A stretch of 64,000 bases of DNA from positions 62,001 to 126,000 of the forward strand of contig CBFFSA010000016.1 in assembly GCA_965644495.1 (NCBI GenBank), in the 5' to 3' direction. Every line of letters starts with the position of its first letter. Position 1 is the stretch's first letter. The notes beneath the pieces are model-generated. The model searched no databases. It was not told the DNA's origin and saw nothing but the letters and a program-made list of their open reading frames with translations. The stretch is from Perkinsela sp. CCAP 1560/9 (Eukaryota; Protista; Euglenozoa: Kinetoplastea). A program made the translations under genes and the position numbers. Of this stretch, positions 1 to 64,000 are shown piece after piece.

Positions 1-2512
1 TTCGGCTATTCTGCCCCAAAACGTTCAAAAGAAAAACTTTTAATACTGACTCGTCATCAGGATGCCCACCATGTTCATCATTATGCTCGCTTGAAAGCTC
101 GAGAAAAAGAGAGCGCGGAAGGCCCACCTCCCGAACCTTACTCCTCAAGACGCCACACAAATAATCTATCCAAACAGTATACAAAGAGAAAAGAATTTTA
201 CACATCACTGAAAAGCAAAAAGGTATTTGTAACGCTAACTCGAGGCAGTAATTCTGAATTCGCACGAGCTCACAGGAACTTTGGTCTAGCACGTAGTCAG
301 TACCTCCTAATAGGAAGAGAGGATTGTTGTTGTCTTCTGGTACTTGGAATCGCAAAATTTTGACGTTTCTGATGGAAAAGTCTTCGGCATTGTGATCCAA
401 AGCAATTTTTAGGCGTTGCAGTATGTGTGCATACATGCTGGGAAGTGTCTGCTTCAATATGGTCACACGCGATTGAGATAAGAATGATGAGAAAGTAGTC
501 TCATGAGGTACTATCGGCTCAGACAGTCTAGCGTACTTGGAAATAAGACCATTTAGTTTAGTACTAAACTGAGCAAGTGGTAAATAGATATAAGGCAAAG
601 TCATGTGGCTCGTCACGCATAGCTTGTTTGGTGCATCCAAGAATGCATCTTTTTCACAGCGCGATTGTTTGCTCGTAGAAGTTACAGAATTTTTTTCAAT
701 TCCTGTTTCTTCTAGCATTGAAAGCGTCTTACTAGAGATCAAGAAATTCGGTATCATATCCACGTGAATATTAGCCAACTCTTTTCTTAGCGTGCCAAAT
801 GATGCATCTACGTTATATGTGGTTTCGCTGAGATCAGATGCATCGGTAGCAGTCCTTGTCTCAACACAAGTAACATTTTTCCCTTTTTCTAAATCCTTAC
901 TTCGACATGTTCCGTATATAGGGGCGTCCGCTAGCCCTTGTATCAGTGTAATACATTTTTGTTGGGCTTCTAAAAGTAAACTTCGTAGTTGAAATTGCTT
1001 TGCTCTCACTAAATCATTCGTCGCAACGCTCGTAGCATTCCTTAATATAGCTAAAGGGGCCTCATAAGGCTTTCTTAGAACATTACTTTCATCTATAAAC
1101 TGGGACTCGTGATGCACTTCTTCGCTAGAAAGTCTCTTAATCACAGATTCTAATTGTGCGTAAGGTGCGGCAGAGTGGAAAACGGGATACGCATTCGACA
1201 ACAGATAGGACGAATCGACGTCAATATCAAGAGTCTCGGCCTGATGATATGAATCGTATTCATCTAGAAAGTCAACCAACCTGCGAAGAATGGAAATTAT
1301 GTGAGGATCATGCTTATCATGATTTGATGCATTATCCTCCATCTCTCGTCCAATTTCTTTTTGCAATGCCTTTCTAAGTTCAATGTTCACTATTGAGGGT
1401 TCACTACAGCGCATCTCTGTGGGCTTTAATTGGCTGACATGTGAATTACTCTCTTCTCCATCGAAAGATAAACCAATGGGCTTGTACTGTGGACATGAAC
1501 TATCGTACCGCAAGCCTACATGTCCCTCCCTGGCGTATTTATTCGAACCGATTCTGAAATGTGGCAATGCTATTTCAATAAATATGTCGTGAAACATACA
1601 CACGTTGTTTAGAAAAACAAGTGTTCGACTGAAGCAACGGGTTAACACACTTTGCAGTTTCGTCCACGGAAAGGAAAGAAAATCGCCCGAACAGTCAGAA
1701 GTGCTCAAACATGTTTTGATATCCGGGAGAAAAGAGCTTAGGAGATCCTCTACATGTGATTGAACACACTGCAGAACATTATGATAGCCTAATTCCGATA
1801 TGCCAAGTGAGTTTATACAGTTAATGTAGTGCTTCAAGTGACGCTCAGAGGAAGATACTGGAAGACCTTGGGCCTTCAAAATTGTACGATCTAGTCCTTT
1901 AAGAAGTTGCGCTATACATTTTTTTCGCAGTTTATCAAACTTATTTTGTTGTGAAAGAAACTCTTCAGAAACTTCCTGAGGAATCTGCAAGCGAGTTGCC
2001 TTTTCAACAGTTCTTTGCAAGGAGTTCCACAAATTAAATGTAGATATGGCGTAAAGATGGTTTCGATTTTCTATGCAGGATCGCAAAGAACCTAAATATT
2101 CATTTCGACGCTTTCGGAGCTCTAAAATCTTGGTATTATGCGATGCCAAGTACCAGTCTCGATATGATTTTTCTACCGGGATGCATCTCAGTTCTCTTTG
2201 AATCATTTTTCGTGCCTCAATAGCATAGGATCTTAGGCCACCCATACGGCGAATATCTTGATCTACATCTTTAACAACGGACTCTCGAATTCGTAGTCTT
2301 TCGAATAGCATAGTGGAATTGTTTTCTGCATAGTTTTCAATAAGCGATGTTAGTCGGAGTTCCATGTTTGTCATCTCTGAACAGTGTTTTGCAACATTCC
2401 TTTTTTCGTTGATTACTTCCGCAAAAGCACACGAAAGATTGGGATCAACATTGGTACATTCCGCAGGATACACGTCTTCCAAAGAAGACATGCATCGCCC
2501 GTATAAATCCAT
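1..2512 (-). CDS. Hypothetical protein, >837 aa, 3' end outside the window (not in the ORF track)
   Basis: Manual translation from ATG at 2512 (MDLYGRCMSSLEDVYPAECTNV...) stays open to position 2. Same strand as all neighbours and preceded by a pyrimidine tract + AG. No family recognised; N-terminal part looks helical/coiled-coil. Confidence 0.85.
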   Translation of the reverse strand, partial: MDLYGRCMSSLEDVYPAECTNVDPNLSCAFAEVINEKRNVAKHCSEMTNMELRLTSLIENYAENNSTMLFERLRIRESVVKDVDQDIRRMGGLRSYAIEARKMIQRELRCIPVEKSYRDWYLASHNTKILELRKRRNEYLGSLRSCIENRNHLYAISTFNLWNSLQRTVEKATRLQIPQEVSEEFLSQQNKFDKLRKKCIAQLLKGLDRTILKAQGLPVSSSERHLKHYINCINSLGISELGYHNVLQCVQSHVEDLLSSFLPDIKTCLSTSDCSGDFLSFPWTKLQSVLTRCFSRTLVFLNNVCMFHDIFIEIALPHFRIGSNKYAREGHVGLRYDSSCPQYKPIGLSFDGEESNSHVSQLKPTEMRCSEPSIVNIELRKALQKEIGREMEDNASNHDKHDPHIISILRRLVDFLDEYDSYHQAETLDIDVDSSYLLSNAYPVFHSAAPYAQLESVIKRLSSEEVHHESQFIDESNVLRKPYEAPLAILRNATSVATNDLVRAKQFQLRSLLLEAQQKCITLIQGLADAPIYGTCRSKDLEKGKNVTCVETRTATDASDLSETTYNVDASFGTLRKELANIHVDMIPNFLISSKTLSMLEETGIEKNSVTSTSKQSRCEKDAFLDAPNKLCVTSHMTLPYIYLPLAQFSTKLNGLISKYARLSEPIVPHETTFSSFLSQSRVTILKQTLPSMYAHILQRLKIALDHNAEDFSIRNVKILRFQVPEDNNNPLFLLGGTDYVLDQSSCELVRIQNYCLELALQIPFCFSVMCKILFSLYTVWIDYLCGVLRSKVREVGLPRSLFLELSSEHNDEHGGHPDDESVLKVFLLNVLGQNSR

Positions 2513-2523
2513 TTTACGGGAAT

Positions 2524-2542
2524 CTTAAAAAAGAAGGTAAAA
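2524..2542 (-). promoter_or_regulatory. Putative trans-splice acceptor (polypyrimidine tract + AG)
   Basis: Minus strand reads TTTTACCTTCTTTTTTAAG, 11 nt before the ATG at 2512; typical kinetoplastid SL-addition signal. Confidence 0.55.
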
Positions 2543-2706
2543 TATGCAAATCCCTCGTAAAACAGTCATTCTCTCTGTCCCTTATCGTGGAGTACAGTGA
2601 CTTATTGAAAAAAAATTGTATACTAGTAACGTACAGAAGTACATGCTCATTAGAGCAGACAACGATTCAGAAGAACAGAAACCAAAACTCTCAAAATTTA
2701 CCAAAA

Positions 2707-3480
2707 TCATCGCCGGTATCCCGAAAGTGAAGTGCTGGTACTAAAATAAGTACCGCATAATTCGGCTATCCAAGGTCCCACACTTGTGATGATTTCGTTT
2801 ACAGGCAAAGAACCATGATCCGAAGTCTTGTTACCTATCTCGATCCACTTTGTGGTGCGAGACGGATCCTGAAAAAAGTTTGTTACCTCTGAGTTCACAT
2901 GAGCAGAAGTGTCTTTCCTGTCCCTGACAAATAACATGGGGAGATTTTTCACGGCCGGATTTTGCAGTACTGAAACGAACAACGCGTGTTGTGTGTGAAA
3001 TTTCGAGATAATACAAAACGGATAATTAACTGCTATGAACCCATGAATGTGTTTAAGGGGAAAACTATTCAGCACGCTACCGGCAAGAAAAGCACCATAT
3101 TCTATCCCGCCGAGCACGATACCCTGTGGATATAGCTCTACCACTTCTTTAAGAACTTCAATCACATCCAAACGGTCTACATCAGCTGTGTCACGTGAAC
3201 CTCCGCTGGGACTCACACCTCTGTAATTAAAACGAAACGAAATCAAGTTTGCAAAGGAAGCTGTGTCACACAACGTGCTTAGGCCAGCGTGCTCAAAGCT
3301 ATAGTTGTGCTGGGGGTGTGAGCCGCACCACACCACAACAGGCCGCGTGATACCACGACTAATGCCAAAGGGTCTCTGCACCAAACCGTGTATCTCGATA
3401 CCCGACTGTGTACAAAACCGATACGTAGATTTAGAGGCTATGGTTAAACGCTCCAAAAGTCTCACTTGGTGAGAAAGCAT
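2707..3480 (-). CDS. Alpha/beta-hydrolase fold protein, probably catalytically inactive, possibly mitochondrial
   Basis: SHPQH, FRFNYRGVSPSGG and nucleophile-elbow-like GGIEYG (E in place of S); Arg/Leu/Ser-rich N-terminus. Confidence 0.7.
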   Translation of the reverse strand: MLSHQVRLLERLTIASKSTYRFCTQSGIEIHGLVQRPFGISRGITRPVVVWCGSHPQHNYSFEHAGLSTLCDTASFANLISFRFNYRGVSPSGGSRDTADVDRLDVIEVLKEVVELYPQGIVLGGIEYGAFLAGSVLNSFPLKHIHGFIAVNYPFCIISKFHTQHALFVSVLQNPAVKNLPMLFVRDRKDTSAHVNSEVTNFFQDPSRTTKWIEIGNKTSDHGSLPVNEIITSVGPWIAELCGTYFSTSTSLSGYRR

Positions 3481-3848
3481 GAGCGCCCGATACTAAGACT
3501 TCGTGAGGATGCTAGGAGAACGTCATGCGGGTAGACAAACCACATATTTGCAAGAAATCAAATCAGGAATCTGCGAAAAAATATCAGAACATTGGCAGTA
3601 ATTCTTCAGCGAAGTATAATACATATTTGCATAATGAGAAAGTGCAAACAAATGTTGAAAACTAACTATTGATAAGCCACGCTCATCCATAAGTAAGTGA
3701 TACAAAAAGCGGAGAATTACTTTTTTATGCTTCTTACACGAGGTTCAAAATCTCGATGATTGGCTTCTCAAAACTGCATGATTCTTAGAAATCATACACC
3801 GAAAAGAAGCCGTTCAGAATAGGAAGTTTCATCCATTTTCTGGTCAAA

Positions 3849-4277
3849 TCATATAACTGAGTTTCGAACTTCTGTTTTGATGCGACCATAATTCGCATTC
3901 TTTAAACTGATTGATTGAATGCATGTCCCCCTTAAAATGATGAAACCAACTTGTTTAAAATAAACGCCATCTTTCGGAATGTCGTTGTCCGCGCTAATAT
4001 GGTCTTTATCAGTTGACTGAGAATAACTCAATTGCCTGCGCTTTACTATTGCGTGCATTTTATCCTGATAATTCGGGTCTGAAGTGACATCCTCTTCAGT
4101 GTCGAGCAGGGCGACGTTACCATTACGATCGAAAGATACAAGTTTACCTGCGAATTTCCTGTTGTCGTCGGTATTAACGTTAATGCGATAACCAACTAAA
4201 GGCAGCAGCCCACCGCGAAAATCTGGGACGACGTTTTGCTTGCCAAACACATGACGTTTGTCTGAAGGGGCGTGCAT
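3849..4277 (-). CDS. Sm/LSm-fold protein, SmB-like
   Basis: Sm1 motif YRINVNTDDNRKFAGKLVSFDRNGNVALLDTEE and Sm2 motif VGFIILRGTCIQSIS with a long loop-4 insertion. Confidence 0.8.
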   Translation of the reverse strand: MHAPSDKRHVFGKQNVVPDFRGGLLPLVGYRINVNTDDNRKFAGKLVSFDRNGNVALLDTEEDVTSDPNYQDKMHAIVKRRQLSYSQSTDKDHISADNDIPKDGVYFKQVGFIILRGTCIQSISLKNANYGRIKTEVRNSVI

Positions 4278-4431
4278 GTATAATTCGTACTGAAAGTCAA
4301 GATTTCCTCTACATTTAAATCACAAGGCATTGATTCTTCTATGATTATTCTCTTTTTAGCTACGTACCTATTTTTGTTCGGCTGAAAGAAATAATGTACA
4401 AAACAAAAAACAATGCTAACCTATTTTCGGC

Positions 4432-4476
4432 AAAACACTTGTGATTAAAACACACTTGTGATTAAACACTTGTCAT
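4432..4476. repeat. Short tandem repeat (AAACACTTGTGATT-like, ~3 copies)
   Basis: aaaacacttgtgattaaaacacacttgtgattaaacacttgtcatt. Confidence 0.7.
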
Positions 4477-4690
4477 TATTTTTCAATGGTTGCGCTCATT
4501 TTTAACTCCTTTCTGACAAAGCAAACCTGTCCTTGCATAAATCATGTGGTGCATCTTCCTGGCGAGAATGACGCACTTTTTGCTCTTTAGTGAATTTTAG
4601 TAGATGAGAAACTCATCTGCTTCTTTGACTGGTTCTCATTAGGCAGGCAATCATTCCACAACTGTACTGTTTCTTCGCCAGGATACATTA

Positions 4691-4990
4691 CCGTATACCC
4701 CACCAGTAAGAGAATGGGTTTTGGGTCGAAATGGCTAAATCTCCCTTACTGGGGGGGGTATGCTTTTTTGACCAGTTTCCTCTTTTCTCCCAACTTTTTT
4801 GACTATTTTTTTCTATTTTTTCTTCTGAAAACGTGTTAAAACGCTTATTTGGGTTACCCCCGAGGCCCCCAACATGCAGGCACCCACCCCCTACCCCCTA
4901 TACGCCCCCTGTGGGGCGCCCGAGCCAAATCTCTCTTACTGGGGGTCAGCCCCAAAAGAGCCAAATCCCTCTTTTGGGGGGGGTATACGG
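4691..4990. mobile_element. 300-bp MITE, Tc1/mariner superfamily (CCGTA termini, pogo/Tc2-like)
   Basis: TA|CCGTATACCCC...GGGGTATACGG|TA; imperfect TIR extends further; internal CTCTTACTGGGGG repeats; a solo end of the same family at 21209-21253. Confidence 0.85.
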
Positions 4991-5136
4991 TATGCATCTT
5001 TATCCAAGACCTTGATGTTTCACATCAATCACTGAAAGAACTATCGGACATCGGAGGCGCCCTTCGCCTTGATTTCCTATCAGGTTATCCGTCGCCTTCT
5101 GAGTCGGAGAAAGTGCATTATGCATCTGCGCTTGGT

Positions 5137-5632
5137 CTATGGGGGTCCAGAGGGGGGGCGCAGGGGGGGTCCAGGGGGCGTACGTCGCAATTTTTTTCGA
5201 ATTTTTTGCCTTTCAACATCGAGCGCAGTGAAGTGGTAGAGTATGCCGCGGCAATAATTTTCCACCCCCCACCTGGGGGTGACCCCCCCCTGTTATGCGT
5301 AGGAGGGGTCCGACAAGTTTGAAAAATCCGAAATTTTTGGAGTGACCCAAAAAATAAATATTGACCAAAAAAGAAGTACTAAGAAGTAAAAATATTATTT
5401 TTCCAAAATCGACTCCTAACACGTATTTTAAGAGACTCAAAATGGAATAATTTCGAAGATAATAATTTCACATTTTGGTATGAATATGACCACAAAAAAT
5501 CAACAAAAAAAAATGAAAGTTTAAGAGTTTTGGACCTCAGCTAGAATTCTACGACGTTTTTTTCGGCAGATTAGCCTCCTGTCCCTACTGGTAAGGCATC
5601 AAAAGGCGGAAGAATTATTGAACGAAATGAGC
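5137..5632 (+). repeat. Dispersed repeat family copy 1 (probable non-autonomous DNA transposon fragment)
   Basis: Aligns by eye to the reverse complement of 38335-38735 (e.g. TCGAGCGCAG..AAGTGGTAGAGTA.GCCGCGGC..TATTTTCCACCCCC; AGGAGGGGTCCGACAA; TTCTACGACGTTTTTTTCG) and more distantly to ~8040-8330. Boundaries approximate. Confidence 0.8.
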
Positions 5633-6281
5633 CGAAATCCCACGTAGGAAGCACAGTGTGAATTACTTCGCACTAAAGGGCCTAGCGTCATAAGATCAAT
5701 CACACATGCTCGTAATGTTCGAGCTGTGACATGCCCCAAACTTGGTTCTACCCGGTGGATTTCTGATAAATTTGAAAGTATAAAGTATAGCTTGACTGGC
5801 CCGGCTCGGGTGTCAGTCACGCACACTTCCTGTACAATGGAAGGTCGGACGTTAACCTCATTCCCTTGCAAGAGAATTAAGAGGGCTGAAACTAGAGATT
5901 TACGATCCCGGCCGATCCCATCGGTCCTGGTTGAATTTACGTGGAAGAAAAGTCTTGGTGAAAACGCGAGTTCTAGAAATTCGGCGAAAGAAATAGCGAC
6001 CATTTTTTTACAGAAACTCATTCAATTGTTAAAAATCAAAAACAATATTCATATGAAGGTAGGAGAAACTAAACAAACATTTACTATTAAATAGAAAGCC
6101 CCTATATATTTTTGTTTCTCCTCTTTCGCTCTTTGGACTTGAGTGCAAATCTCTGCTGCGCGTATCCTTTGTCGTCTGATTCTTTTGCTTTAGCTGAGCG
6201 TTCTTTAAATTAAAGTACGTCCTCTGTGATTTTGACCCCTGCTCAGAACATTTTCCTATCCGACTAACGCCTTTTGAGGGG

Positions 6282-6819
6282 TTGAAGAAGTTCATCCAAT
6301 TGGTAAAACCTCTGACGCACGCGAAGCAGGTTGTCACGAGAACACTGCGAAGCGTTGGATTCAGCGATACGAGGAGACAGGAGACGTGGATAATAACCCG
6401 AGCTATAACCCTCATTGATGAAGGTACGCGAGATTTGCCTTATGGAATTCCGTCATGGTCGAACCTCGTGTCAACCCTTCAGTCCGAAAGGTTTTATTGT
6501 TCCCGGCGCTCTATCACGCGCACTTTAAAGCGTGAAGGCATCATTTTGCACACTGTCCCCCGTCATCCAGCTCTTACGGCTTCCCACAAGCAGAAACGAA
6601 TAGAGCTGTGCCGCGAGCTGTCGGAGTGGACCCCTCATGATTTTGAGCCCTCACCATTTTGATGAAAATAGTGTCACAATGCTAGCTTGGCCCCCTCAGC
6701 CTCCTGATCTCAACCCCATCGGAAATATTTGGGGACAAATTGAATCACACAAAAATACTAAATGTACCAAAAATAGGGGGGAATTGCGTGATGCAATACA
6801 TTCAGGGTTCAATTGCTGA
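6282..6819 (+). pseudogene. Tc1-family transposase relic with the catalytic core deleted
   Basis: HTH_Tc3-like RRSITRTLKREG...PALTASHKQKRIELCRELSEWT followed directly, in another frame, by WPPQPPDLNPIGNIW (consensus WPPQSPDLNPIENxW). Confidence 0.85.
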
Positions 6820-6964
6820 AAGTACTTTGTTGAAGGACTTTTCCCCCTCTAAAAGCCCGTACTGTTCTGTTTAACAAGTAAAGTACTACTTAACAAGCAA
6901 AGTTGATACGAGCAAAGTTGTAGATACGATCATTGTCGTTTTAGTATCGTTCTCCATTTTTTTA

Positions 6965-7059
6965 GTCTCTTCGTTAAACGCGGCAGTAGTTTTCAAGGGG
7001 AAGCGCGCAGCAGTGGTGTCATCTAAGTTGAAAACAACCACTACATTTAATGAAGAGCC
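6965..7059. mobile_element. 95-bp MITE with ~30-bp imperfect TIRs (GGCTCTTCGTTAAA-type termini)
   Basis: TA|GTCTCTTCGTTAAACGCGGCAGTAGTTTTCAA...TTGAAAACAACCACTACATTTAATGAAGAGCC|TA; a homologous end at 38213-38273. Confidence 0.7.
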
Positions 7060-7593
7060 TAATAAAGGATAAAAAGTGATAGAAAAAAGGTCAAAGTAGT
7101 AAAAAATACAGTGTCTTAAGAAGCTACGCAAGCGCCGATCCCGACCGATCCCACCCGATAAGTGACAGGGTCCTCCAGGTTTCAGCCCTCTAAGTGTACC
7201 TGTATTTACACACACAAGTCCGACCTGTTAGCCTCGGACCAGCAGGATTATAGGATACCTTACACATATAGGAAGTTTCTTTCCGAGCAATTATCCACTG
7301 TGGTTAAGAGCGAGCTCGAAAGTTTACGAGTACCACAATCCGTTCACGAGCTTACTAACATACTCGAAAATAATTCCATTACAGAACTTATTCAATGTGC
7401 TAAAGAGTTTCTTCAAGAGTGTGCTCTGTTGCGCGTTGCTCAGGAAAAATTTTCTGCTATGCATGATCGATCCATGGCCGCGTTAGTGTATCCTACGTTG
7501 CAACAACTCATAGAGTCCTCCGAGACTGCTCCTCTACACATGATTGATGCTATTAGTGGGTTGAAACCTGTGAAAGGCAAAACCTGGCAAAAC

Positions 7594-7931
7594 CATAGTG
7601 GCAGTTAATAATTATTATAATGGAAATTATTAATCATTTCTATTATAAAAAAATCCCAATTATCAATAATTATTAATAATTTTTCAATGGTACCTAAAAT
7701 ACTCAATTTTGCGGCCGTCTTCGGGAAAAAATGAATCTGCGGGAACAAATTTCTCTTTCTTGCGGACTGGCACAATGTTCGGCAGGTGGCCTAAGGAAGG
7801 GGGTGGTGAAAGGCGGGTGTGGTGAAAGACCGGGGCGTGTTCTTAATTAATGTTTCCACGGTAAAATAATTATTATTTTTTAAACATAATTATTATTAAA
7901 GACTAAAATTATTAATACTTCTGCCACTATG
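7594..7931. mobile_element. 338-bp MITE with 8-bp TSD (hAT- or P-like), nested in element B
   Basis: GGCAAAAC|CATAGTGGCAG...CTGCCACTATG|GGCAAAAC; AT-rich AATAATTATT subterminal repeats; the empty site (single GGCAAAAC) is in the sister element end at ~63261-63302. Confidence 0.9.
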
Positions 7932-8039
7932 GGCAAAACCCGCTTATGCTTCATAGATGTGGCGAAGCAAAGTGCTTTGTCAAAAATAGTGAAGAATATA
8001 CTTGGTCTCCATGCGCTGCAAAATATTTTTTGCGCTACA

Positions 8040-8330
8040 AAAGGTGAAACTTTTGAAAAAAATATTTTTCGAAATAAACCCCCAGAACGGGTAGCCGAGG
8101 TCTTGGCGCACATTTTCCACCTCCGTACTCGAGGACGACCCCCCCCCCTCGTATCAACAGGACGGGGCCGCCAAGCTCGGTATTTTCTGAAAAGAACATT
8201 GAAAAAAAAGTCAACTTGGCGAAAAACATGGCTTAAAAAATAGTTTTTCAAAATCGTTTCATCTATTGTATTTCGAGAGTTTGGGACCTATACTAGCTTT
8301 CTATGCCGTTGTTTTCACAAGATACCCCTT
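8040..8330 (+). repeat. Diverged third copy of the 5137/38335 dispersed repeat, inside element B
   Basis: Shared blocks ATTTTCCACC...GACCCCCCCC...AGGA.GGGG.CCG.CAAG and CAAAATCG...GAGTTT.GGACCT...CTAG..TTCTA. Boundaries approximate. Confidence 0.6.
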
Positions 8331-9002
8331 CTTGAAGCCGTGACACGCCTCCCGAAATGATGTCCCAAAAAATTGGTGTCCTGGCAAAACCAGGCGAAAC
8401 TGGGCAAAACCTGGCAAAACTCGGCAAAACTTAACAGGTTTCAACCCTCTTAATGTGCACGTGAAGCGAGTTTCTAACAAGAACGAACTGCTGATTTGGG
8501 GTTCACTAATGTGGTTTTCGCCGGAGTGGATTGTGCTTTTCGCATGCCCGCGTAACAAAACATCGATTTCTGTTGAGCGCGCCGTTCACGCAGTCGAACT
8601 GGTTCTCCTATTTTTGAAACTACGGAAACCGATTGGTCTAACTACGTGACGTGCGAGGATTACGACTGGACTTCAGAGCTAAGCGACGTGGACTGGTGGA
8701 AGCAAGTTGGCAAAAAACGTTTTCCTTCCATATAGGGATGGGCACGCAAATGTGGTGGGGTCAAAATTTCTATAGCTTGGCCAATTTGTGTGATGCACCC
8801 GCATATTACCTTTAACAACAACCGTACGTTACTTCTCTAACAATGTCACAGCCTGTGATTCCATTCTTTCTGTATTTGCGAGGAAATATAATTCTCGGCA
8901 AGTGAGCATAGGAATCGATGTTGTGGCGACTCAGATGTTTCTGCGAGGTAACGAAAAATCATTAGCTCATCATGCAAGCAGTGCTAAATTAAAGAATAAA
9001 TA

Positions 9003-9302
9003 CTATCCCCCCTATTTAATAGGGCTACGTGCGACCCCCTTTAATAGGGCCATTTTGTCTGGAAGACCAAAATAGATCAAATTCTTTTTCTCGAATCCGC
9101 TGCGAAGGGGCGATTTTTTTTTCGTGCCTACCCCAACAACAAAAAGTGTGTCAAAAGCGAGCAGCAGGACCTTGTTTAACAACGATAAAAAAAGGCGCCG
9201 CGAAACGGCGCCGATTTTTTTCTTTCACATTATTTTCCATGTACCTCCCTTTAAAAGGGCATTTTTCCCAAAATCGGAGTCCTATTAAATAGGGGGGGAT
9301 AG
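9003..9302. mobile_element. 300-bp MITE, TA TSD (Tc1/mariner-type)
   Basis: TA|CTATCCCCCCTATTTAATAGG...CCTATTAAATAGGGGGGGATAG|TA; internal hairpin GGCGCCGCGAAACGGCGCC. Confidence 0.85.
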
Positions 9303-9398
9303 TAGTAACTAATGAACAATCCCGAACGAAGTATCTCTACTCTGAAAAATAGCGATCATAAAGACAGAGGCTCCTAATGTGAGCTTGCGTTCTCCATT

Positions 9399-9477
9399 TT
9401 TTATAGATGATATAGATTTTATAGGTGATATAGATTTTATAGATGATATAGATTTTATAGATGATTGTAGATGATAT
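9399..9477. repeat. 18-bp tandem repeat (TTTTATAGATGATATAGA, ~4 copies)
   Basis: Direct inspection of 9399-9477. Confidence 0.85.
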
Positions 9478-10149
9478 TCGGTTAATCTACTAGCCGATTA
9501 GTACTAAATTAGTAATTACTCGTTGGTTGCATAGCTCAATGGGCGATCTTATCCGCATTACCCAATCCTAAGCCTGGGGAAGGTCCAAATCAGGACCGGG
9601 GGAGGAGGGTGGAGAAATTCCTTTTAAAACAAAAAGAGATATTTCCTCGAGGTTTTGATGACTGTTTAGAGTGCATACATGTTTTAAGCGTGGGTGGCTA
9701 TTAAGCTAGGATAGAATATATAAACCACTGTCCAGTTTATGACCATTGCCTATGACCAGTTACTGTGTCGGGGGGGGGCACAGTAAGTTGTCCTGGGGGT
9801 ATTTCGTGTGTCCCCCCCTCAGGAGGAGATCATTTTTAGATTTTAGATATTTGTTCTTTGAGCTTTTCAACACCTTTTATAAATTTTTCACGGAATTTTT
9901 AAAAGCGAGTCTGATAGCTACTCCACCGATAGCACAGAAGAACACGATACTGACGATGAGCGCGAAATTTCGGATCAAGAACTGGAGGTAGTTGATTTTT
10001 CGACTCTTTTCGATGAAAAAAGAGAAGACGGCTATACTTCATCCGAAGAAGACGAAAACAATGAGATGCGCAATCTAATCTTCTCGAGCAACACAACGTA
10101 CGTAAACGTCTTTTAAATAGAGGCGACCGCACAGCTGGAATCCCTGTTT

Positions 10150-11492
10150 CTGGGAAGAAAATTTATGCCTCTATATCTATCAAAGACAAGCGTTTAGCTG
10201 TCCGACTTTTCCGACACTATGAAGGACAAGCAGAGTGGTTCTCAAAGCTACAAAAAAAACTTTTCATGGCTACCAAAGGAAGGGTTTTTCTGAGATCACG
10301 TGATCAGCTACAAAAATGGAGGAAGCTTGTAGTCGATGCCGCACGCGGAATGGGAAACAGAAAAAAGGTTGCGCACTCGTCCTCGTTCAACTGATCCTGT
10401 TGGAACTGAATTGCTTGAATGGTACACGAACTTACGCTCGCAAAATATGAGAGTATCGGTGGCGGCAGCAAAGGCGAGAGCTCGTGTTATAAACGGAACT
10501 CCAGTTTCGAATAAGTGGTTTTACCGTTGGAAACGACAGCATGATATTGTGCTAAGGTCTGTTCAGCGCACTACTACTCGCACCATACAAGAAATTACCG
10601 CATTGCTCAACTCTTTTCATCAATTCCTTTACAATATTCTTTTAGCAAGCATTGTTAGTATAATAATCAACCTGGATGAAATTCCTTTTTCCCTAAGTGG
10701 AAGTATGAATTCTCGGTCCACTTTAAGCGATCGCGGATCAAGAAATGTTATTTGAGAGGACCCCAATTGGGATCGCCGATGCTGCTCTTATTCCTTCTAA
10801 TTATTCCTGCAATAATTGGCATAATAAAAAGAGAATGTGGTTTCTCTCCATTCAAATTGCGTTGCGCGGTACTGCTAAGGCGCAAATGTAAAAAGTCGTG
10901 GGTTCTTTCTAACCCTTTTGGTTGGCTAATTGAAGAAAGTTCATCCGGTGTTATCACAAGTTCAATGATGGTGGGTAGCATAATTCCTTTTATTCGTGGT
11001 CAAGTAACTCCTTTGCTTAGTGGAACCGAAGTATGCTTGACTATCATGGATGGTGCCACTGGGCATACCACTTCTCCTGTGAAGCGTTGATTTTCAGAAT
11101 TTTCGAAACTGGCTATCATTCCAAGTGGCATGACTCAATTTGTACAAGCGATTGATACGGACTACGCAGCGAAGTTTCTGCATAATTACACAATTCAACA
11201 TTACCAGCCTTGGGTTTTGACTGGCGTCCGGAAGATAAAGTCCAAAAGTGCTGCTGAACTCATGGTACGATGGTTGGGAAAGGCGCATGAAAAAACTTTG
11301 AATGAATTTAACATAGTCTCATGCTTCGAAAAACTCGGCTACAGCAATGGTACCAACATTGCAATATCGCGCCTTCCCTATACGTTTACACTGAGCGTGC
11401 CGGACGTAATGATTGTTTTGTTTAAGGTATCAGACAAGGATGTTCTATTTCGTTGGAATCTTAGCAAGCAATGGGTTCCTCCTGATTTCTGA
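10150..11492 (+). pseudogene. pogo/Tc2-family transposase pseudogene (CENP-B-type HTH + DDE_1)
   Basis: ELLEWYTNLRSQNMRVS...SNKWFYRWKRQH (HTH_Tc5); catalytic motifs IINLDEIPF, IMDGATGH, IIPSGMTQFVQAIDTD (34 codons between 2nd and 3rd D, including one in-frame TGA); frameshift near 10750. Start approximate; TIRs not identified. Confidence 0.85.
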
Positions 11493-12294
11493 GAAAAAAC
11501 AAGAATAAACAGGGCACGCATTCAATGTTACTGGGCAATACGTACTACTGCATTTAATTACCTCTAAATTAAGCAATTCAAAGTTACTACTACTACTACT
11601 ACTACAAATAAGTGGGGGGCCGCAGTAATTGTAATCTAAACAAGCTCATTGTTCTTTGTTTTAGCCCGTCCTGCGCGCACAAAATTCTCTTGATGAGATC
11701 TGCAAAGTGCAACAAAGTGGGGGGTCACTTTTCGTGATACATGTATTTCCAGTAGTATATTTATTGAGTATGTTAGCCTAACTTACTACTTAACCTTAGG
11801 TGTGTTTTGCTGGCAAGTGAAATGTACACCAGAAACAGCACCAGAGACAATATCGCCTTACATAATTCGATTTAGAAAACGCCTTCGGTTTTCTCCCACA
11901 TAACGACTTCTCTTGTTTTGGGGGGGGGGCGACCCCCCCCCCGATCATCAATTATATCAGAGCATTGCATACTGGAGCGTCGGTATAACTCAAGTGCTCC
12001 AATGGACTTGCCTCACAAGTTGTGACCAAAGTGCATCGAGTATGACATCTTGCGAACATGTCTACCCAACTACGGAGTAGTCTGAATCGAAATGCAGTCT
12101 TTCGTCAAAGCATTCGTCGACGACCTCACGATTGTCACAATCACTCCGAGAGGGCTCCAACATGCAACCAACCATTTAGTCAAAGTGCTAACTGTCATGG
12201 GCCTTCGGCTCAATGTAAAGGGTCAAAACTACTGATACCCTAAAGAGTGAGAATAGCCCTTACTTTATTCTTCATCCTCTTTTCTGGACTGAAG

Positions 12295-13212
12295 TCATGG
12301 CATCGTTCGGTACTTTGCATCATTCCATTGTGGAATGGCGCGGCGAACGTCTTGAGCGCCGCGTAGCACTTTAATAAGAAACTCACAAAGGGGTTCCCAA
12401 AAGTTGCACAAACGCAGAGGTGGCCCAGAATCTTCTTGATGGCAGTTGGTAAAGCTAAGAACATTTTCTGGATGAAATTTCCCCTTTTCAGGAGTATCGT
12501 CCACAAGTACTGTATTATGTGCGTACCACCTACCAAGAAGACAAACATCTCCAAGCCAAATCTTTCGAAGGTCCTTCACGGTTCCATAAGGCTTTTCAGG
12601 TGATGTATCGGGAGTGCAATGTTCGCGTGAAAGGACAGCAATAATTTTCGTTCTGCTTTTGCTGTCTAGTAAAGAATTCAAGCATTTCTCCGCAGTTTTT
12701 TTTAGCGAACTTGTCCAAATCGCCACCACAAAGTAATCCAAAAGAGTACGAATGGCGGATTCCGCTCCAAGAAGGGGCACACAATTTCCTTTTCGTGTTT
12801 TTCTAACCAAGACACCATTCAAGTCCAACATTAACAACACAGGGTACCGCGACAAGATGGATCTTTCAATATATTCATATGACATACAGCAAGTGTAACC
12901 TAATACGGAACGCAACGAAACGTAGCCTTTTCCGTTCCAACTTTTGTGCAAGCGCTTAATTTGCATAAATTCGAACACGCGATTATCGTTGTTTTGAACT
13001 GCAGGAGCGCCATGAACAGCCACAGATGGTATGAGTTCGTCCAATGCATACCTTAGAGCTCCACAGGGAATTTCAGATACCTCCGACCTCACCTTCACAC
13101 GTATCCAACGCTCTGGTTCAAGCAACATATCACCAAGCTTTTGTCGTGCATAGTTAATGTTAGAGTGTTTATTCCATACAGACTGTAGCCGTTTTAAAAA
13201 ATATTCTAACAT
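12295..13212 (-). CDS. NIF/FCP1-like HAD phosphatase-domain protein
   Basis: LLMLDLNGVLV, VAIWTSS, KDLRKIW, NTVLVDDTPEK motifs; first ATG at 13212. Confidence 0.85.
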   Translation of the reverse strand: MLEYFLKRLQSVWNKHSNINYARQKLGDMLLEPERWIRVKVRSEVSEIPCGALRYALDELIPSVAVHGAPAVQNNDNRVFEFMQIKRLHKSWNGKGYVSLRSVLGYTCCMSYEYIERSILSRYPVLLMLDLNGVLVRKTRKGNCVPLLGAESAIRTLLDYFVVAIWTSSLKKTAEKCLNSLLDSKSRTKIIAVLSREHCTPDTSPEKPYGTVKDLRKIWLGDVCLLGRWYAHNTVLVDDTPEKGKFHPENVLSFTNCHQEDSGPPLRLCNFWEPLCEFLIKVLRGAQDVRRAIPQWNDAKYRTMP

Positions 13213-13463
13213 CAACCCCCATATTTCAAAAAGGTGAGAAACTATAGACTAGAATGCTTCACAACTACACTGTGGACAAGATGCGTCCTACAAGTTGTGG
13301 GCTACAACTCATGTAGAAAATTATTAAACAATGTAAGCGACAAACATAAGCAAGCTTTTTCTTATTATAAATATTTTCCAGGACCTTGAAAAAAATCTAT
13401 CTTCATCTTATGTAACATCATAATAAATATACTTCATATCAAGAGAATGTCAGCGAATTTTCC

Positions 13464-14546
13464 TCATATGTCTTGCGACATTCTCGGCGGGTCAGTCGGA
13501 GGAATTACTCGAGAAAATAGATCTTCTTCACTTATCCACTGATTATTCACATTTTCTATTTCATGCGAAGCGGGCTTCGAAAAGGAATTTTCTTGCATTT
13601 CCAATAAAATTTCATTTGTCCTCTTGTTTTGCTCCTCTGTGAAATCTTTGGGTAATGGTGTAGTGTAAAGTTCCTCGCTATACGTGCTGGGGCCTTGTAC
13701 CAGCTTCTCGTTCGCGCCAAATTGGTCCCAAGTTCCAAGCGCGTAAGAACCTGAAAGTGCATCTTCGGAGGAGCCCTCGGATGTACTGCTTGATAATTCT
13801 GCCCCATCGATCTCTTTGGCCTGCATCGATTGATAATTGTGTTCCTTTAGAACACATTTATTCCACTGGAGACAGTGAGGTCGAAGATCCTGCGCTTTTG
13901 AGATTCTCAATAAGAATGGAAGAAGATTCTTTTCGCAAGAAGTCGGTATTCGTGGAACCGACAACACATTCTCCGCGAATTCCTCCAGTAAGGGAGCCGT
14001 GTCCTCATTTTCTGAATCCGAAGAGGAAGAAAGAAGTGCAGCGTCAATATTCGATATAAGAAGAGTGTTACCCGATTCCCACCTTCCGAAGTGGGATTCT
14101 TGTTCCCAAACATCCTTAAAAAGATGGGAAAGGTTCGCAGTCATTGGAGTCGTGAACTCGGAATTTTTTCGTTTTTCAGCGATGCTAACTATGGTAGGAA
14201 CAACGACAGCAAAAGAATATCGTACTCGTACTGTCTGCTCTATATGTCCGACGAATCCTAAAGCGTAGTGTTGGCGTAGTGTATCAAGAAACTTCATGGA
14301 ACTGTCAATGAACTGGGAAAGATACGCTGAGTCAAGGAGCAGCAATTTGGGTAATTCGGCTGAGTGCAACGCTAGTGATCTTGTGCTTATCCTCGAAATA
14401 TACCCATATTGTGAGTGAACGCGTGTTATGGTACTTTCTTTCCCAAGAAATTTGCAGGCTTCGCGGGGACTTGAGTGATTAGCATTATTTTTCCAAGGAA
14501 TACTGTCGCAGAAGAACCAGGTTCCAAGATCGTATTTTAAATCCAT
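13464..14546 (-). CDS. LsmAD-domain protein (ataxin-2/PBP1-related)
   Basis: WDQFGANEKL...STYSEELYTT...EILLEM...SEEDLFSRV near the C-terminus. Confidence 0.75.
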   Translation of the reverse strand: MDLKYDLGTWFFCDSIPWKNNANHSSPREACKFLGKESTITRVHSQYGYISRISTRSLALHSAELPKLLLLDSAYLSQFIDSSMKFLDTLRQHYALGFVGHIEQTVRVRYSFAVVVPTIVSIAEKRKNSEFTTPMTANLSHLFKDVWEQESHFGRWESGNTLLISNIDAALLSSSSDSENEDTAPLLEEFAENVLSVPRIPTSCEKNLLPFLLRISKAQDLRPHCLQWNKCVLKEHNYQSMQAKEIDGAELSSSTSEGSSEDALSGSYALGTWDQFGANEKLVQGPSTYSEELYTTPLPKDFTEEQNKRTNEILLEMQENSFSKPASHEIENVNNQWISEEDLFSRVIPPTDPPRMSQDI

Positions 14547-14747
14547 CGTTGTATAAGAAATTTAAGATAATAGAAATTAAAATGTAGCCCGTTGGCTGTG
14601 ACACTCTCAGTTCATGTATTGCTCAAAATAATACCGAGTACATAGAACAACTCAATATGGAAATTTTATCATTTTAAAAATCTGTAACCTCCAAATAAAA
14701 TTTGAAACCGATGTTATTGTACGCAGTATTCATGCTTCAATAGTCAA

Positions 14748-17700
14748 CTAACGCTTGTCCCTTCCTCCTGTAAAGGGGTCCAACTTCAAACCAGATGGAC
14801 TGTTTAATGTGGATTTTCCAAACAAGGACGAAAATGGCTTTTTACTAGGAGGTTGAATGGGATTCATGGGTAATAATTGATGTGTAGATTTTCCCAATGC
14901 AGCCTTTCCTGGTAATAGATTCGCTTTCGCAACATTTGTTTCATTCGTTGTGCTACTATTTTCATGCCCAGTAGATACATGTATGCTTTCAGCAGGTAGT
15001 TCTTTCTTCTCGCGCAATACATCTCGTTCATGCTGCGATATTGGCTTATTCTCTATCTTTGTTTTTGAGAAGTTTGTAGCTCCATGCTTAAGCTCAGCTG
15101 AGTTCGACTTCTGCGTAAAGGTACCCAAGATAGACGATTCGTAGCCTTTCCTTCCGGAGACAGCCTCACTGTAAGGTTTATCAACGGCTCCATCAGATTT
15201 TCTTACAGCCATCATGCGTTTTCTTGATCGAATGATCTCTCTCCAGTACTTTTCCGAATAATTTTGGTAAGTCGCAAAATCATCTTTCCATAACGCTCTA
15301 CGAGAGGAGTCCGATATTCCGTAGACTTGTCGAAATTGCTCATTTTGTGTCTTGATTTCCGACAAACGAGTCGCATAGATGGTGTTAAAGTTAGACCATA
15401 GTTGATATGATCGGCCAACAAGAGGAAAATGTCTATGAAAAACTTTTCTTATGAACGTCCGAAAGGAACTGTTGTCTGCAAGGTAAGAGGTAAAAGGAGC
15501 GTGATGCTCGGACCCGAGGACATGATTTCGAATTTTGGTCATGAAATTATCCGAGAGCCTATCAACTTGAGTATTTGTAGTCTTTTTCAAGCCTTTTTCT
15601 TCAACGTCTCCAAAACCGAGTGAGCCGCGAAGGGGAGCTTCAGTGTACGTGTCGTAGTCTATTTCTATAGTTCGTGTATCCACAACAGTATTATTTAGCT
15701 CCTGAACCATTTTTGTGTCCAATATTCCCTGCGACCCAAAGAAATCAATTGTTCGGTCACGCTCAAGTCGCACGTTTTCGTATTGAAATGGACGTGCCTT
15801 CGAAGACGCCAAAATAACATCGATTACTGTGCTCTTCTTAGCAGGATGTATAACGAAAATGTGGTCCGGGGAGGTTTCTGACATAATTATTTTCCCAAAC
15901 CGATTAATGTAATGGTACATCATGTGAATGGTCTCCGTAATGCTTGGAACCCAACGACCCTCGCAATAGTCCGAATATAACGCGCGAAGCTGTTCTTCTT
16001 TTCTCTCAGCACCAGAAACAAGATTCTCCGCCAAAGTCTTGAATTCAAGGAAAAGTTCCGCGTTTCCCTTATTCTCCACAGCTCCGTAGTTCCAATCCAT
16101 AGAAAAACCGTCACCAAAAAAGGTAACCATGTTCTGTAACACCTCTCTCATTTTGATCATGTTATCTAAAGGTTGAGACGAAAAGAGTGCTAAACCAAGT
16201 GATGTCCCTTTGAAGGCATTTTTGGATTTTTTATCAGAATCTGAGCTTCCCAGTGCATGTTCCTTTTGTTCAGTTTCAGAAAAGGATGTTCTTGTTCCCT
16301 TCCATTTTAGAAGAGAAGGCACGTGATAATACTTCGTGAAAGTTTTCGTATTCGGTGAAGAAGTAGAGCACGACAGAAATGGTGTCAAACTGTGCTTTCC
16401 CTTTTTTACCTGCTGAGCAGCTTGAATGATATAATCCGCATCCGGTGCTTGGGCCATAAAATATTCTATATCTTCTTTTCGAATGTGGCACTCCATGAGA
16501 AGTAATCGTAAAGATGTATTGGTAATCCAACGATTATGCGCACGAAAGTCCCGTAGAGCAACTTCCTTGGATTTTCGAACTGCTTTTAGAAATGTGTTAG
16601 TAATATCTCTGTTCACATAATGCGCAAGCATACAGCTAAAATTGTCCAAATAAGATTGTCTGCACCATTTTTCAAGTGATGGGTCGTCAACTTGCACAGT
16701 TTTTAAGTCTCCGGCATGCTGCGACATGCCTTTCCGTCCGACCTCGTGTAGATGCCGCTGAACATATTTGTATCGAATTAGCCCTTCCTGAGCTATCAGT
16801 TCCACATCACCTTCAATTTCATAATGTGCTTCTTTTTCATTGGCTTCTACGATCAAGGCAGGGTCCCTCTCGCCCCATACAGTGTCATGACTTCGAGACT
16901 CTGTTAAGGCTCGTGCAGTGTTTGAAATCTTTTCGCATCCAACGGGAATGGTGCTGTTGTATTGCTCAATTTCTACTTTCATATATTGATGCAGCAGCGT
17001 CAAGAGAAGTGGAGAGGGCGCTGCTCCGTAACATGTCCATTCCTTGTAGGAAATCATAAGTTCCTTAGGATGAGAACTCATGGCCCATATTATTTGAGCC
17101 TCGCTTGCGTTTTCTCGTTTGAGCTTTTCACGGAAGAGACGTAAAAGAGCTGAAGAACTATTTAATCTTTCGCTACGCTCTGTTTCGAAGCCAAGAGTAT
17201 CTTTAGGAGCTGCCCAAGCGTCAGGTGAATGTCCTGTAGGACCAATACCAAACCCCTTGCTCACTTGATTCATAACGTACTGAAAACGATCTCCTATTCC
17301 TCCTACGCTTCCCAATAGGGGGATCTTTCCTTCAAAAGGAAGCTTATGCGGTTGAAGTAAGCAACGTTCGCTCACGTGTTTTGAACGTTCCATTAAGTTG
17401 TGGTACGTCCAATACGGGCGCACGTTCCACCAGTTCTCATTCAGCTTAAACTTTTCCAATTCTGAAAATTTTTTGTAGTAATTTCCAGGACGAGTGCCGC
17501 TGATATCCCGGATCGCTTGCTCTACTTCCGCCACCTCTTCGTCAGAAATCATATTGACCTTGTTCCATCCGTGGGTTAGCTCCTTTCGATCCACAGTCGG
17601 AAGACCATGAGTGTATATGGATCCGGTTTTTCCTGAGAGCGCCGGTGCCGCTTCATAGCTCTCCGGCAATACCTGGAACTGATTCGGTTTTGTGTGGAAT

Positions 17701-20105
17701 TGTTTAGACTGCAAACGTTGTGTATACTCGCTAGTTACAAAATCATCGTTCGCTATGTGTTGCGTGTACCCAAAGATCATTCGTTTAGGAGTCATTCGAT
17801 CAGGTATCAAAGGAGCCACCGGCTGCTCATTCCATGGAGCCTCTATTGCTTGTTTCAATTTTCTACGAAATTCATCGTTTCGAAACGGAATTTTCCATGA
17901 ATATGGCTCTCTGACCTGGTCTTTTCCTATGCATTTAACGTCAGACAGATTTTGCACATCCAAACGAATCGCTACCCCACATTCGGGAAACGTCTGCACC
18001 CAAAAAGAGCCCCGCCGAATCCCTACAAGGACGCAGAAAAATTCATCTATTGAATTTTTCTCCTTTTCAATTATTTCTATTGTGTTTTCCTCATTCAACG
18101 CTTTCCATTGATTTCTTTTCACATAGTCTTCAACTTCTGTACAAGTCCTTCCCATCTCAACGACGTCCCCTTCGTCTGTAACGGCTAATAATTGGAATGA
18201 ATCAGCATCAACGCCAGCACACGTTGCGAAGGAACAAGATTCTAGGACTTCAAACTGAGCACCGTATTGATATCCAAATGTTTGACAAGTTTCTGGCGTT
18301 ACATCAACTAATCTAGATTGAAAACCTATCTTGTTGGGATTATCCCATGTTCTGACTTGAACTTGCAACTTGCTTCCGTGAGAAAGTGGAAGAGTGAAAT
18401 TTGTTAACAAATTCTTCTTCATTTCTGTTATCTCTCCATCATCTATTTCATACCACCTATAGCAAGAATTGTCAGGGAAATAGAAGGGTTGTTTTAATCG
18501 GAGACGTATTTTTTCTTCTTCGAAAGTCATGATCTGCAGGTCATTAGTGTTTAATAGTTTTTGCTCAAGCAGTGTGTAGTATTCAAGTTCTCGCAACATT
18601 TTCAGCGAATCTTTGGCATGTGTATCAATGTAGCACTCTTTAGGAAGTCTTCGGGAATGCATGAAAGACTTCTCTAACCCCCTCTTCACTTCTCTCCAGT
18701 TTGTTACTCGACGTCCCATAGAAGTCTGTGTTGCACTAAGCTTGTATTCCACTAGATCCTTCATGCATAGATTCCAACCCTTTGGCGGAACGCGCACAAC
18801 CCCTTCCTCACGTTGTTCACGTCGAAATCGATCGAGTTCCAAATCTATTCGAAGTTGTTTAACACTTTGAGGAACAAGCTGCGTGCCGATTCCCAAATAC
18901 GGATTTCGTAACCCTTCTTTGAGACCTTGACTCCGCATATTGGTCAATAGAATAGGATGATTTGTTTCGTCCAATATTTCATTGTACAGCTTCATTAAAT
19001 TTGCGGATTCTTTCACCACACCTGAGGCGTATTCCGCGGAGGCTCTGATGTTTATAAGAAAACTGTTCGCTCGTCCCCGCTGATGAGTTACCCGATAAAT
19101 CCGCATGAGTGCTTCGACTTGACGCTGGGTATGTTGTGCAGTTCCAAAGACAGTATGTTCTGTAGCCTTAACAAACAGCGCCTCGCCCCTATTGGCAACC
19201 AGATCGTACCACTCTTTTGACCAGGATTTATGAGGATCCCATACTCCTTGAAATGCGTGCAGCGGAGACCATGGTACGCCTTGCGCGCAGTATCGTGTTG
19301 TCGCGTACGGAAGACTACATCGGGGACAGTACTCTGGATGCACACGATTGGCTTCCATTTCTATGAAAACAGAGAATATATCCTCCAAAGATTTGGGCCT
19401 TTCTTTCAGAAACGAATTCAAAAGGTAGGTATCGTGATATTTCGTTCCCATCGCCTCATCAAATTCCATGAAAAACTGTGATACGACCCTAACCTCTCGG
19501 TACTTTTTCCCAGCACCGGGTTCATGAAGACCTTCGGATGTAAAGTACTCCGGGTCTGTGGAATTTGGTATGATTTTAATTTTTCCTACGCCATCATAGT
19601 GTCTCTTGACTAAAAAATCCAGTTTTTTCCACCAGTACTTCGTGTGCTCCAATACATTTGATGACTCATGTGTCACAGTTGGAGAGCTGCGTGACTTAGG
19701 GTACAGTCGGCAAGCCCAATGTCTTTCATCCGCGATGTGAATAGCTGCAGGAGGTAACAAGCCTCTATATAAAAATGGGTTTTCCCTCTCCCACGGATTG
19801 TACTCACTAAATCCACATCGTCGGTAACTGTTTTCCCAGTCTGACTTCGAACTTGGAACGCCAATCAAACGATTGTAATGACTATGTGCAGTTCCTTCCC
19901 GCAGCAGAAAATTCTTAGAAGCGTCTTGATCAGGAGCCACGGCCTCGTGAGCCTTATTTCCTCTGTTTCTTGGATTAATTGCTCTTTTTCGATCCCCCGT
20001 TGGAAAGCTTCTTGACATCCACGCGGGACGTGATGTTTCCAAAAACGGTTTCTGAAGATATTTCTCGTATGGAATCAATCTGCAGTGTTTTCGAGTGCGC
20101 TCCAT
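14748..20105 (-). CDS. Large kinetoplastid-type protein, candidate mitoribosomal small-subunit protein (mS48-like)
   Basis: 1785-aa intact ORF, basic N-terminus, CPRC..C Zn-binding-like motif, W/R/P-rich composition. mS48 rests on recalled size and Zn site only; CDS status is certain, identity is not. Confidence 0.5.
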   Translation of the reverse strand: MERTRKHCRLIPYEKYLQKPFLETSRPAWMSRSFPTGDRKRAINPRNRGNKAHEAVAPDQDASKNFLLREGTAHSHYNRLIGVPSSKSDWENSYRRCGFSEYNPWERENPFLYRGLLPPAAIHIADERHWACRLYPKSRSSPTVTHESSNVLEHTKYWWKKLDFLVKRHYDGVGKIKIIPNSTDPEYFTSEGLHEPGAGKKYREVRVVSQFFMEFDEAMGTKYHDTYLLNSFLKERPKSLEDIFSVFIEMEANRVHPEYCPRCSLPYATTRYCAQGVPWSPLHAFQGVWDPHKSWSKEWYDLVANRGEALFVKATEHTVFGTAQHTQRQVEALMRIYRVTHQRGRANSFLINIRASAEYASGVVKESANLMKLYNEILDETNHPILLTNMRSQGLKEGLRNPYLGIGTQLVPQSVKQLRIDLELDRFRREQREEGVVRVPPKGWNLCMKDLVEYKLSATQTSMGRRVTNWREVKRGLEKSFMHSRRLPKECYIDTHAKDSLKMLRELEYYTLLEQKLLNTNDLQIMTFEEEKIRLRLKQPFYFPDNSCYRWYEIDDGEITEMKKNLLTNFTLPLSHGSKLQVQVRTWDNPNKIGFQSRLVDVTPETCQTFGYQYGAQFEVLESCSFATCAGVDADSFQLLAVTDEGDVVEMGRTCTEVEDYVKRNQWKALNEENTIEIIEKEKNSIDEFFCVLVGIRRGSFWVQTFPECGVAIRLDVQNLSDVKCIGKDQVREPYSWKIPFRNDEFRRKLKQAIEAPWNEQPVAPLIPDRMTPKRMIFGYTQHIANDDFVTSEYTQRLQSKQFHTKPNQFQVLPESYEAAPALSGKTGSIYTHGLPTVDRKELTHGWNKVNMISDEEVAEVEQAIRDISGTRPGNYYKKFSELEKFKLNENWWNVRPYWTYHNLMERSKHVSERCLLQPHKLPFEGKIPLLGSVGGIGDRFQYVMNQVSKGFGIGPTGHSPDAWAAPKDTLGFETERSERLNSSSALLRLFREKLKRENASEAQIIWAMSSHPKELMISYKEWTCYGAAPSPLLLTLLHQYMKVEIEQYNSTIPVGCEKISNTARALTESRSHDTVWGERDPALIVEANEKEAHYEIEGDVELIAQEGLIRYKYVQRHLHEVGRKGMSQHAGDLKTVQVDDPSLEKWCRQSYLDNFSCMLAHYVNRDITNTFLKAVRKSKEVALRDFRAHNRWITNTSLRLLLMECHIRKEDIEYFMAQAPDADYIIQAAQQVKKGKHSLTPFLSCSTSSPNTKTFTKYYHVPSLLKWKGTRTSFSETEQKEHALGSSDSDKKSKNAFKGTSLGLALFSSQPLDNMIKMREVLQNMVTFFGDGFSMDWNYGAVENKGNAELFLEFKTLAENLVSGAERKEEQLRALYSDYCEGRWVPSITETIHMMYHYINRFGKIIMSETSPDHIFVIHPAKKSTVIDVILASSKARPFQYENVRLERDRTIDFFGSQGILDTKMVQELNNTVVDTRTIEIDYDTYTEAPLRGSLGFGDVEEKGLKKTTNTQVDRLSDNFMTKIRNHVLGSEHHAPFTSYLADNSSFRTFIRKVFHRHFPLVGRSYQLWSNFNTIYATRLSEIKTQNEQFRQVYGISDSSRRALWKDDFATYQNYSEKYWREIIRSRKRMMAVRKSDGAVDKPYSEAVSGRKGYESSILGTFTQKSNSAELKHGATNFSKTKIENKPISQHERDVLREKKELPAESIHVSTGHENSSTTNETNVAKANLLPGKAALGKSTHQLLPMNPIQPPSKKPFSSLFGKSTLNSPSGLKLDPFTGGRDKR

Positions 20106-20586
20106 GTGTAAGACTTAAGTTTTCGAATTTTGAAAGTAATTCGTGTAATGAAAGGCGCTTAACAAGTATATTTTCGAATGAGACGGGGTTAATAGCTTCG
20201 ACTTTCCAATTTCAATTCATTAATAAAAATTACTACGACAATCATAAAAATTACTTGGGAAGCATAAAACATGCTTAATAAACTCTTTTACTTTTACTAA
20301 AAGTATTACTAAGGTACAGGTGTATGTGTGTAAAGTCCTCAGTTAAAGAAGTCAAAGGACGCTACTTTCCCGAAAGTGCTCTCCCATGCTCTTGAGTTCA
20401 CAAGATTGAGTGAACGAAATCATGGTGTCGTCCCAGCCAAATGAAGTTGCTGCAGACGATTTTATGTCACGCCGATTCACGCTCTAAGAAAACCCATGAC
20501 AGAACCCAGCAACATTCTTACACCACAACCAGGTTCATACCTGTAGCCATACCTGTTCATACATGTAGCCCACATCGTCTTAAAAT

Positions 20587-21162
20587 TCAAAGCTCAATAT
20601 CTTCATCAATACCCCTATCAAGAAAATTCGAATATTGTCCAGGAACCATAACGTGGTATATAGATTCTTTACAGGCTAATCTTGAGTTCTCATTGGGGTC
20701 TTTCGTTGCTTGCATTGCCGTCATCTCATTTCGTGCTTCACGAACCGTACTTTCATTTCCTATGCAAGGCACTTCGTATGCTGCGTGAGATGCAGCGTTG
20801 GATAAACGTATTTCCTTCTCACACTTAGCGCAGCACCGAAGAGTTCCCGTGCATGGCAAGCAAATGTTGTGATAGGCATGGCTGATGGTGCGTTGTTTAC
20901 ACCTTCGGCAGTGCGCATATTCTTTGAGAGGTTTGTATTTTCCGTACTTAATTTTCCATGCGATGCATTCAGAACAGCGCAAACAACATTGCACGGTGGC
21001 TTCTTCAGGACTAAACCGAATTGCATCCGATTTCCGATGACGATTTGGATCGAAAGCGGTTTGGTTTAGAAATCTCTGACGTGGACCCTTATGAGAGCTT
21101 TTCTTGAGCACTTGAACGGACATCGATATGAAAATAAAGTAAATGAAATTTGAGTAGTTCAT
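20587..21162 (-). CDS. DUF2039 / C9orf85-like zinc-finger protein
   Basis: NQTAFDPN, CLRCSECIAWKIKYGKYKPL, CRRCKQRTISHAYHNICLPC, CAKC. True start may be the ATG at 21123 (MSVQ). Confidence 0.85.
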   Translation of the reverse strand: MNYSNFIYFIFISMSVQVLKKSSHKGPRQRFLNQTAFDPNRHRKSDAIRFSPEEATVQCCLRCSECIAWKIKYGKYKPLKEYAHCRRCKQRTISHAYHNICLPCTGTLRCCAKCEKEIRLSNAASHAAYEVPCIGNESTVREARNEMTAMQATKDPNENSRLACKESIYHVMVPGQYSNFLDRGIDEDIEL

Positions 21163-21208
21163 AATATATAAATTTTATAAATTTACATGCATCATTGAAC
21201 AACTTGAT

Positions 21209-21253
21209 CATTTTGACCCAAAACCCACTCTCTTACTGGGGGGGGGTATACGG
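21209..21253 (-). mobile_element. Solo terminus of the CCGTA MITE family
   Basis: Reverse complement CCGTATACCCCCCCCCAGTAAGAGAGTGGGTTTTGGGTCAAAATG closely matches 4691-4733; flanked by TA. Confidence 0.8.
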
Positions 21254-21367
21254 TAGTAGATTTAGACGCTTATGGATATACCAAGACTGCGCTTCGGCAG
21301 CCCGAAATAAAAACGCAAAGGGGTGGAACAACTTTCTGTTCCGGTAGTCAATGCCAACTATTCATGT

Positions 21368-22990
21368 TTACGTAATAGAAACAGTTTCAAAGCGTTGAAT
21401 TTTTACAGCATGCCTCTTCGAAGTCATTTTGTACTTTCTTTCCATTACCTCAGCGGCCTTAGATCTCAAAGTTTCTTTCGGCTCATCTTCACACGCTGGT
21501 TGACGATTACAGTCAATCTCTGGGGGAGGCCCTAAGAGAACGTATCGCCCCCTGTACCACATGTCTGGATCCTGCAAATCGACTTCTCTCTCATCAATAC
21601 ATCGAGGCACCGGATGATACCGTGATGCGCGTGTCTGCGCCTCATGAGCCGTTGAAAGAACTTTCGAGCCGCCCTGCTGTTCATCCTCAGATGCGGATTC
21701 CAGTTCCCTTTCATCAAACGTAAGTGCTCGAGCCCAGCGATCGCACAAGATCATTGCAATCTTGCGATTCTCAGTGCTCTCCGTTGAAAGCTCGGCGTAG
21801 TATTGGAGTATACTACCCAAATCACCGGATGCTAATAACTGCTCTTTTGTAAGTCCGGCCCATTCGTCTTCGACCACGTCCGAGCGCCGAGAAATTGAAG
21901 TATCTCGTCGAATTCGTTTCTTTTCCCCGACGCAGGGAATATCGGAAAGAAATCTGATAAGTTCAGCGCGAACCTCAAAAGGAGGAAGAGAACCATGAGC
22001 TATGGGACGAAGCCAGTTACCAACCTCTTGAAGAAATCCATGACGCAAAAGACAGGTCAAAGAAGATTGCTGTGACAAAATTGGTCGAAGTTGCGGCAGA
22101 AATTGAACTTTGTAGGATATTATGCTCGGACTGGGGGATGCTCCCCACTGATTGCTTACAGTTTGGAGTTCAGTAGTATTGTCCACCTCTCGAGCTCTCC
22201 TCATGCTGTCCACAAGCTCTATGCATTTGACCTCTCTCTCGGGTTGAGTCATCCTTCTTTTCCCACGCGAAATTTTAGTCACCGCGTCAAACCATTTTGG
22301 TGTTTGAAGGCGCAAATCAGGCTTTCCTGTATTGAAATGAGAATCTACTTCAGGTGTTGCTTTTTTCCTTGTTCGCTCTCCTTCGGCAAATATCGAAGCC
22401 TTGACTCGTACATTTCCATGTACTAATTTAGAATCTAGAGTATCGCTATTCTGTTCTTCATCTAGATTTTTATCAACTTCGTGGTCTCCACCGACTCTCA
22501 TGTTCGTCTGCTGAGATTCACTTTGTAACTTCTTTTTCTTATGTTTTCGTTGTCTCTTTTCGCGCTTTTTTCTTTTCCGCTTGTTCTCCCTTTTGTTTTC
22601 TTCATTTCTGTCACTGCGCTTTCGCCGCTTTTTGTCCTTCCCTTGTTTTCTATCCTTTTTCGACTTGTGACGTCTTTCATTAGGTTTGAACAGCTGTATA
22701 ATGTTTTCCTCCTCATTCGCAAGAGCGAAGCTTTCATTTTGACTTGCTTGTATTTCGGAAACGTTCGCATTTTCGAGGCTTTCAACAGATGTGAAGGCAA
22801 TAGAAGTTGAATGTGACTCAATATTCTCAAGTATGGTCGAGTTTTCAATGGGCAGAAAAGAGGATTTTATTCGTTCTTCCGAGTATTCATGTTCTGTTAC
22901 TTGACTAAAGCCTTCTTCTCCGACATTGGAGGTCGGCGTGCTGTTGAGCACAACTTTGATTCTTCTTATTCCCGTGACATTCTCATTCAT
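21368..22990 (-). CDS. IWS1: Transcription elongation factor IWS1/Spn1
   Basis: MRRAREVD, KVQFLPQL, WLRPIAHGSLPPFEVR, SGDLG, ESTENRKIA..LCDRWAR (TFIIS N-terminal-like IWS1 domain); K/R-rich NLS region. Confidence 0.75.
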   Translation of the reverse strand: MNENVTGIRRIKVVLNSTPTSNVGEEGFSQVTEHEYSEERIKSSFLPIENSTILENIESHSTSIAFTSVESLENANVSEIQASQNESFALANEEENIIQLFKPNERRHKSKKDRKQGKDKKRRKRSDRNEENKRENKRKRKKREKRQRKHKKKKLQSESQQTNMRVGGDHEVDKNLDEEQNSDTLDSKLVHGNVRVKASIFAEGERTRKKATPEVDSHFNTGKPDLRLQTPKWFDAVTKISRGKRRMTQPEREVKCIELVDSMRRAREVDNTTELQTVSNQWGASPSPSIISYKVQFLPQLRPILSQQSSLTCLLRHGFLQEVGNWLRPIAHGSLPPFEVRAELIRFLSDIPCVGEKKRIRRDTSISRRSDVVEDEWAGLTKEQLLASGDLGSILQYYAELSTESTENRKIAMILCDRWARALTFDERELESASEDEQQGGSKVLSTAHEAQTRASRYHPVPRCIDEREVDLQDPDMWYRGRYVLLGPPPEIDCNRQPACEDEPKETLRSKAAEVMERKYKMTSKRHAVKIQRFETVSIT

Positions 22991-23320
22991 AAAGGAATAT
23001 CAAAGTTACAAATTTCAGTTGGCACAACCAGTGATTTCACTTTCTTGCAAAAATTGTAAAATAATTGATCTTTATCGTTAAAGTTTTGTTTATCGTTAAA
23101 GTTTTTTTTAAAATAATTAAAATTGTAAAATGCAAAAACTAGTGCTTTTATAGAGTTGAATGCAGACGCTTATCTCACTCGATCACATTTTTGGCAACAC
23201 GTTCATTGTAACACGTTTTTACAGAACCCCGTATCCAAGGAAAGACGCTAACAATAAAACATGATGTTGGTCTGAGATGCACGGAACTTCTTGACAGTGA
23301 ATCTTTTGAAGGATAAACAG

Positions 23321-24748
23321 TTAATCGGGATCTACCGGCATGTTTCTTTCGCGGCGAAGTTTCCACGTCGTAGCAACAGTAATCAATCCAACTAATGCAT
23401 AAAAAATGTATACTGTTAATAAATTCCAAGGAAAGGACACAGGACAAGCCCATACGTTTCTTTCCGTCGAAGCTGACCAAGCAAAAAGAGAACATGCGAT
23501 GGTGGGAAAAATGAATACCACAAGGCTTTGTAGCGAAATAGTCAAGGCTGACGCACGCGAGAGAAATGTTTTGTGAACAGAAAAGTTGGACAACACAAGC
23601 GTCGCGTTAAACATTATCTGACCCATTACTTGCCTTGCGATTCCCATGACAAGGGTGAGCACAGCAAGATCCGCATAGCGTGGCAGATAAACAACAAAAG
23701 GAACTATAGCGTAAAACGGAATGGATATTAAGGCTGCCCCGAGGACGCACTCTCGGTATCCAAACCGCTCATTGATAAGCGGTGACACGTACGATGCCAT
23801 AGTGGTGATTACCCCTTGTATCGCACCCATGAGCCCTACCCCGTCCGTGGACATTCCATACCCCCCATCAGAGGCGGGAAGCATCAGTAGAAGGGGAAAA
23901 ACATCTGCGCCGATACACCGCAACCCACTTGAGAGCGCAAACACAATGGTGACACGAGCAAATTGGTTGTCATTTGTTTTGAGGTAATACATAAAGCACG
24001 TCCATGATGAAGTGTCACTGGCGCTGGACGCCGTACTCAATAGGGTGGTATCCATTTCCCCCCTCTCAAGGGGAACTGTTTGCGTAACAATGTTTAATCT
24101 CAATTTGCGATACCGAAGTTCCACTAGAAATATGCCTAGAGCGCATAAATTCAGAAATGAGGTAATAAGATTAGGAAGGAGAAAAGGGAACGATTTGAGT
24201 CCCGGAAGAGCGTGACTAAGTGATGCATACTTTGTTGCGCCGTAGCTTAAAAGCCCCGCAAGGGCAGGAGAAAGCACACTGACTATTCCCCAAATACCAC
24301 CAATATAACTGAGGGGATAAACCGTGCGCTCAGGGGGTAAAATGTGAGCTAGACGAACTTTCGAGAGAAGAGTGGTGCCGTTACAAAAACCGTACAGAGT
24401 GGCAACAACTAACGCCCACCAGTAGTTAGAGCACAACCCAAACAAAAACGGAAACAAGATGCCGGTAGAGCAGGTCACAATCATGAGCGGCATAGTACCA
24501 TAGCCATCTACGGCGTAACCAAAAGGAATCCCGTTGAGAAATCGGCCTAAATAGAATGCCCCGTTCAATGCCCCTGCGTAGTATCCAACTTTCGCGTGGG
24601 ATAGTTCCGGGAAAAATTCTTTTACCATGTATCCCGAGTAGTGCACCAGCCCCGCGACGTACCAGTACCCAGCGAAACACAAGGCATAAACGGAGAGAAC
24701 CCCGAGTTTTTCAATTCGCTTTTCGGATTTGGTCTGCCGCACGTTCAT
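23321..24748 (-). CDS. MFS transporter (ZIF1-like)
   Basis: About 12 hydrophobic segments; VGYYAG...GRFL...FGYAVDGYG (MFS motif A-like); FPFLLPNL; GGYGMS. First ATG at 24748. Confidence 0.85.
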   Translation of the reverse strand: MNVRQTKSEKRIEKLGVLSVYALCFAGYWYVAGLVHYSGYMVKEFFPELSHAKVGYYAGALNGAFYLGRFLNGIPFGYAVDGYGTMPLMIVTCSTGILFPFLFGLCSNYWWALVVATLYGFCNGTTLLSKVRLAHILPPERTVYPLSYIGGIWGIVSVLSPALAGLLSYGATKYASLSHALPGLKSFPFLLPNLITSFLNLCALGIFLVELRYRKLRLNIVTQTVPLERGEMDTTLLSTASSASDTSSWTCFMYYLKTNDNQFARVTIVFALSSGLRCIGADVFPLLLMLPASDGGYGMSTDGVGLMGAIQGVITTMASYVSPLINERFGYRECVLGAALISIPFYAIVPFVVYLPRYADLAVLTLVMGIARQVMGQIMFNATLVLSNFSVHKTFLSRASALTISLQSLVVFIFPTIACSLFAWSASTERNVWACPVSFPWNLLTVYIFYALVGLITVATTWKLRRERNMPVDPD

Positions 24749-25086
24749 CGAGTCCTGCTGCAAAATATGTGAACTCTCATTTGTACACCGCCACTAGTGG
24801 TAGCAGATTTTTAAGAATGAAGAGATCATCTCTGTTCCTTACAAGTATTTTTCGTAAAAAATGAATTCGGATCTCACCACAGCCCTATGATAACACGCAC
24901 GTAGAATAAGGAAATAAAATAACAGTCCTGTTAAAAATGTTTGGTTGTTACCTACAGAATGGAAAATATTCATGTACTTGTCTATGCATTGATATTATTT
25001 TTATAGCTCGTTTGAACCGACTCACAAAGAGCTAACGATAAAACAGTACAGTTTGTTGTATGTAGCTAAGGGGTACAAATGACAAG

Positions 25087-27213
25087 TTACCCTATTTGCC
25101 ATTGTTGTACGGATGACACATTTTGCGAGTAGATTTTCGACACATTGTTTTCGTTGAGTGCCGTTCGGATCTCAATATCGACAAAGGTTGTTTTGGATGC
25201 AGTACGGTTCAACGCTAGGAAGAAAGTTTTGCGATCTTCTTCGGATTTAGTCGGTGGCGCAAAAAGAGACAGTTCAACAGCAAAAGATTTAACGTCGGTT
25301 GAGTAAATAATCATATCTGGAGCATTCTCATGGAAATAAGAGAGAGAAGGTGTTGACTCAGATACATTTAAATTCTCTAATGAAGCTCTTTCGTCGGTAT
25401 TAGTTTCGGATCGCCTGTTTTTCAAGAAACTGTTGGAAATCAAAGAAGTAACATCGAGGGGTACCTCAGAAAGGGAATCAGTGCCTTGATGCCAGACTGG
25501 ATATGGAAGACCACTTTCTAGGATCTCTTGCGCCACCCTATGCAACCTCGGCTGTAAAGTCTTGCCTGCACTACGTATATCAGAATCCGGAACAATTTGC
25601 TGCGCTGCAGAATGGAACAATGCGGTATCCTCCGTATGCGCGACACGTGCCCTGCTCCTACTTTTTTCGTGCGCTTCCGAATTCATAGACGGTTGAAAGG
25701 CATGAATTAAATCTTGTTCCATTACGATGTCCTGTGAAAATGCGCGTACACCGTCGATGTTACAGACTGCAACACGAAATGGGGCTGCGGCTTCTTTGAG
25801 TTTCGTATATTCACTCTCGTTGGCGTCGTTGTCACCAAAATGTAAGAGTGAGGGATTGCGCAACATTTGAATAGGTCTGTGAGGCGTGGGCATGTCCATT
25901 CCAAAATCAGGTACCTCTTCGAAGCATCGCTGAGGGAATACATAATCGGAGTTACTGTCCCCAAGAGAGGGAATTAAAAAGAATGTATGCCGATGAAAGA
26001 ACGGTTTGTTCGGTCTCTCTTCTTTGAAATGAAAGCCACGTGTACTGGCTACTTCACAAAACTTTTGGTCGAGTCGAGTCCATTCTCTGGATAGCTGTTC
26101 TATTCTTTCCAAGAAGTCGGAGAACATCTCGCTGTACGTTTCCTGGGTAGGAATTTCATAGCCATTCTTCTCACATGGAGTAAGCTGTTGGGAGATGTCA
26201 GGAGAACCAAAACGAGGAAGCACAAATGGCCCTAAAAACATGACCATGAATGGATATGAAGAGGAAAAAGTGTTAATTTTTTCATCTCGAAAGGATTGAG
26301 ATAACCTATTTGAGGCTTCTTCATAGTGATTCCGAATGAATTCGCTCAAAGAAGTCAGCATTTCCTTCCCACGATGAGTGAACGGGCCCTGACAAATAAT
26401 GATCCGCTGTGAAAGTGAATCTGACAAAGGAAAACCTACACTTGTGACGGCTCTCGAGTCACATGTTTCCTTTTTAATGTAACTTTCGGTAACGGTTGGA
26501 TGCGACTCTACATTTGATTTTATGTTAGAAAGTATTTCACAGCATAGTAAATTTGTCATCAACCGCTGAACCAGAATGGACGAGGCTCCATAGAAACTTC
26601 CAATCATGGAAATAATTTTTCCTGGCCAAAAGGAAAAGCACAGATCGTCCTTCTTAGATGTGTCAGTGACGTTTTCATAGCCCAGAAGTGACATACACTC
26701 TGAAAGAGCACAGTCTGTTTTCATTTGACTGAAATCTAAAGTAGCTATTGCATTCTTTAGCCGAGGAGAAGCAGATTCCTGCTTTGAATTTGGTACGAGT
26801 TCCACAGCCACGTCAAGTTCATGGAGATACTTTTTTGTAGGGCTCACCTCGCCCGAGGCAATAAAGCTCGACATATCTCGTTTCGACAAGTTTACCTTAC
26901 ACTGAACCACACGGGCAACAATAAAAGTAACTCCTGGTGGCAGCCTCGGCCCGAGCAACTGCCCGTATAAGGTTTCGTGCAGAAGGCTTTGAGCTTGACC
27001 GTAGGAACGGAGGGAGTCCATCTGTTGCTGTGGACCATCCCTTGTGAGTCTAAGGTCCTTTCGACTGCCAGTGAATGCAGGTGTGATATCCGTCCAACAG
27101 GCCTCAGCATGTAACGCCTTGAACGCAAGACTTGGGTCCACAACCCAATCATTCCGTTGAGTAGTATAGATTGCGACAGTCCGACTTGGTATCTGCCGAT
27201 GGATTCGTTCCAT
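25087..27213 (-). CDS. POLA2: DNA polymerase alpha subunit B
   Basis: SFWPGKII, QGPFT, FLGPFV, LIPSLGD...VFPQ, NPS, YP..., PDMII motifs of the B-subunit phosphodiesterase-like domain. Confidence 0.75.
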   Translation of the reverse strand: MERIHRQIPSRTVAIYTTQRNDWVVDPSLAFKALHAEACWTDITPAFTGSRKDLRLTRDGPQQQMDSLRSYGQAQSLLHETLYGQLLGPRLPPGVTFIVARVVQCKVNLSKRDMSSFIASGEVSPTKKYLHELDVAVELVPNSKQESASPRLKNAIATLDFSQMKTDCALSECMSLLGYENVTDTSKKDDLCFSFWPGKIISMIGSFYGASSILVQRLMTNLLCCEILSNIKSNVESHPTVTESYIKKETCDSRAVTSVGFPLSDSLSQRIIICQGPFTHRGKEMLTSLSEFIRNHYEEASNRLSQSFRDEKINTFSSSYPFMVMFLGPFVLPRFGSPDISQQLTPCEKNGYEIPTQETYSEMFSDFLERIEQLSREWTRLDQKFCEVASTRGFHFKEERPNKPFFHRHTFFLIPSLGDSNSDYVFPQRCFEEVPDFGMDMPTPHRPIQMLRNPSLLHFGDNDANESEYTKLKEAAAPFRVAVCNIDGVRAFSQDIVMEQDLIHAFQPSMNSEAHEKSRSRARVAHTEDTALFHSAAQQIVPDSDIRSAGKTLQPRLHRVAQEILESGLPYPVWHQGTDSLSEVPLDVTSLISNSFLKNRRSETNTDERASLENLNVSESTPSLSYFHENAPDMIIYSTDVKSFAVELSLFAPPTKSEEDRKTFFLALNRTASKTTFVDIEIRTALNENNVSKIYSQNVSSVQQWQIG

Positions 27214-27638
27214 AGGTAGGAATCTTTGTGTATCAAATAGAGAAAATGTGAAGATAGAAGTAATTTCAATGGCACCATGAAATATAATATACTAGGGCAT
27301 GTTGCACAAATTTTACTTACATTGTTTATGCGAATATTTTTTTCTTCACATTTTGCTTAAACAAGTCTCACACTCGGACGCAAGTCATCAATTACGTAAT
27401 ATGATAGGATTGAAAAAATGATTTGAAGTTTACTTCAAAAGATGAAATGTTCACATGCTACACAAAAGAAATGCTTGCGTCGTCCACGAAATCTTTTTTT
27501 CATCCATCTCATAAGAACCCAGGAATCAGGAGGAGCGACGGAATAAAATTTCACTCTACATTGTAATTGCTAGATACTTTACTGGTAAATACCAACTGAC
27601 AACCCTGTGCATAATTGAAGTCCTTTTAATTACGAATT

Positions 27639-30600
27639 TTACCAGTTCCCATTTCCTGGAGGGAAATGGTGCTGGCCTGGATAATATTCTGGAGGAAATG
27701 GATAAGGTGGGTACGGAGGATATTGAGCTGTTCTCAGTGCCGTAAGTGCGGGATGAATAAACCGTGACCGATACCCATCAAAAGGAATCATTTCTGGGCC
27801 GACGAATTCCGGGGGTGGGTGAAAGGGTGGCGGCATCTCATGATGAAAATAACTATCCTCGAGATCTTTCCTTTGCACCCGCTTTTGGTTTTGAGAGAGA
27901 GACCCATTTTCGGAGGTAGCTTTCGTTTTTCTGGAATCTCGTGCTGTTCTAGCTGTAGTGCTTGATTTCTCTCCGTGCAAAACTTCCGCAGACGTTCGAT
28001 TAAAACTTTTCCTGCGTAGGTCACGGCGAGCTCCTTTGTCATTCTTTGTACGCGGTGATGGTGATTCTAAAGGTTTAGCCTCCAATGAAGAGTCTCGAAT
28101 CTGTACCTGATCAGATTTTGTCACGTGCGATTCTAGAGTGGGATTAATGGTGGTCTTTTTCGGCATCGCAGCATAATCCTGAGTCAGTATTTCGTTTTCA
28201 GGTGTTTTAGTCTCACTAAGTTTGCTTTCACCATTCTTTTCGGTTGCTTTTTCTACTGGAATAGTACTTGGCAACGATTCTTTTTTCGTTGGGATGGTTC
28301 CTACTACCACTTCTTTTTCAAGTGGAAAGGTTCTTGATACCGCTTCCTTTTCTACTGGAATGTTTGGTATCGCTTCTGTTTCTACCGGGATGCTACACGT
28401 TACCGCTTCTGTTTCTACTGGGATGTTTCTACTGGTACTTGGTGCAGCTTCCTCTTCTATTTTCTTGATTTGACCGTCAACACGTTCTTTTTCGACTTCA
28501 TCAAACATTCTTTCGACTTCTTTCATTGTAAGAACAGCATTCTGGTTCCCCATGACAGAAACTATATTAAAGCGTTCGCCAGAACCAGCAACCTCTGAGT
28601 CTGCTTTCTTTGCGCGTTCTTCGCGCTTTAATAGCTTCCAGGCCTCCTCCAGGGCAAGCGGGCATCGTTGTACAAGTTCAGGGTACATTGCAGCATATAA
28701 GCGATACATTTCTTCACGGCGTTCGCCAAATTCACGAAAGAATTTCCCCTTTCTGTCCTCCGAACTGTGATCTTGTCTCGGTGGTCGGCGAGCCAATTCA
28801 TCTTCACTGCTGCTTAAGTCACTCAGCCTGCCCGAGCGGGACACAGGGGGTGGCAAATGTTCAGCACAATATTGAAGCTGCGCACGGCGAAGTTTTTGAC
28901 GATTATGCAGGTCTGCAATGGCAAGCGAAAGTCTAAGGGATGCTGTGCCAAGTAGACATTTATTGTTTAAGGATGGAGTGCGGATGACCGTGAACTGATG
29001 TTTTGGTAGGCGTATGGTTGAGTTGTCTAAATGTTTCTCAGATTCATCTGATGTGGTCGTCTGTTTATCTAAAGATGCGGCTTTGCTGTCTATTCTCTGA
29101 ACCACCTTTGCGTTTGATGCCGCCTTACCTCCTTTTCGATCTTGCTCTTCAAGTTTTACTAGTTTCACGGACTGGCATTCTCCTTTTTTTGCTTTATTCA
29201 AGGAAGAAACAGGACGCGATTGAGGTACTTCTTTTGTCGTACAATCTTTCACCTTTTGAGGCGTTTCCCGTACAGCCGATGATTCATGCGAGGTGTCTGA
29301 AGCCTTCCAGTATTCTGAACGAATTCGCAGAACCTTTCTCCTAGAAATCAGACATTGCTTGGCAGCTACTCTCCAAGAGAATGCTCTTAATTCCTCTGAT
29401 TCAGCGTGCGTAAAAATTTTGCAAGTATTTTCTTCCTTGTTCGTGCTCTCTTTTAAAGCCTGCTCATGGCCTTCTTCTTTCGTCGTTGTAGACTCTTTCT
29501 TTTTTGTAGACCCTTCCTTTGTTGTTGATTCTTCCTTTGTTGTTGATTCTTCCTTTGTTGTTGATTCTCCCTTTGTTGTTGATTCTCCCTTTGCTGTTGA
29601 TTCTCCCTTTGCTGTTGATTCTTTTATAGCTTGTTCTATCGATTTTGGAGTTAAGCTGCTAAGATCTTTAGTCGCGCTGTCGCGGAGCCGAATAGCTCGA
29701 CGCTTTCTAGCAACGGAATCCACCATGTAGAAGACTCCAGGGGGTCGACGTCCTGTGTGTGAAAGAACAATTTCTCCTATGGTTTCGGTGACACCCCCAT
29801 CGTTAAAACAGGAAGTCGCAATGATCATGAGACCATCTCCCCACCAGGTGTTGCCACCGCCAGCGTGTAAGGCGCGAATCGCGAGCCTACGGAATAAGTC
29901 CCTTGTGGCCGTCATGGGGTCAAGCATTGCGCTGTGTTTCGAAATTTGCTGACTTTCGCTGTCTTGAAACAATTTTTCTGCTCCCACTCCTTTCGGAATT
30001 TGGCTTTCCCGGAGCAGGTCGGCCCAGGAAAATGGTGTGGAGAGGGGGTGTTTGCTGTAAAAGCTCGGATGCTCTATAAAGTATGGGATGTGATCTTGCC
30101 ATGACTTTCTTTTGCGCAAGCACTCTTCCCTCTTTTGATCGATTTTTGAAACATGAGTTCTCGACGTCCGAAAACTCGAAGCTCTGGACTTTCGCATCCT
30201 TTCCCGTGAACGATTTCGGTCCTGGCTGTGACCTGTTTTTCGTGCATTACGGATAGGTGAATATCTTCGGGGACTGCATCGTCTGTCGTACGATCTGGAG
30301 CGTAATCGTCGCTCCCTATCATGTGAACGCCTCCTCGGTCTGTGAGAGCTGACTCTATCGGATCTGCGGTGACATGGACTGATTGATCTGAAGCGCTTTC
30401 GTGTACGCATTTCTTTTCCGTGTCTAGACCTTGAGCGACCGCGACGCTCCGATTTGTGGCGACGGTAAGACCGCTCACGATCTCTTGAGCGCTCTCTTCT
30501 CCGGTGTGGAGTCGGTGACGCCGACCTCTTACGATACTTGTTTCTGCGACTCAGACATTCCTTTTCCGTATTTTGCCGTAAGATGTTATGTGTTACTTTC

Positions 30601-31208
30601 GACGAACTTGACGTCGTTTTAGTGTGAAGACGATTCTCTGATTTATGCACTGAAGTTTTCTTCCCTGGAGAACAGGTCTTTTTTGTCTTCATATCGGACA
30701 TACCGTTCCGGTTTGAGAACGAAGAGGACTGCTTCCGCGTCTCCGAAGGGGTTGATATTGGCTGGATCTCCTTGACAGGCTCTGGTCCGTCTTTTTCTGA
30801 GACCTTTTGAGTACTACCATGTGCGGCGTCTATAGAAATTTCTTTAGCAGCTGACCCTGCAGACACCCCCCCTTTGCTTTGTGCAGAATTCGATGAATCA
30901 GAAGTAGAATCCCGCACAGTGTTTCTCTTCGCCTCGATCCTATCAGTTTCGGGGACTGAGACAGGCTCGGGTGAGAGAATTAAAGATGGAAGATCGCTCG
31001 AAGGTATTTTGCTTGAGGACTCCGCGTAGGAAGCGGAAAATTCAGACAAATGAGAGCGATTTTCAAAAAGTACAGCAATACTGTCCGAAAAATTCATGTC
31101 TAATGAAGTTGCAGCATTTTTTTTCTCGGTGAGTACGGAGAGTGGCATAGCCTTTAATAATGCACTAGCTATACTGTCTATGACACCTGAGGGGGGTGCG
31201 TTTTCCAT
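27639..31208 (-). CDS. Low-complexity RS-rich hypothetical protein
   Basis: About 1190-aa ORF; RS/RD-rich segment, ESTTK(G/E) repeats, IPVE(T/K)EA repeats, P/Y-rich C-terminus. First ATG at 31208. Confidence 0.8.
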   Translation of the reverse strand: MENAPPSGVIDSIASALLKAMPLSVLTEKKNAATSLDMNFSDSIAVLFENRSHLSEFSASYAESSSKIPSSDLPSLILSPEPVSVPETDRIEAKRNTVRDSTSDSSNSAQSKGGVSAGSAAKEISIDAAHGSTQKVSEKDGPEPVKEIQPISTPSETRKQSSSFSNRNGMSDMKTKKTCSPGKKTSVHKSENRLHTKTTSSSSKVTHNILRQNTEKECLSRRNKYRKRSASPTPHRRRERSRDRERSYRRHKSERRGRSRSRHGKEMRTRKRFRSISPCHRRSDRVSSHRPRRRSHDRERRLRSRSYDRRCSPRRYSPIRNARKTGHSQDRNRSRERMRKSRASSFRTSRTHVSKIDQKREECLRKRKSWQDHIPYFIEHPSFYSKHPLSTPFSWADLLRESQIPKGVGAEKLFQDSESQQISKHSAMLDPMTATRDLFRRLAIRALHAGGGNTWWGDGLMIIATSCFNDGGVTETIGEIVLSHTGRRPPGVFYMVDSVARKRRAIRLRDSATKDLSSLTPKSIEQAIKESTAKGESTAKGESTTKGESTTKEESTTKEESTTKEGSTKKKESTTTKEEGHEQALKESTNKEENTCKIFTHAESEELRAFSWRVAAKQCLISRRKVLRIRSEYWKASDTSHESSAVRETPQKVKDCTTKEVPQSRPVSSLNKAKKGECQSVKLVKLEEQDRKGGKAASNAKVVQRIDSKAASLDKQTTTSDESEKHLDNSTIRLPKHQFTVIRTPSLNNKCLLGTASLRLSLAIADLHNRQKLRRAQLQYCAEHLPPPVSRSGRLSDLSSSEDELARRPPRQDHSSEDRKGKFFREFGERREEMYRLYAAMYPELVQRCPLALEEAWKLLKREERAKKADSEVAGSGERFNIVSVMGNQNAVLTMKEVERMFDEVEKERVDGQIKKIEEEAAPSTSRNIPVETEAVTCSIPVETEAIPNIPVEKEAVSRTFPLEKEVVVGTIPTKKESLPSTIPVEKATEKNGESKLSETKTPENEILTQDYAAMPKKTTINPTLESHVTKSDQVQIRDSSLEAKPLESPSPRTKNDKGARRDLRRKSFNRTSAEVLHGEKSSTTARTARDSRKTKATSENGSLSQNQKRVQRKDLEDSYFHHEMPPPFHPPPEFVGPEMIPFDGYRSRFIHPALTALRTAQYPPYPPYPFPPEYYPGQHHFPPGNGNW
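29485..29624. repeat. Coding 18-bp tandem repeat (ESTT/AK-G/E)
   Basis: GTTGATTCT(C/T)CCTTTG(C/T)T units, 6 near-perfect plus degenerate copies. Confidence 0.9.
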
Positions 31209-31902
31209 GGGCGTTAGCAAATATGAAAAATGTACTCAATCCTATTAAAATATATTTCAAAACTAATCGCGTGCGCAAGCAACCCTATTCACCACCCTGT
31301 GCCTAATGTAGTTTTCTTATGGTGTATGGTTCTTCGCGTGTCGATGCTATCAATAAACACTGTACAGTAACTATCGATTTGATGGTTCTCGTAGTCGTAA
31401 CATTGGTGTCATTTCAAAATGAAGATAAATCTGTTCGCCCTGCCAGAAAATTGACATTTCAGCTAAACTTTTGAGCTAAGAAAGACAAGTTAAACGTTTT
31501 ATCTAAATTTCGGCTAAAGTGTTGAGCTAAAAAATAGCTTTGATGGATAAAGGAAGGCAAAAAAGATTCCTGAGGGAGCGTCGATTGCTCCAACCCTTGC
31601 TAGGCCCAAATATCTCTGTAGATCTTGCCCTGTATGAAAAAACAAGGATACAGATAATTAAAACCGTAGTCTATGGTTAGTCATTTGTCTGGCACACGTT
31701 GTCCAGCAGGAAGCTTAAGCAAAACAAGTTGGACACCATGAGCATTCACGCAGGGCATGCGGAAATGGGCGCAGGGCAGTGGACTCATGGAACACAGGAA
31801 AAATCCGTAAATACAGTCCATGTGTAAAATGCGGATGAAATGAATAAGGCCGAAACTGTAAAAATTTGGTACGTTTAGTGTACAAGTGTAATTTGTAGTA
31901 GT

Positions 31903-33600
31903 CTATGGCACAACGGTTCGATTGCGGTGATTGGACGTGATTGAAAGTCCGACGGCAGGCGATAGTTGAATTTCAAGAGAGTTCCACGAAATACTTGAAA
32001 AGGCATAAACAATTAAAAGGGGATTCTGTGTTTCGTAATGCAATTGTACAGCAGGTACTTTATCAAATGTATAATGCAGAATAAATTCTTCCCATTTAGG
32101 TTTCATCGTGCACAAGCTTGAGTTTTCTTGCTCAATGGAGAACACTTTACAAGTAACCTCGACTTTTCGACAACCTTGACCCAGTAAATCATCAAAGGAT
32201 TGCGAAAATACTTTTCGGTAACTCCACTGATTATTGTGCATTTTCAGAAATCGGGTGCAGCCAGTCATCGCAGGAAGAGTATCAATATCTACGTAGAAAG
32301 TGGAATTTCTCGATTCTTCAGCTACTCCAGAATCGAAATTAGTGTCGATACTTTGTGTTCTACTTGCCTTTTGTGTACCTGCGAAGTCATACAGTTGCGA
32401 CATGGCCACTCCTCCCGGATAATTGTATCGACTCAATATGTGTGCGCATACATTCGCACCAATGCTACCGGAGAACAAACATAGCACCAGCAAGCTTTTT
32501 GCTTGGAAAAATATTCTTCCTGAAATTTTCGAACAAAACGCCTGGCTCAAATAGATAGATAGACTACTCCATAGCATTGGCAATACAGGGAACATGAAAC
32601 GAAGCTCCTTGTGTGGGAGTAGGCTGTAGAGAAAAACGAATGCGACCGCACAGCGTATGTGGAAACGTAATGTGGGGGTTGAAAACAGACTAAAAGGAAG
32701 AAGAAGAATGGCCCCTGACATTAACCGGGGAATAACACTAGTAAAATACCAATACCATGGGGATACACCCCACAGACCCGATTGATTAGCGTAGGTGTTA
32801 AATAAGAAAACGTAGAACTCTGCCCACATAGGAAACGGAGTTTTCCACAGGTAAGTGTCGAGAGGTACACAGAGAAGTAGGCATACAGCGCATGATTTCA
32901 CAGCAGTGTTTGCTATATGAGCAATAGAAAGCGATCCCCGAGCAAAATTATAAACCGAGTAGATTACGGCAAGGATCACTACATCACAACGGAAAACACA
33001 TGCGGTGAGACCATAAATGAAGAGGCCTTTGGATATGTTCCCTCGCAACATTTCTGCATACGCCAGAGAAGAACCAGCAAGTGCGAAAGTGTTCGCCAAC
33101 AAGCGTGAAGCATAAAAGACGAAATGAAACGACGCCATTTGCAGCAGAGTAAAGCACAGGGAGGGATATGGAGCAAGTGTAGGATGAGTGTCATCCAGTG
33201 CACGGCCGACGCGAGAAGTGCAGTATACTACCAGAAGTCCTAAGGCAGCTCGCACGACGTATTGCGCATGTAGCTTCACAGGAAGCTCGAAATTGTGCGA
33301 TGATTTGATAGCTTGAGCATAGAAAGGGTACAGGAGTTCGTATAGCCGCACGCAAGGAGCAGCCATTCCAGAGATAAGGGCAGGTCCCATAAAAGATCGA
33401 GGCACTACGCCTGGGTGGCTGTGGTGATCCCAGAGAGACAGGTCCTTAACGTAGAGGAAGTCATGAGTGGCCTGCATGTAGAACGACTCTTCAACCTTAG
33501 TGTAGGGACAGTACAAAACACTCAGTAGAACGCAAAAAGATAAAGTTGGTTGCAACAAAAATATACATTTATTTCCGGAACGTTTATCACAATTCATCAT
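31903..33600 (-). CDS. ALG12: Dol-P-Man alpha-1,6-mannosyltransferase
   Basis: PYTKVEESFYMQATHD, DHHSHPGVVPRSF, FHFVFYASRLLANTFAL, WGVSPWYWYF, LPHKELRF, NYPGG, AMTGCTRF. Confidence 0.95.
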   Translation of the reverse strand: MMNCDKRSGNKCIFLLQPTLSFCVLLSVLYCPYTKVEESFYMQATHDFLYVKDLSLWDHHSHPGVVPRSFMGPALISGMAAPCVRLYELLYPFYAQAIKSSHNFELPVKLHAQYVVRAALGLLVVYCTSRVGRALDDTHPTLAPYPSLCFTLLQMASFHFVFYASRLLANTFALAGSSLAYAEMLRGNISKGLFIYGLTACVFRCDVVILAVIYSVYNFARGSLSIAHIANTAVKSCAVCLLLCVPLDTYLWKTPFPMWAEFYVFLFNTYANQSGLWGVSPWYWYFTSVIPRLMSGAILLLPFSLFSTPTLRFHIRCAVAFVFLYSLLPHKELRFMFPVLPMLWSSLSIYLSQAFCSKISGRIFFQAKSLLVLCLFSGSIGANVCAHILSRYNYPGGVAMSQLYDFAGTQKASRTQSIDTNFDSGVAEESRNSTFYVDIDTLPAMTGCTRFLKMHNNQWSYRKVFSQSFDDLLGQGCRKVEVTCKVFSIEQENSSLCTMKPKWEEFILHYTFDKVPAVQLHYETQNPLLIVYAFSSISWNSLEIQLSPAVGLSITSNHRNRTVVP

Positions 33601-33949
33601 TACAGCTGTGCGAATCAGTAAAAGTCAAGGAACAGCGCGACGTTGAAGGCATAGTGGGAACTTATCATTCCAAATCGGTAGAATATTTCTAAAAATCTAA
33701 AATGTTCTATCAATAAAATAGAAGTGGACATTCATGCCACTTCGGAGTACGTTGAATTTAGTTTTCAAAACGGTTTGAGTGCTCGTAAAAAACATGCTAT
33801 GCTGTCAGTGCTCCATAAAATTTTTATTGATGTAATAGTGGTAATATTACCAGTTAATTATTGCTAATAAAACAAGAGTGAGCCAAAGCTCTTGGATTAG
33901 CACAAATATCAAATTATGTGTTTTAACCCAAAATTGTCTAACCTTGATA

Positions 33950-35896
33950 TCACCCTCCTTTAACTCCCTTCTTACCATTTTTCTCCCGTTTCCTTTTATT
34001 ATTCGCATTAGAAGCTTGTTTCACATGTGAATAGTTTGCAATTGTGTCGCCATTATTTTGTACTCGGTCTGTACTCATAGAGCTAGCGTATTGCATCAGG
34101 GGTAGATCGACACATTCTTCCTTGAATTTGGCTTCCCAAAGAGCAACTGCCTCTTCGTCACATGGGCCGAAGGAAGCACGCTCACGCCTCTGAATCAAGA
34201 GATCTTCCGTCGTTTGTACCTTTTTTAAGTAGTTTGAAAACATTTGAGATAATATTGGATTGCTTGTCTTCTTACAAATACGTTTCAGAGAAACGTGAAG
34301 TACAGCAAATGATTCAGGAAAACCAATGGAGAACGCATGCAGAGCGGTATGTTGAGTAATGCAATATAAGAGTTCATGTAACAAAGCCTGTTGTATAGAG
34401 CGTGACTTCAACTCCTGTTTGTTTAGCCGGATGGTATACTTGAGCCGCTTCGCACACACCTCATCCGTAGCCACCGCCTCAGAATTTTTAGATGAGCGCG
34501 AGAGTTGTGTATTCAATGCGGCCGATTGGAGCATGCGCAAAAAGTATGGCGCTAGAGGTACGTGAACGTTACATCTCGAAGACAAGCTTTGAAGAAGTTC
34601 AAACAGATGAAAATGTATCGGGAAAGTGCGCGAAGAAGTAAACACATCAAGTGTGCCAAGACAAATTTGTACGAGGGGGTATGCAAGCGGCCACAACTCC
34701 TTTTCCCCCGGATAATCGCTTACGGCGGTACCTATAGTGCGCGTCGATATCACCAACTGCCAGCTGTGCAGTCGGTGCAGAGGTGCCGTATCCCCTGCGT
34801 GAAGCAACGCGGCACGGAGATATAAAGCAAGCTGACGGACGTACACAAAAAGCGTCGCATACGCCATGCCTAGATCGATTCCATACGCAACCGAGAGGCC
34901 TTCAATCATGTCCGCAATGGCAGGAGCCGTGTCCTCGGCATACGAAGGTGCCACCGCCACGACAGCCAAAAACATGCCTTTAAATATACTCTCGCGCAGA
35001 GAAGCTCCAAGCCGACGCGCGCACGAATGTAGAAACAATCGAGCTGATTCCCGTGTAAAGCTGCTGGTCAGGTGGGTTGATAGTTTCAATGCCGCTCTTA
35101 GAAGCTTTTTCATTGGCTTCGGAAAAATGCCCACGTACTCCACACCGGTGTCGCCCAGGCAGTGAACCACTGTCGAGGCAATGTCCGTGTCAAACGCATC
35201 GGAGGAAACGATTGCTGCACAATTCGTTATAAAGGAGCGAATGGCAGGGGCAAGAGATGGGTAGTTGGAGTACGATTTAGGAAGCCCACCTGAGTTCGTT
35301 CTCCCTAAAACTTGATTACATGCTTGACAGAAATTCTCGGCAGTAAATTTGAGTGCCTTCACGAGAGAAACAACATCGGCGGCGTCCGTCACGGATTCAG
35401 AGCTGAGCAAAAGTACAATTTGATGAAACGCTTGCGAGGCCCTTCGGAGTGATGTCTGAGTGGGGGTCTTCACCGTGCCGGTGGGGGTTTCGTCAAGGGA
35501 TACGCCCAAGGAGTTGGATATTATCTCCGCAATACGTGCAGGGCTCCACTTTGTGGTCAGTTCGTCGATATGCTCCTCGTCCTTGTGTAACTCGTTCAGA
35601 TCATCATCTGAGAAAGTCTCTTCTGCACCCAATCCATCATCCCCAAACTCGAGAAGTCCCGGATCTTCCATTTTAAGGAAATCGGCGAACTCTTGATCCT
35701 CCTCCTTCAACTCATCAAGCTGCTGCATGTGTTTCTTTTCTTCGTCTTCCTGCTTAGCTTTGGCGCGCTCGACTTTCTTATCTTGTTTCGTTCGCATTTC
35801 CTTGACAACCGGTCGTATGCGACGTCGTTTGGAAATAACATCAGTCAGCTTCCGCTTAGCAAATTTCTTGAGAGATTTACTTTGCTTGCCAGCCAT
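33950..35896 (-). CDS. NOC2: Nucleolar complex protein 2
   Basis: KKFAKRKL, H..QL..LKEED.EF..FL...DPGLLEF, FVYVRQLA..LR, SWQ, LWPLAYPLVQ, FPIHFH, SIGFPE. First ATG at 35896. Confidence 0.92.
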   Translation of the reverse strand: MAGKQSKSLKKFAKRKLTDVISKRRRIRPVVKEMRTKQDKKVERAKAKQEDEEKKHMQQLDELKEEDQEFADFLKMEDPGLLEFGDDGLGAEETFSDDDLNELHKDEEHIDELTTKWSPARIAEIISNSLGVSLDETPTGTVKTPTQTSLRRASQAFHQIVLLLSSESVTDAADVVSLVKALKFTAENFCQACNQVLGRTNSGGLPKSYSNYPSLAPAIRSFITNCAAIVSSDAFDTDIASTVVHCLGDTGVEYVGIFPKPMKKLLRAALKLSTHLTSSFTRESARLFLHSCARRLGASLRESIFKGMFLAVVAVAPSYAEDTAPAIADMIEGLSVAYGIDLGMAYATLFVYVRQLALYLRAALLHAGDTAPLHRLHSWQLVISTRTIGTAVSDYPGEKELWPLAYPLVQICLGTLDVFTSSRTFPIHFHLFELLQSLSSRCNVHVPLAPYFLRMLQSAALNTQLSRSSKNSEAVATDEVCAKRLKYTIRLNKQELKSRSIQQALLHELLYCITQHTALHAFSIGFPESFAVLHVSLKRICKKTSNPILSQMFSNYLKKVQTTEDLLIQRRERASFGPCDEEAVALWEAKFKEECVDLPLMQYASSMSTDRVQNNGDTIANYSHVKQASNANNKRKREKNGKKGVKGG

Positions 35897-36299
35897 GTTT
35901 AGCAAGAGTAGTATACTAGTGTGGATAGAAGCAAAATTTACGTACACGATAAAAAGCTCTACACGGTTGTTTTTCCATAATTTTCAAGCATTGTATCCTT
36001 CCCTAAAATCGCAAATGAACGAGGAACAAAATTTTACATACAGTCGTAGCAAGTTGATGTAAATCTTACCTTTCAAACGCATGCTATCAAGTTCAAAGTT
36101 TCTAGTTTACTTAATTATCGTTACACAAATAGCGTATTTTTCTTGTGTGACTTTTCTTTTAGGGGTACAAGTTTTAATTTCACCTGTAAATAAAAAACGC
36201 AACTACGAGGCCCAGAAACCGATTTCAGAAATAATATAACATTTCGTTCATCAGAAACCTTTGTTAACAGATTTTGCACTGGTAAAAGAACTGCGCGTT

Positions 36300-37517
36300 C
36301 TACGCCAAGTCCAATATCAGGCGATGGGGGTCTTCAATCAGGTTCTTGATCTTTACAAGAAACACGACTGCATCGCGCCCGTCTATTATGCGATGGTCAT
36401 AGGTCAGTGCGATAATCATAATAGGGCGCACCACAAGATTGCCTGTGGAATCGACCCACGGCTTTTTTTTCGTCGCATGCATCCCTAAAATTGCACTCTG
36501 CGGGGGATTAATGATGGGAGTTCCCATCCAACTTCCAAACACCCCTCCATTGGAGATGGTGAACGTCCCACCGGACATCTCCGCCATCGTGAGCTGTTTG
36601 TTCTTCGCCTTCTCCCCGTACTCCACAATTTTTTTCTCAATATCCGCAAAAGACATGTCCTGCACGTCACGCAGCACGGGAACCACTAAACCCGTCGGAG
36701 TAGCTACCGCGACGCTGATATCCACATAGTCATGATACGCAATATGCTGATCCTCCCATGCAGCGTTAATGATCGGCACCTCCTGCAGCGCGTGGGCCGA
36801 GGCCTTAGCGAACGCGGACATAAACCCGAGCTTCACCCCGTGCTTCTTTTGGAACGCCTCCTTGTAGGTCTCCCTCATTTGTATAAGCGCACTCATGTCG
36901 ATTTCATTAAATGTGGTGAGCATCGCGGCAGTATTCTGGCTCGCCTTCAGGCGGTCCGCAATACGCTGGCGCATCGGGGAGGTACGCACCCGACGTACTC
37001 GAGTATCCGTGCTCGAACACACTACTTCTGGGGCTCGAGACTTTGTGTCAGCAGCTTTAGGTGCTGGCTCTTTTTCTTTCGCTGTTGCAGGGGTTGTTGG
37101 GGTACTCTTCGTTGCGGGTTCCGAGGGTTTCGACTTCTCTGTTTGAGATAGAGCACCCGGTGAGGATGGTTTTTTGGAATCATTCGCTATTTCCCCTTTC
37201 TTCATGGTGGCTATCACATCCCCGACTTGAACGGTGACGCCTTCCTTGGCTTTCAGAGCGGTTAGCACACCTGTGGTGGGCGCTTTCACGGAGACTGCGA
37301 GCTTGTCAGATTCAATTTCACACACCTCATTGTCCTCGCGTAAGCTGTCCCCGACGCCCCGATTCCATCCCTTGATGATCCCCTCCGTAATGGACTCCGC
37401 AATGAAAGGGACTTTAATGTCTATGCAGTAAGATCGGCGTGGGCCATGCGAGTAAAGTCCTTTAATAGTCCACTGCGTCAGCGAACGACCAAACGGCAAG
37501 GTAAGACAACACTTCAT
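36300..37517 (-). CDS. DLST: 2-oxoglutarate dehydrogenase E2 (dihydrolipoamide succinyltransferase), mitochondrial
   Basis: Lipoyl domain AESITEG...IESDK; RQRIADRLKASQNTAAMLTTFNEIDM; GGTFTISNGGVFGS; YDHRIIDG. Confidence 0.97.
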   Translation of the reverse strand: MKCCLTLPFGRSLTQWTIKGLYSHGPRRSYCIDIKVPFIAESITEGIIKGWNRGVGDSLREDNEVCEIESDKLAVSVKAPTTGVLTALKAKEGVTVQVGDVIATMKKGEIANDSKKPSSPGALSQTEKSKPSEPATKSTPTTPATAKEKEPAPKAADTKSRAPEVVCSSTDTRVRRVRTSPMRQRIADRLKASQNTAAMLTTFNEIDMSALIQMRETYKEAFQKKHGVKLGFMSAFAKASAHALQEVPIINAAWEDQHIAYHDYVDISVAVATPTGLVVPVLRDVQDMSFADIEKKIVEYGEKAKNKQLTMAEMSGGTFTISNGGVFGSWMGTPIINPPQSAILGMHATKKKPWVDSTGNLVVRPIMIIALTYDHRIIDGRDAVVFLVKIKNLIEDPHRLILDLA

Positions 37518-37828
37518 TATTAATCTTTAAATGTAGAAATACACTAAGCTAGGCGCAAGTTTTGAAAAACAGGTTTTACCGTATTTGACCTACCGTCACC
37601 TCCCTGACTTATCTTGCTAGGTGACTTATCCTGTTTATCAAAAAGTAGGGAAGTGAATAGTGTTTAGTTTTTGATTTCAACCAATTTTTCGTCACTGGAT
37701 ACATCACGGTAATTCTAATAATGACTCCAAACCGGCTGCTTTAACCTTCCATTTTTTTTGCTGTTGGTCTTGAGCAAATATTAATCACTGTTGAATAAGA
37801 GTTTCCAAAACTGGACATGCCTCACAAA

Positions 37829-37866
37829 TTTTTGTGCACCCCCCAATAATTTCGTGTACCCCCCTG
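37829..37866 (-). mobile_element. Possible solo Tc1/mariner-type terminus
   Basis: Reverse complement TA|CAGGGGGGTACACGAAATTATTGGGGGGTGCACAAA; no partner end found. Confidence 0.35.
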
Positions 37867-38212
37867 TATGTACAATATTTAATATTTGTTTTTTATATAA
37901 ACACCTGATATTCAAACACGCAAACCTACATTCACATTACGCCACCGGAATACTATCGCATTGGTCCACTGTATCAATAAGTGTATTGGTGAAATCGTAG
38001 AGTCTTGAACTGTTCAACGGATTACTCGCCATAACGTATGAACCTCTGAGCCTCAAATTTTCTGCAAGGTTAAATACCAGTAATGAATCTGGCAGCGAAT
38101 AAAAAGAAACCGTCCGGAAAATTCATTGTTCTTCAAAGAAATGGATCTTGGCAACGGTAAACTCTTAAAGCACGGAATCCCACTAAATTTGTTGTGCTAC
38201 AAGGAATTAGTG

Positions 38213-38273
38213 TTGGTGTCACTCATGCTGTGCACTTCGCGTTGAAAACTACCACCGCGTTTAACGAAGAGCC
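38213..38273 (-). mobile_element. End of the GGCTCTTCGTTAAA MITE family
   Basis: Reverse complement GGCTCTTCGTTAAACGCGGTGGTAGTTTTCAACGCGAAGTGCACAGCA matches 6965-7012. Confidence 0.75.
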
Positions 38274-38334
38274 TAAAAAAGAAAAATCTCCAATACATCA
38301 TGAATAATCTACTTTTTTGGGGGAAGAAGCTCGA

Positions 38335-38772
38335 TTTTTCTGCAAAAATTGCGAAATTTCACACCGAATTTGTGCCGTTTTAGATGCCTTACCAATAGGG
38401 GCAGGAGTCGAATCTGTCGAAAAAAACGTCGTAGAATGGTAGCTGAGGTGCAAAACTCTTAAAACACGTTTTAGGACACGATTTTGGAAAAATAATATTT
38501 TTACTTTTTTTTGGGTCAAAATTTATTTTTTTTTGGTCGCCCCAAAATTTTCGGAAATTTTGTCGGACCCCTCCTGCGCGTACCAGGGGGGGTACCCACA
38601 GTGGGGGGTGGAAAATATCGCCGCGGCCTACTCTACCACTTCCCTGCGCTCGATTTTGAAAAGCAAAAAATTCGAAAAAACATTCTTGACGTATGCCCCC
38701 CCCATGGACCCCCCCACTAGACCCCCCTTTTTTTTCAATTTTTCATTTTTGGACCACCGGAGCCCCCTTTTA
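38335..38772 (-). repeat. Dispersed repeat family copy 2 (inverted relative to 5137-5632)
   Basis: Long by-eye alignment with 5137-5632; lacks the ~90-bp segment at ~5434-5526 of copy 1. Confidence 0.8.
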
Positions 38773-39307
38773 TATTTTTTTCTTCTATTATATTGCTGTG
38801 TTTCTCTTTATATTTTCACTGTTTTTGTTCACTTTTTTTGCAATAATCGAGGGTAGAGCGGTAGTTATACAACCACCGCAATATTGTATGCAGTATGCAT
38901 ATTGTATACATATTGTATACAGGGGTACTTGTTGATGCGATAAATATTGCAAGGTGCTTAAAACGTACAGAAATTTATTTTTCCAGCATAAAACATAAAT
39001 ACGGTCCTCCACCTTACGGAGTCTTAACTAATATGGCGAACCGCTTCGCTTCTTCAATATACTGGATTACCATGTACGAAACGTTTTGTTTTCAAAGAAG
39101 AAACTATCTCGTGATAATGGGCAAATATTTTTAGGAACTCGAACTAGTATTTGAGGCTGATGTCCAAGCATCAGAACAACGAATTATTTACTGAGCTCAA
39201 AATTCGTGATGCATTAAGTGCAATGAATGTGATGTGAAGTTGGCATCACAATAGCACTGCGATGCGTTCAGGTGCATAGTCGCATCAAAAATGGAGATTT
39301 GCTATAC

Positions 39308-40480
39308 TCAAGAGCGCAAGAGCAATTTGTTACATGCTTTAACGCTAAAGTCGTACAACCGGGAAAAAACGCCTAACAAAGGAATGAAAATTTTCCACTT
39401 CAAACTAAAGTAGTTCGGGCAACACCTCCGGATGCTTTCTTCAAATAAAGAGAACTGAGAACTTCCGGGATGATATTCATCAAAACCTAGCACCGTGGCG
39501 CTTAAAATACTTAGAATTTCGCTAGTATTTGCCTCGAACTGGGCAAACTGGGTGTCGGATTGTCCGTTAACAGTCACGCTTGGTGCAACGGGGTCACACG
39601 CTGCAATGTTTTTGGGTTCTACTTTTGAGTCTACTTTTTCCTGTTCTGTTTCGGGCGCAGAGATGGTTCCGTCTTTCGTAGAATCCGCCTCTTCACTTCG
39701 TTTTCCTGGATGCAATGCGCTTTCCACACATTCGTACGATGGAACGACTACTCGTACGATGTCACATTCGTTTTTAGCATTCGATGCATTTTCGTTGTTA
39801 GCATTCCAATGATCGCGAAATGAGCGAAATCGGTCGAAATTGCATTGTTGATAAACTTGAATCAAACGGTGTGAATGCGTGTCGGAGAAATCAGCTTTGG
39901 AAAATTCATTTTCCAAAATCATTAACCGTCCTGGCGTAAGGGATCTCGATTCGCAAATGTTCCATATTCTGCCTAGTTGATCAGTAAACGATTGAAAAGT
40001 GTTGGCAAAATCTTTGTCCATAAAACGTGTCTCTCCTTCCCTAAAAGGAACGACGTAAACAAGAGATAATTCTTTGACTTTCAGATGAGAGAGAATATCC
40101 TGCAATCGTGTGTGAAAGCTTTCCTCACTTCCGGATGTGTTGACGCCATGAAGTATACCTGCCGAAGGTTTTTGGTCGACAAGATCTAGTGAATTCCTGC
40201 GAAGATTACGTAACAGCTCCTCGTCATGATGAATGAGAAGTGTATTATGTCCCGCATTCAATAATTCGTGAATGACATGTTCAGAAAAATACGTGGACGC
40301 GCCGAAAAAGCAGATCACGTGTTTTTTCGAATCCTTTTGGTAACCGAACTGCAGAAGAAGTCTAGATACCCAACGTAGAAAAACAGTTGCAGGAATTAAT
40401 ATACTGCACGTTACAGTGCAAAGCCAAAAGAAACCGACGTGGAGAACACACTCGTAAATCAATAGAAATGCTGCGTTCAT
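39308..40480 (-). CDS. Membrane-anchored protein with a degenerate SDR/Rossmann-like N-terminal region
   Basis: N-terminal hydrophobic segment, then VICFFGASTYFSEHVIHELLNAGHNTLLI (resembles VTGAxxGIG..A..LA..G.NVVL); no YxxxK seen. Confidence 0.5.
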   Translation of the reverse strand: MNAAFLLIYECVLHVGFFWLCTVTCSILIPATVFLRWVSRLLLQFGYQKDSKKHVICFFGASTYFSEHVIHELLNAGHNTLLIHHDEELLRNLRRNSLDLVDQKPSAGILHGVNTSGSEESFHTRLQDILSHLKVKELSLVYVVPFREGETRFMDKDFANTFQSFTDQLGRIWNICESRSLTPGRLMILENEFSKADFSDTHSHRLIQVYQQCNFDRFRSFRDHWNANNENASNAKNECDIVRVVVPSYECVESALHPGKRSEEADSTKDGTISAPETEQEKVDSKVEPKNIAACDPVAPSVTVNGQSDTQFAQFEANTSEILSILSATVLGFDEYHPGSSQFSLFEESIRRCCPNYFSLKWKIFIPLLGVFSRLYDFSVKACNKLLLRS

Positions 40481-40780
40481 ACTAACTAGTAAGCAAAGAA
40501 AATGTAAGATTGATTCGTATGTTATTCAAATACGAAAACACATGCTTCTCGTCAAACATGCCACATGTTTCTCGACAAATAACAATATACGTATTATCAA
40601 AAATTGAATAACGTATATGGATGTCCAATGCCGGACAATGAAATACATCGATAAGGCAATACGTATCAAGTGCTTTACACTTGAGTGCTCTCAGCAATCG
40701 CCACACCGGAGCGATCTGGGCTATCAAAATATGTGTATAGAGAATGCATATTGAGTCCTTTGCTCTGCTCGGTGAATAGG

Positions 40781-41287
40781 CTACTGCTTCTTTCGCTTCG
40801 TAGGGGATGCATCTCTCTTGACAACTGTTCTAGCTCTCCCTTTTTGCTGCGAATTTTTCTTCGACGGAAGACCAGCCTTATTTACAGTCCCTTTCGTACC
40901 AAACTTAGATGGTTGTTTCACTTCGCGTACGGTGTCGGCACATACGGCTTCGTATTCTTTTTCGAGATGTTGTGTATGTGTTCCATGGGCCACGACGATG
41001 TAGCGGATCTCAGAGCCAGATATCCACACCCCCTCCTTCGGTAACGGGGATATGTCACGTCCTCTGATGCGTTGAGTGGTTACTTCGCGTAGCGTAACGT
41101 CCATAGTGGAGGTGTTTATGAACACAACGTTCCCCGTGTGCCGTATTCCTTTGGTAGTTTCCACATGTAATAACACAGACTCTCCAGAATGTCGTTTTAC
41201 ATAGGAATTCAAAACGTACAAAGGGACCGATAAGGCGGAGGGACGGCGCGAGACATGGTTCGTATCAATCTGTGAACGTCCTTTCAT
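40781..41287 (-). CDS. Sm-fold protein, SmD3-like
   Basis: SVPLYVL, VETTKGIRHTG, MDVTLREVT, VWISGSEIRYIVV; basic C-terminal tail. Confidence 0.7.
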   Translation of the reverse strand: MKGRSQIDTNHVSRRPSALSVPLYVLNSYVKRHSGESVLLHVETTKGIRHTGNVVFINTSTMDVTLREVTTQRIRGRDISPLPKEGVWISGSEIRYIVVAHGTHTQHLEKEYEAVCADTVREVKQPSKFGTKGTVNKAGLPSKKNSQQKGRARTVVKRDASPTKRKKQ

Positions 41288-41379
41288 GTCATTCTTCCGG
41301 AAATCTATAAAGTTAGAGTCTATAAGTTAGAATATGCAACATTACAAGGAAATAATAATAAAATTATGTATACATAATA

Positions 41380-42132
41380 CAGTAGTATTCAGCCTCTTTT
41401 ACCCCCCCCCCCCTACAGGTCTTGCATTTTGTTCGATTTTGGAAATATTTTGTATGGGACTTTTTTCGACCCAATCGTTCCGAATCCGAGGTCCTTTTCA
41501 CTCGTGGGCACCTGTATCATACCTAAACCGGGAAAAAAACCGCAAAAAAGTCGATTTTTTTTTTCACAGAGTACATTTTTTTAAAAATTGGTACATTTGT
41601 TGGTGATTCATGAAGAAGAAGCACCGCCCCCTGTGCTTACCTTCCTGCCTCTTGTGCCCCGAGAAGCGCACGGCACTCGCGATCGATTGAGAGCGACTTG
41701 TCCTATAAGACACTCGAAAAATTTCATAAACTTAGCCCCGGGTCCATCATTGAAACTTTTCGCTTTTTTTCTGAAGATTAACCGGAAACGTTTAAGAATG
41801 CCTTCCGGGACTATAGTAAACGTTTTCTTTTGGTCAAGGAGGCTAAAGTGCATATGACTAAATACTAAAGATTACTTTGCACTCCTTTTACACGTCTTCT
41901 GACCTACTTTACTACTGTTCCTCATCCGAAGCATTCAAAAAAATGAGCCCAAAAAAGTTGTAATTAGCTTTTTTGACCCCTACCTGGCTAGGGGGGTAGG
42001 GGGTCGCTCGAGTGAAAAGGGCCTCGGATGCGGAACGATTGGGTCGAAAAACGGTGGTTTGTACCAAATATTTCCAAAATCGGACAAAATACAAGACCTG
42101 TAGGGGGGGGTAAAAGACGCTGAACACCACTG
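41380..42132. mobile_element. 753-bp non-autonomous Tc1-like element with ~130-bp TIRs
   Basis: TA|CAGTAGTATTCAGCCTCTTTTACCCC...GGGGTAAAAGACGCTGAACACCACTG|TA; inverted similarity continues through TTTTTCGACCCAATCGTTCCG.ATCCGAGG.CCTTTTCACTCG. Confidence 0.92.
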
Positions 42133-42303
42133 TATGTAGCTGTCTTTTTTATAGGCTATTAGCGATTAAAAGTTCTTTTAGGATAACTGTCAAAAGTGTT
42201 TGCGAGTACAGTACTGTACCCCACCGCATACAGTATAGTGTCAGGGGTTGTATGTTTCTTGCCAAGAAGCAGCAGTGGCAAACTCCTGCCACCTCCCCAC
42301 CTC

Positions 42304-43632
42304 CTACCCCCGATCTCGCAGCTTATAATACATTCGGTGATTCGCCACGGGTCCTTGTTTCCTCGAAATACTCATATTCCCGTGCCTTAGCTCATTAAGC
42401 GTTTCTCGCATGCTATCCCGGGCCCCCGGCGAGTGCTCGCCTCCCGCAACCCCCCCCTCCTCCACATCCCTCGTCTCCACCTCTGTATCTCTCCACACCG
42501 TCTCCCCCGCGCCACCCTCCCCCTCCCCCTTTTCCCTCCCCGAACTCGCCACCTCGAGCCGGGGCCCAAACGCCCCCCTCGGGACTGTATCCAACGTAAA
42601 CCTCCCCAGCCTCCCCACCCGGAAGTCATTCACCAGCATCTCATGCACCGTCTGCTGCTGCACAATATTCAGCTGCGACATCCCACTCCGCCCGCTGCGC
42701 TCCCCCACCAGCGCCACGCAGTCCGCAAAGTTCAGCGGGACGCGGGGGATACGCAGGCACGCGGCCAAGTGGTGGAGCATCCCGGACCGTTTCAGTAGCG
42801 TGAACACGGTCTGGGCCAGGCCCTCGATCGGGAGCGAGCACGCGTTGTAGGGGATCACCCCGAGCAGCGCGAGCCGGTTCCCCGCGTGGTGGCTGAAGCA
42901 CCCCGGGAGGGTCAGCCCGGGGGTGTCGCACAACGCGATCGGGGGGTCGAGGGAAACGGGGATGGTTTTGACCTGCCGCGTGGTGCAGGGGGCCATGTGG
43001 ACCTGTTGGCCGTCACGGGGACGTTTGGATTCCCCGCGCATGAATTGGTACTCGTGGGAGAGACGGAGGGCGTTGATGAGGGTGGATTTGCCGACGTTGG
43101 GCATGCCGACGAGGAGACCGAGGTGGGGGGCGGTGTGGAAGGGGACCGCGGGGACACAGGAGGCGACGAAACGGATGACGGCGTGGGTGGTGAGACGCCA
43201 GGCTTGTTGCGCACAGGTGAAGAGCACGTGGGAGCCTCGGTTTTCGTAGTATTGCGCAACGAGACGGTTGACGTGCTCGTTGGAGAGGTCGGCTTTGTTG
43301 AATACGATGAGACGGGGTTTGGCTTGGACCAGGGTGTCGATGTCAGGGTTTGCGGTGGTGAAGGGCAGACGCGCGTCGCGCACCTCAAGGACAAAGTCGA
43401 CATGGCGCATACGACGCTCGAGTTCCTGGCGAGCCACGTTCATGTGGCCGAGGTACCACGCCGGGCCGCGGTCGGTGAGGTCCAGGTGGGCTTCGTTGCT
43501 CATGGAGACGCTGTCGCAGCGTTGGCAGGATTCCCGATACTTCCGCTCTGCTTTTTTAACGTTGCGCATAAACGCTGGGTCGTACAGGTTGCGTAGCGGG
43601 AGGGAGGGGCGAACAAGACCAGATATCAGCAT
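42304..43632 (-). CDS. MTG1: Mitochondrial ribosome-assembly GTPase (RbgA/YlqF family)
   Basis: WYLGHM, LEVRDARLP, NKADL, GMPNVGKSTLIN, DTPG, DFRVGRLG; circularly permuted G domain. First ATG at 43632. Confidence 0.9.
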   Translation of the reverse strand: MLISGLVRPSLPLRNLYDPAFMRNVKKAERKYRESCQRCDSVSMSNEAHLDLTDRGPAWYLGHMNVARQELERRMRHVDFVLEVRDARLPFTTANPDIDTLVQAKPRLIVFNKADLSNEHVNRLVAQYYENRGSHVLFTCAQQAWRLTTHAVIRFVASCVPAVPFHTAPHLGLLVGMPNVGKSTLINALRLSHEYQFMRGESKRPRDGQQVHMAPCTTRQVKTIPVSLDPPIALCDTPGLTLPGCFSHHAGNRLALLGVIPYNACSLPIEGLAQTVFTLLKRSGMLHHLAACLRIPRVPLNFADCVALVGERSGRSGMSQLNIVQQQTVHEMLVNDFRVGRLGRFTLDTVPRGAFGPRLEVASSGREKGEGEGGAGETVWRDTEVETRDVEEGGVAGGEHSPGARDSMRETLNELRHGNMSISRKQGPVANHRMYYKLRDRG

Positions 43633-43780
43633 AGCATAGAAAGAGAAAAAAGGGGTTGAGAAAACGTTTTTTTGGAGAGCTGATAATTCGGACTTAGAGA
43701 TACGAAGTCTAAACAATTACCTGCCGAATACACTCAAAAAGTGAACACCGGTTTGAAACTCGTGGATTAATCTCTCCCAA

Positions 43781-44938
43781 TTACCCATTCTTCACCTTTC
43801 GCTTCGCCTCCCGCTCTTTCATGATCCTTTCCGCATCCTCCTGCAACAGTGCCTGCCAGTCCAGTTCACTGGCCACGCCATCCCTCTCCTTCTCGAACGT
43901 TGCGGCGTCATACCCGTTCGAGATCCCCGAGTACAGCGCCCACGGCAGCGGCGTCACTCGGGACTTATCCAACGTGCACAGCTCCCCGCACCCGACAATC
44001 TCATAATCTCGTCGCGGGGCGGCACCAAACCCTGAACGGTTACGATGCATCCGTTCGACGACATCAAACCCCGCGAGTACGATCCCAAACACCTGCGGCA
44101 CCGCCTGCCCGGCTGCCGTGTGAATACAAAAATTCGGGCTCTGTTTATTCGGGGAGTAGGCCAGCGCGGTCAGTGCCCCCCTCCACGGCCCCGTCGACTG
44201 CCCATCCTCTCGCGGGAGATGCCGCGGGTTAAAATCCGGCACCCCATGCGTCATCTCCGCCCCCTGCCCGAACACCGCCACATTATGGTTCATCAGGGCC
44301 ATAAGTTTTTGACCGCGAAACGAGCCCCCGTCGGGGGCCGCGATCCCGCAACACAACCTGTGAAAGTACTCCGTGTACAACGGACACTGCTCCGTTAGCA
44401 AACCAAACACCACTCTCGAGGGGGGGTGTCCGTCCTCGGAGATATCAAAATAGGTCACGGCGCCAACACGCATCTGTGCGGGGACATTGGCCGTGCCTCG
44501 GATCTTTCGATCCGCGGCCACCGTGGAGTAATACACTAAAGCGACAAAGAAAATAAAAACAAGCAGCGTGATGAAATGGGTGAGACGACGGAGGTAGCGC
44601 AGGTACTGTGCGCGCTCCTCGGTCCAGGCCGTGAGCAGGAGCTCGAGCTCGGTGAAGAGTTTTCGGGGAAGGAACTCCTCGACCAGGATAAGGGGGAGAC
44701 GCTCGATGCGGATGAGAGCGTCGGTGCCTCGGGGGGTTAGGGCGTTGTGGGGGGCGGTGAGGTCGCGGGGTGGGGGTTTCGTGAGCGCAGGGACGGTGGT
44801 ACAGGCCCGTTTGGGGGTTGTGAGGGGGAGGAACCGGGGTGGGAGACTCCGTTGGGTGGCTGGGGCAATGGACCATATTTCGGATCGTAGGTAAAGAGAG
44901 GTCCCGCGCAAGGTCGTTCTTGAAAAGTTCCGAAACAT
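43781..44938 (-). CDS. Membrane-anchored cyclophilin-like protein, probably mitochondrial
   Basis: Presequence-like N-terminus, one TM segment, then YFDI...RVVFGL...CP..TEYF.RLC.G...SFRG and VFG.VLAGFDVV..M...IVGCGEL. Confidence 0.75.
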   Translation of the reverse strand: MFRNFSRTTLRGTSLYLRSEIWSIAPATQRSLPPRFLPLTTPKRACTTVPALTKPPPRDLTAPHNALTPRGTDALIRIERLPLILVEEFLPRKLFTELELLLTAWTEERAQYLRYLRRLTHFITLLVFIFFVALVYYSTVAADRKIRGTANVPAQMRVGAVTYFDISEDGHPPSRVVFGLLTEQCPLYTEYFHRLCCGIAAPDGGSFRGQKLMALMNHNVAVFGQGAEMTHGVPDFNPRHLPREDGQSTGPWRGALTALAYSPNKQSPNFCIHTAAGQAVPQVFGIVLAGFDVVERMHRNRSGFGAAPRRDYEIVGCGELCTLDKSRVTPLPWALYSGISNGYDAATFEKERDGVASELDWQALLQEDAERIMKEREAKRKVKNG

Positions 44939-45126
44939 GGGAATGAGAAATGTTGAAAAGGGGTAGTTTTTTCTAAAATTCGTATGGAAATTACTCCGTG
45001 CTCAAGAATGTGAGGTTTCTCAAACTCTCTTTATTTCTATCAAACAAAAACATTTATTAAATTTTTATGACTGATTGGCAAGGCGGTAAGCAAGACTGGA
45101 AAAAAGAATGTCTCACATTTTTCAGC

Positions 45127-46425
45127 TCATATCATTTTTAGTGCTAGGCACCGAGTGACGCCATGTTCGTCCAGCTGTGCCTGGTTGATATACATAGGAG
45201 CGAAGGAGTTGATCTGACTCACTATGGACGCACCGCACCACGCGGAGTGTGAGCCATGCTGACTGGACAGAAAAGTCGGGTGAGCTCTCATGTGACTTGT
45301 TGGCTTCTTGTTTTGTGACAAAAGCAAAGGTTCCAACTCATGTTGCAGCCGATGCGAAAAGTTTTTAATGTAGTGTAGGCCACCGCCACAGGTAAGAACG
45401 GTACTTGCCAAAGCATCTCGCGTGAGTGGGGATACTTGGGAGAGCGTATGCACAACAAGGTCTTGTACACTGCGGGGTACCGACAGAGAGTGTTGATTTT
45501 CCTCCTGAAGGGCATTGGGGTGCCAGTGAGTCAGCTTACCGAAGAACGTACACGAGTCCGGGCTCGAGAGATCGAGTGGTTGAAACAAAGGCTCTGTTAA
45601 ACCAAAACGTTCCAGGCCCAATTGAATTCGACACCCGTCAGGTAGGACGCATTCCGACTTCTTTCGCAAAAAATGTCTTGATAGTGGAAAAAGCGGTGTT
45701 TTGTCAAACACTTCCAAGCACTGATGTTTCACCTTGGTAAGAAGCGCGTCCTTCATTAACAAAGAATATCTAGAAAAGGGATCTATCCCGTCTTCCGGTG
45801 AGATGGGCTGTCTAGGGCACAGAAGACGTTGTAGTGCCAAAGTGATGTCCAGCCCTCCAAGTGGAATATCGGATTCAGTTCTTCTCAATGTATACCCCTC
45901 ATGCACTGCAACACACGAGGTAGTTGTGTTTCCCCCTTCAAGGACCACTCCAGTAGCCCGACCAACAGAGAAGCATTGCGCGGAGGCTGAAGAGACCAAT
46001 GCGACAGTGTAAATGTTGTTGCACGTGAGAAGAGATTGCAAGAGACTTTCGCACTGGTTACGGTCATACTCTCGAGGTGCTACCACCACAAGTGGGGGAG
46101 TAAAATTACAGGACTCTGTGGGGGTGAAGGCTTCCTGTGAAAGATAGCGGTGCTTTTCTGACGTGGTGTGAATAAACTGGGCAAGAGTATCAGGCTCCAT
46201 TTTCCGATGCCATGTGGATTCGTTGCAGGGTGCTTCGATACTGTTTGTAGTCGTCGACGGGTCAAAATTTTCTGTGACATAATTCTCTATGCAAGGATGC
46301 CGTAGCGTGCGTGGACTGTAGTAGGCATTCAGGCCTGCGCGAAAAGTGTGAGACCCGGGGTCTACAATGAGCGATAAGGTAGTATCGCGGGCAAAGGTGT
46401 GGTGAATCACTGTAGGTTCTGTCAT
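45127..46425 (-). CDS. Actin-related protein (ARP4-like)
   Basis: IVDPGSHTFRAG, FSVGRATGVVLEGG, AVHEGY, LGGLDIT, LPDG..I.LGLERF..TEPLF, AWCGASIVS. Confidence 0.85.
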   Translation of the reverse strand: MTEPTVIHHTFARDTTLSLIVDPGSHTFRAGLNAYYSPRTLRHPCIENYVTENFDPSTTTNSIEAPCNESTWHRKMEPDTLAQFIHTTSEKHRYLSQEAFTPTESCNFTPPLVVVAPREYDRNQCESLLQSLLTCNNIYTVALVSSASAQCFSVGRATGVVLEGGNTTTSCVAVHEGYTLRRTESDIPLGGLDITLALQRLLCPRQPISPEDGIDPFSRYSLLMKDALLTKVKHQCLEVFDKTPLFPLSRHFLRKKSECVLPDGCRIQLGLERFGLTEPLFQPLDLSSPDSCTFFGKLTHWHPNALQEENQHSLSVPRSVQDLVVHTLSQVSPLTRDALASTVLTCGGGLHYIKNFSHRLQHELEPLLLSQNKKPTSHMRAHPTFLSSQHGSHSAWCGASIVSQINSFAPMYINQAQLDEHGVTRCLALKMI

Positions 46426-46766
46426 CTATGAACAGAGTGCTTCCGTGGCATTCGTTTAATAGTACGAAAGTGGGCTAGAAATAATGTTGGTAATCTAATG
46501 GTATCGTAAAAGAGTGGCTGGATCAACTACTTAGTGACAAAAATCACATCTGAGCAATTTTTCTTAATCAAATAAAAAATATGGAAAAACGAATAGCAAA
46601 GCTAGAAATTGTTTGATAATGGTGTGTAAAGCAAAAAATAGTTCGCTTTGATAAATGAAGAAACTTAATTCCGCAATCAAGTTGATTGCACTTGCTGCTA
46701 TTGATTCCTTAGCAGTAAGAGATGCACCGCCCGAGCCTCGCGCAAAAGCATATCAAGGAAATTTGA

Positions 46767-46808
46767 GCCCGTCAAAGCCCGTCAAGTTTAAAGCCCGTCA
46801 AAGCCCAG
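46767..46808. repeat. Short AAAGCCCGTC repeat cluster
   Basis: gcccgtcaaagcccgtcaagtttaaagcccgtcaaagcccag; may be subterminal repeats of a lost element. Confidence 0.6.
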
Positions 46809-46930
46809 ATTTCACTTCACAGCCCAATTGTTCGCCATTATATCATACTTAACTTAGCACACTACGCACTATATGTATGGAAGATACATGGAAAACCATC
46901 GGTATCCCGTTTTATTCAAGATCTCCCAAT

Positions 46931-48445
46931 CTAACAGATGCTAATCACCCGGGTCTGGTTCGCAAACCCCTTCGTCTTAGAATCCGCATGGACACAGACC
47001 GCAAGGTCCCCAGGGGCCAAAAAGCCTAGCGACTTGGCTCCCTCTGTCACCTTCGCAACTCGCTTCTCCTTGTCCATGTCCCCTCCCATTTGGTCGGCGT
47101 CATAGAACACTGGAAACACAGCGCGCACAATCGCGAGCTGTCGGCACACAGTCTCTGAGGCACTGACACACACAATCGGGCATGGCGGGTGGTATTTGGC
47201 AATCAGTCGCGCGGTCTTGCCTGTGTTCGTGAGCACTAAAATCGCCCGCGCACGCAACTCCAAGGCGCTGTTCACGGCGGAACACGCCACGGACTCCTCG
47301 GTGAGCATGGGAACACTCTGAAGGTGCTTGATGGAGGAAAACATGATACCCTCACAGGTCACCGCCTGGGCCTCCTTGCAAATACGGGACATAACATTTA
47401 CCACGGTGTTGGGGTAGAGCCCTTTGGCAGTCTCCCCACTTAGCATTACGCAGTCTGCACCGTCCAGGACGGCGTTGGCGACGTCGCTGACCTCCGCACG
47501 GGTGGGACGAGGATTCTTCGTCATGGACTCCAGCATTTGCGTGGCACAGATCACCGGCTTTCCTGCAATGTTACATTTCGCAATAATCATTTTCTGCGCG
47601 ACGAATACTTTCTCGGGGTCGATCTCCACCCCGAGGTCACCTCGAGCAACCATAATCCCGTCACTGGCGGCAATAATTTCGTCAATGTTGTGCAGCCCCT
47701 GGTGGTTCTCAATCTTACTAATGACGAGAACATCATCCCGTCCGAGCGCCGCACGTACCTCGCGCACCTGTGAGGCATTACGAATAAACGAAGCAAACAC
47801 CATATCCACTCCGATCTTCGAGGCCCACTGCAAATCCCGTCGGTCCTTGTCCGAGACCGCGGGCAAATCCACATCCTTGTTCGGAAGGTTGCACCCTTTT
47901 TTTGAGGACAGCGTCGAGGGGATGATCACGACAACATCCAGATAGTCCGTCCCGACTGCCGTGACTTCGAGCCCCAGCAGCCCGTCATCGACATAAATCC
48001 GGTCCCCGATGCCCATCACCGTAGTAAGGCTCTCACAGTCAATAAACAACATGTCCCGGTTTCCCTTCTCCCGCCACGCGGGGTCCGTGGTGAGTCGCAT
48101 CTTGTGGTTCTTCTCCAGCGTGATCTCCCCCTCCGGGATCACGCCCGTTCGAATCTCCGGGCCCCGCGTGTCCAGCGCAATCCCCACGTGCACGCCGAGA
48201 TCCTTGGAGGCCTTGCGGGCATTCGCGACCGTGCGCCCGTGGAACTCCTCATCGCCATGGGAGAAGTTCATCCGGACGACATTCATCCCCTCGGAGATGA
48301 GGCCGTGGATGGACTCGTAGGACTGGGTGTTGGGGCCGATGGTGCAGATGATCTTGTTGGCACGGAACGCGGCCTGGGGGTTGCGGTAGACGTCGAGCTC
48401 CGCGTTGTGCTCGGATTGAGATTTCGGGGTCACAGAAAAGGACAT
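46931..48445 (-). CDS. PYK: Pyruvate kinase, kinetoplastid type
   Basis: IICTIGP, RMNFSHG, ISKIEN, GIMVARGDLGVE, ATQMLESM, PRPTRAE, MLSGETAKG; C-terminal HADSKTKGFANQTR like the trypanosomatid effector loop. First ATG at 48445. Confidence 0.98.
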   Translation of the reverse strand: MSFSVTPKSQSEHNAELDVYRNPQAAFRANKIICTIGPNTQSYESIHGLISEGMNVVRMNFSHGDEEFHGRTVANARKASKDLGVHVGIALDTRGPEIRTGVIPEGEITLEKNHKMRLTTDPAWREKGNRDMLFIDCESLTTVMGIGDRIYVDDGLLGLEVTAVGTDYLDVVVIIPSTLSSKKGCNLPNKDVDLPAVSDKDRRDLQWASKIGVDMVFASFIRNASQVREVRAALGRDDVLVISKIENHQGLHNIDEIIAASDGIMVARGDLGVEIDPEKVFVAQKMIIAKCNIAGKPVICATQMLESMTKNPRPTRAEVSDVANAVLDGADCVMLSGETAKGLYPNTVVNVMSRICKEAQAVTCEGIMFSSIKHLQSVPMLTEESVACSAVNSALELRARAILVLTNTGKTARLIAKYHPPCPIVCVSASETVCRQLAIVRAVFPVFYDADQMGGDMDKEKRVAKVTEGAKSLGFLAPGDLAVCVHADSKTKGFANQTRVISIC

Positions 48446-48717
48446 GGGAGGTGGGGGTAAAGAAGGAAGGAAAAAATGGGAAGGAAGAGCTAGAAACGTT
48501 TCATGGGTAGATTGATTGGAACAAAAAATTACCAATATTCTTTTGGACACGTACGGTAGATACACTAGTTTTGTTTCCGGATTTACTAGACAAGTGCCAC
48601 AATATAAAGTTGCTTAAAATGCTAATACATGTATGTGACAATGCCTAGCAGAACGATGTGCACTGTTGATAGGACTACTGTTTGTGATGTAAACATTCCT
48701 TCACATTCCGGTTACTC

Positions 48718-49281
48718 CTAACCATTCGAAGGGAGTAACACGGAACTTCCGGGGTGAAATGCAATACGAGGTACATGTTTGGCCCCGGGCAACGACACTA
48801 CATTTGTGTTTAACCTCTCCCCAGAAGGGTAGAATGCCTCCGGGGGTTTTTCTAGAGATTGATTTTCAATCTGTTCAGATTTATCTTCCACAGCGGCTCG
48901 TGGGGTGTAGTTCACCCATGATACCATATTGGGGAACGGGTGAACGCGCAGGGGCTGGAATTGTCTGGGTCGTATCAGTCGCTCATAGCACTTTGCGCAC
49001 TGCAGCGTGTTAGCTCGAAAGTCGCAAGCCAGGATATCCGCGGTGACGCCCATGCGCCCACACCGGGAACAATTAAACCGAACATGGGAGTCCAGCTGAT
49101 AGAGCGTGTGCGTGGAGCCGTGCGCGTTCGCATCCGGGGGGAGCGGCTTCTCACGTCGCGGCCACTCAATGAGCTGAGCTGCGGAGAGGGTGGGTAATCC
49201 TTGTAGAGCCTGCAGGCCCACGTTAACACGATCCGTCATACTTGGGGTTTTCGTCTTTTGACGCTCACGTTTGTGAGACAT
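48718..49281 (-). CDS. Hypothetical protein with a CxxC...CxxC zinc ribbon
   Basis: YQLDSHVRFNCSRCG...LQCAKCY; correct strand, ATG start. Confidence 0.7.
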   Translation of the reverse strand: MSHKRERQKTKTPSMTDRVNVGLQALQGLPTLSAAQLIEWPRREKPLPPDANAHGSTHTLYQLDSHVRFNCSRCGRMGVTADILACDFRANTLQCAKCYERLIRPRQFQPLRVHPFPNMVSWVNYTPRAAVEDKSEQIENQSLEKPPEAFYPSGERLNTNVVSLPGAKHVPRIAFHPGSSVLLPSNG

Positions 49282-49500
49282 GGGTGAGCGGAATAATGTA
49301 GTAAATGAATTGCTCTTAATTTTTTCATGAACTCAATATTATAAAAAAGTAGATATACATGATGTAGATATGCAGATGTACTGTTGATGTATGATGTATG
49401 TTTTGGAGAACAATCTTTTCAAATGGGCTTACAGTGTGCCAAGTTGGTAAAGTCCCAATAAATGATTTTCCAAAAATGTTAAAGTTTTCTCGCAACAAAC

Positions 49501-49948
49501 TGAATTGAGACCAGACGGGTGGGTGAAGTTGCACAACGGGTCGGAATACATCATTGAGCTGACTTCCCCTTGGGAAGAAAACTTCACAGACGCACACGAG
49601 CGTAAGGTTCGTAAATACTCTCACATCTATAACGAGAGGAAATTAGAAAACCCTTCCACTTTCCTCCTGCTTTTTGAAGTTGGGGCAAGAGGAAAGTTAA
49701 ACGCCACAACCCGCGCGCTGAACTCTCTCTTCGGAGGATGCAAGAGCCTTGCCTCCGAGTGCAGGGAGAGAATGGTCCAGCGGGCACTCCGGGGAAGCTT
49801 TGTTATCTACCAGCACCGCGACAACCCCACGTGGGAGGTGCAAAGCTTCCAATAAAGTGGTAATCCCCGAGTAAGTAGCACGTTTTGAGCGTGCTTACCT
49901 ACCTAGGGCTAATCTCTGCAGTAATAACTGCATGATTAATATACTATG
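49501..49948 (+). mobile_element. 5'-truncated RLE-type non-LTR retrotransposon (endonuclease domain + 3' UTR)
   Basis: LRPD...IIELTSPWEEN...AHERK..KY...FEVGARG (restriction-like endonuclease); exact 10-bp direct repeat CGCAACAAAC at 49491-49500 and 49949-49958; 3' hairpins AGCACG..CGTGCT and TGCAGT-AATA-ACTGCA. Confidence 0.9.
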
Positions 49949-50184
49949 CGCAACAAACCCAAAATTCAACACTGAATAGGGAGGGTAGCGCTCAATAGTA
50001 AATAGGGGAGATGGTAGTTACTTTTTCCCATTCTTTTTCCCTTTTCGAGGGTTTCGCCTAAACAAATGTCAATAAAAAAATGTCAATCTGTCATTGATTT
50101 CATTTTATCTCCTTTGTTAAATTATGACAACGGACAACCACACACAACTTGCACTGGAAAACGTCGTCCAAGACTTACTTCCAA

Positions 50185-50720
50185 CTAGAAATGCACAGCT
50201 AACAAGGGAACAGAGTTACCCTTAATAGTTACCCAAAATCGGTGATAACGACAAAAAAAAACTATTCCGGTACCCATGATAATTGCACCTTTTAAAAAAG
50301 GGAAGCACGAATTTCCAGGAACGAAACTATGCAACGAATAATTCAAGCACGTAAAGAAACCTGGCGGCAGCTGTAAGGTAGACACATTGCCTTGGGAGGT
50401 CTCTCAGCTTCACGAGAAAAGATGCCACTTTCGGCACCTTAGAATTAAACCACCTCTCCTTTACGGTTGCCGACTCCCCAATGTTGGCCGCAAGGAGTTT
50501 CACCCCATCCGGGAAATGCTCCATTTTGGTGTCTACGAACTCGTTGTATAGCTCGTGAGGGGATTACGAGTCCCGGGTCTCTTCATCTACACATGGCAAC
50601 TGCATCTCGGGTCTCTGCAGCTACACGTGACAAGCTCTCTGCACGTGGGCCGCCAGCTCTCCGCACACATCCACCTCCGGCGAGGGCAACCCCTCACGCG
50701 ATCCACCCGTCGTGTGTGGG
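50185..50720 (-). pseudogene. Possible degenerate coding relic (LP-type LRR family?)
   Basis: Broken frames containing MEHFPDGVKLL, VKLRDLPRQ, STLQLPPG with stops and frameshifts. Confidence 0.3.
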
Positions 50721-50867
50721 TAAGGATATTGTGCGAATTATCTCTGTACTACAAGTGGATAAAAAAAACTTATCTGCAGCTATAGCCCTCCGAACATATT
50801 GTCTACATACCCATCCATAGCCTACCTACCCACCATTGAACTTCTAGTCTTATCCGAAATTATGGTT

Positions 50868-52547
50868 TTATCCGAAATTACCGGAATCGGTTATTTCAAT
50901 AATTGAATTATCTGCAACTCCGTAGTAGTGGAGGTCTCGGACATCGTCGTTTATCTCTACTCCTGAATGAGAGGAAGCCTGTTCTCGTAATGAGAGCCTT
51001 TGATATTGTGGTGGAATGGCGAATAGTGTGCGAACAAGTCTTTTGAGCTGAAGTATTGACATGTTCAAAGAAAGAGCTTTTTGTATATCACTTTGACTTA
51101 TGGTCACTGGCCGTAATATGACTTTTACCAATCGATCCATACCCCGCTGATTGTGTACTTTGTTTTGGCCTGCATTATTTGCCATGTCCGTGGAATTCAT
51201 CATAGTACGAAGAACTGCATTGTGTGTTTCGTAATGGCAAAACCAAGGAGATGTAGTCTGCGCAAGCACTTTCGCCTGATCCACCAAAAAGTTCGACATT
51301 TTTACCTTTTGCTTCTGGTGTGCATTCTGTACTTCTGGTGTGCATTCTGTCGTCCCTAGACATGAAAGCCCGAGGTCTTGGTTAATGCGTTTCGCTGCGT
51401 CTACGTAAAACTTTGCCATTTCTTTTCTTTCCGTATGTTGAATCGAACTGCCATTCAGCATCTCAAGCTTTGGAATCTGACATGCAATCGCAATGCGTTG
51501 TAAGCGCATCTCGTGATTTCCTAGTACAGATCTACAAAAGGTTGTATACGTCAATCTAAGGCATTTCAATTTTTGAATTACTCCAAGGTGACGAATACTC
51601 CAATAAGAACTGAGATCCGAATTCTCTGGTTCGAATGGACAGTTTTCAATAGAGAGTGATTCAAGGTACGGAAGTGCAGCGCCAAGGTATTCTAGCTCAT
51701 AGAAATTCGTGAAAGCGTTTCCCGTAAGCATTAAATTTTTTGTACATGGAAAGAAGCGAAGTGCCAAAGCTAAATCTCTCCACGAGTGAAGTTCATTATT
51801 GCTCAGATTTAATAAGCATAAGGAACTGCACTTTTCATCATTTTCTGGTTCAGAATTGCTGAGTTCTCTCAAATGATTGCTTTCTAGATGAAGTTCTCGA
51901 AGTGCACTAAAATTTGGAATCTGAGTAACGATGTCATTCCATTCTATTGCACAGTTGTTCAAAATAACTGTATGCAGCTGTTTAAATCCAGATAAGTTTT
52001 CTACAGAAGACGTATATGGCCAAATGCGTTTCTGATCGTCTTCAACCTCCGATGGCCATGTCTTCGAGTGATCCGTTTTCTCTGCAGCCCAACTTTCAGT
52101 GTTTCCACAAACAGAAAATTTCATTCGATGAGCACACCTTGAGATATGAAGCAACCTTAGTTGCGGTAAAGCGGTTATCAGCTTTTGGATATCCTTCCAA
52201 TAATGTACTACGGGCTCTTCCAAGTATAATTCCTTTAGTAATGGAAGCCTATCAGATATCCCATCTATTTGATCCTCCATCTCATGGAGAGTAACCCTTT
52301 GGAGAGTAGCTACCCGAAGCTTATGCAGTGCAGATTGTCGAGTAAACGTTTTATCCATTCCTATTAACGTCCAGTTCGGGTGTGAAATATGAGTTGCTGC
52401 ATCGTTGGGGCCGTTAGATGAGCTGAAAAGAGAGTTATCCAGGTATGGACTCGCATACCTATCCTTGACAGCTTCAAGAAAAGAAAGGGGTGCGCATGAA
52501 GTCATTCGATAAGAATATTTCTGAGGTCCTATATCTGATATCAACAT
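50868..52547 (-). CDS. Tubulin cofactor E / TBCE-like protein (LRR + C-terminal ubiquitin-like)
   Basis: SFLEAVKDRY, IGMDK, LRR repeats, LEMLNGS.I...ER, C-terminal Ubl (LKRLV..LF.IP...QRL...DDVRDLHYYGV); no CAP-Gly. Confidence 0.8.
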   Translation of the reverse strand: MLISDIGPQKYSYRMTSCAPLSFLEAVKDRYASPYLDNSLFSSSNGPNDAATHISHPNWTLIGMDKTFTRQSALHKLRVATLQRVTLHEMEDQIDGISDRLPLLKELYLEEPVVHYWKDIQKLITALPQLRLLHISRCAHRMKFSVCGNTESWAAEKTDHSKTWPSEVEDDQKRIWPYTSSVENLSGFKQLHTVILNNCAIEWNDIVTQIPNFSALRELHLESNHLRELSNSEPENDEKCSSLCLLNLSNNELHSWRDLALALRFFPCTKNLMLTGNAFTNFYELEYLGAALPYLESLSIENCPFEPENSDLSSYWSIRHLGVIQKLKCLRLTYTTFCRSVLGNHEMRLQRIAIACQIPKLEMLNGSSIQHTERKEMAKFYVDAAKRINQDLGLSCLGTTECTPEVQNAHQKQKVKMSNFLVDQAKVLAQTTSPWFCHYETHNAVLRTMMNSTDMANNAGQNKVHNQRGMDRLVKVILRPVTISQSDIQKALSLNMSILQLKRLVRTLFAIPPQYQRLSLREQASSHSGVEINDDVRDLHYYGVADNSIIEITDSGNFG

Positions 52548-52660
52548 TATATGTTTGTTAATTCTACAATCTAATAGATTCGGGTAATTTGAATATCTTT
52601 ACGAAAGTTATTGTTTGAGTTATTTACCTCTCGGCATATTATCAGGTTATACAGCCCGTG

Positions 52661-53332
52661 TTAAACTGGAGGGGGTTTGTATCCGGACTGGGCGATGGGT
52701 AGAAACTGCTCCTGGCTTAGAGTATATTCCGCATTCATCCCTCCTCCTGGGGGAGGGGCCTGCATGTGCGCGTTCCGCGGATCCTGCGCCCCAACACCTC
52801 CATATTCTGCCATCTCCTGTTTGGTTACCTCACGCACCTCTGACCTTGTAAACATCACACTACCACGCTGTGTCATCAGGTAGCGCCGTGTCATAAAGGA
52901 CAGCTGGCTGTCTTCGGGTAATTTCATAATAGCTGCAATTCCCCATTGCTGGGAAAGAACGTACGGAATCGATGCCGCACAAAAAGCAAGGCACGTGCGG
53001 GAAAACGGAACGAAGGCTTTGGGAGGGTACCATGAATTAAAATGGTGCCAGGGTAGTTTTCCCGCCAGCCAGTAGGTGACGACGCCGGCGAGTGACATCC
53101 CGCCAGCCCCGTAGAAGGCCATTTTTTGTAACAGCCGTTGCTCCTCCATTGTCTTGTTGTCCGGGCAAAGCAGGTACTCCATCATGTCCTGGCGTGTCAT
53201 GCGACGGGTGAGTTCGTTGAAGGGTTGAACGTGCAGAGACCTTCCCGGGGTGCCTAACGTGCTGGTAGCTCCTCCGGAGGGGGTGCCGGGGTTGGAGGAG
53301 GATCCTGGGCGGCTGGTGATCTCGGTAATCAT
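52661..53332 (-). CDS. Hypothetical membrane protein (two hydrophobic segments)
   Basis: Intact ORF on the gene strand; first ATG at 53332. Confidence 0.75.
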   Translation of the reverse strand: MITEITSRPGSSSNPGTPSGGATSTLGTPGRSLHVQPFNELTRRMTRQDMMEYLLCPDNKTMEEQRLLQKMAFYGAGGMSLAGVVTYWLAGKLPWHHFNSWYPPKAFVPFSRTCLAFCAASIPYVLSQQWGIAAIMKLPEDSQLSFMTRRYLMTQRGSVMFTRSEVREVTKQEMAEYGGVGAQDPRNAHMQAPPPGGGMNAEYTLSQEQFLPIAQSGYKPPPV

Positions 53333-53503
53333 GTTGTGGGCAGAATATCCCACGCGTTAAATACGTATGAAAGTTATTTAAAAACAAGAATATCGAGAAA
53401 GATGAAAAATCAATTTTATAAAACGTTAAAATAGCAATTAGAGTGCGATATTTTTTTGCTGTGAGTTTCGAGCTCTATCGCTTGGTTGTAACATCACCAA
53501 ACC

Positions 53504-54328
53504 TCAAGTGTTTTCAACAGGAGACGAACTTTCGCCTCCTGCTACATGGCTCCTTCTTCCCATTAACATACGTTGCATGGGTTCTCTATGTGAGGCATTG
53601 CGCGCGAGACACTGTTGAACGGCGAGATCAAACAAGGAGGTCTGTGAAGTCGTCTTGTTCTCTGTATCCCCCGAAGTCGGTCTCCACCAACCCCCGAGCG
53701 CGTGAAGAAACAGCACCGCCCCTGTCACCGTCGTGGAGGCCAAACACAGATAACCACTCGCCTTCGAAAGCTCCGCCGCCGAAGCCTCCGAGGCCAATAC
53801 CACGGATCCTGTCGTGCTTGCTTCGGCAATGGAGGCATTTGCTTTCTCCTCCTCCTTACCCTCCCTCATTTCTGGAACCACAATCACCGTCGTACAGCTC
53901 GGCAAATCATACATCGCGAGCCCCCCATCCGCACACGCCAGCCCACATGCCATCACGGCGGCCTCCATCCCGGATCGCGGGTCCCACCCCATGTGACACA
54001 TCACCACGATCTCATAGTGCATCCGACCGAGCATCGGGAGGATAAGTGCTTTTCGAAGGGTCTGGGTAAGACTATGGGAAATCGTCCGTGTCAGCTCCGA
54101 GGCTTGCGGGGCTATGGACTCCGTTAGTCCCCCAGCGGCCAGCAGCCCGGTCCCACCCTCCAGGCGTACCGTGACATGAAGGTTAGCCTCCGGACGTACC
54201 TCTCCTGCGTGGAACTGCCGGGGGCCGTAGACCGCGGCGGTGATGTGGGCGTGGGGGAACTCGACATAGGCAGAGCCCAGAGAACTCTCGGCGATGACAC
54301 CGACGAGAGCGTGAAAGGGCGGGGACAT
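53504..54328 (-). CDS. Exosome RNase PH-domain subunit (MTR3/RRP41/RRP46 group)
   Basis: GSAYVEF...TAAVYGPR, AAVMACGLACADGGLAMYDL. Confidence 0.8.
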   Translation of the reverse strand: MSPPFHALVGVIAESSLGSAYVEFPHAHITAAVYGPRQFHAGEVRPEANLHVTVRLEGGTGLLAAGGLTESIAPQASELTRTISHSLTQTLRKALILPMLGRMHYEIVVMCHMGWDPRSGMEAAVMACGLACADGGLAMYDLPSCTTVIVVPEMREGKEEEKANASIAEASTTGSVVLASEASAAELSKASGYLCLASTTVTGAVLFLHALGGWWRPTSGDTENKTTSQTSLFDLAVQQCLARNASHREPMQRMLMGRRSHVAGGESSSPVENT

Positions 54329-54508
54329 GGGGAATGGAGGGGTTGGTAATGGAATTTTTGTATAGAAAAGCTTGAAAACCGTTAAGAAATACGTAAAAAA
54401 TGGTGTAGATAGAAAAAAATACTTTTTTTAGCAAACGATTGATAAATGCATATCACGGGTTTCATACTTGACTGACGCACAAACCGGCTTGTCTTCCCCC
54501 CCATAGGC

Positions 54509-55840
54509 TCAATAAAACGGACGCAACCGGGCACACCTCCACGCCAGCCTCTCCCTCCACCCTGGGGCGCTATCCCTTTTACGAAAGCTCACCACATGGC
54601 CGAACCCTGTGGCAATCTCACCATCGTTCCGTTCGTACACCCACCGCGACACCCACGGCAGGTGGGTCATCTCAAACCCCGCCTGCCGGTGGTGCGGCTC
54701 GCGACTCCGGTCATCCTCGGGGCGGTGGGTGAGATTCCCCCAGGTGTACCACATACTCCCGCTGGTGTAGGAGTTGGAGATCCCCAGCAGGAGGTACTCC
54801 CGCACACACCCCTCCTGGCGGAACTCCCGGGTGTAGTCCCTCTCCGGGGGCATGTCCTGGCAGAGCACCACCCCGGGGCGGTACTTCGCCAGCCCCTCCC
54901 GCACGGTCAGGGTCTCGACATCGATTTCGAGATCAAACGCGCGTTGGAGTCCCGCGGGGATGTGGAGTAAGTAGTTCGGTTTCGTGGGCTCCTCGTGGCA
55001 GGGGAGTACGGGAACGGGAATTTGGTTCGTACGATTCAGTAGATGCGCGAGACGACCGTTCATCGCGTTCACGAGGAGAATCGGGCGGGGAGGGGAGATC
55101 GCGGCCACGCGTTGGGAGAGGTAGGCGGCGAGGGCGTGGATGAATTCTTGGGTGTAGAGGAGACTTTGCTGCGTGGCCTCACAGAGGTAGCGCAGGGGGT
55201 GGAAGGAGTGGTGGTAGTTGCGGTAGAGGGCGTACCACTCGGGGAAGGTGAGGGGGGTGGAGGGGGGTTTTGCGGGGTCGCCCCCGTGCATGCGTTCGAG
55301 GGGGAAGCGGGAGATGACCTCGAGTGTGGAGAAGGGCTCGGGGGTGTACCAGTGGCGTCGAGGGAGGGAGAAACAGTGTCGCACCTCTGCGTGGGTGGGG
55401 AGGTAGTTGGGGAAAAACATTTTCTCAATGCCGTGGTAATCCAGGTTCCATTTCGGGTCTTGAAACTGTTGCGAGAGGATCTCCAGTCGTACCATCTGGA
55501 GTGCCGTGCTCAAGCGTTGTCGCTCCTGTTGTGAGGCGTTGTTGAAGGTCCTGCGAGCATTTTCTATCTGAGAGACGCTTTGGGGTTTACCGCCGTGGAA
55601 GAGGGGATCAATAGTGTTATGCGCAACTTCTGAGTGACGCGCAAGAAACGGTGCCACGGCGAAGGCGTGATCTCGTATTCTCGGAATAAATCCATACTCC
55701 GCATTTTCCGGAAAGCCGTGCCATTTTCTTCCATCCTCTTTTCCTCGCGAGAAAGATCTTGGGATAGGGCGGCTGTCTCCAGAGCAGCACGTGCGTCTCG
55801 AATTTGAATAAAGTGAGTGTGTCAGGGGTTTTCGTATCAT
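54509..55840 (-). CDS. Hypothetical protein, probably mitochondrial, possible methyltransferase-like fold
   Basis: Presequence-like N-terminus; YTQEFIHALAAYL...ILLVNAMNGRLAHLL resembles a degenerate SAM-binding motif; EGLAKYRPGVVLC, EYLLLG. Confidence 0.6.
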   Translation of the reverse strand: MIRKPLTHSLYSNSRRTCCSGDSRPIPRSFSRGKEDGRKWHGFPENAEYGFIPRIRDHAFAVAPFLARHSEVAHNTIDPLFHGGKPQSVSQIENARRTFNNASQQERQRLSTALQMVRLEILSQQFQDPKWNLDYHGIEKMFFPNYLPTHAEVRHCFSLPRRHWYTPEPFSTLEVISRFPLERMHGGDPAKPPSTPLTFPEWYALYRNYHHSFHPLRYLCEATQQSLLYTQEFIHALAAYLSQRVAAISPPRPILLVNAMNGRLAHLLNRTNQIPVPVLPCHEEPTKPNYLLHIPAGLQRAFDLEIDVETLTVREGLAKYRPGVVLCQDMPPERDYTREFRQEGCVREYLLLGISNSYTSGSMWYTWGNLTHRPEDDRSREPHHRQAGFEMTHLPWVSRWVYERNDGEIATGFGHVVSFRKRDSAPGWRERLAWRCARLRPFY

Positions 55841-56057
55841 TGGATTGGATGGTTTCCAGAACGGATCAGGTAGGATCCCATTTAAAACGTATTAATGGAG
55901 GAAGGCTAAGTTCTAAATTTCGGAGAAAGATGTTCCAAAGTTGATAAAATCAGTGCTAAATACTTGATCGGGTGTAGTACAATGTACAATGTACTATCGA
56001 CGCAGTTTTTAAGTTGAGTGCACGATGTCTGTTAATGTATTCCGAGATACATTTACG

Positions 56058-56661
56058 CTATATTAAAGACATGAACGATTCTCCAAGAATTTTTGTTTCC
56101 TGGAGTGCACAGTACGTCATGCCAAGTGGAAGTGACTTCTTTTCTACTTCGCCCGATAACATTCTATTTGCACGCAGACACAGACGTTTCAAGCCCGGTG
56201 GAAGAGACGAAAATATAACCCAGCCGCTTAATTGATTTGCAGATAGATTCAGGACGGTCATTGTTGGAGGCAGTTCGGTCAAAATAATGGTCCCTTCAAA
56301 AGAATTGTACGAAGCATCAAGGGATTCCAAGCGTTGCGGTAAACGTGTGAGATCTATTTCCCCATTTAAATGGTTTATGTGTGCGTTGAATCGGCGCAAA
56401 GCATACGGCAGAGATTCCCATCTTACAGACCCTTTCAGTCTTAGTCGCTCACAATCGAACCCAACGACTCTCCCGTCCGGGGCACATTGCACTCCAAACC
56501 AAGAGCAGGCGGGAACGTTTGTAACCCACGAACCTGAAGGATTTCGAATATTGGCCAACATTCGCGACAATACAAAAAGAAGGCACACCTTTCACTCGGC
56601 CGGGGCGGCAACACGTCACCTTGGTTCCCTCGTCTGCGAATCCACCGATTATAAGAAACAT
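56058..56661 (-). CDS. LP-type leucine-rich repeat protein, with an apparent frameshift near 56580
   Basis: ACSWFGVQC, repeats WESLP/LTRLP/LTELP/FSSLP with N.(L/F).G. The track ORF starts at GTG; ATG 56661 (MFLIIGGFAD...GRVKGVPS) is in another frame and joins across a T-run. Confidence 0.75.
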
Positions 56662-56913
56662 TAGAAGATAGGAATTAGATTTTTCCATCAAAGATCACAT
56701 CAAAGATCTGACAATAATTTTAATGCTTCATAGAAAGAAGCAAACAAAGAAATAGTAGAATCACAACGGTTTATACAGAAATACAGTTTATATAGGAATA
56801 GAAATACGTGGACATACAAGCTACATGTACAAGTCTGGACATACATACAAGCTACATGTATCTAGCTAGCTAGAGGTTATCAACCTTATTGTCTTAAGGT
56901 ATGTGCCCTAGAT

Positions 56914-58317
56914 TCAAAGTTTTTTTTCATCAATCAAAGAGGTCTCGAGCGCTTTCATATCACGGTGTAACAGTAATGCATTTTCCATATCGTCGCATTC
57001 AAGTGAAGGACATATTCCTAGGTACTCCAAAAGCTGTGTAGCAGAGTAGACCTCGCCCTTACCTGAACTTATCATTTTACCCAAGACACACTGAAGGGTG
57101 CCGCCAAACGTTTTAATTACATCACTGGTAAGAAATTTAATTAGGGAGGTTGCAAAAATCTGTATATCGCTATGCTTCGTAGAAGACGGACTATTACTTC
57201 TCTGAGGATACTCTTGAGAGCTCTCAAAATTCGAAAGTTTCATGACGATATCCGAAGAGGAATTCACGTTTAATCTCGAACTTACATAAACATTTTGAAT
57301 TATGGGATTTCCATGAAAGAGTCGCGAAGAGTGTAGTGTTGCGAAGGCACGCAATACATGTACTACAGATCGACGCACTATTCCCTCGTTTTTTCCCATT
57401 TTCGTTAGATAGTATTCAAGGTTTCCCTCTGGAAAGTGTTCTAAAAGCAAGAAGCCTAAGGAGAGAGATTCCTCCCACCAAGTAGAATGCAAGACAGAAA
57501 GATAACGACACTGTTCCGCAAGATGAAGGCATCGCATTTCTAGGCGAATACGGTGTTGCATTTCGGTGAGAGATTTAGCCGCAATAAGTTTGATTACGTA
57601 ATATTGGCTATCAAGCGTCCCTTTTACAAGGTTGCTACTACTATGACTATTTTTGTTTAAACAAATGCTACGTGCTTCCGAGTTATTCGAAGGGCTGAAC
57701 GTGACTTGATAGGGCTGCCCAGTGGTATATAAAACCCCACGTACACTCAGAGATTCAAGAACACTTGAGCTTGTATTCGTTTGCTTCGTCCGAGAATACG
57801 ATTTGGTTGTAAGCCCTCCGAATTTTTCGGCCACTTCCCAATCACCCTTCTCTAATGAATCATCGGCTTTTGTCGCAAAATGTACATTAAATACGTCGTC
57901 AGAGTTGTCGGTCTCTGTCGGAGATAACAAATCCGCCGGTAAACTACGTCCTCTACCTTTACCTCTCGTATAGCTACTTATGAGATCTTTCTCTTTAACA
58001 TCACTGTGTGCGAAAAGAGTGGGAGCTGTCACGGGGCATTGATGTCCCTTATTATTTCGCGTACCGTTTCCTCTCGCTATTTCCGGGCCCAGACCACGTT
58101 GCTGTGGGGTAAGAGAAAAAGTTGCGGAGGATCGGACGTACGTTTCTGAGCTTTCCCGAAATCCGATTCCAACCATCGTGTGTCGTCTTCTTCGGCGGTT
58201 CGGGAAGTCACTGAGCGCACCGGTGATCTCAGGTGTCTTTGTGGGAGTGGGCGGAGGCTCGAGACGATTACGGGGAGTCAGCTGGGGAGTACTAGGGGGT
58301 GTACGCCATGGGTTCAT
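56914..58317 (-). CDS. Protein kinase-like protein, probable pseudokinase
   Basis: YYVIKLI, LLLEHFPEGNL, FHGNPIIQNV (HRD absent), KLSNFE (DFG absent), SDIQIFA. Confidence 0.7.
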   Translation of the reverse strand: MNPWRTPPSTPQLTPRNRLEPPPTPTKTPEITGALSDFPNRRRRRHTMVGIGFRESSETYVRSSATFSLTPQQRGLGPEIARGNGTRNNKGHQCPVTAPTLFAHSDVKEKDLISSYTRGKGRGRSLPADLLSPTETDNSDDVFNVHFATKADDSLEKGDWEVAEKFGGLTTKSYSRTKQTNTSSSVLESLSVRGVLYTTGQPYQVTFSPSNNSEARSICLNKNSHSSSNLVKGTLDSQYYVIKLIAAKSLTEMQHRIRLEMRCLHLAEQCRYLSVLHSTWWEESLSLGFLLLEHFPEGNLEYYLTKMGKNEGIVRRSVVHVLRAFATLHSSRLFHGNPIIQNVYVSSRLNVNSSSDIVMKLSNFESSQEYPQRSNSPSSTKHSDIQIFATSLIKFLTSDVIKTFGGTLQCVLGKMISSGKGEVYSATQLLEYLGICPSLECDDMENALLLHRDMKALETSLIDEKKL

Positions 58318-58603
58318 AACACAAAAAAATAGAATACCTTTTAATGGCCGCGCTTCAAAACTATAAAGAAAAAACTATGAAGAGTGCCTATTCAGCGATT
58401 GTTAAATTATCTGGCATGTTAGAAAGTAAGATTTTTTCGCTACAAGACTATTAGAAGTCCCACAATCACTTGTACTGCATGTTACCAGCTTTACACTAGA
58501 AGCCTCGTACGTCTCGTAAAAAGTAGGAATAAAGAATCAGAAAGTCGTCAGCCCTCGTTGACACCGTCTTTCACAATTCGCTGGTCTACGTACTAAATAC
58601 TAT

Positions 58604-59260
58604 TTACGCGGACAAATCGTACTTCGATTTTGCCCCATTCACCACTTGTGTGAGATAATGGTAAAAGAAATCACAGTACAGTAATGTTTGTATGGTACCC
58701 GCAACCCAGCTCACGTAGGACACGTAGCCCTCCACTAGATAGCGGTAAATCCAGTTCAGGACGTAAAAAAAGCGATACGCTCCAAGACAAAATATATAGT
58801 GCGAAGTTAGCGCCTCATAGCGCTCTGTGTTCTCCAGAAGAAATATTTGTGGTAGGATAGCGACCGACTCTAAATACTCGCTGAACGTCCAGAGAACTTC
58901 TCGGCCTTCATGTAGAGTATGGCGATGAAACGTGAGTGCGAGAATCGCACAGAAGCCGATAAGGTACTGAACACGGAAGCTGTCGTTGACTCTGTCGTAT
59001 GAAGCCTTCCATGGGTTTCGGCAACGCATCAGGTAACAAATGTGATAGGAGGTAAACAGAAATATCATTTTCATCAACGAGTTGTAAGCACTGACGTACC
59101 GGGAGAACAGGTCAACGTAGCGCGTCGTGAATACCATCGCATAGAGAACTTGTGTTTTTAAGGAGATCCCCGCGGAGGTTCGGTGGCGTAACATTTTTGT
59201 GAGAAGAATGAGCACCGCGAGAAGGTGAAGCATATCACCGATCAACCGAAATAAGTTCAT
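58604..59260 (-). CDS. ERD2: ER lumen protein-retaining (KDEL) receptor
   Basis: MNLFRLIGDMLHL, GISLKTQ, RYVDLF, WTFSEYLESVAILPQ, LGAYR..Y..NW, QTLLYCDFFY. Confidence 0.98.
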   Translation of the reverse strand: MNLFRLIGDMLHLLAVLILLTKMLRHRTSAGISLKTQVLYAMVFTTRYVDLFSRYVSAYNSLMKMIFLFTSYHICYLMRCRNPWKASYDRVNDSFRVQYLIGFCAILALTFHRHTLHEGREVLWTFSEYLESVAILPQIFLLENTERYEALTSHYIFCLGAYRFFYVLNWIYRYLVEGYVSYVSWVAGTIQTLLYCDFFYHYLTQVVNGAKSKYDLSA

Positions 59261-59536
59261 GGGTGGGCAAAAAATAGTAAGACACTAGCAACTTTAAGAC
59301 TTTTTGAAAAGAAAACAAATAGGTGTGATAAACGCAAGTATTCACGCATCTACAATTTGACAAAATCTATATCGTATATTCACCGCCCAGGAAAATAATG
59401 TCGATATTTGTCCCTTTTTTTAACTAACGTCATCACACATCCTAATCACTGCTACAAACACAATTTATTATTGGGTACCATGGTTCTTGACCACCGCGAC
59501 CTATTGATACCCAGGTCTACACCCCTCCACCTCTTC

Positions 59537-61033
59537 TTACGAATTTTCCCCGTCTGTGCCATACTCATTACCACTAGCCACGGCACTGTACGCGGCCCCA
59601 GATCCTCGCTCCCCTTCCCGTGGCCCCCCAAAGAACTCCTTCACCTTACTCCCCACCCCTCGCAGCGCTCCAGGCAGCGACACGCTCCAGAACACGTGAT
59701 GTGGGAGCAGCCCAGGGCACGTGCGCTCGCCTTGTCGGTACCGCAGCAATGCTCCCCCGATAAAATAAACCAACACAGCGCTAACGAGCAGAAAGAACAC
59801 GATGGCTCCTCTAGAAAGTCCTGAAGTTGACGCAATAAAAGTATTTACCGCGCTTTCCTCTATTTCTTCTGTCGAAGCCGCCAATCTTGGATCCGGAACC
59901 ACTGCCGGGGCTACGGTGAGCTCGACTGGAATCATATTTGTTTCATTCTCCCTTTGCTCTGGCATCTTCGCAGCCAGGTACAAATAAAAAGGCCGCGGAC
60001 TGACTTTATTCGTTACCGGGCAGCACGCCGGGGAGGCCAGCAGCCCGACAGGGTTACTATAGGACTCACTACAAATCGCCGTCGTGAAATTTCGCCGTAG
60101 CATCTCCGGGCTCACCTCCGGACTGTGCGCGAGACACAACTGCAGCCCAGAGTATCCATTCGGCTGGGAGGGCGGCAGAAACGAACTCGCCGCCTTCGCC
60201 AGAAACGCCATACGGAGATGCTCCCCGGTAACCCTTAGCACTTGAAAAGGAATCCCCAACGTCCCCTCCTTCTCCCCTCCCTGGCTACTGTCTTTTACCT
60301 CCTTACCCGGGGCCGGCAACAAATACACCCGACTCAGTCCCTCCATCTCCAACGGGGGGATACACAACCGGCTGTTGGCGACGTAGGAATAGAAGGCGTA
60401 GGCGATTACTTGATGGCTACTGCTACTGCTGCTACTGTGACTACTACTGCTGCTACTCCCCCCCACCGCCTCCACCACAATCTCACACGCGAGTACCCCA
60501 CTTGTGCTCTTCGCCGCGAGTGGGGCTAAGTCCGCGGCGGCTAGATGGAGAAACCCCTCGAGAGGGGTCGCGGAGAGCGTGAAGGACTGATTCGCGTTGG
60601 CAAGAGCTCCAGAGGATGCGTGGAGGATTACGGTCATGCGTGTGTTATGGATTTTGGGGTTTGTAGAGGAAGAGGAAGAGGAAGAAGAACTTGAAGGACT
60701 AGAACTCGGTGAGACGCTCTCTCCCCGGGGATGTTCCTCAATGCCAAAGATTAAATCGGTGGAACCATCCGGGAGGGGGTAGGTGAAGGACATGCGGTAG
60801 TGATGGGGGGAGGGGAGGGGCTCGTGTGGGGTGAACGTAAAATTGCCTTGGGTGGCGTCACAGAGCATGACGTCGGTGTAGTCGGGGAGAAGGGGGGAGG
60901 GGGGAGGGGTGGGGGTGGGATCGGGAGCGAGTAGGGAGGTGGTGAGGAGGAGGGAGAGGAAGGGGAGGCAAAGGGGGGTGAAGAGGAAGAGGAAAGGCGG
61001 CGGTAGGGTAGAGCCGCTTTCCAGAGAGCGCAT
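59537..61033 (-). CDS. Type I membrane protein with ATG27/CD-MPR-like TM and tail
   Basis: Signal-like N-terminus; TM GLSRGAIVFFLLVSAVLVYFIGG followed by LLPHHVFW..LP and a YSAV sorting motif. Confidence 0.6.
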   Translation of the reverse strand: MRSLESGSTLPPPFLFLFTPLCLPFLSLLLTTSLLAPDPTPTPPPSPLLPDYTDVMLCDATQGNFTFTPHEPLPSPHHYRMSFTYPLPDGSTDLIFGIEEHPRGESVSPSSSPSSSSSSSSSSTNPKIHNTRMTVILHASSGALANANQSFTLSATPLEGFLHLAAADLAPLAAKSTSGVLACEIVVEAVGGSSSSSSHSSSSSSSHQVIAYAFYSYVANSRLCIPPLEMEGLSRVYLLPAPGKEVKDSSQGGEKEGTLGIPFQVLRVTGEHLRMAFLAKAASSFLPPSQPNGYSGLQLCLAHSPEVSPEMLRRNFTTAICSESYSNPVGLLASPACCPVTNKVSPRPFYLYLAAKMPEQRENETNMIPVELTVAPAVVPDPRLAASTEEIEESAVNTFIASTSGLSRGAIVFFLLVSAVLVYFIGGALLRYRQGERTCPGLLPHHVFWSVSLPGALRGVGSKVKEFFGGPREGERGSGAAYSAVASGNEYGTDGENS

Positions 61034-61303
61034 AAAGGTAAGATTCTTGTGAAATGAAGAATATAAAAGGCGAAGAAGTAAATGAATGTGAAAAGCAGAT
61101 ATGGTTTGTTTTTCTCTTTTATGGAAATTTTCGAGTATAACAAGAGTTGTTTTGAACTATGAAGCTCACCTATCAAGTAGAAAAAAGAAAACAGATTCAA
61201 AGGCGCGTGCGACATGATCCTGAGTCACAGGTTTAAATTTAGAGGAAGAGCGTCCGCTCAGGCTTGTGTGAGGTTCCTTTAAAGAAGGAACCAGCATAAA
61301 AAA

Positions 61304-61549
61304 CTATTTTTTCCTGTAAAGCTCTTCAAATTTTGCGAATGTTGCGGAGCAGATCATACCAGCCTGTAAGTGACGCTCGAGGCACCGCCTCATACAATCT
61401 TCTTCCCACCAGGTCAGTCGGTGAGTCCAGTAGGAGTGCACACATCGAGGACTACATGCTTCTGCCGCACTCATGTGTAGCCGATCCTCTTGAAGTCCTT
61501 TGAGAAATGAGAACTCTTGCTCCCACTCCGCGCTAAATCGAGAAGGCAT
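61304..61549 (-). CDS. Small Tim chaperone (Tim10/DDP family)
   Basis: Twin CX3C: CSPRC...EEDCMRRC; 81 aa. Confidence 0.85.
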   Translation of the reverse strand: MPSRFSAEWEQEFSFLKGLQEDRLHMSAAEACSPRCVHSYWTHRLTWWEEDCMRRCLERHLQAGMICSATFAKFEELYRKK

Positions 61550-61957
61550 ATCTATAAATTCGTAAAAACCTTATTGTATTGTTCTATTTTGTTTTATAAG
61601 GAGTAGCGCTGTCAACATAATTTAAAATACAGTTACATTGTACATTTCGCTTGATTACTGAAAATCTGTTTTACCTCTATTATAACTTTTCGACTTTACG
61701 CCACTCGGGTTGAACCTTCATAACGTAGAAGCACCTATAGTGTACATCCTTGTAAACTTTATATCCCTCTCGAAGATTCCACTTTTGCCTGAAAATTTTG
61801 ATGAACCTTCTTCGGATGCGAAAGTCATCGAGCGCTTCGTGTTCTTGGAGCTTGCGAGAGTAATTAGTTTATGGTGGGTAAGATATAAATTTATTTACGT
61901 TATTGACAGAAATCATAAATTATGAACGCGGGCGGGTGCTGACGTTCTCATTCGTTA

Positions 61958-63302
61958 TAGGGTTGAAACCTGTGGTTTCAATGGAGGATAACATCATTGA
62001 GATGTGCGCACAGTGGATAACTACGCGCATTCGCCAACTCTCTGATCTGCTTTGGAATGCAGAATGCTTTCGGTGGAAATTTTGCAAGCGAGAATTGTAC
62101 CGCGGCACGGTGGTTATGTTAGATGCTGAGTAGAAGTTTGTAAACGAGTGGAAATCTAGGCCAGATTGTTTGTGTACATTTTTTAAGGATGATGCTAGAG
62201 ACAAAGAAGCAACAAAAGATTACCGCGACCGTATAAAGTGAGAACTTTACATTTCTGGGATCAGTAATGTAGGAAAGTGCCCAGCACATGCCAAGAAATC
62301 GGATGTAACATATACAAAGCTAACGAAAAGTGAAATTCTGAGGAAAAATGAAAAGTTGAAACTCATACACGATGAAGAACAAACTTCCAAGAGAAAGTTT
62401 CGCAAGTATTCCAATCAGATGGACAAGAAAATGTTTAATCAGAACGAATAATTTGGTGAAAGTGAAGCATTATTGCGCCAAAAAAATATTTTTCTCCAAT
62501 TTTCAAATATTGGTTTGAAACAAGTATGTTTTCTTTTAGAGTGTCAGATTATTAAAAATACAAACTTTTTTCACGGTTTATCACTATGAACTGCGCACAA
62601 TAACACAATTAATTAAGTTGTCTGCTGGAAGCCGAACCGTAACGCGCACTGATGGGTGGCGAGCGAGTCGCTCGCTGGGAAAAGACTTGCGGCATGAGAC
62701 AGTTAATCGTCGACGATCTTTGGTGCACACCAACACTGTTGAACGCATGAGTGAGATACTCAAGAAGGCAGTACGATCCCGTGGGAATGGGACCCTTGGG
62801 TGCTTTGATGAAGAAAGAAAAGATTGACCAAAGTTCAGCGGAGACGTCGTCAATGGTCTGAAGATCGGAAACAGCGAGGGAGATCCTTTAAAACAGCTGT
62901 GCGAAGATCTCTAATTAATGTGAAGACTCATCTTTTTAGAAGCGAAATCAAAAGAAATAAGTAGTAGCGGCCCATAAACGTAAAAAGATATCTGCATTTA
63001 TTTTTTTCAAAAAAGGCGCAATAATGCTTCACTTTGACCAAAAATTTATTCGTTCGTTATTATAATGTTATCAGAATCCGTGATACTATCCTCAGCGGTA
63101 AAAGAGTGGAGGAAGGCGGGTGTCCGCTAATTATTAGATAGGGTGATTTTTACTGAGAAAAAAGAATATCAGAATAATTTCAGTAAGGGCACGACGGAGG
63201 TCAAGTATTCTTCACTATTTCTGACTAAGTACTTTTCTTCACTACGTCAGAGTGGACTTCGCGGGTTTTGCCAGGTTTTGCCTTTCGTAGGTTTCAACCC
63301 TC
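61958..63302. mobile_element. TIR element C, same family as element B (3-bp TTA TSD)
   Basis: TTA|TAGGGTTGAAACCT...AGGTTTCAACCCTC|TTA; reverse complement of 63195-63302 aligns with 7556-7593 joined to 7940-8010. Confidence 0.7.
62588..62913 (+). pseudogene. Merlin (IS1595/ISXO2-like) transposase relic
   Basis: TDGWRAS..L....HETVN.....VHTNTVE (consensus TDxWxAY...HxTVNH...HTNTIE); after an in-frame TGA it ends GDPLKQLCEDL. Confidence 0.8.
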
Positions 63303-63425
63303 TTAGTCAACTGAGGCAAGTCTAAAATAATTCGTAGTGGACACATCGTCCAAAGTTTATAATGATTAGAGGTCAAAGTTCTCATGGCCTCGAACAGGGG
63401 TCCGAATAACTTTATATAGTTTATA

Positions 63426-64000
63426 CAGTGGTTTCAGTTGATCTTGCCCCCCCCTCGGAATTTTGATTTTTTTGATCCGTTTTTGCTCATTGGAGTTTTT
63501 GCAGCATTGGAGAGATCTCATTCCCCTAGCGAAGAGCTTTGCCGCCTTTTTTTCATAGAGACCCCCTGGTGCCCCCTGGGTTCAAAAAGTACTGTTTTTA
63601 CGGAGTTTTTCTGTGTACACAACCATTTTTTGCCACATTTTCCCGATTTTCTGTGTATTTTGCACTTGTAAGTACGAGTGATAGCGTTCTAAATTGATAA
63701 TTTGAACGCTCTATGTCTAGTACCCTCTCTATTGCATAGTTCAATTTAGTCAACACCTCTACATTATGAAGATCAGACCCTCATACCCCAAACAGGGGGA
63801 GTACGTCGAACAAAGTAATGACAAAAGAGAAGACAACCCCACAATGTGTGCGACACAATTGAATTCGATCCCAAATAGACTTCGAAGCGTGTTGCAAAAC
63901 AATGGAAGCCATTCCGGACACTAGTTCTTTGCCTTCAGAGGTAACTTTTGGACATAAAATCCGTTTTTTGCTCTATTTTTCATAGGTAAAAAAATGTCAT
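63426..64000 (+). mobile_element. Internally deleted Tc1-like element, right end outside the window
   Basis: TA|CAGTGGTTTCAG...CCCCCCCCT terminus resembling the 41380-42132 TIR; 63841-63924 encodes LNSIPNRLRSVLQNNGSHSGH*, like the Tc1 transposase C-terminus SMPxRxxAVIxxxGG. Confidence 0.7.

Follow-up and report, generated by a model that had tools for sequence, protein, structure and literature searches.

Does the stretch of DNA analysed here (the window, 64,000 nucleotides), in which transposase-like sequences flank an array of kinetoplastid genes, belong to a genome that hosts many families of cut-and-paste transposons, and if so, where might these have come from? Class II elements have been reported as absent from 57 trypanosomatid genomes, whose mobilome consists of retroelements only, namely ingi, CRE/SLACS, VIPER and TATE (PMC12278014); an earlier note on this DNA had likewise ascribed essentially only retroelements to them. 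The note was also correct in naming Merlin as the class II family reported from Perkinsela and Bodo: Lopes et al. (2021; PMC8101967) describe a few divergent copies, lacking terminal repeats and duplications, from Bodo saltans and Perkinsela sp. CCAP 1560/4. As to whether further superfamilies had already been catalogued in this lineage, the literature searched gives only these few Merlin relics, the sole published class II element for kinetoplastids. We consider it highly probable that the window comes from a chromosome of a Perkinsela-like prokinetoplastid without flagella, and that the class II set of this genome is large, diverse and was active recently. A member of a group regarded as nearly free of cut-and-paste elements would then contain copies in the hundreds, belonging to at least five superfamilies.

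The identity of the genome is supported by the genes that occupy most of the window:

12295–61033, minus strand: one-strand intronless array of ~26 housekeeping genes, 78% coding

These include genes for NIF phosphatase, Alg9, Noc2, DLST, a GTPase, an actin-like protein, pyruvate kinase (PYK) and ERD2, and the large ORFs are all on the minus strand over ~84 kb (the window and the adjoining 10 kb on each side). When compared with known structures, the window's PYK reaches 619 bits with those of trypanosomatids and 487 with the next group. In both PYK trees, a check suggested in the earlier note, the window protein is nested within the kinetoplastid clade, as sister to Perkinsela sp. CCAP 1560/4 and three relatives (support 98 in the quick IQ-TREE analysis, 0.996 in FastTree with 121 rows). 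A Perkinsela-clade contig of 1.44 Mb shares synteny with the window over five genes, so that the placement combines one protein with synteny. In a search run without a positive control, the 21-Mb genome gave no match to PF05149, PF04712 or PF12317 (paraflagellar rod, radial spoke, IFT46). Together, the trees, the synteny and the flagellar families that were not found bear out the proposed Perkinsela-type kinetoplastid, and gene loss and phylogeny suggest that the organism may live inside an amoeba. A search for the spliced leader returned four dispersed copies of ATACAGTTTCTGTACTT, a number not above that of the reversed-pattern control, and the copy that was read is not followed by a GT donor. 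The same organism also has a reverse-transcriptase gene.

To the left of the array lies an island of transposon remains (4.7–11.6 kb), in which the following features are recognized (strand given where assigned):

4691–4990: MITE-A, Stowaway-like, ~300 bp; terminal repeat CCGTATACCCC; TA at 4689–4690 and 4991–4992
5600–8970, plus strand: decayed hAT transposase relic in pieces 5600–5788, 7336–7524, 8595–8747 and 8845–8970, split by later insertions
5881–7190: Tourist-type composite repeat, 1.3 kb; terminal repeat GAGGGCTGAAAC; TAA at 5878–5880 and 7191–7193
6282–6819, plus strand: Tc1 transposase relic, helix-turn-helix (HTH) and C-terminal DDE fragment
7556–8449: MITE-B, Tourist-like, ~560 bp once the insert is excluded; terminal repeat G(A/T)GGGTTGAAACC; TTA at 7553–7555 and 8450–8452
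7594–7931: 338-bp MITE nested in MITE-B; 11-bp terminal repeat CATAGTGGCAG
9003–9302: 300-bp MITE; terminal repeat CTATCCCCCC; TA at 9001–9002 and 9303–9304
9910–11390, plus strand: pogo-like (Tc5/CENP-B type) transposase relic

A hAT relic had been proposed at 5648–8995 and is indeed present near that place. Its four collinear pieces match, in order, residues 181–244, 271–333, 392–444 and 453–494 of an intact hAT transposase of 526–530 aa from the same genome. The C-terminal pair reaches an E-value of 4e-20 (tblastn with the intact ORFs of loci L023 and L024) and the middle piece, within ORF 7162–7608, 1e-5 against the L024 ORF (BLASTP); identity of the relic to the hAT dimerisation region is 62%. 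Within the relic sits the composite repeat, parts of which have genomic copies at 85–97% identity, and this in turn carries the Tc1 relic. The latter was placed at 6282–6819 from the start, and both Pfam and tblastn agree: positions 6282–6662 correspond to HTH_Tnp_Tc3_2 (3.4e-7) and 6637–6819 to DDE_3 (1.3e-3), of which only the C-terminal end is kept, and the whole matches a Tc1 ORF of the genome at 1.6e-23.

MITEs with TA, TWA and 8-bp target site duplications had been noticed as well, and all three kinds are found, in 15–25 or more copies at 84–95% identity. MITE-A has at least 15 genomic copies (91–94% identity), with TA on both sides in all nine aligned; its first base, 4691, is exactly where the earlier note began its interval. 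For MITE-B there are at least 20 copies at 84–88%, with matching flanks (TTA/TTA or TAA/TAA) in four of the seven aligned. The nested 338-bp MITE is bounded by a perfect 8-bp duplication, GGCAAAAC, at 7586–7593 and 7932–7939, for which a hAT and a Merlin origin are not separable, and six other MITE-B copies lack it, representing the empty site. Contigs from four runs fork right at the borders of the 300-bp MITE, at 9001–9010 and 9297–9304, and depth is ~fivefold higher there. The island is an old one that grew by nesting: the hAT element came first, two Tourist-type elements later inserted into it, and the 8-bp-duplication MITE subsequently entered one of these.

The pogo relic is recognized by HTH_Tnp_Tc5 at 10336–10755 (6.4e-7, Pfam), and its extent was set by comparison with its paralogues and with a full-length ORF of 588 aa. 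The pogo/Tc2 relic reported at 10150–11492 is therefore real, with its extent shifted slightly to the left. Its paralogues are 56% identical and have full-length ORFs of 588–595 aa; at the DNA level no second copy was found in the genome, making the relic DNA-unique. HTH_Tnp_Tc5 is the sole Pfam match of this subfamily, and its DDE region is seen only via BLASTP to the bona fide pogo ORF of L013, with the DDE_1 region of which the L040 ORF aligns at 8e-7.

Insertions also occur within the gene array, where each of the three longest spacers holds a single MITE or repeat insertion:

38218–38887: 670-bp interspersed repeat in a 1.8-kb spacer between two genes
41380–42132: non-autonomous Tc1-type element, 753 bp; ends CAGT...ACTG; TA at 41378–41379 and 42133–42134
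49488–49943: 456-bp repeat within a 1.6-kb spacer that lies upstream of the pyruvate kinase block

The 670-bp repeat has at least 25 genomic copies (84–88% identity), and ARAGORN found no tRNA head in it. The 753-bp element, with inverted arms of ~130 nt that are 91–95% complementary, is present in at least 17 copies at 84–95%, and the synteny with the Perkinsela-clade contig stops at the spacer that holds it. A copy of the 456-bp repeat, 98% identical, lies at G000:C15:192587-193041.

To the right of the array a second island spans 62.4 to ~66 kb:

62436–63061, plus strand: internally deleted Merlin element, coding relic 62618–62911 within inverted repeats
63141–63924, plus strand: candidate heavily decayed Tc1 relic, motif and tail collinear on the same strand

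The Merlin relic suspected at 62588–62913 is confirmed, since positions 62618–62911 match five Merlin ORFs of the genome (7e-5 to 2e-4) and a sixth at locus L008 (1.2e-5), which coincides with an IS1595-domain match. It is enclosed by a 28-nt inverted-repeat pair (96%) at 62452/63042; the candidate 8-bp duplication AAAATGTT/ATAATGTT matches at 7/8, as expected by chance given the number of boundaries tried. The 84-bp Tc1 fragment proposed at 63841–63924 is weakly supported, by a C-terminal tail match at 63812–63922 (E-value 0.005) and a first-aspartate motif, 'RVIFTEKK' at 63141–63179, collinear with it (0.005 and 0.05–0.08 overall, in a 1-kb database).

Such islands could in principle be assembly chimeras, or contaminating host DNA attached to kinetoplastid genes, and the sample is apparently mixed: in another public assembly of the same organism the contigs, more than 4,000 in number, bear metagenome-style names. 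In three runs the pogo relic is nevertheless covered to the same depth as the genes beside it (3.0/3.5, 115/119 and 26/28.6), which argues against host-DNA chimeras, though these runs may be the assembly's own source data and hence not independent. Moreover, unitigs chain over the junction between relic and gene, with contig breaks only at high-copy repeats, both islands are bordered by same-strand kinetoplastid genes, MITEs with clean duplications lie within spacers of the syntenic gene block, and the same families are spread over dozens of contigs of up to 4.1 Mb. We therefore regard a chimeric origin as exceedingly improbable, and the transposons as part of the kinetoplastid genome.

When the whole assembly was analyzed by domain, as the earlier note had advised, the hAT, DDE_1, DDE_3 and IS1595 families were all recovered, with DDE_Tnp_4 in addition; all counts are lower bounds. 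Tc1 (DDE_3) has at least 150 scored matches among 392 candidates in the 21 Mb, with copies at 61 bits (cut-off 28.6), and Merlin (DDE_Tnp_IS1595) at least 109, 101 of them over the cut-off (52.6 bits for the L031 ORF). PIF/Harbinger (DDE_Tnp_4) follows with at least 60 matches and ORFs of 347–431 aa (69.7 bits for L045), pogo (DDE_1) with at least 59, the L013 ORF combining DDE_1 (61 bits) and CENP-B_N, and hAT (Dimer_Tnp_hAT) with at least 16 over the cut-off and ORFs of up to 898 aa, the domain being verified for the ORFs of L024 and L028. An N-terminal BED zinc finger was not found by Pfam on the two hAT ORFs scanned, which showed Dimer_Tnp_hAT only; the BED model misses many hAT transposases. 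The claim that this lineage hosted many cut-and-paste families thus holds for five superfamilies genome-wide, many copies being intact and young.

Could these sequences be domesticated host genes that no longer move? Lopes et al. proposed domestication for Perkinsela Merlin, where terminal repeats and duplications were lacking (PMC8101967), and one Merlin-derived ORF of the present genome is tandemly amplified in at least 12 copies with a 1,692-bp period. Against this, the window copies carry stops, frameshifts and insertions, and MITE families require an active transposase in trans. Terminal repeats and duplications are found on genome copies of Tc1 (39-bp repeats, TA at four of four ends in two copies) and pogo (L011 and L014, each 1,851 bp including TA at each end, with termini TA-CAGTAAACGTCAC and its inverted copy). 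For hAT, a 3.8-kb element ends in CATACCCTGG and its inverted copy, with a candidate duplication (7/8) at one copy and none at the other. Many near-identical dispersed copies also exist in every superfamily, the youngest pairs being 98.7% (Tc1), 98.1% (pogo), 98.9% over 3.8 kb (hAT), 98.6% (Merlin) and 96.0–96.5% (Harbinger) identical. Domestication is accordingly very improbable. The intact ORFs in many transposase copies, the 96–99% pairs, the terminal repeats on Tc1, pogo and hAT and the duplications, of which that of hAT is a candidate, instead indicate recent mobility, and elements of this class II set (Tc1, pogo, hAT, Merlin, PIF/Harbinger and MITE derivatives) may still be mobile, judging from sequence. 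Autonomous copies encode DDE/DDD transposases, which would cut at the terminal inverted repeats to release an element and then reinsert it elsewhere, leaving TA, TWA or 8-bp duplications, with the short non-autonomous derivatives mobilised in trans and expression probably provided by read-through polycistronic transcription. The transposase copies of the window are all dead, and its content is presumably the debris of such cut-and-paste activity.

Where the elements came from is a separate matter. They might have entered horizontally, from the nucleus of the amoeba host or from an organism sharing the cell, and then multiplied. Intracellular life would give physical contact with host DNA; the syntenic Perkinsela-clade contig is free of transposable elements over the sampled 21 kb and the published Perkinsela has few Merlin relics (PMC8101967), so the load looks lineage-specific; and no Perkinsela or Bodo protein is among the matches to the genome's Merlin or Tc1 transposases. 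A donor, however, was not found in a collection of 5.8 billion proteins that includes amoebozoan transcriptomes, the best non-self matches being 47% (Tc1) and 38% (Merlin), and the subfamilies within each superfamily are only 27–60% identical to each other, which demands long residence or many separate transfers. Such deep divergence is more in keeping with long residence, or with several invasions long ago, than with a single recent transfer, and we consider horizontal entry unlikely. That the class II transposons were received from the nucleus of the cell lived in, with exchange possibly continuing, is likewise doubtful, a little more so; if true, transposons would be moving between two eukaryotes, an endosymbiont and its host. 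Vertical inheritance from an early kinetoplastid, followed by loss in trypanosomatids, may account for the set within the Perkinsela-like genome that we favor.

Compared with known systems, the Merlin elements share with those of Perkinsela and Bodo the host class Kinetoplastea and the DDE_Tnp_IS1595 superfamily. In contrast to those few relics, the present ones include ORFs of 330–450 aa, near-identical pairs and a derivative with 28-nt inverted repeats, and are accompanied by four further superfamilies. Like Sleeping Beauty/Tc1, the Tc1 transposases have a paired HTH and DDE_3, and the alignment with SB100X keeps D, D and E, with the SDE, QQD and PIE motifs in register; the catalytic spacing counted on it is 35 residues rather than 34. 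Terminal repeats, TA flanks and TA-flanked MITEs are shared with Tc1 and Stowaway elements. Tc1 transposase matches occur as head-to-head pairs ~1.3 kb apart, which together with the 130-nt arms of the 753-bp derivative points to a palindromic build. As for PIF/Harbinger and Tourist, DDE_Tnp_4 transposases occur alongside MITEs with 3-bp TTA/TAA duplications, although one Tourist-type repeat differs in bearing a Tc1 relic as passenger. With trypanosomatids the organism shares its class and a polycistronic genome layout; unlike in trypanosomatids, class II elements are abundant here and inserted even in the spacers of the gene array.

Between 2.7 and 61 kb of the window all large ORFs lie on the minus strand, as they do in the 10 kb flanking it on each side. 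The genes of this array are intronless and of an ordinary eukaryotic housekeeping kind, and their products include NIF phosphatase, LsmAD, an MFS transporter, Alg9, Noc2, dihydrolipoamide succinyltransferase, a GTPase, a cyclophilin-like protein, an actin-like protein, pyruvate kinase (PYK) and ERD2. The window PYK scores 611-620 bits against trypanosomatid structures, compared to 487 for the next group. In a maximum-likelihood tree of 47 rows it is sister (support 98) to a long-stemmed Perkinsela clade (Perkinsela sp. CCAP 1560/4, one MMETSP transcript and two ENA contigs), and together they are sister to all other kinetoplastids. FastTree analysis of all 120 PYK hits recovers the identical five-member group (0.996), so that the kinetoplastid affiliation proposed in the earlier note is borne out. 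The identity between the window and Perkinsela PYK is only 58%. Five genes (in order, a 187-aa ORF, PYK, actin-like, cyclophilin-like and GTPase) are collinear and in the same orientation in the window, from 49281 down to 42304, and in L054, a 1.44-Mb ENA contig of the Perkinsela clade, with 30-57% identity; the spacers of the L054 block are about 90 bp, and no transposase match was found in the stretch of this contig that was compared. The genome assembly (G000) totals 21.0 Mb over 110 contigs of up to 4.1 Mb, and a search of it for the paraflagellar rod, radial spoke head and IFT46 families, run without a positive control, gave no match. We interpret the organism as a Perkinsela-like prokinetoplastid without a flagellum, whose branch lies outside the Perkinsela sampled. 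The same organism is also represented in a second public assembly, ENA analysis ERZ24900291, whose contigs are named in metagenome style; over 3,420 bp its contig ctg2217l matches G000 at 100% identity.

Several further features of this genome were observed. A genome search for spliced-leader motifs gave a count not above the control, and no array of SL RNA genes came to light. A 17-mer resembling the spliced leader occurs in four identical, dispersed copies (G000 contigs C3:214243, C10:340891, C12:255057 and C21:14573). They are followed by TTGTTG, and the copy that was read lacks a GT donor; they may derive from the 5' ends of retroposed mRNAs or represent degenerate SL genes. Within the gene array, a 176-aa ORF (56058-56588, minus strand) carries an LRR N-terminal cap and LRR repeats. 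Its match to an ORF beside a pogo element on another contig (L020:2-712; 37% identity, E 9e-28) suggests a dispersed LRR gene family.

The earlier note had described relics of hAT, Tc1, pogo and Merlin transposases, together with MITEs carrying TA, TWA (TTA/TAA) and 8-bp target-site duplications. The elements found in the window are as follows.

Transposon-derived features and repeats of the window
4691-4990: TA MITE; at least 15 copies, 91-94% identity, TA flanks in 9/9 aligned copies
5600-5788, 7336-7524, 8595-8747 and 8845-8970, plus strand: hAT relic, matching residues 181-244, 271-333, 392-444 and 453-494 of the reference transposase
5881-7190: Tourist-type repeat of 1.3 kb; terminal repeat GAGGGCTGAAAC, TAA on both sides
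6282-6662: Tc1 HTH (Pfam on ORF pieces, 3.4e-7)
6637-6819: end of the Tc1 DDE_3 domain (Pfam on ORF pieces, 1.3e-3)
7556-8449: Tourist-like MITE; TTA on both sides
7594-7931: 338-bp MITE inside the previous one; 11-bp terminal repeat, perfect 8-bp duplication GGCAAAAC
9003-9302: TA-flanked TA MITE; its ends are branch points of contigs from four runs
9910-11390: pogo-like relic
10336-10755: Tc5/CENP-B HTH of the pogo-like relic (Pfam on ORF pieces, 6.4e-7)
38218-38887: 670-bp repeat family, at least 25 copies
41380-42132: Tc1-type element of 753 bp; 130-nt arms, CAGT...ACTG ends, TA duplication, at least 17 copies, 84-95%
49488-49943: 456-bp repeat
62618-62911: Merlin relic, within an internally deleted element of about 626 bp that carries inverted repeats (28 nt, 96%)
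63841-63924: putative Tc1 relic

All four transposase relics are present, as are the three types of duplication, and by our own addition transposable elements account for some 9.3 kb or more of the 64 kb (about 14%). The reference for the hAT relic is an intact hAT transposase of 526-530 aa from the same genome, with which its four pieces are collinear; the gaps between them are later insertions. The Tc1 relic travels as a passenger in the Tourist-type repeat, and the site of the 338-bp MITE is empty in six other copies of the outer MITE. The nesting and the empty sites give an order of insertion in which hAT came first, followed by the two TWA elements and last the element with the 8-bp duplication. 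Pfam searches of the window ORF pieces gave no hAT and no Merlin domain, and these relics are visible because they were compared with intact transposases of the same genome.

The pogo relic, placed by the earlier note at 10150-11492, had no match among the first ten pogo loci, and its subfamily was recovered by a search with its own HTH piece. This yielded two paralogues (56% identical), with full-length ORFs of 588-595 aa in the genome. One such full-length ORF can be aligned with a bona fide pogo ORF over the latter's DDE_1 region (E 8e-7); a PDB sequence search with the 588-aa ORF gave no match. The Tc1 tail at the end of the window is weakly supported as a relic, through its collinearity with a first-aspartate motif at 63141. 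Directly past the window end lie a hAT fragment and a further Tc1 relic. Six of seven transposase relics (5600-11390, 62618-63924 and, just beyond the window, L069:1911-2955) are antisense to the minus-strand array, a sample too small to establish a bias. Short multi-copy repeats at 5139-5604 and 11414-11600 have copies of 78-86% identity elsewhere, and depth rises about threefold at 11.4-11.6 kb.

Each of the three longest gene-array spacers contains a repeat. Neither a tRNA nor a tRNA-like head was detected by ARAGORN anywhere in the window, the 670-bp repeat included. Some 40 nt at the right end of that repeat (38844-38887) recur in a direct repeat that flanks a Harbinger element elsewhere (L073:5540-5583). 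In a single case, the synteny with L054 from PYK to the GTPase stops exactly at the spacer holding the 753-bp element (41288-42303, compared to L054:15398-15492).

The earlier note had considered that the transposon blocks might be chimeras with host DNA. With contigs from four runs of a single study placed on window positions 8001-14000, the pogo relic lay in single contigs whose depth in three runs equals that of the adjacent gene contigs (3.0 vs 3.5, 115 vs 119 and 26 vs 28.6), which argues against a chimera as a matter of internal consistency rather than independent replication, since the runs are possibly the source of the assembly. The only contig breaks are at high-copy repeats, with an increase in depth there of several-fold to fifteen-fold, and the junction between transposon and gene is bridged by a chain of short unitigs. 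None of the contigs resembled human DNA.

Six-frame HMM searches of the genome, which give lower bounds, confirm the many cut-and-paste families and add PIF/Harbinger as a fifth superfamily. At least 150 Tc1 domains (DDE_3; those scored of 392 candidates, all above the cut-off), 109 Merlin (DDE_Tnp_IS1595), 60 PIF/Harbinger (DDE_Tnp_4), 59 pogo (DDE_1) and 16 hAT (Dimer_Tnp_hAT) domains were found. Many of the matches fall within uninterrupted frames long enough for a complete transposase, and the domain sets expected are confirmed by Pfam. The Tc1 catalytic domain matches Sleeping Beauty SB100X (4.6e-16), the three acidic residues being conserved, and DDE_3 matches occur in head-to-head pairs about 1.3 kb apart. 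Pairs of copies at different loci are 98.7% (Tc1), 98.1% (pogo), 98.9% over 3.8 kb (hAT), 98.6% (Merlin) and 96.0-96.5% (Harbinger) identical. Genomic Tc1 copies have 39-bp terminal repeats and TA flanks, pogo copies TA-CAGT ends, and one hAT copy an 8-bp duplication (7/8 matching). Judged from sequence, the near-identical pairs and these termini point to recent mobility. Candidate 91-bp inverted repeats of Harbinger proved on inspection to be direct repeats.

At G000:C2:618440-637295 (the first 10 kb being locus L077), at least 12 units are repeated in tandem with a period of 1,692 bp. Each unit encodes a truncated Merlin transposase ORF of 182-241 aa, with the second aspartate and glutamate region only, and two small ORFs (121 and 109 aa). 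The array is a macro-satellite derived from Merlin or else a gene that has been amplified. On contig ctg2217l of ERZ24900291 (L047:1-347), a gene call of 555 aa that contains a reverse-transcriptase domain adjoins a Tc1 copy, indicating that retroelements and DNA transposons coexist in this organism.

Transfer of class II transposons from host to symbiont, suggested in the earlier note as a plausible route, appears improbable. The nearest non-self relatives are 47% (Tc1) and 38% (Merlin) identical, the closer transposase hits that were looked up belong to the second assembly of this organism, and the subfamilies inside the genome are deeply diverged from each other. The low identity and deep subfamilies argue against a single recent transfer from any sampled organism. 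What stands of that interpretation is a kinetoplastid genome with many cut-and-paste families. Their load may help explain the size of the assembly, 21 Mb, about twice that of the published Perkinsela genome, reportedly 9.5 Mb. The native transposases could also be candidate genetic tools for kinetoplastids.

Kinetoplastids are the textbook eukaryotic group with a retroelement-only mobilome. Merlin is the class II family that the earlier note had named for Perkinsela and Bodo; in Perkinsela and Bodo saltans a small number of divergent copies, lacking terminal repeats and duplications, have indeed been described (PMC8101967), and our literature search on transposons of Prokinetoplastina or Perkinsela gave nothing beyond that paper. 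A 2025 survey of 57 trypanosomatids reported no class II element (PMC12278014), and the literature searched contained no account of Tc1, pogo, hAT or Harbinger elements from a kinetoplastid. None of the element types is itself new; the novelty lies in their occurrence in a kinetoplastid, in such diversity and with apparent activity. Copies of Tc1, Merlin, Harbinger, pogo and hAT number in the hundreds here, and many of them seem to be functional. The MITEs within gene-array spacers of this genome show that a polycistronic layout is not in itself a barrier to cut-and-paste elements, and the absence of such elements from trypanosomatids looks more like secondary loss or failed colonisation than an effect of genome layout.
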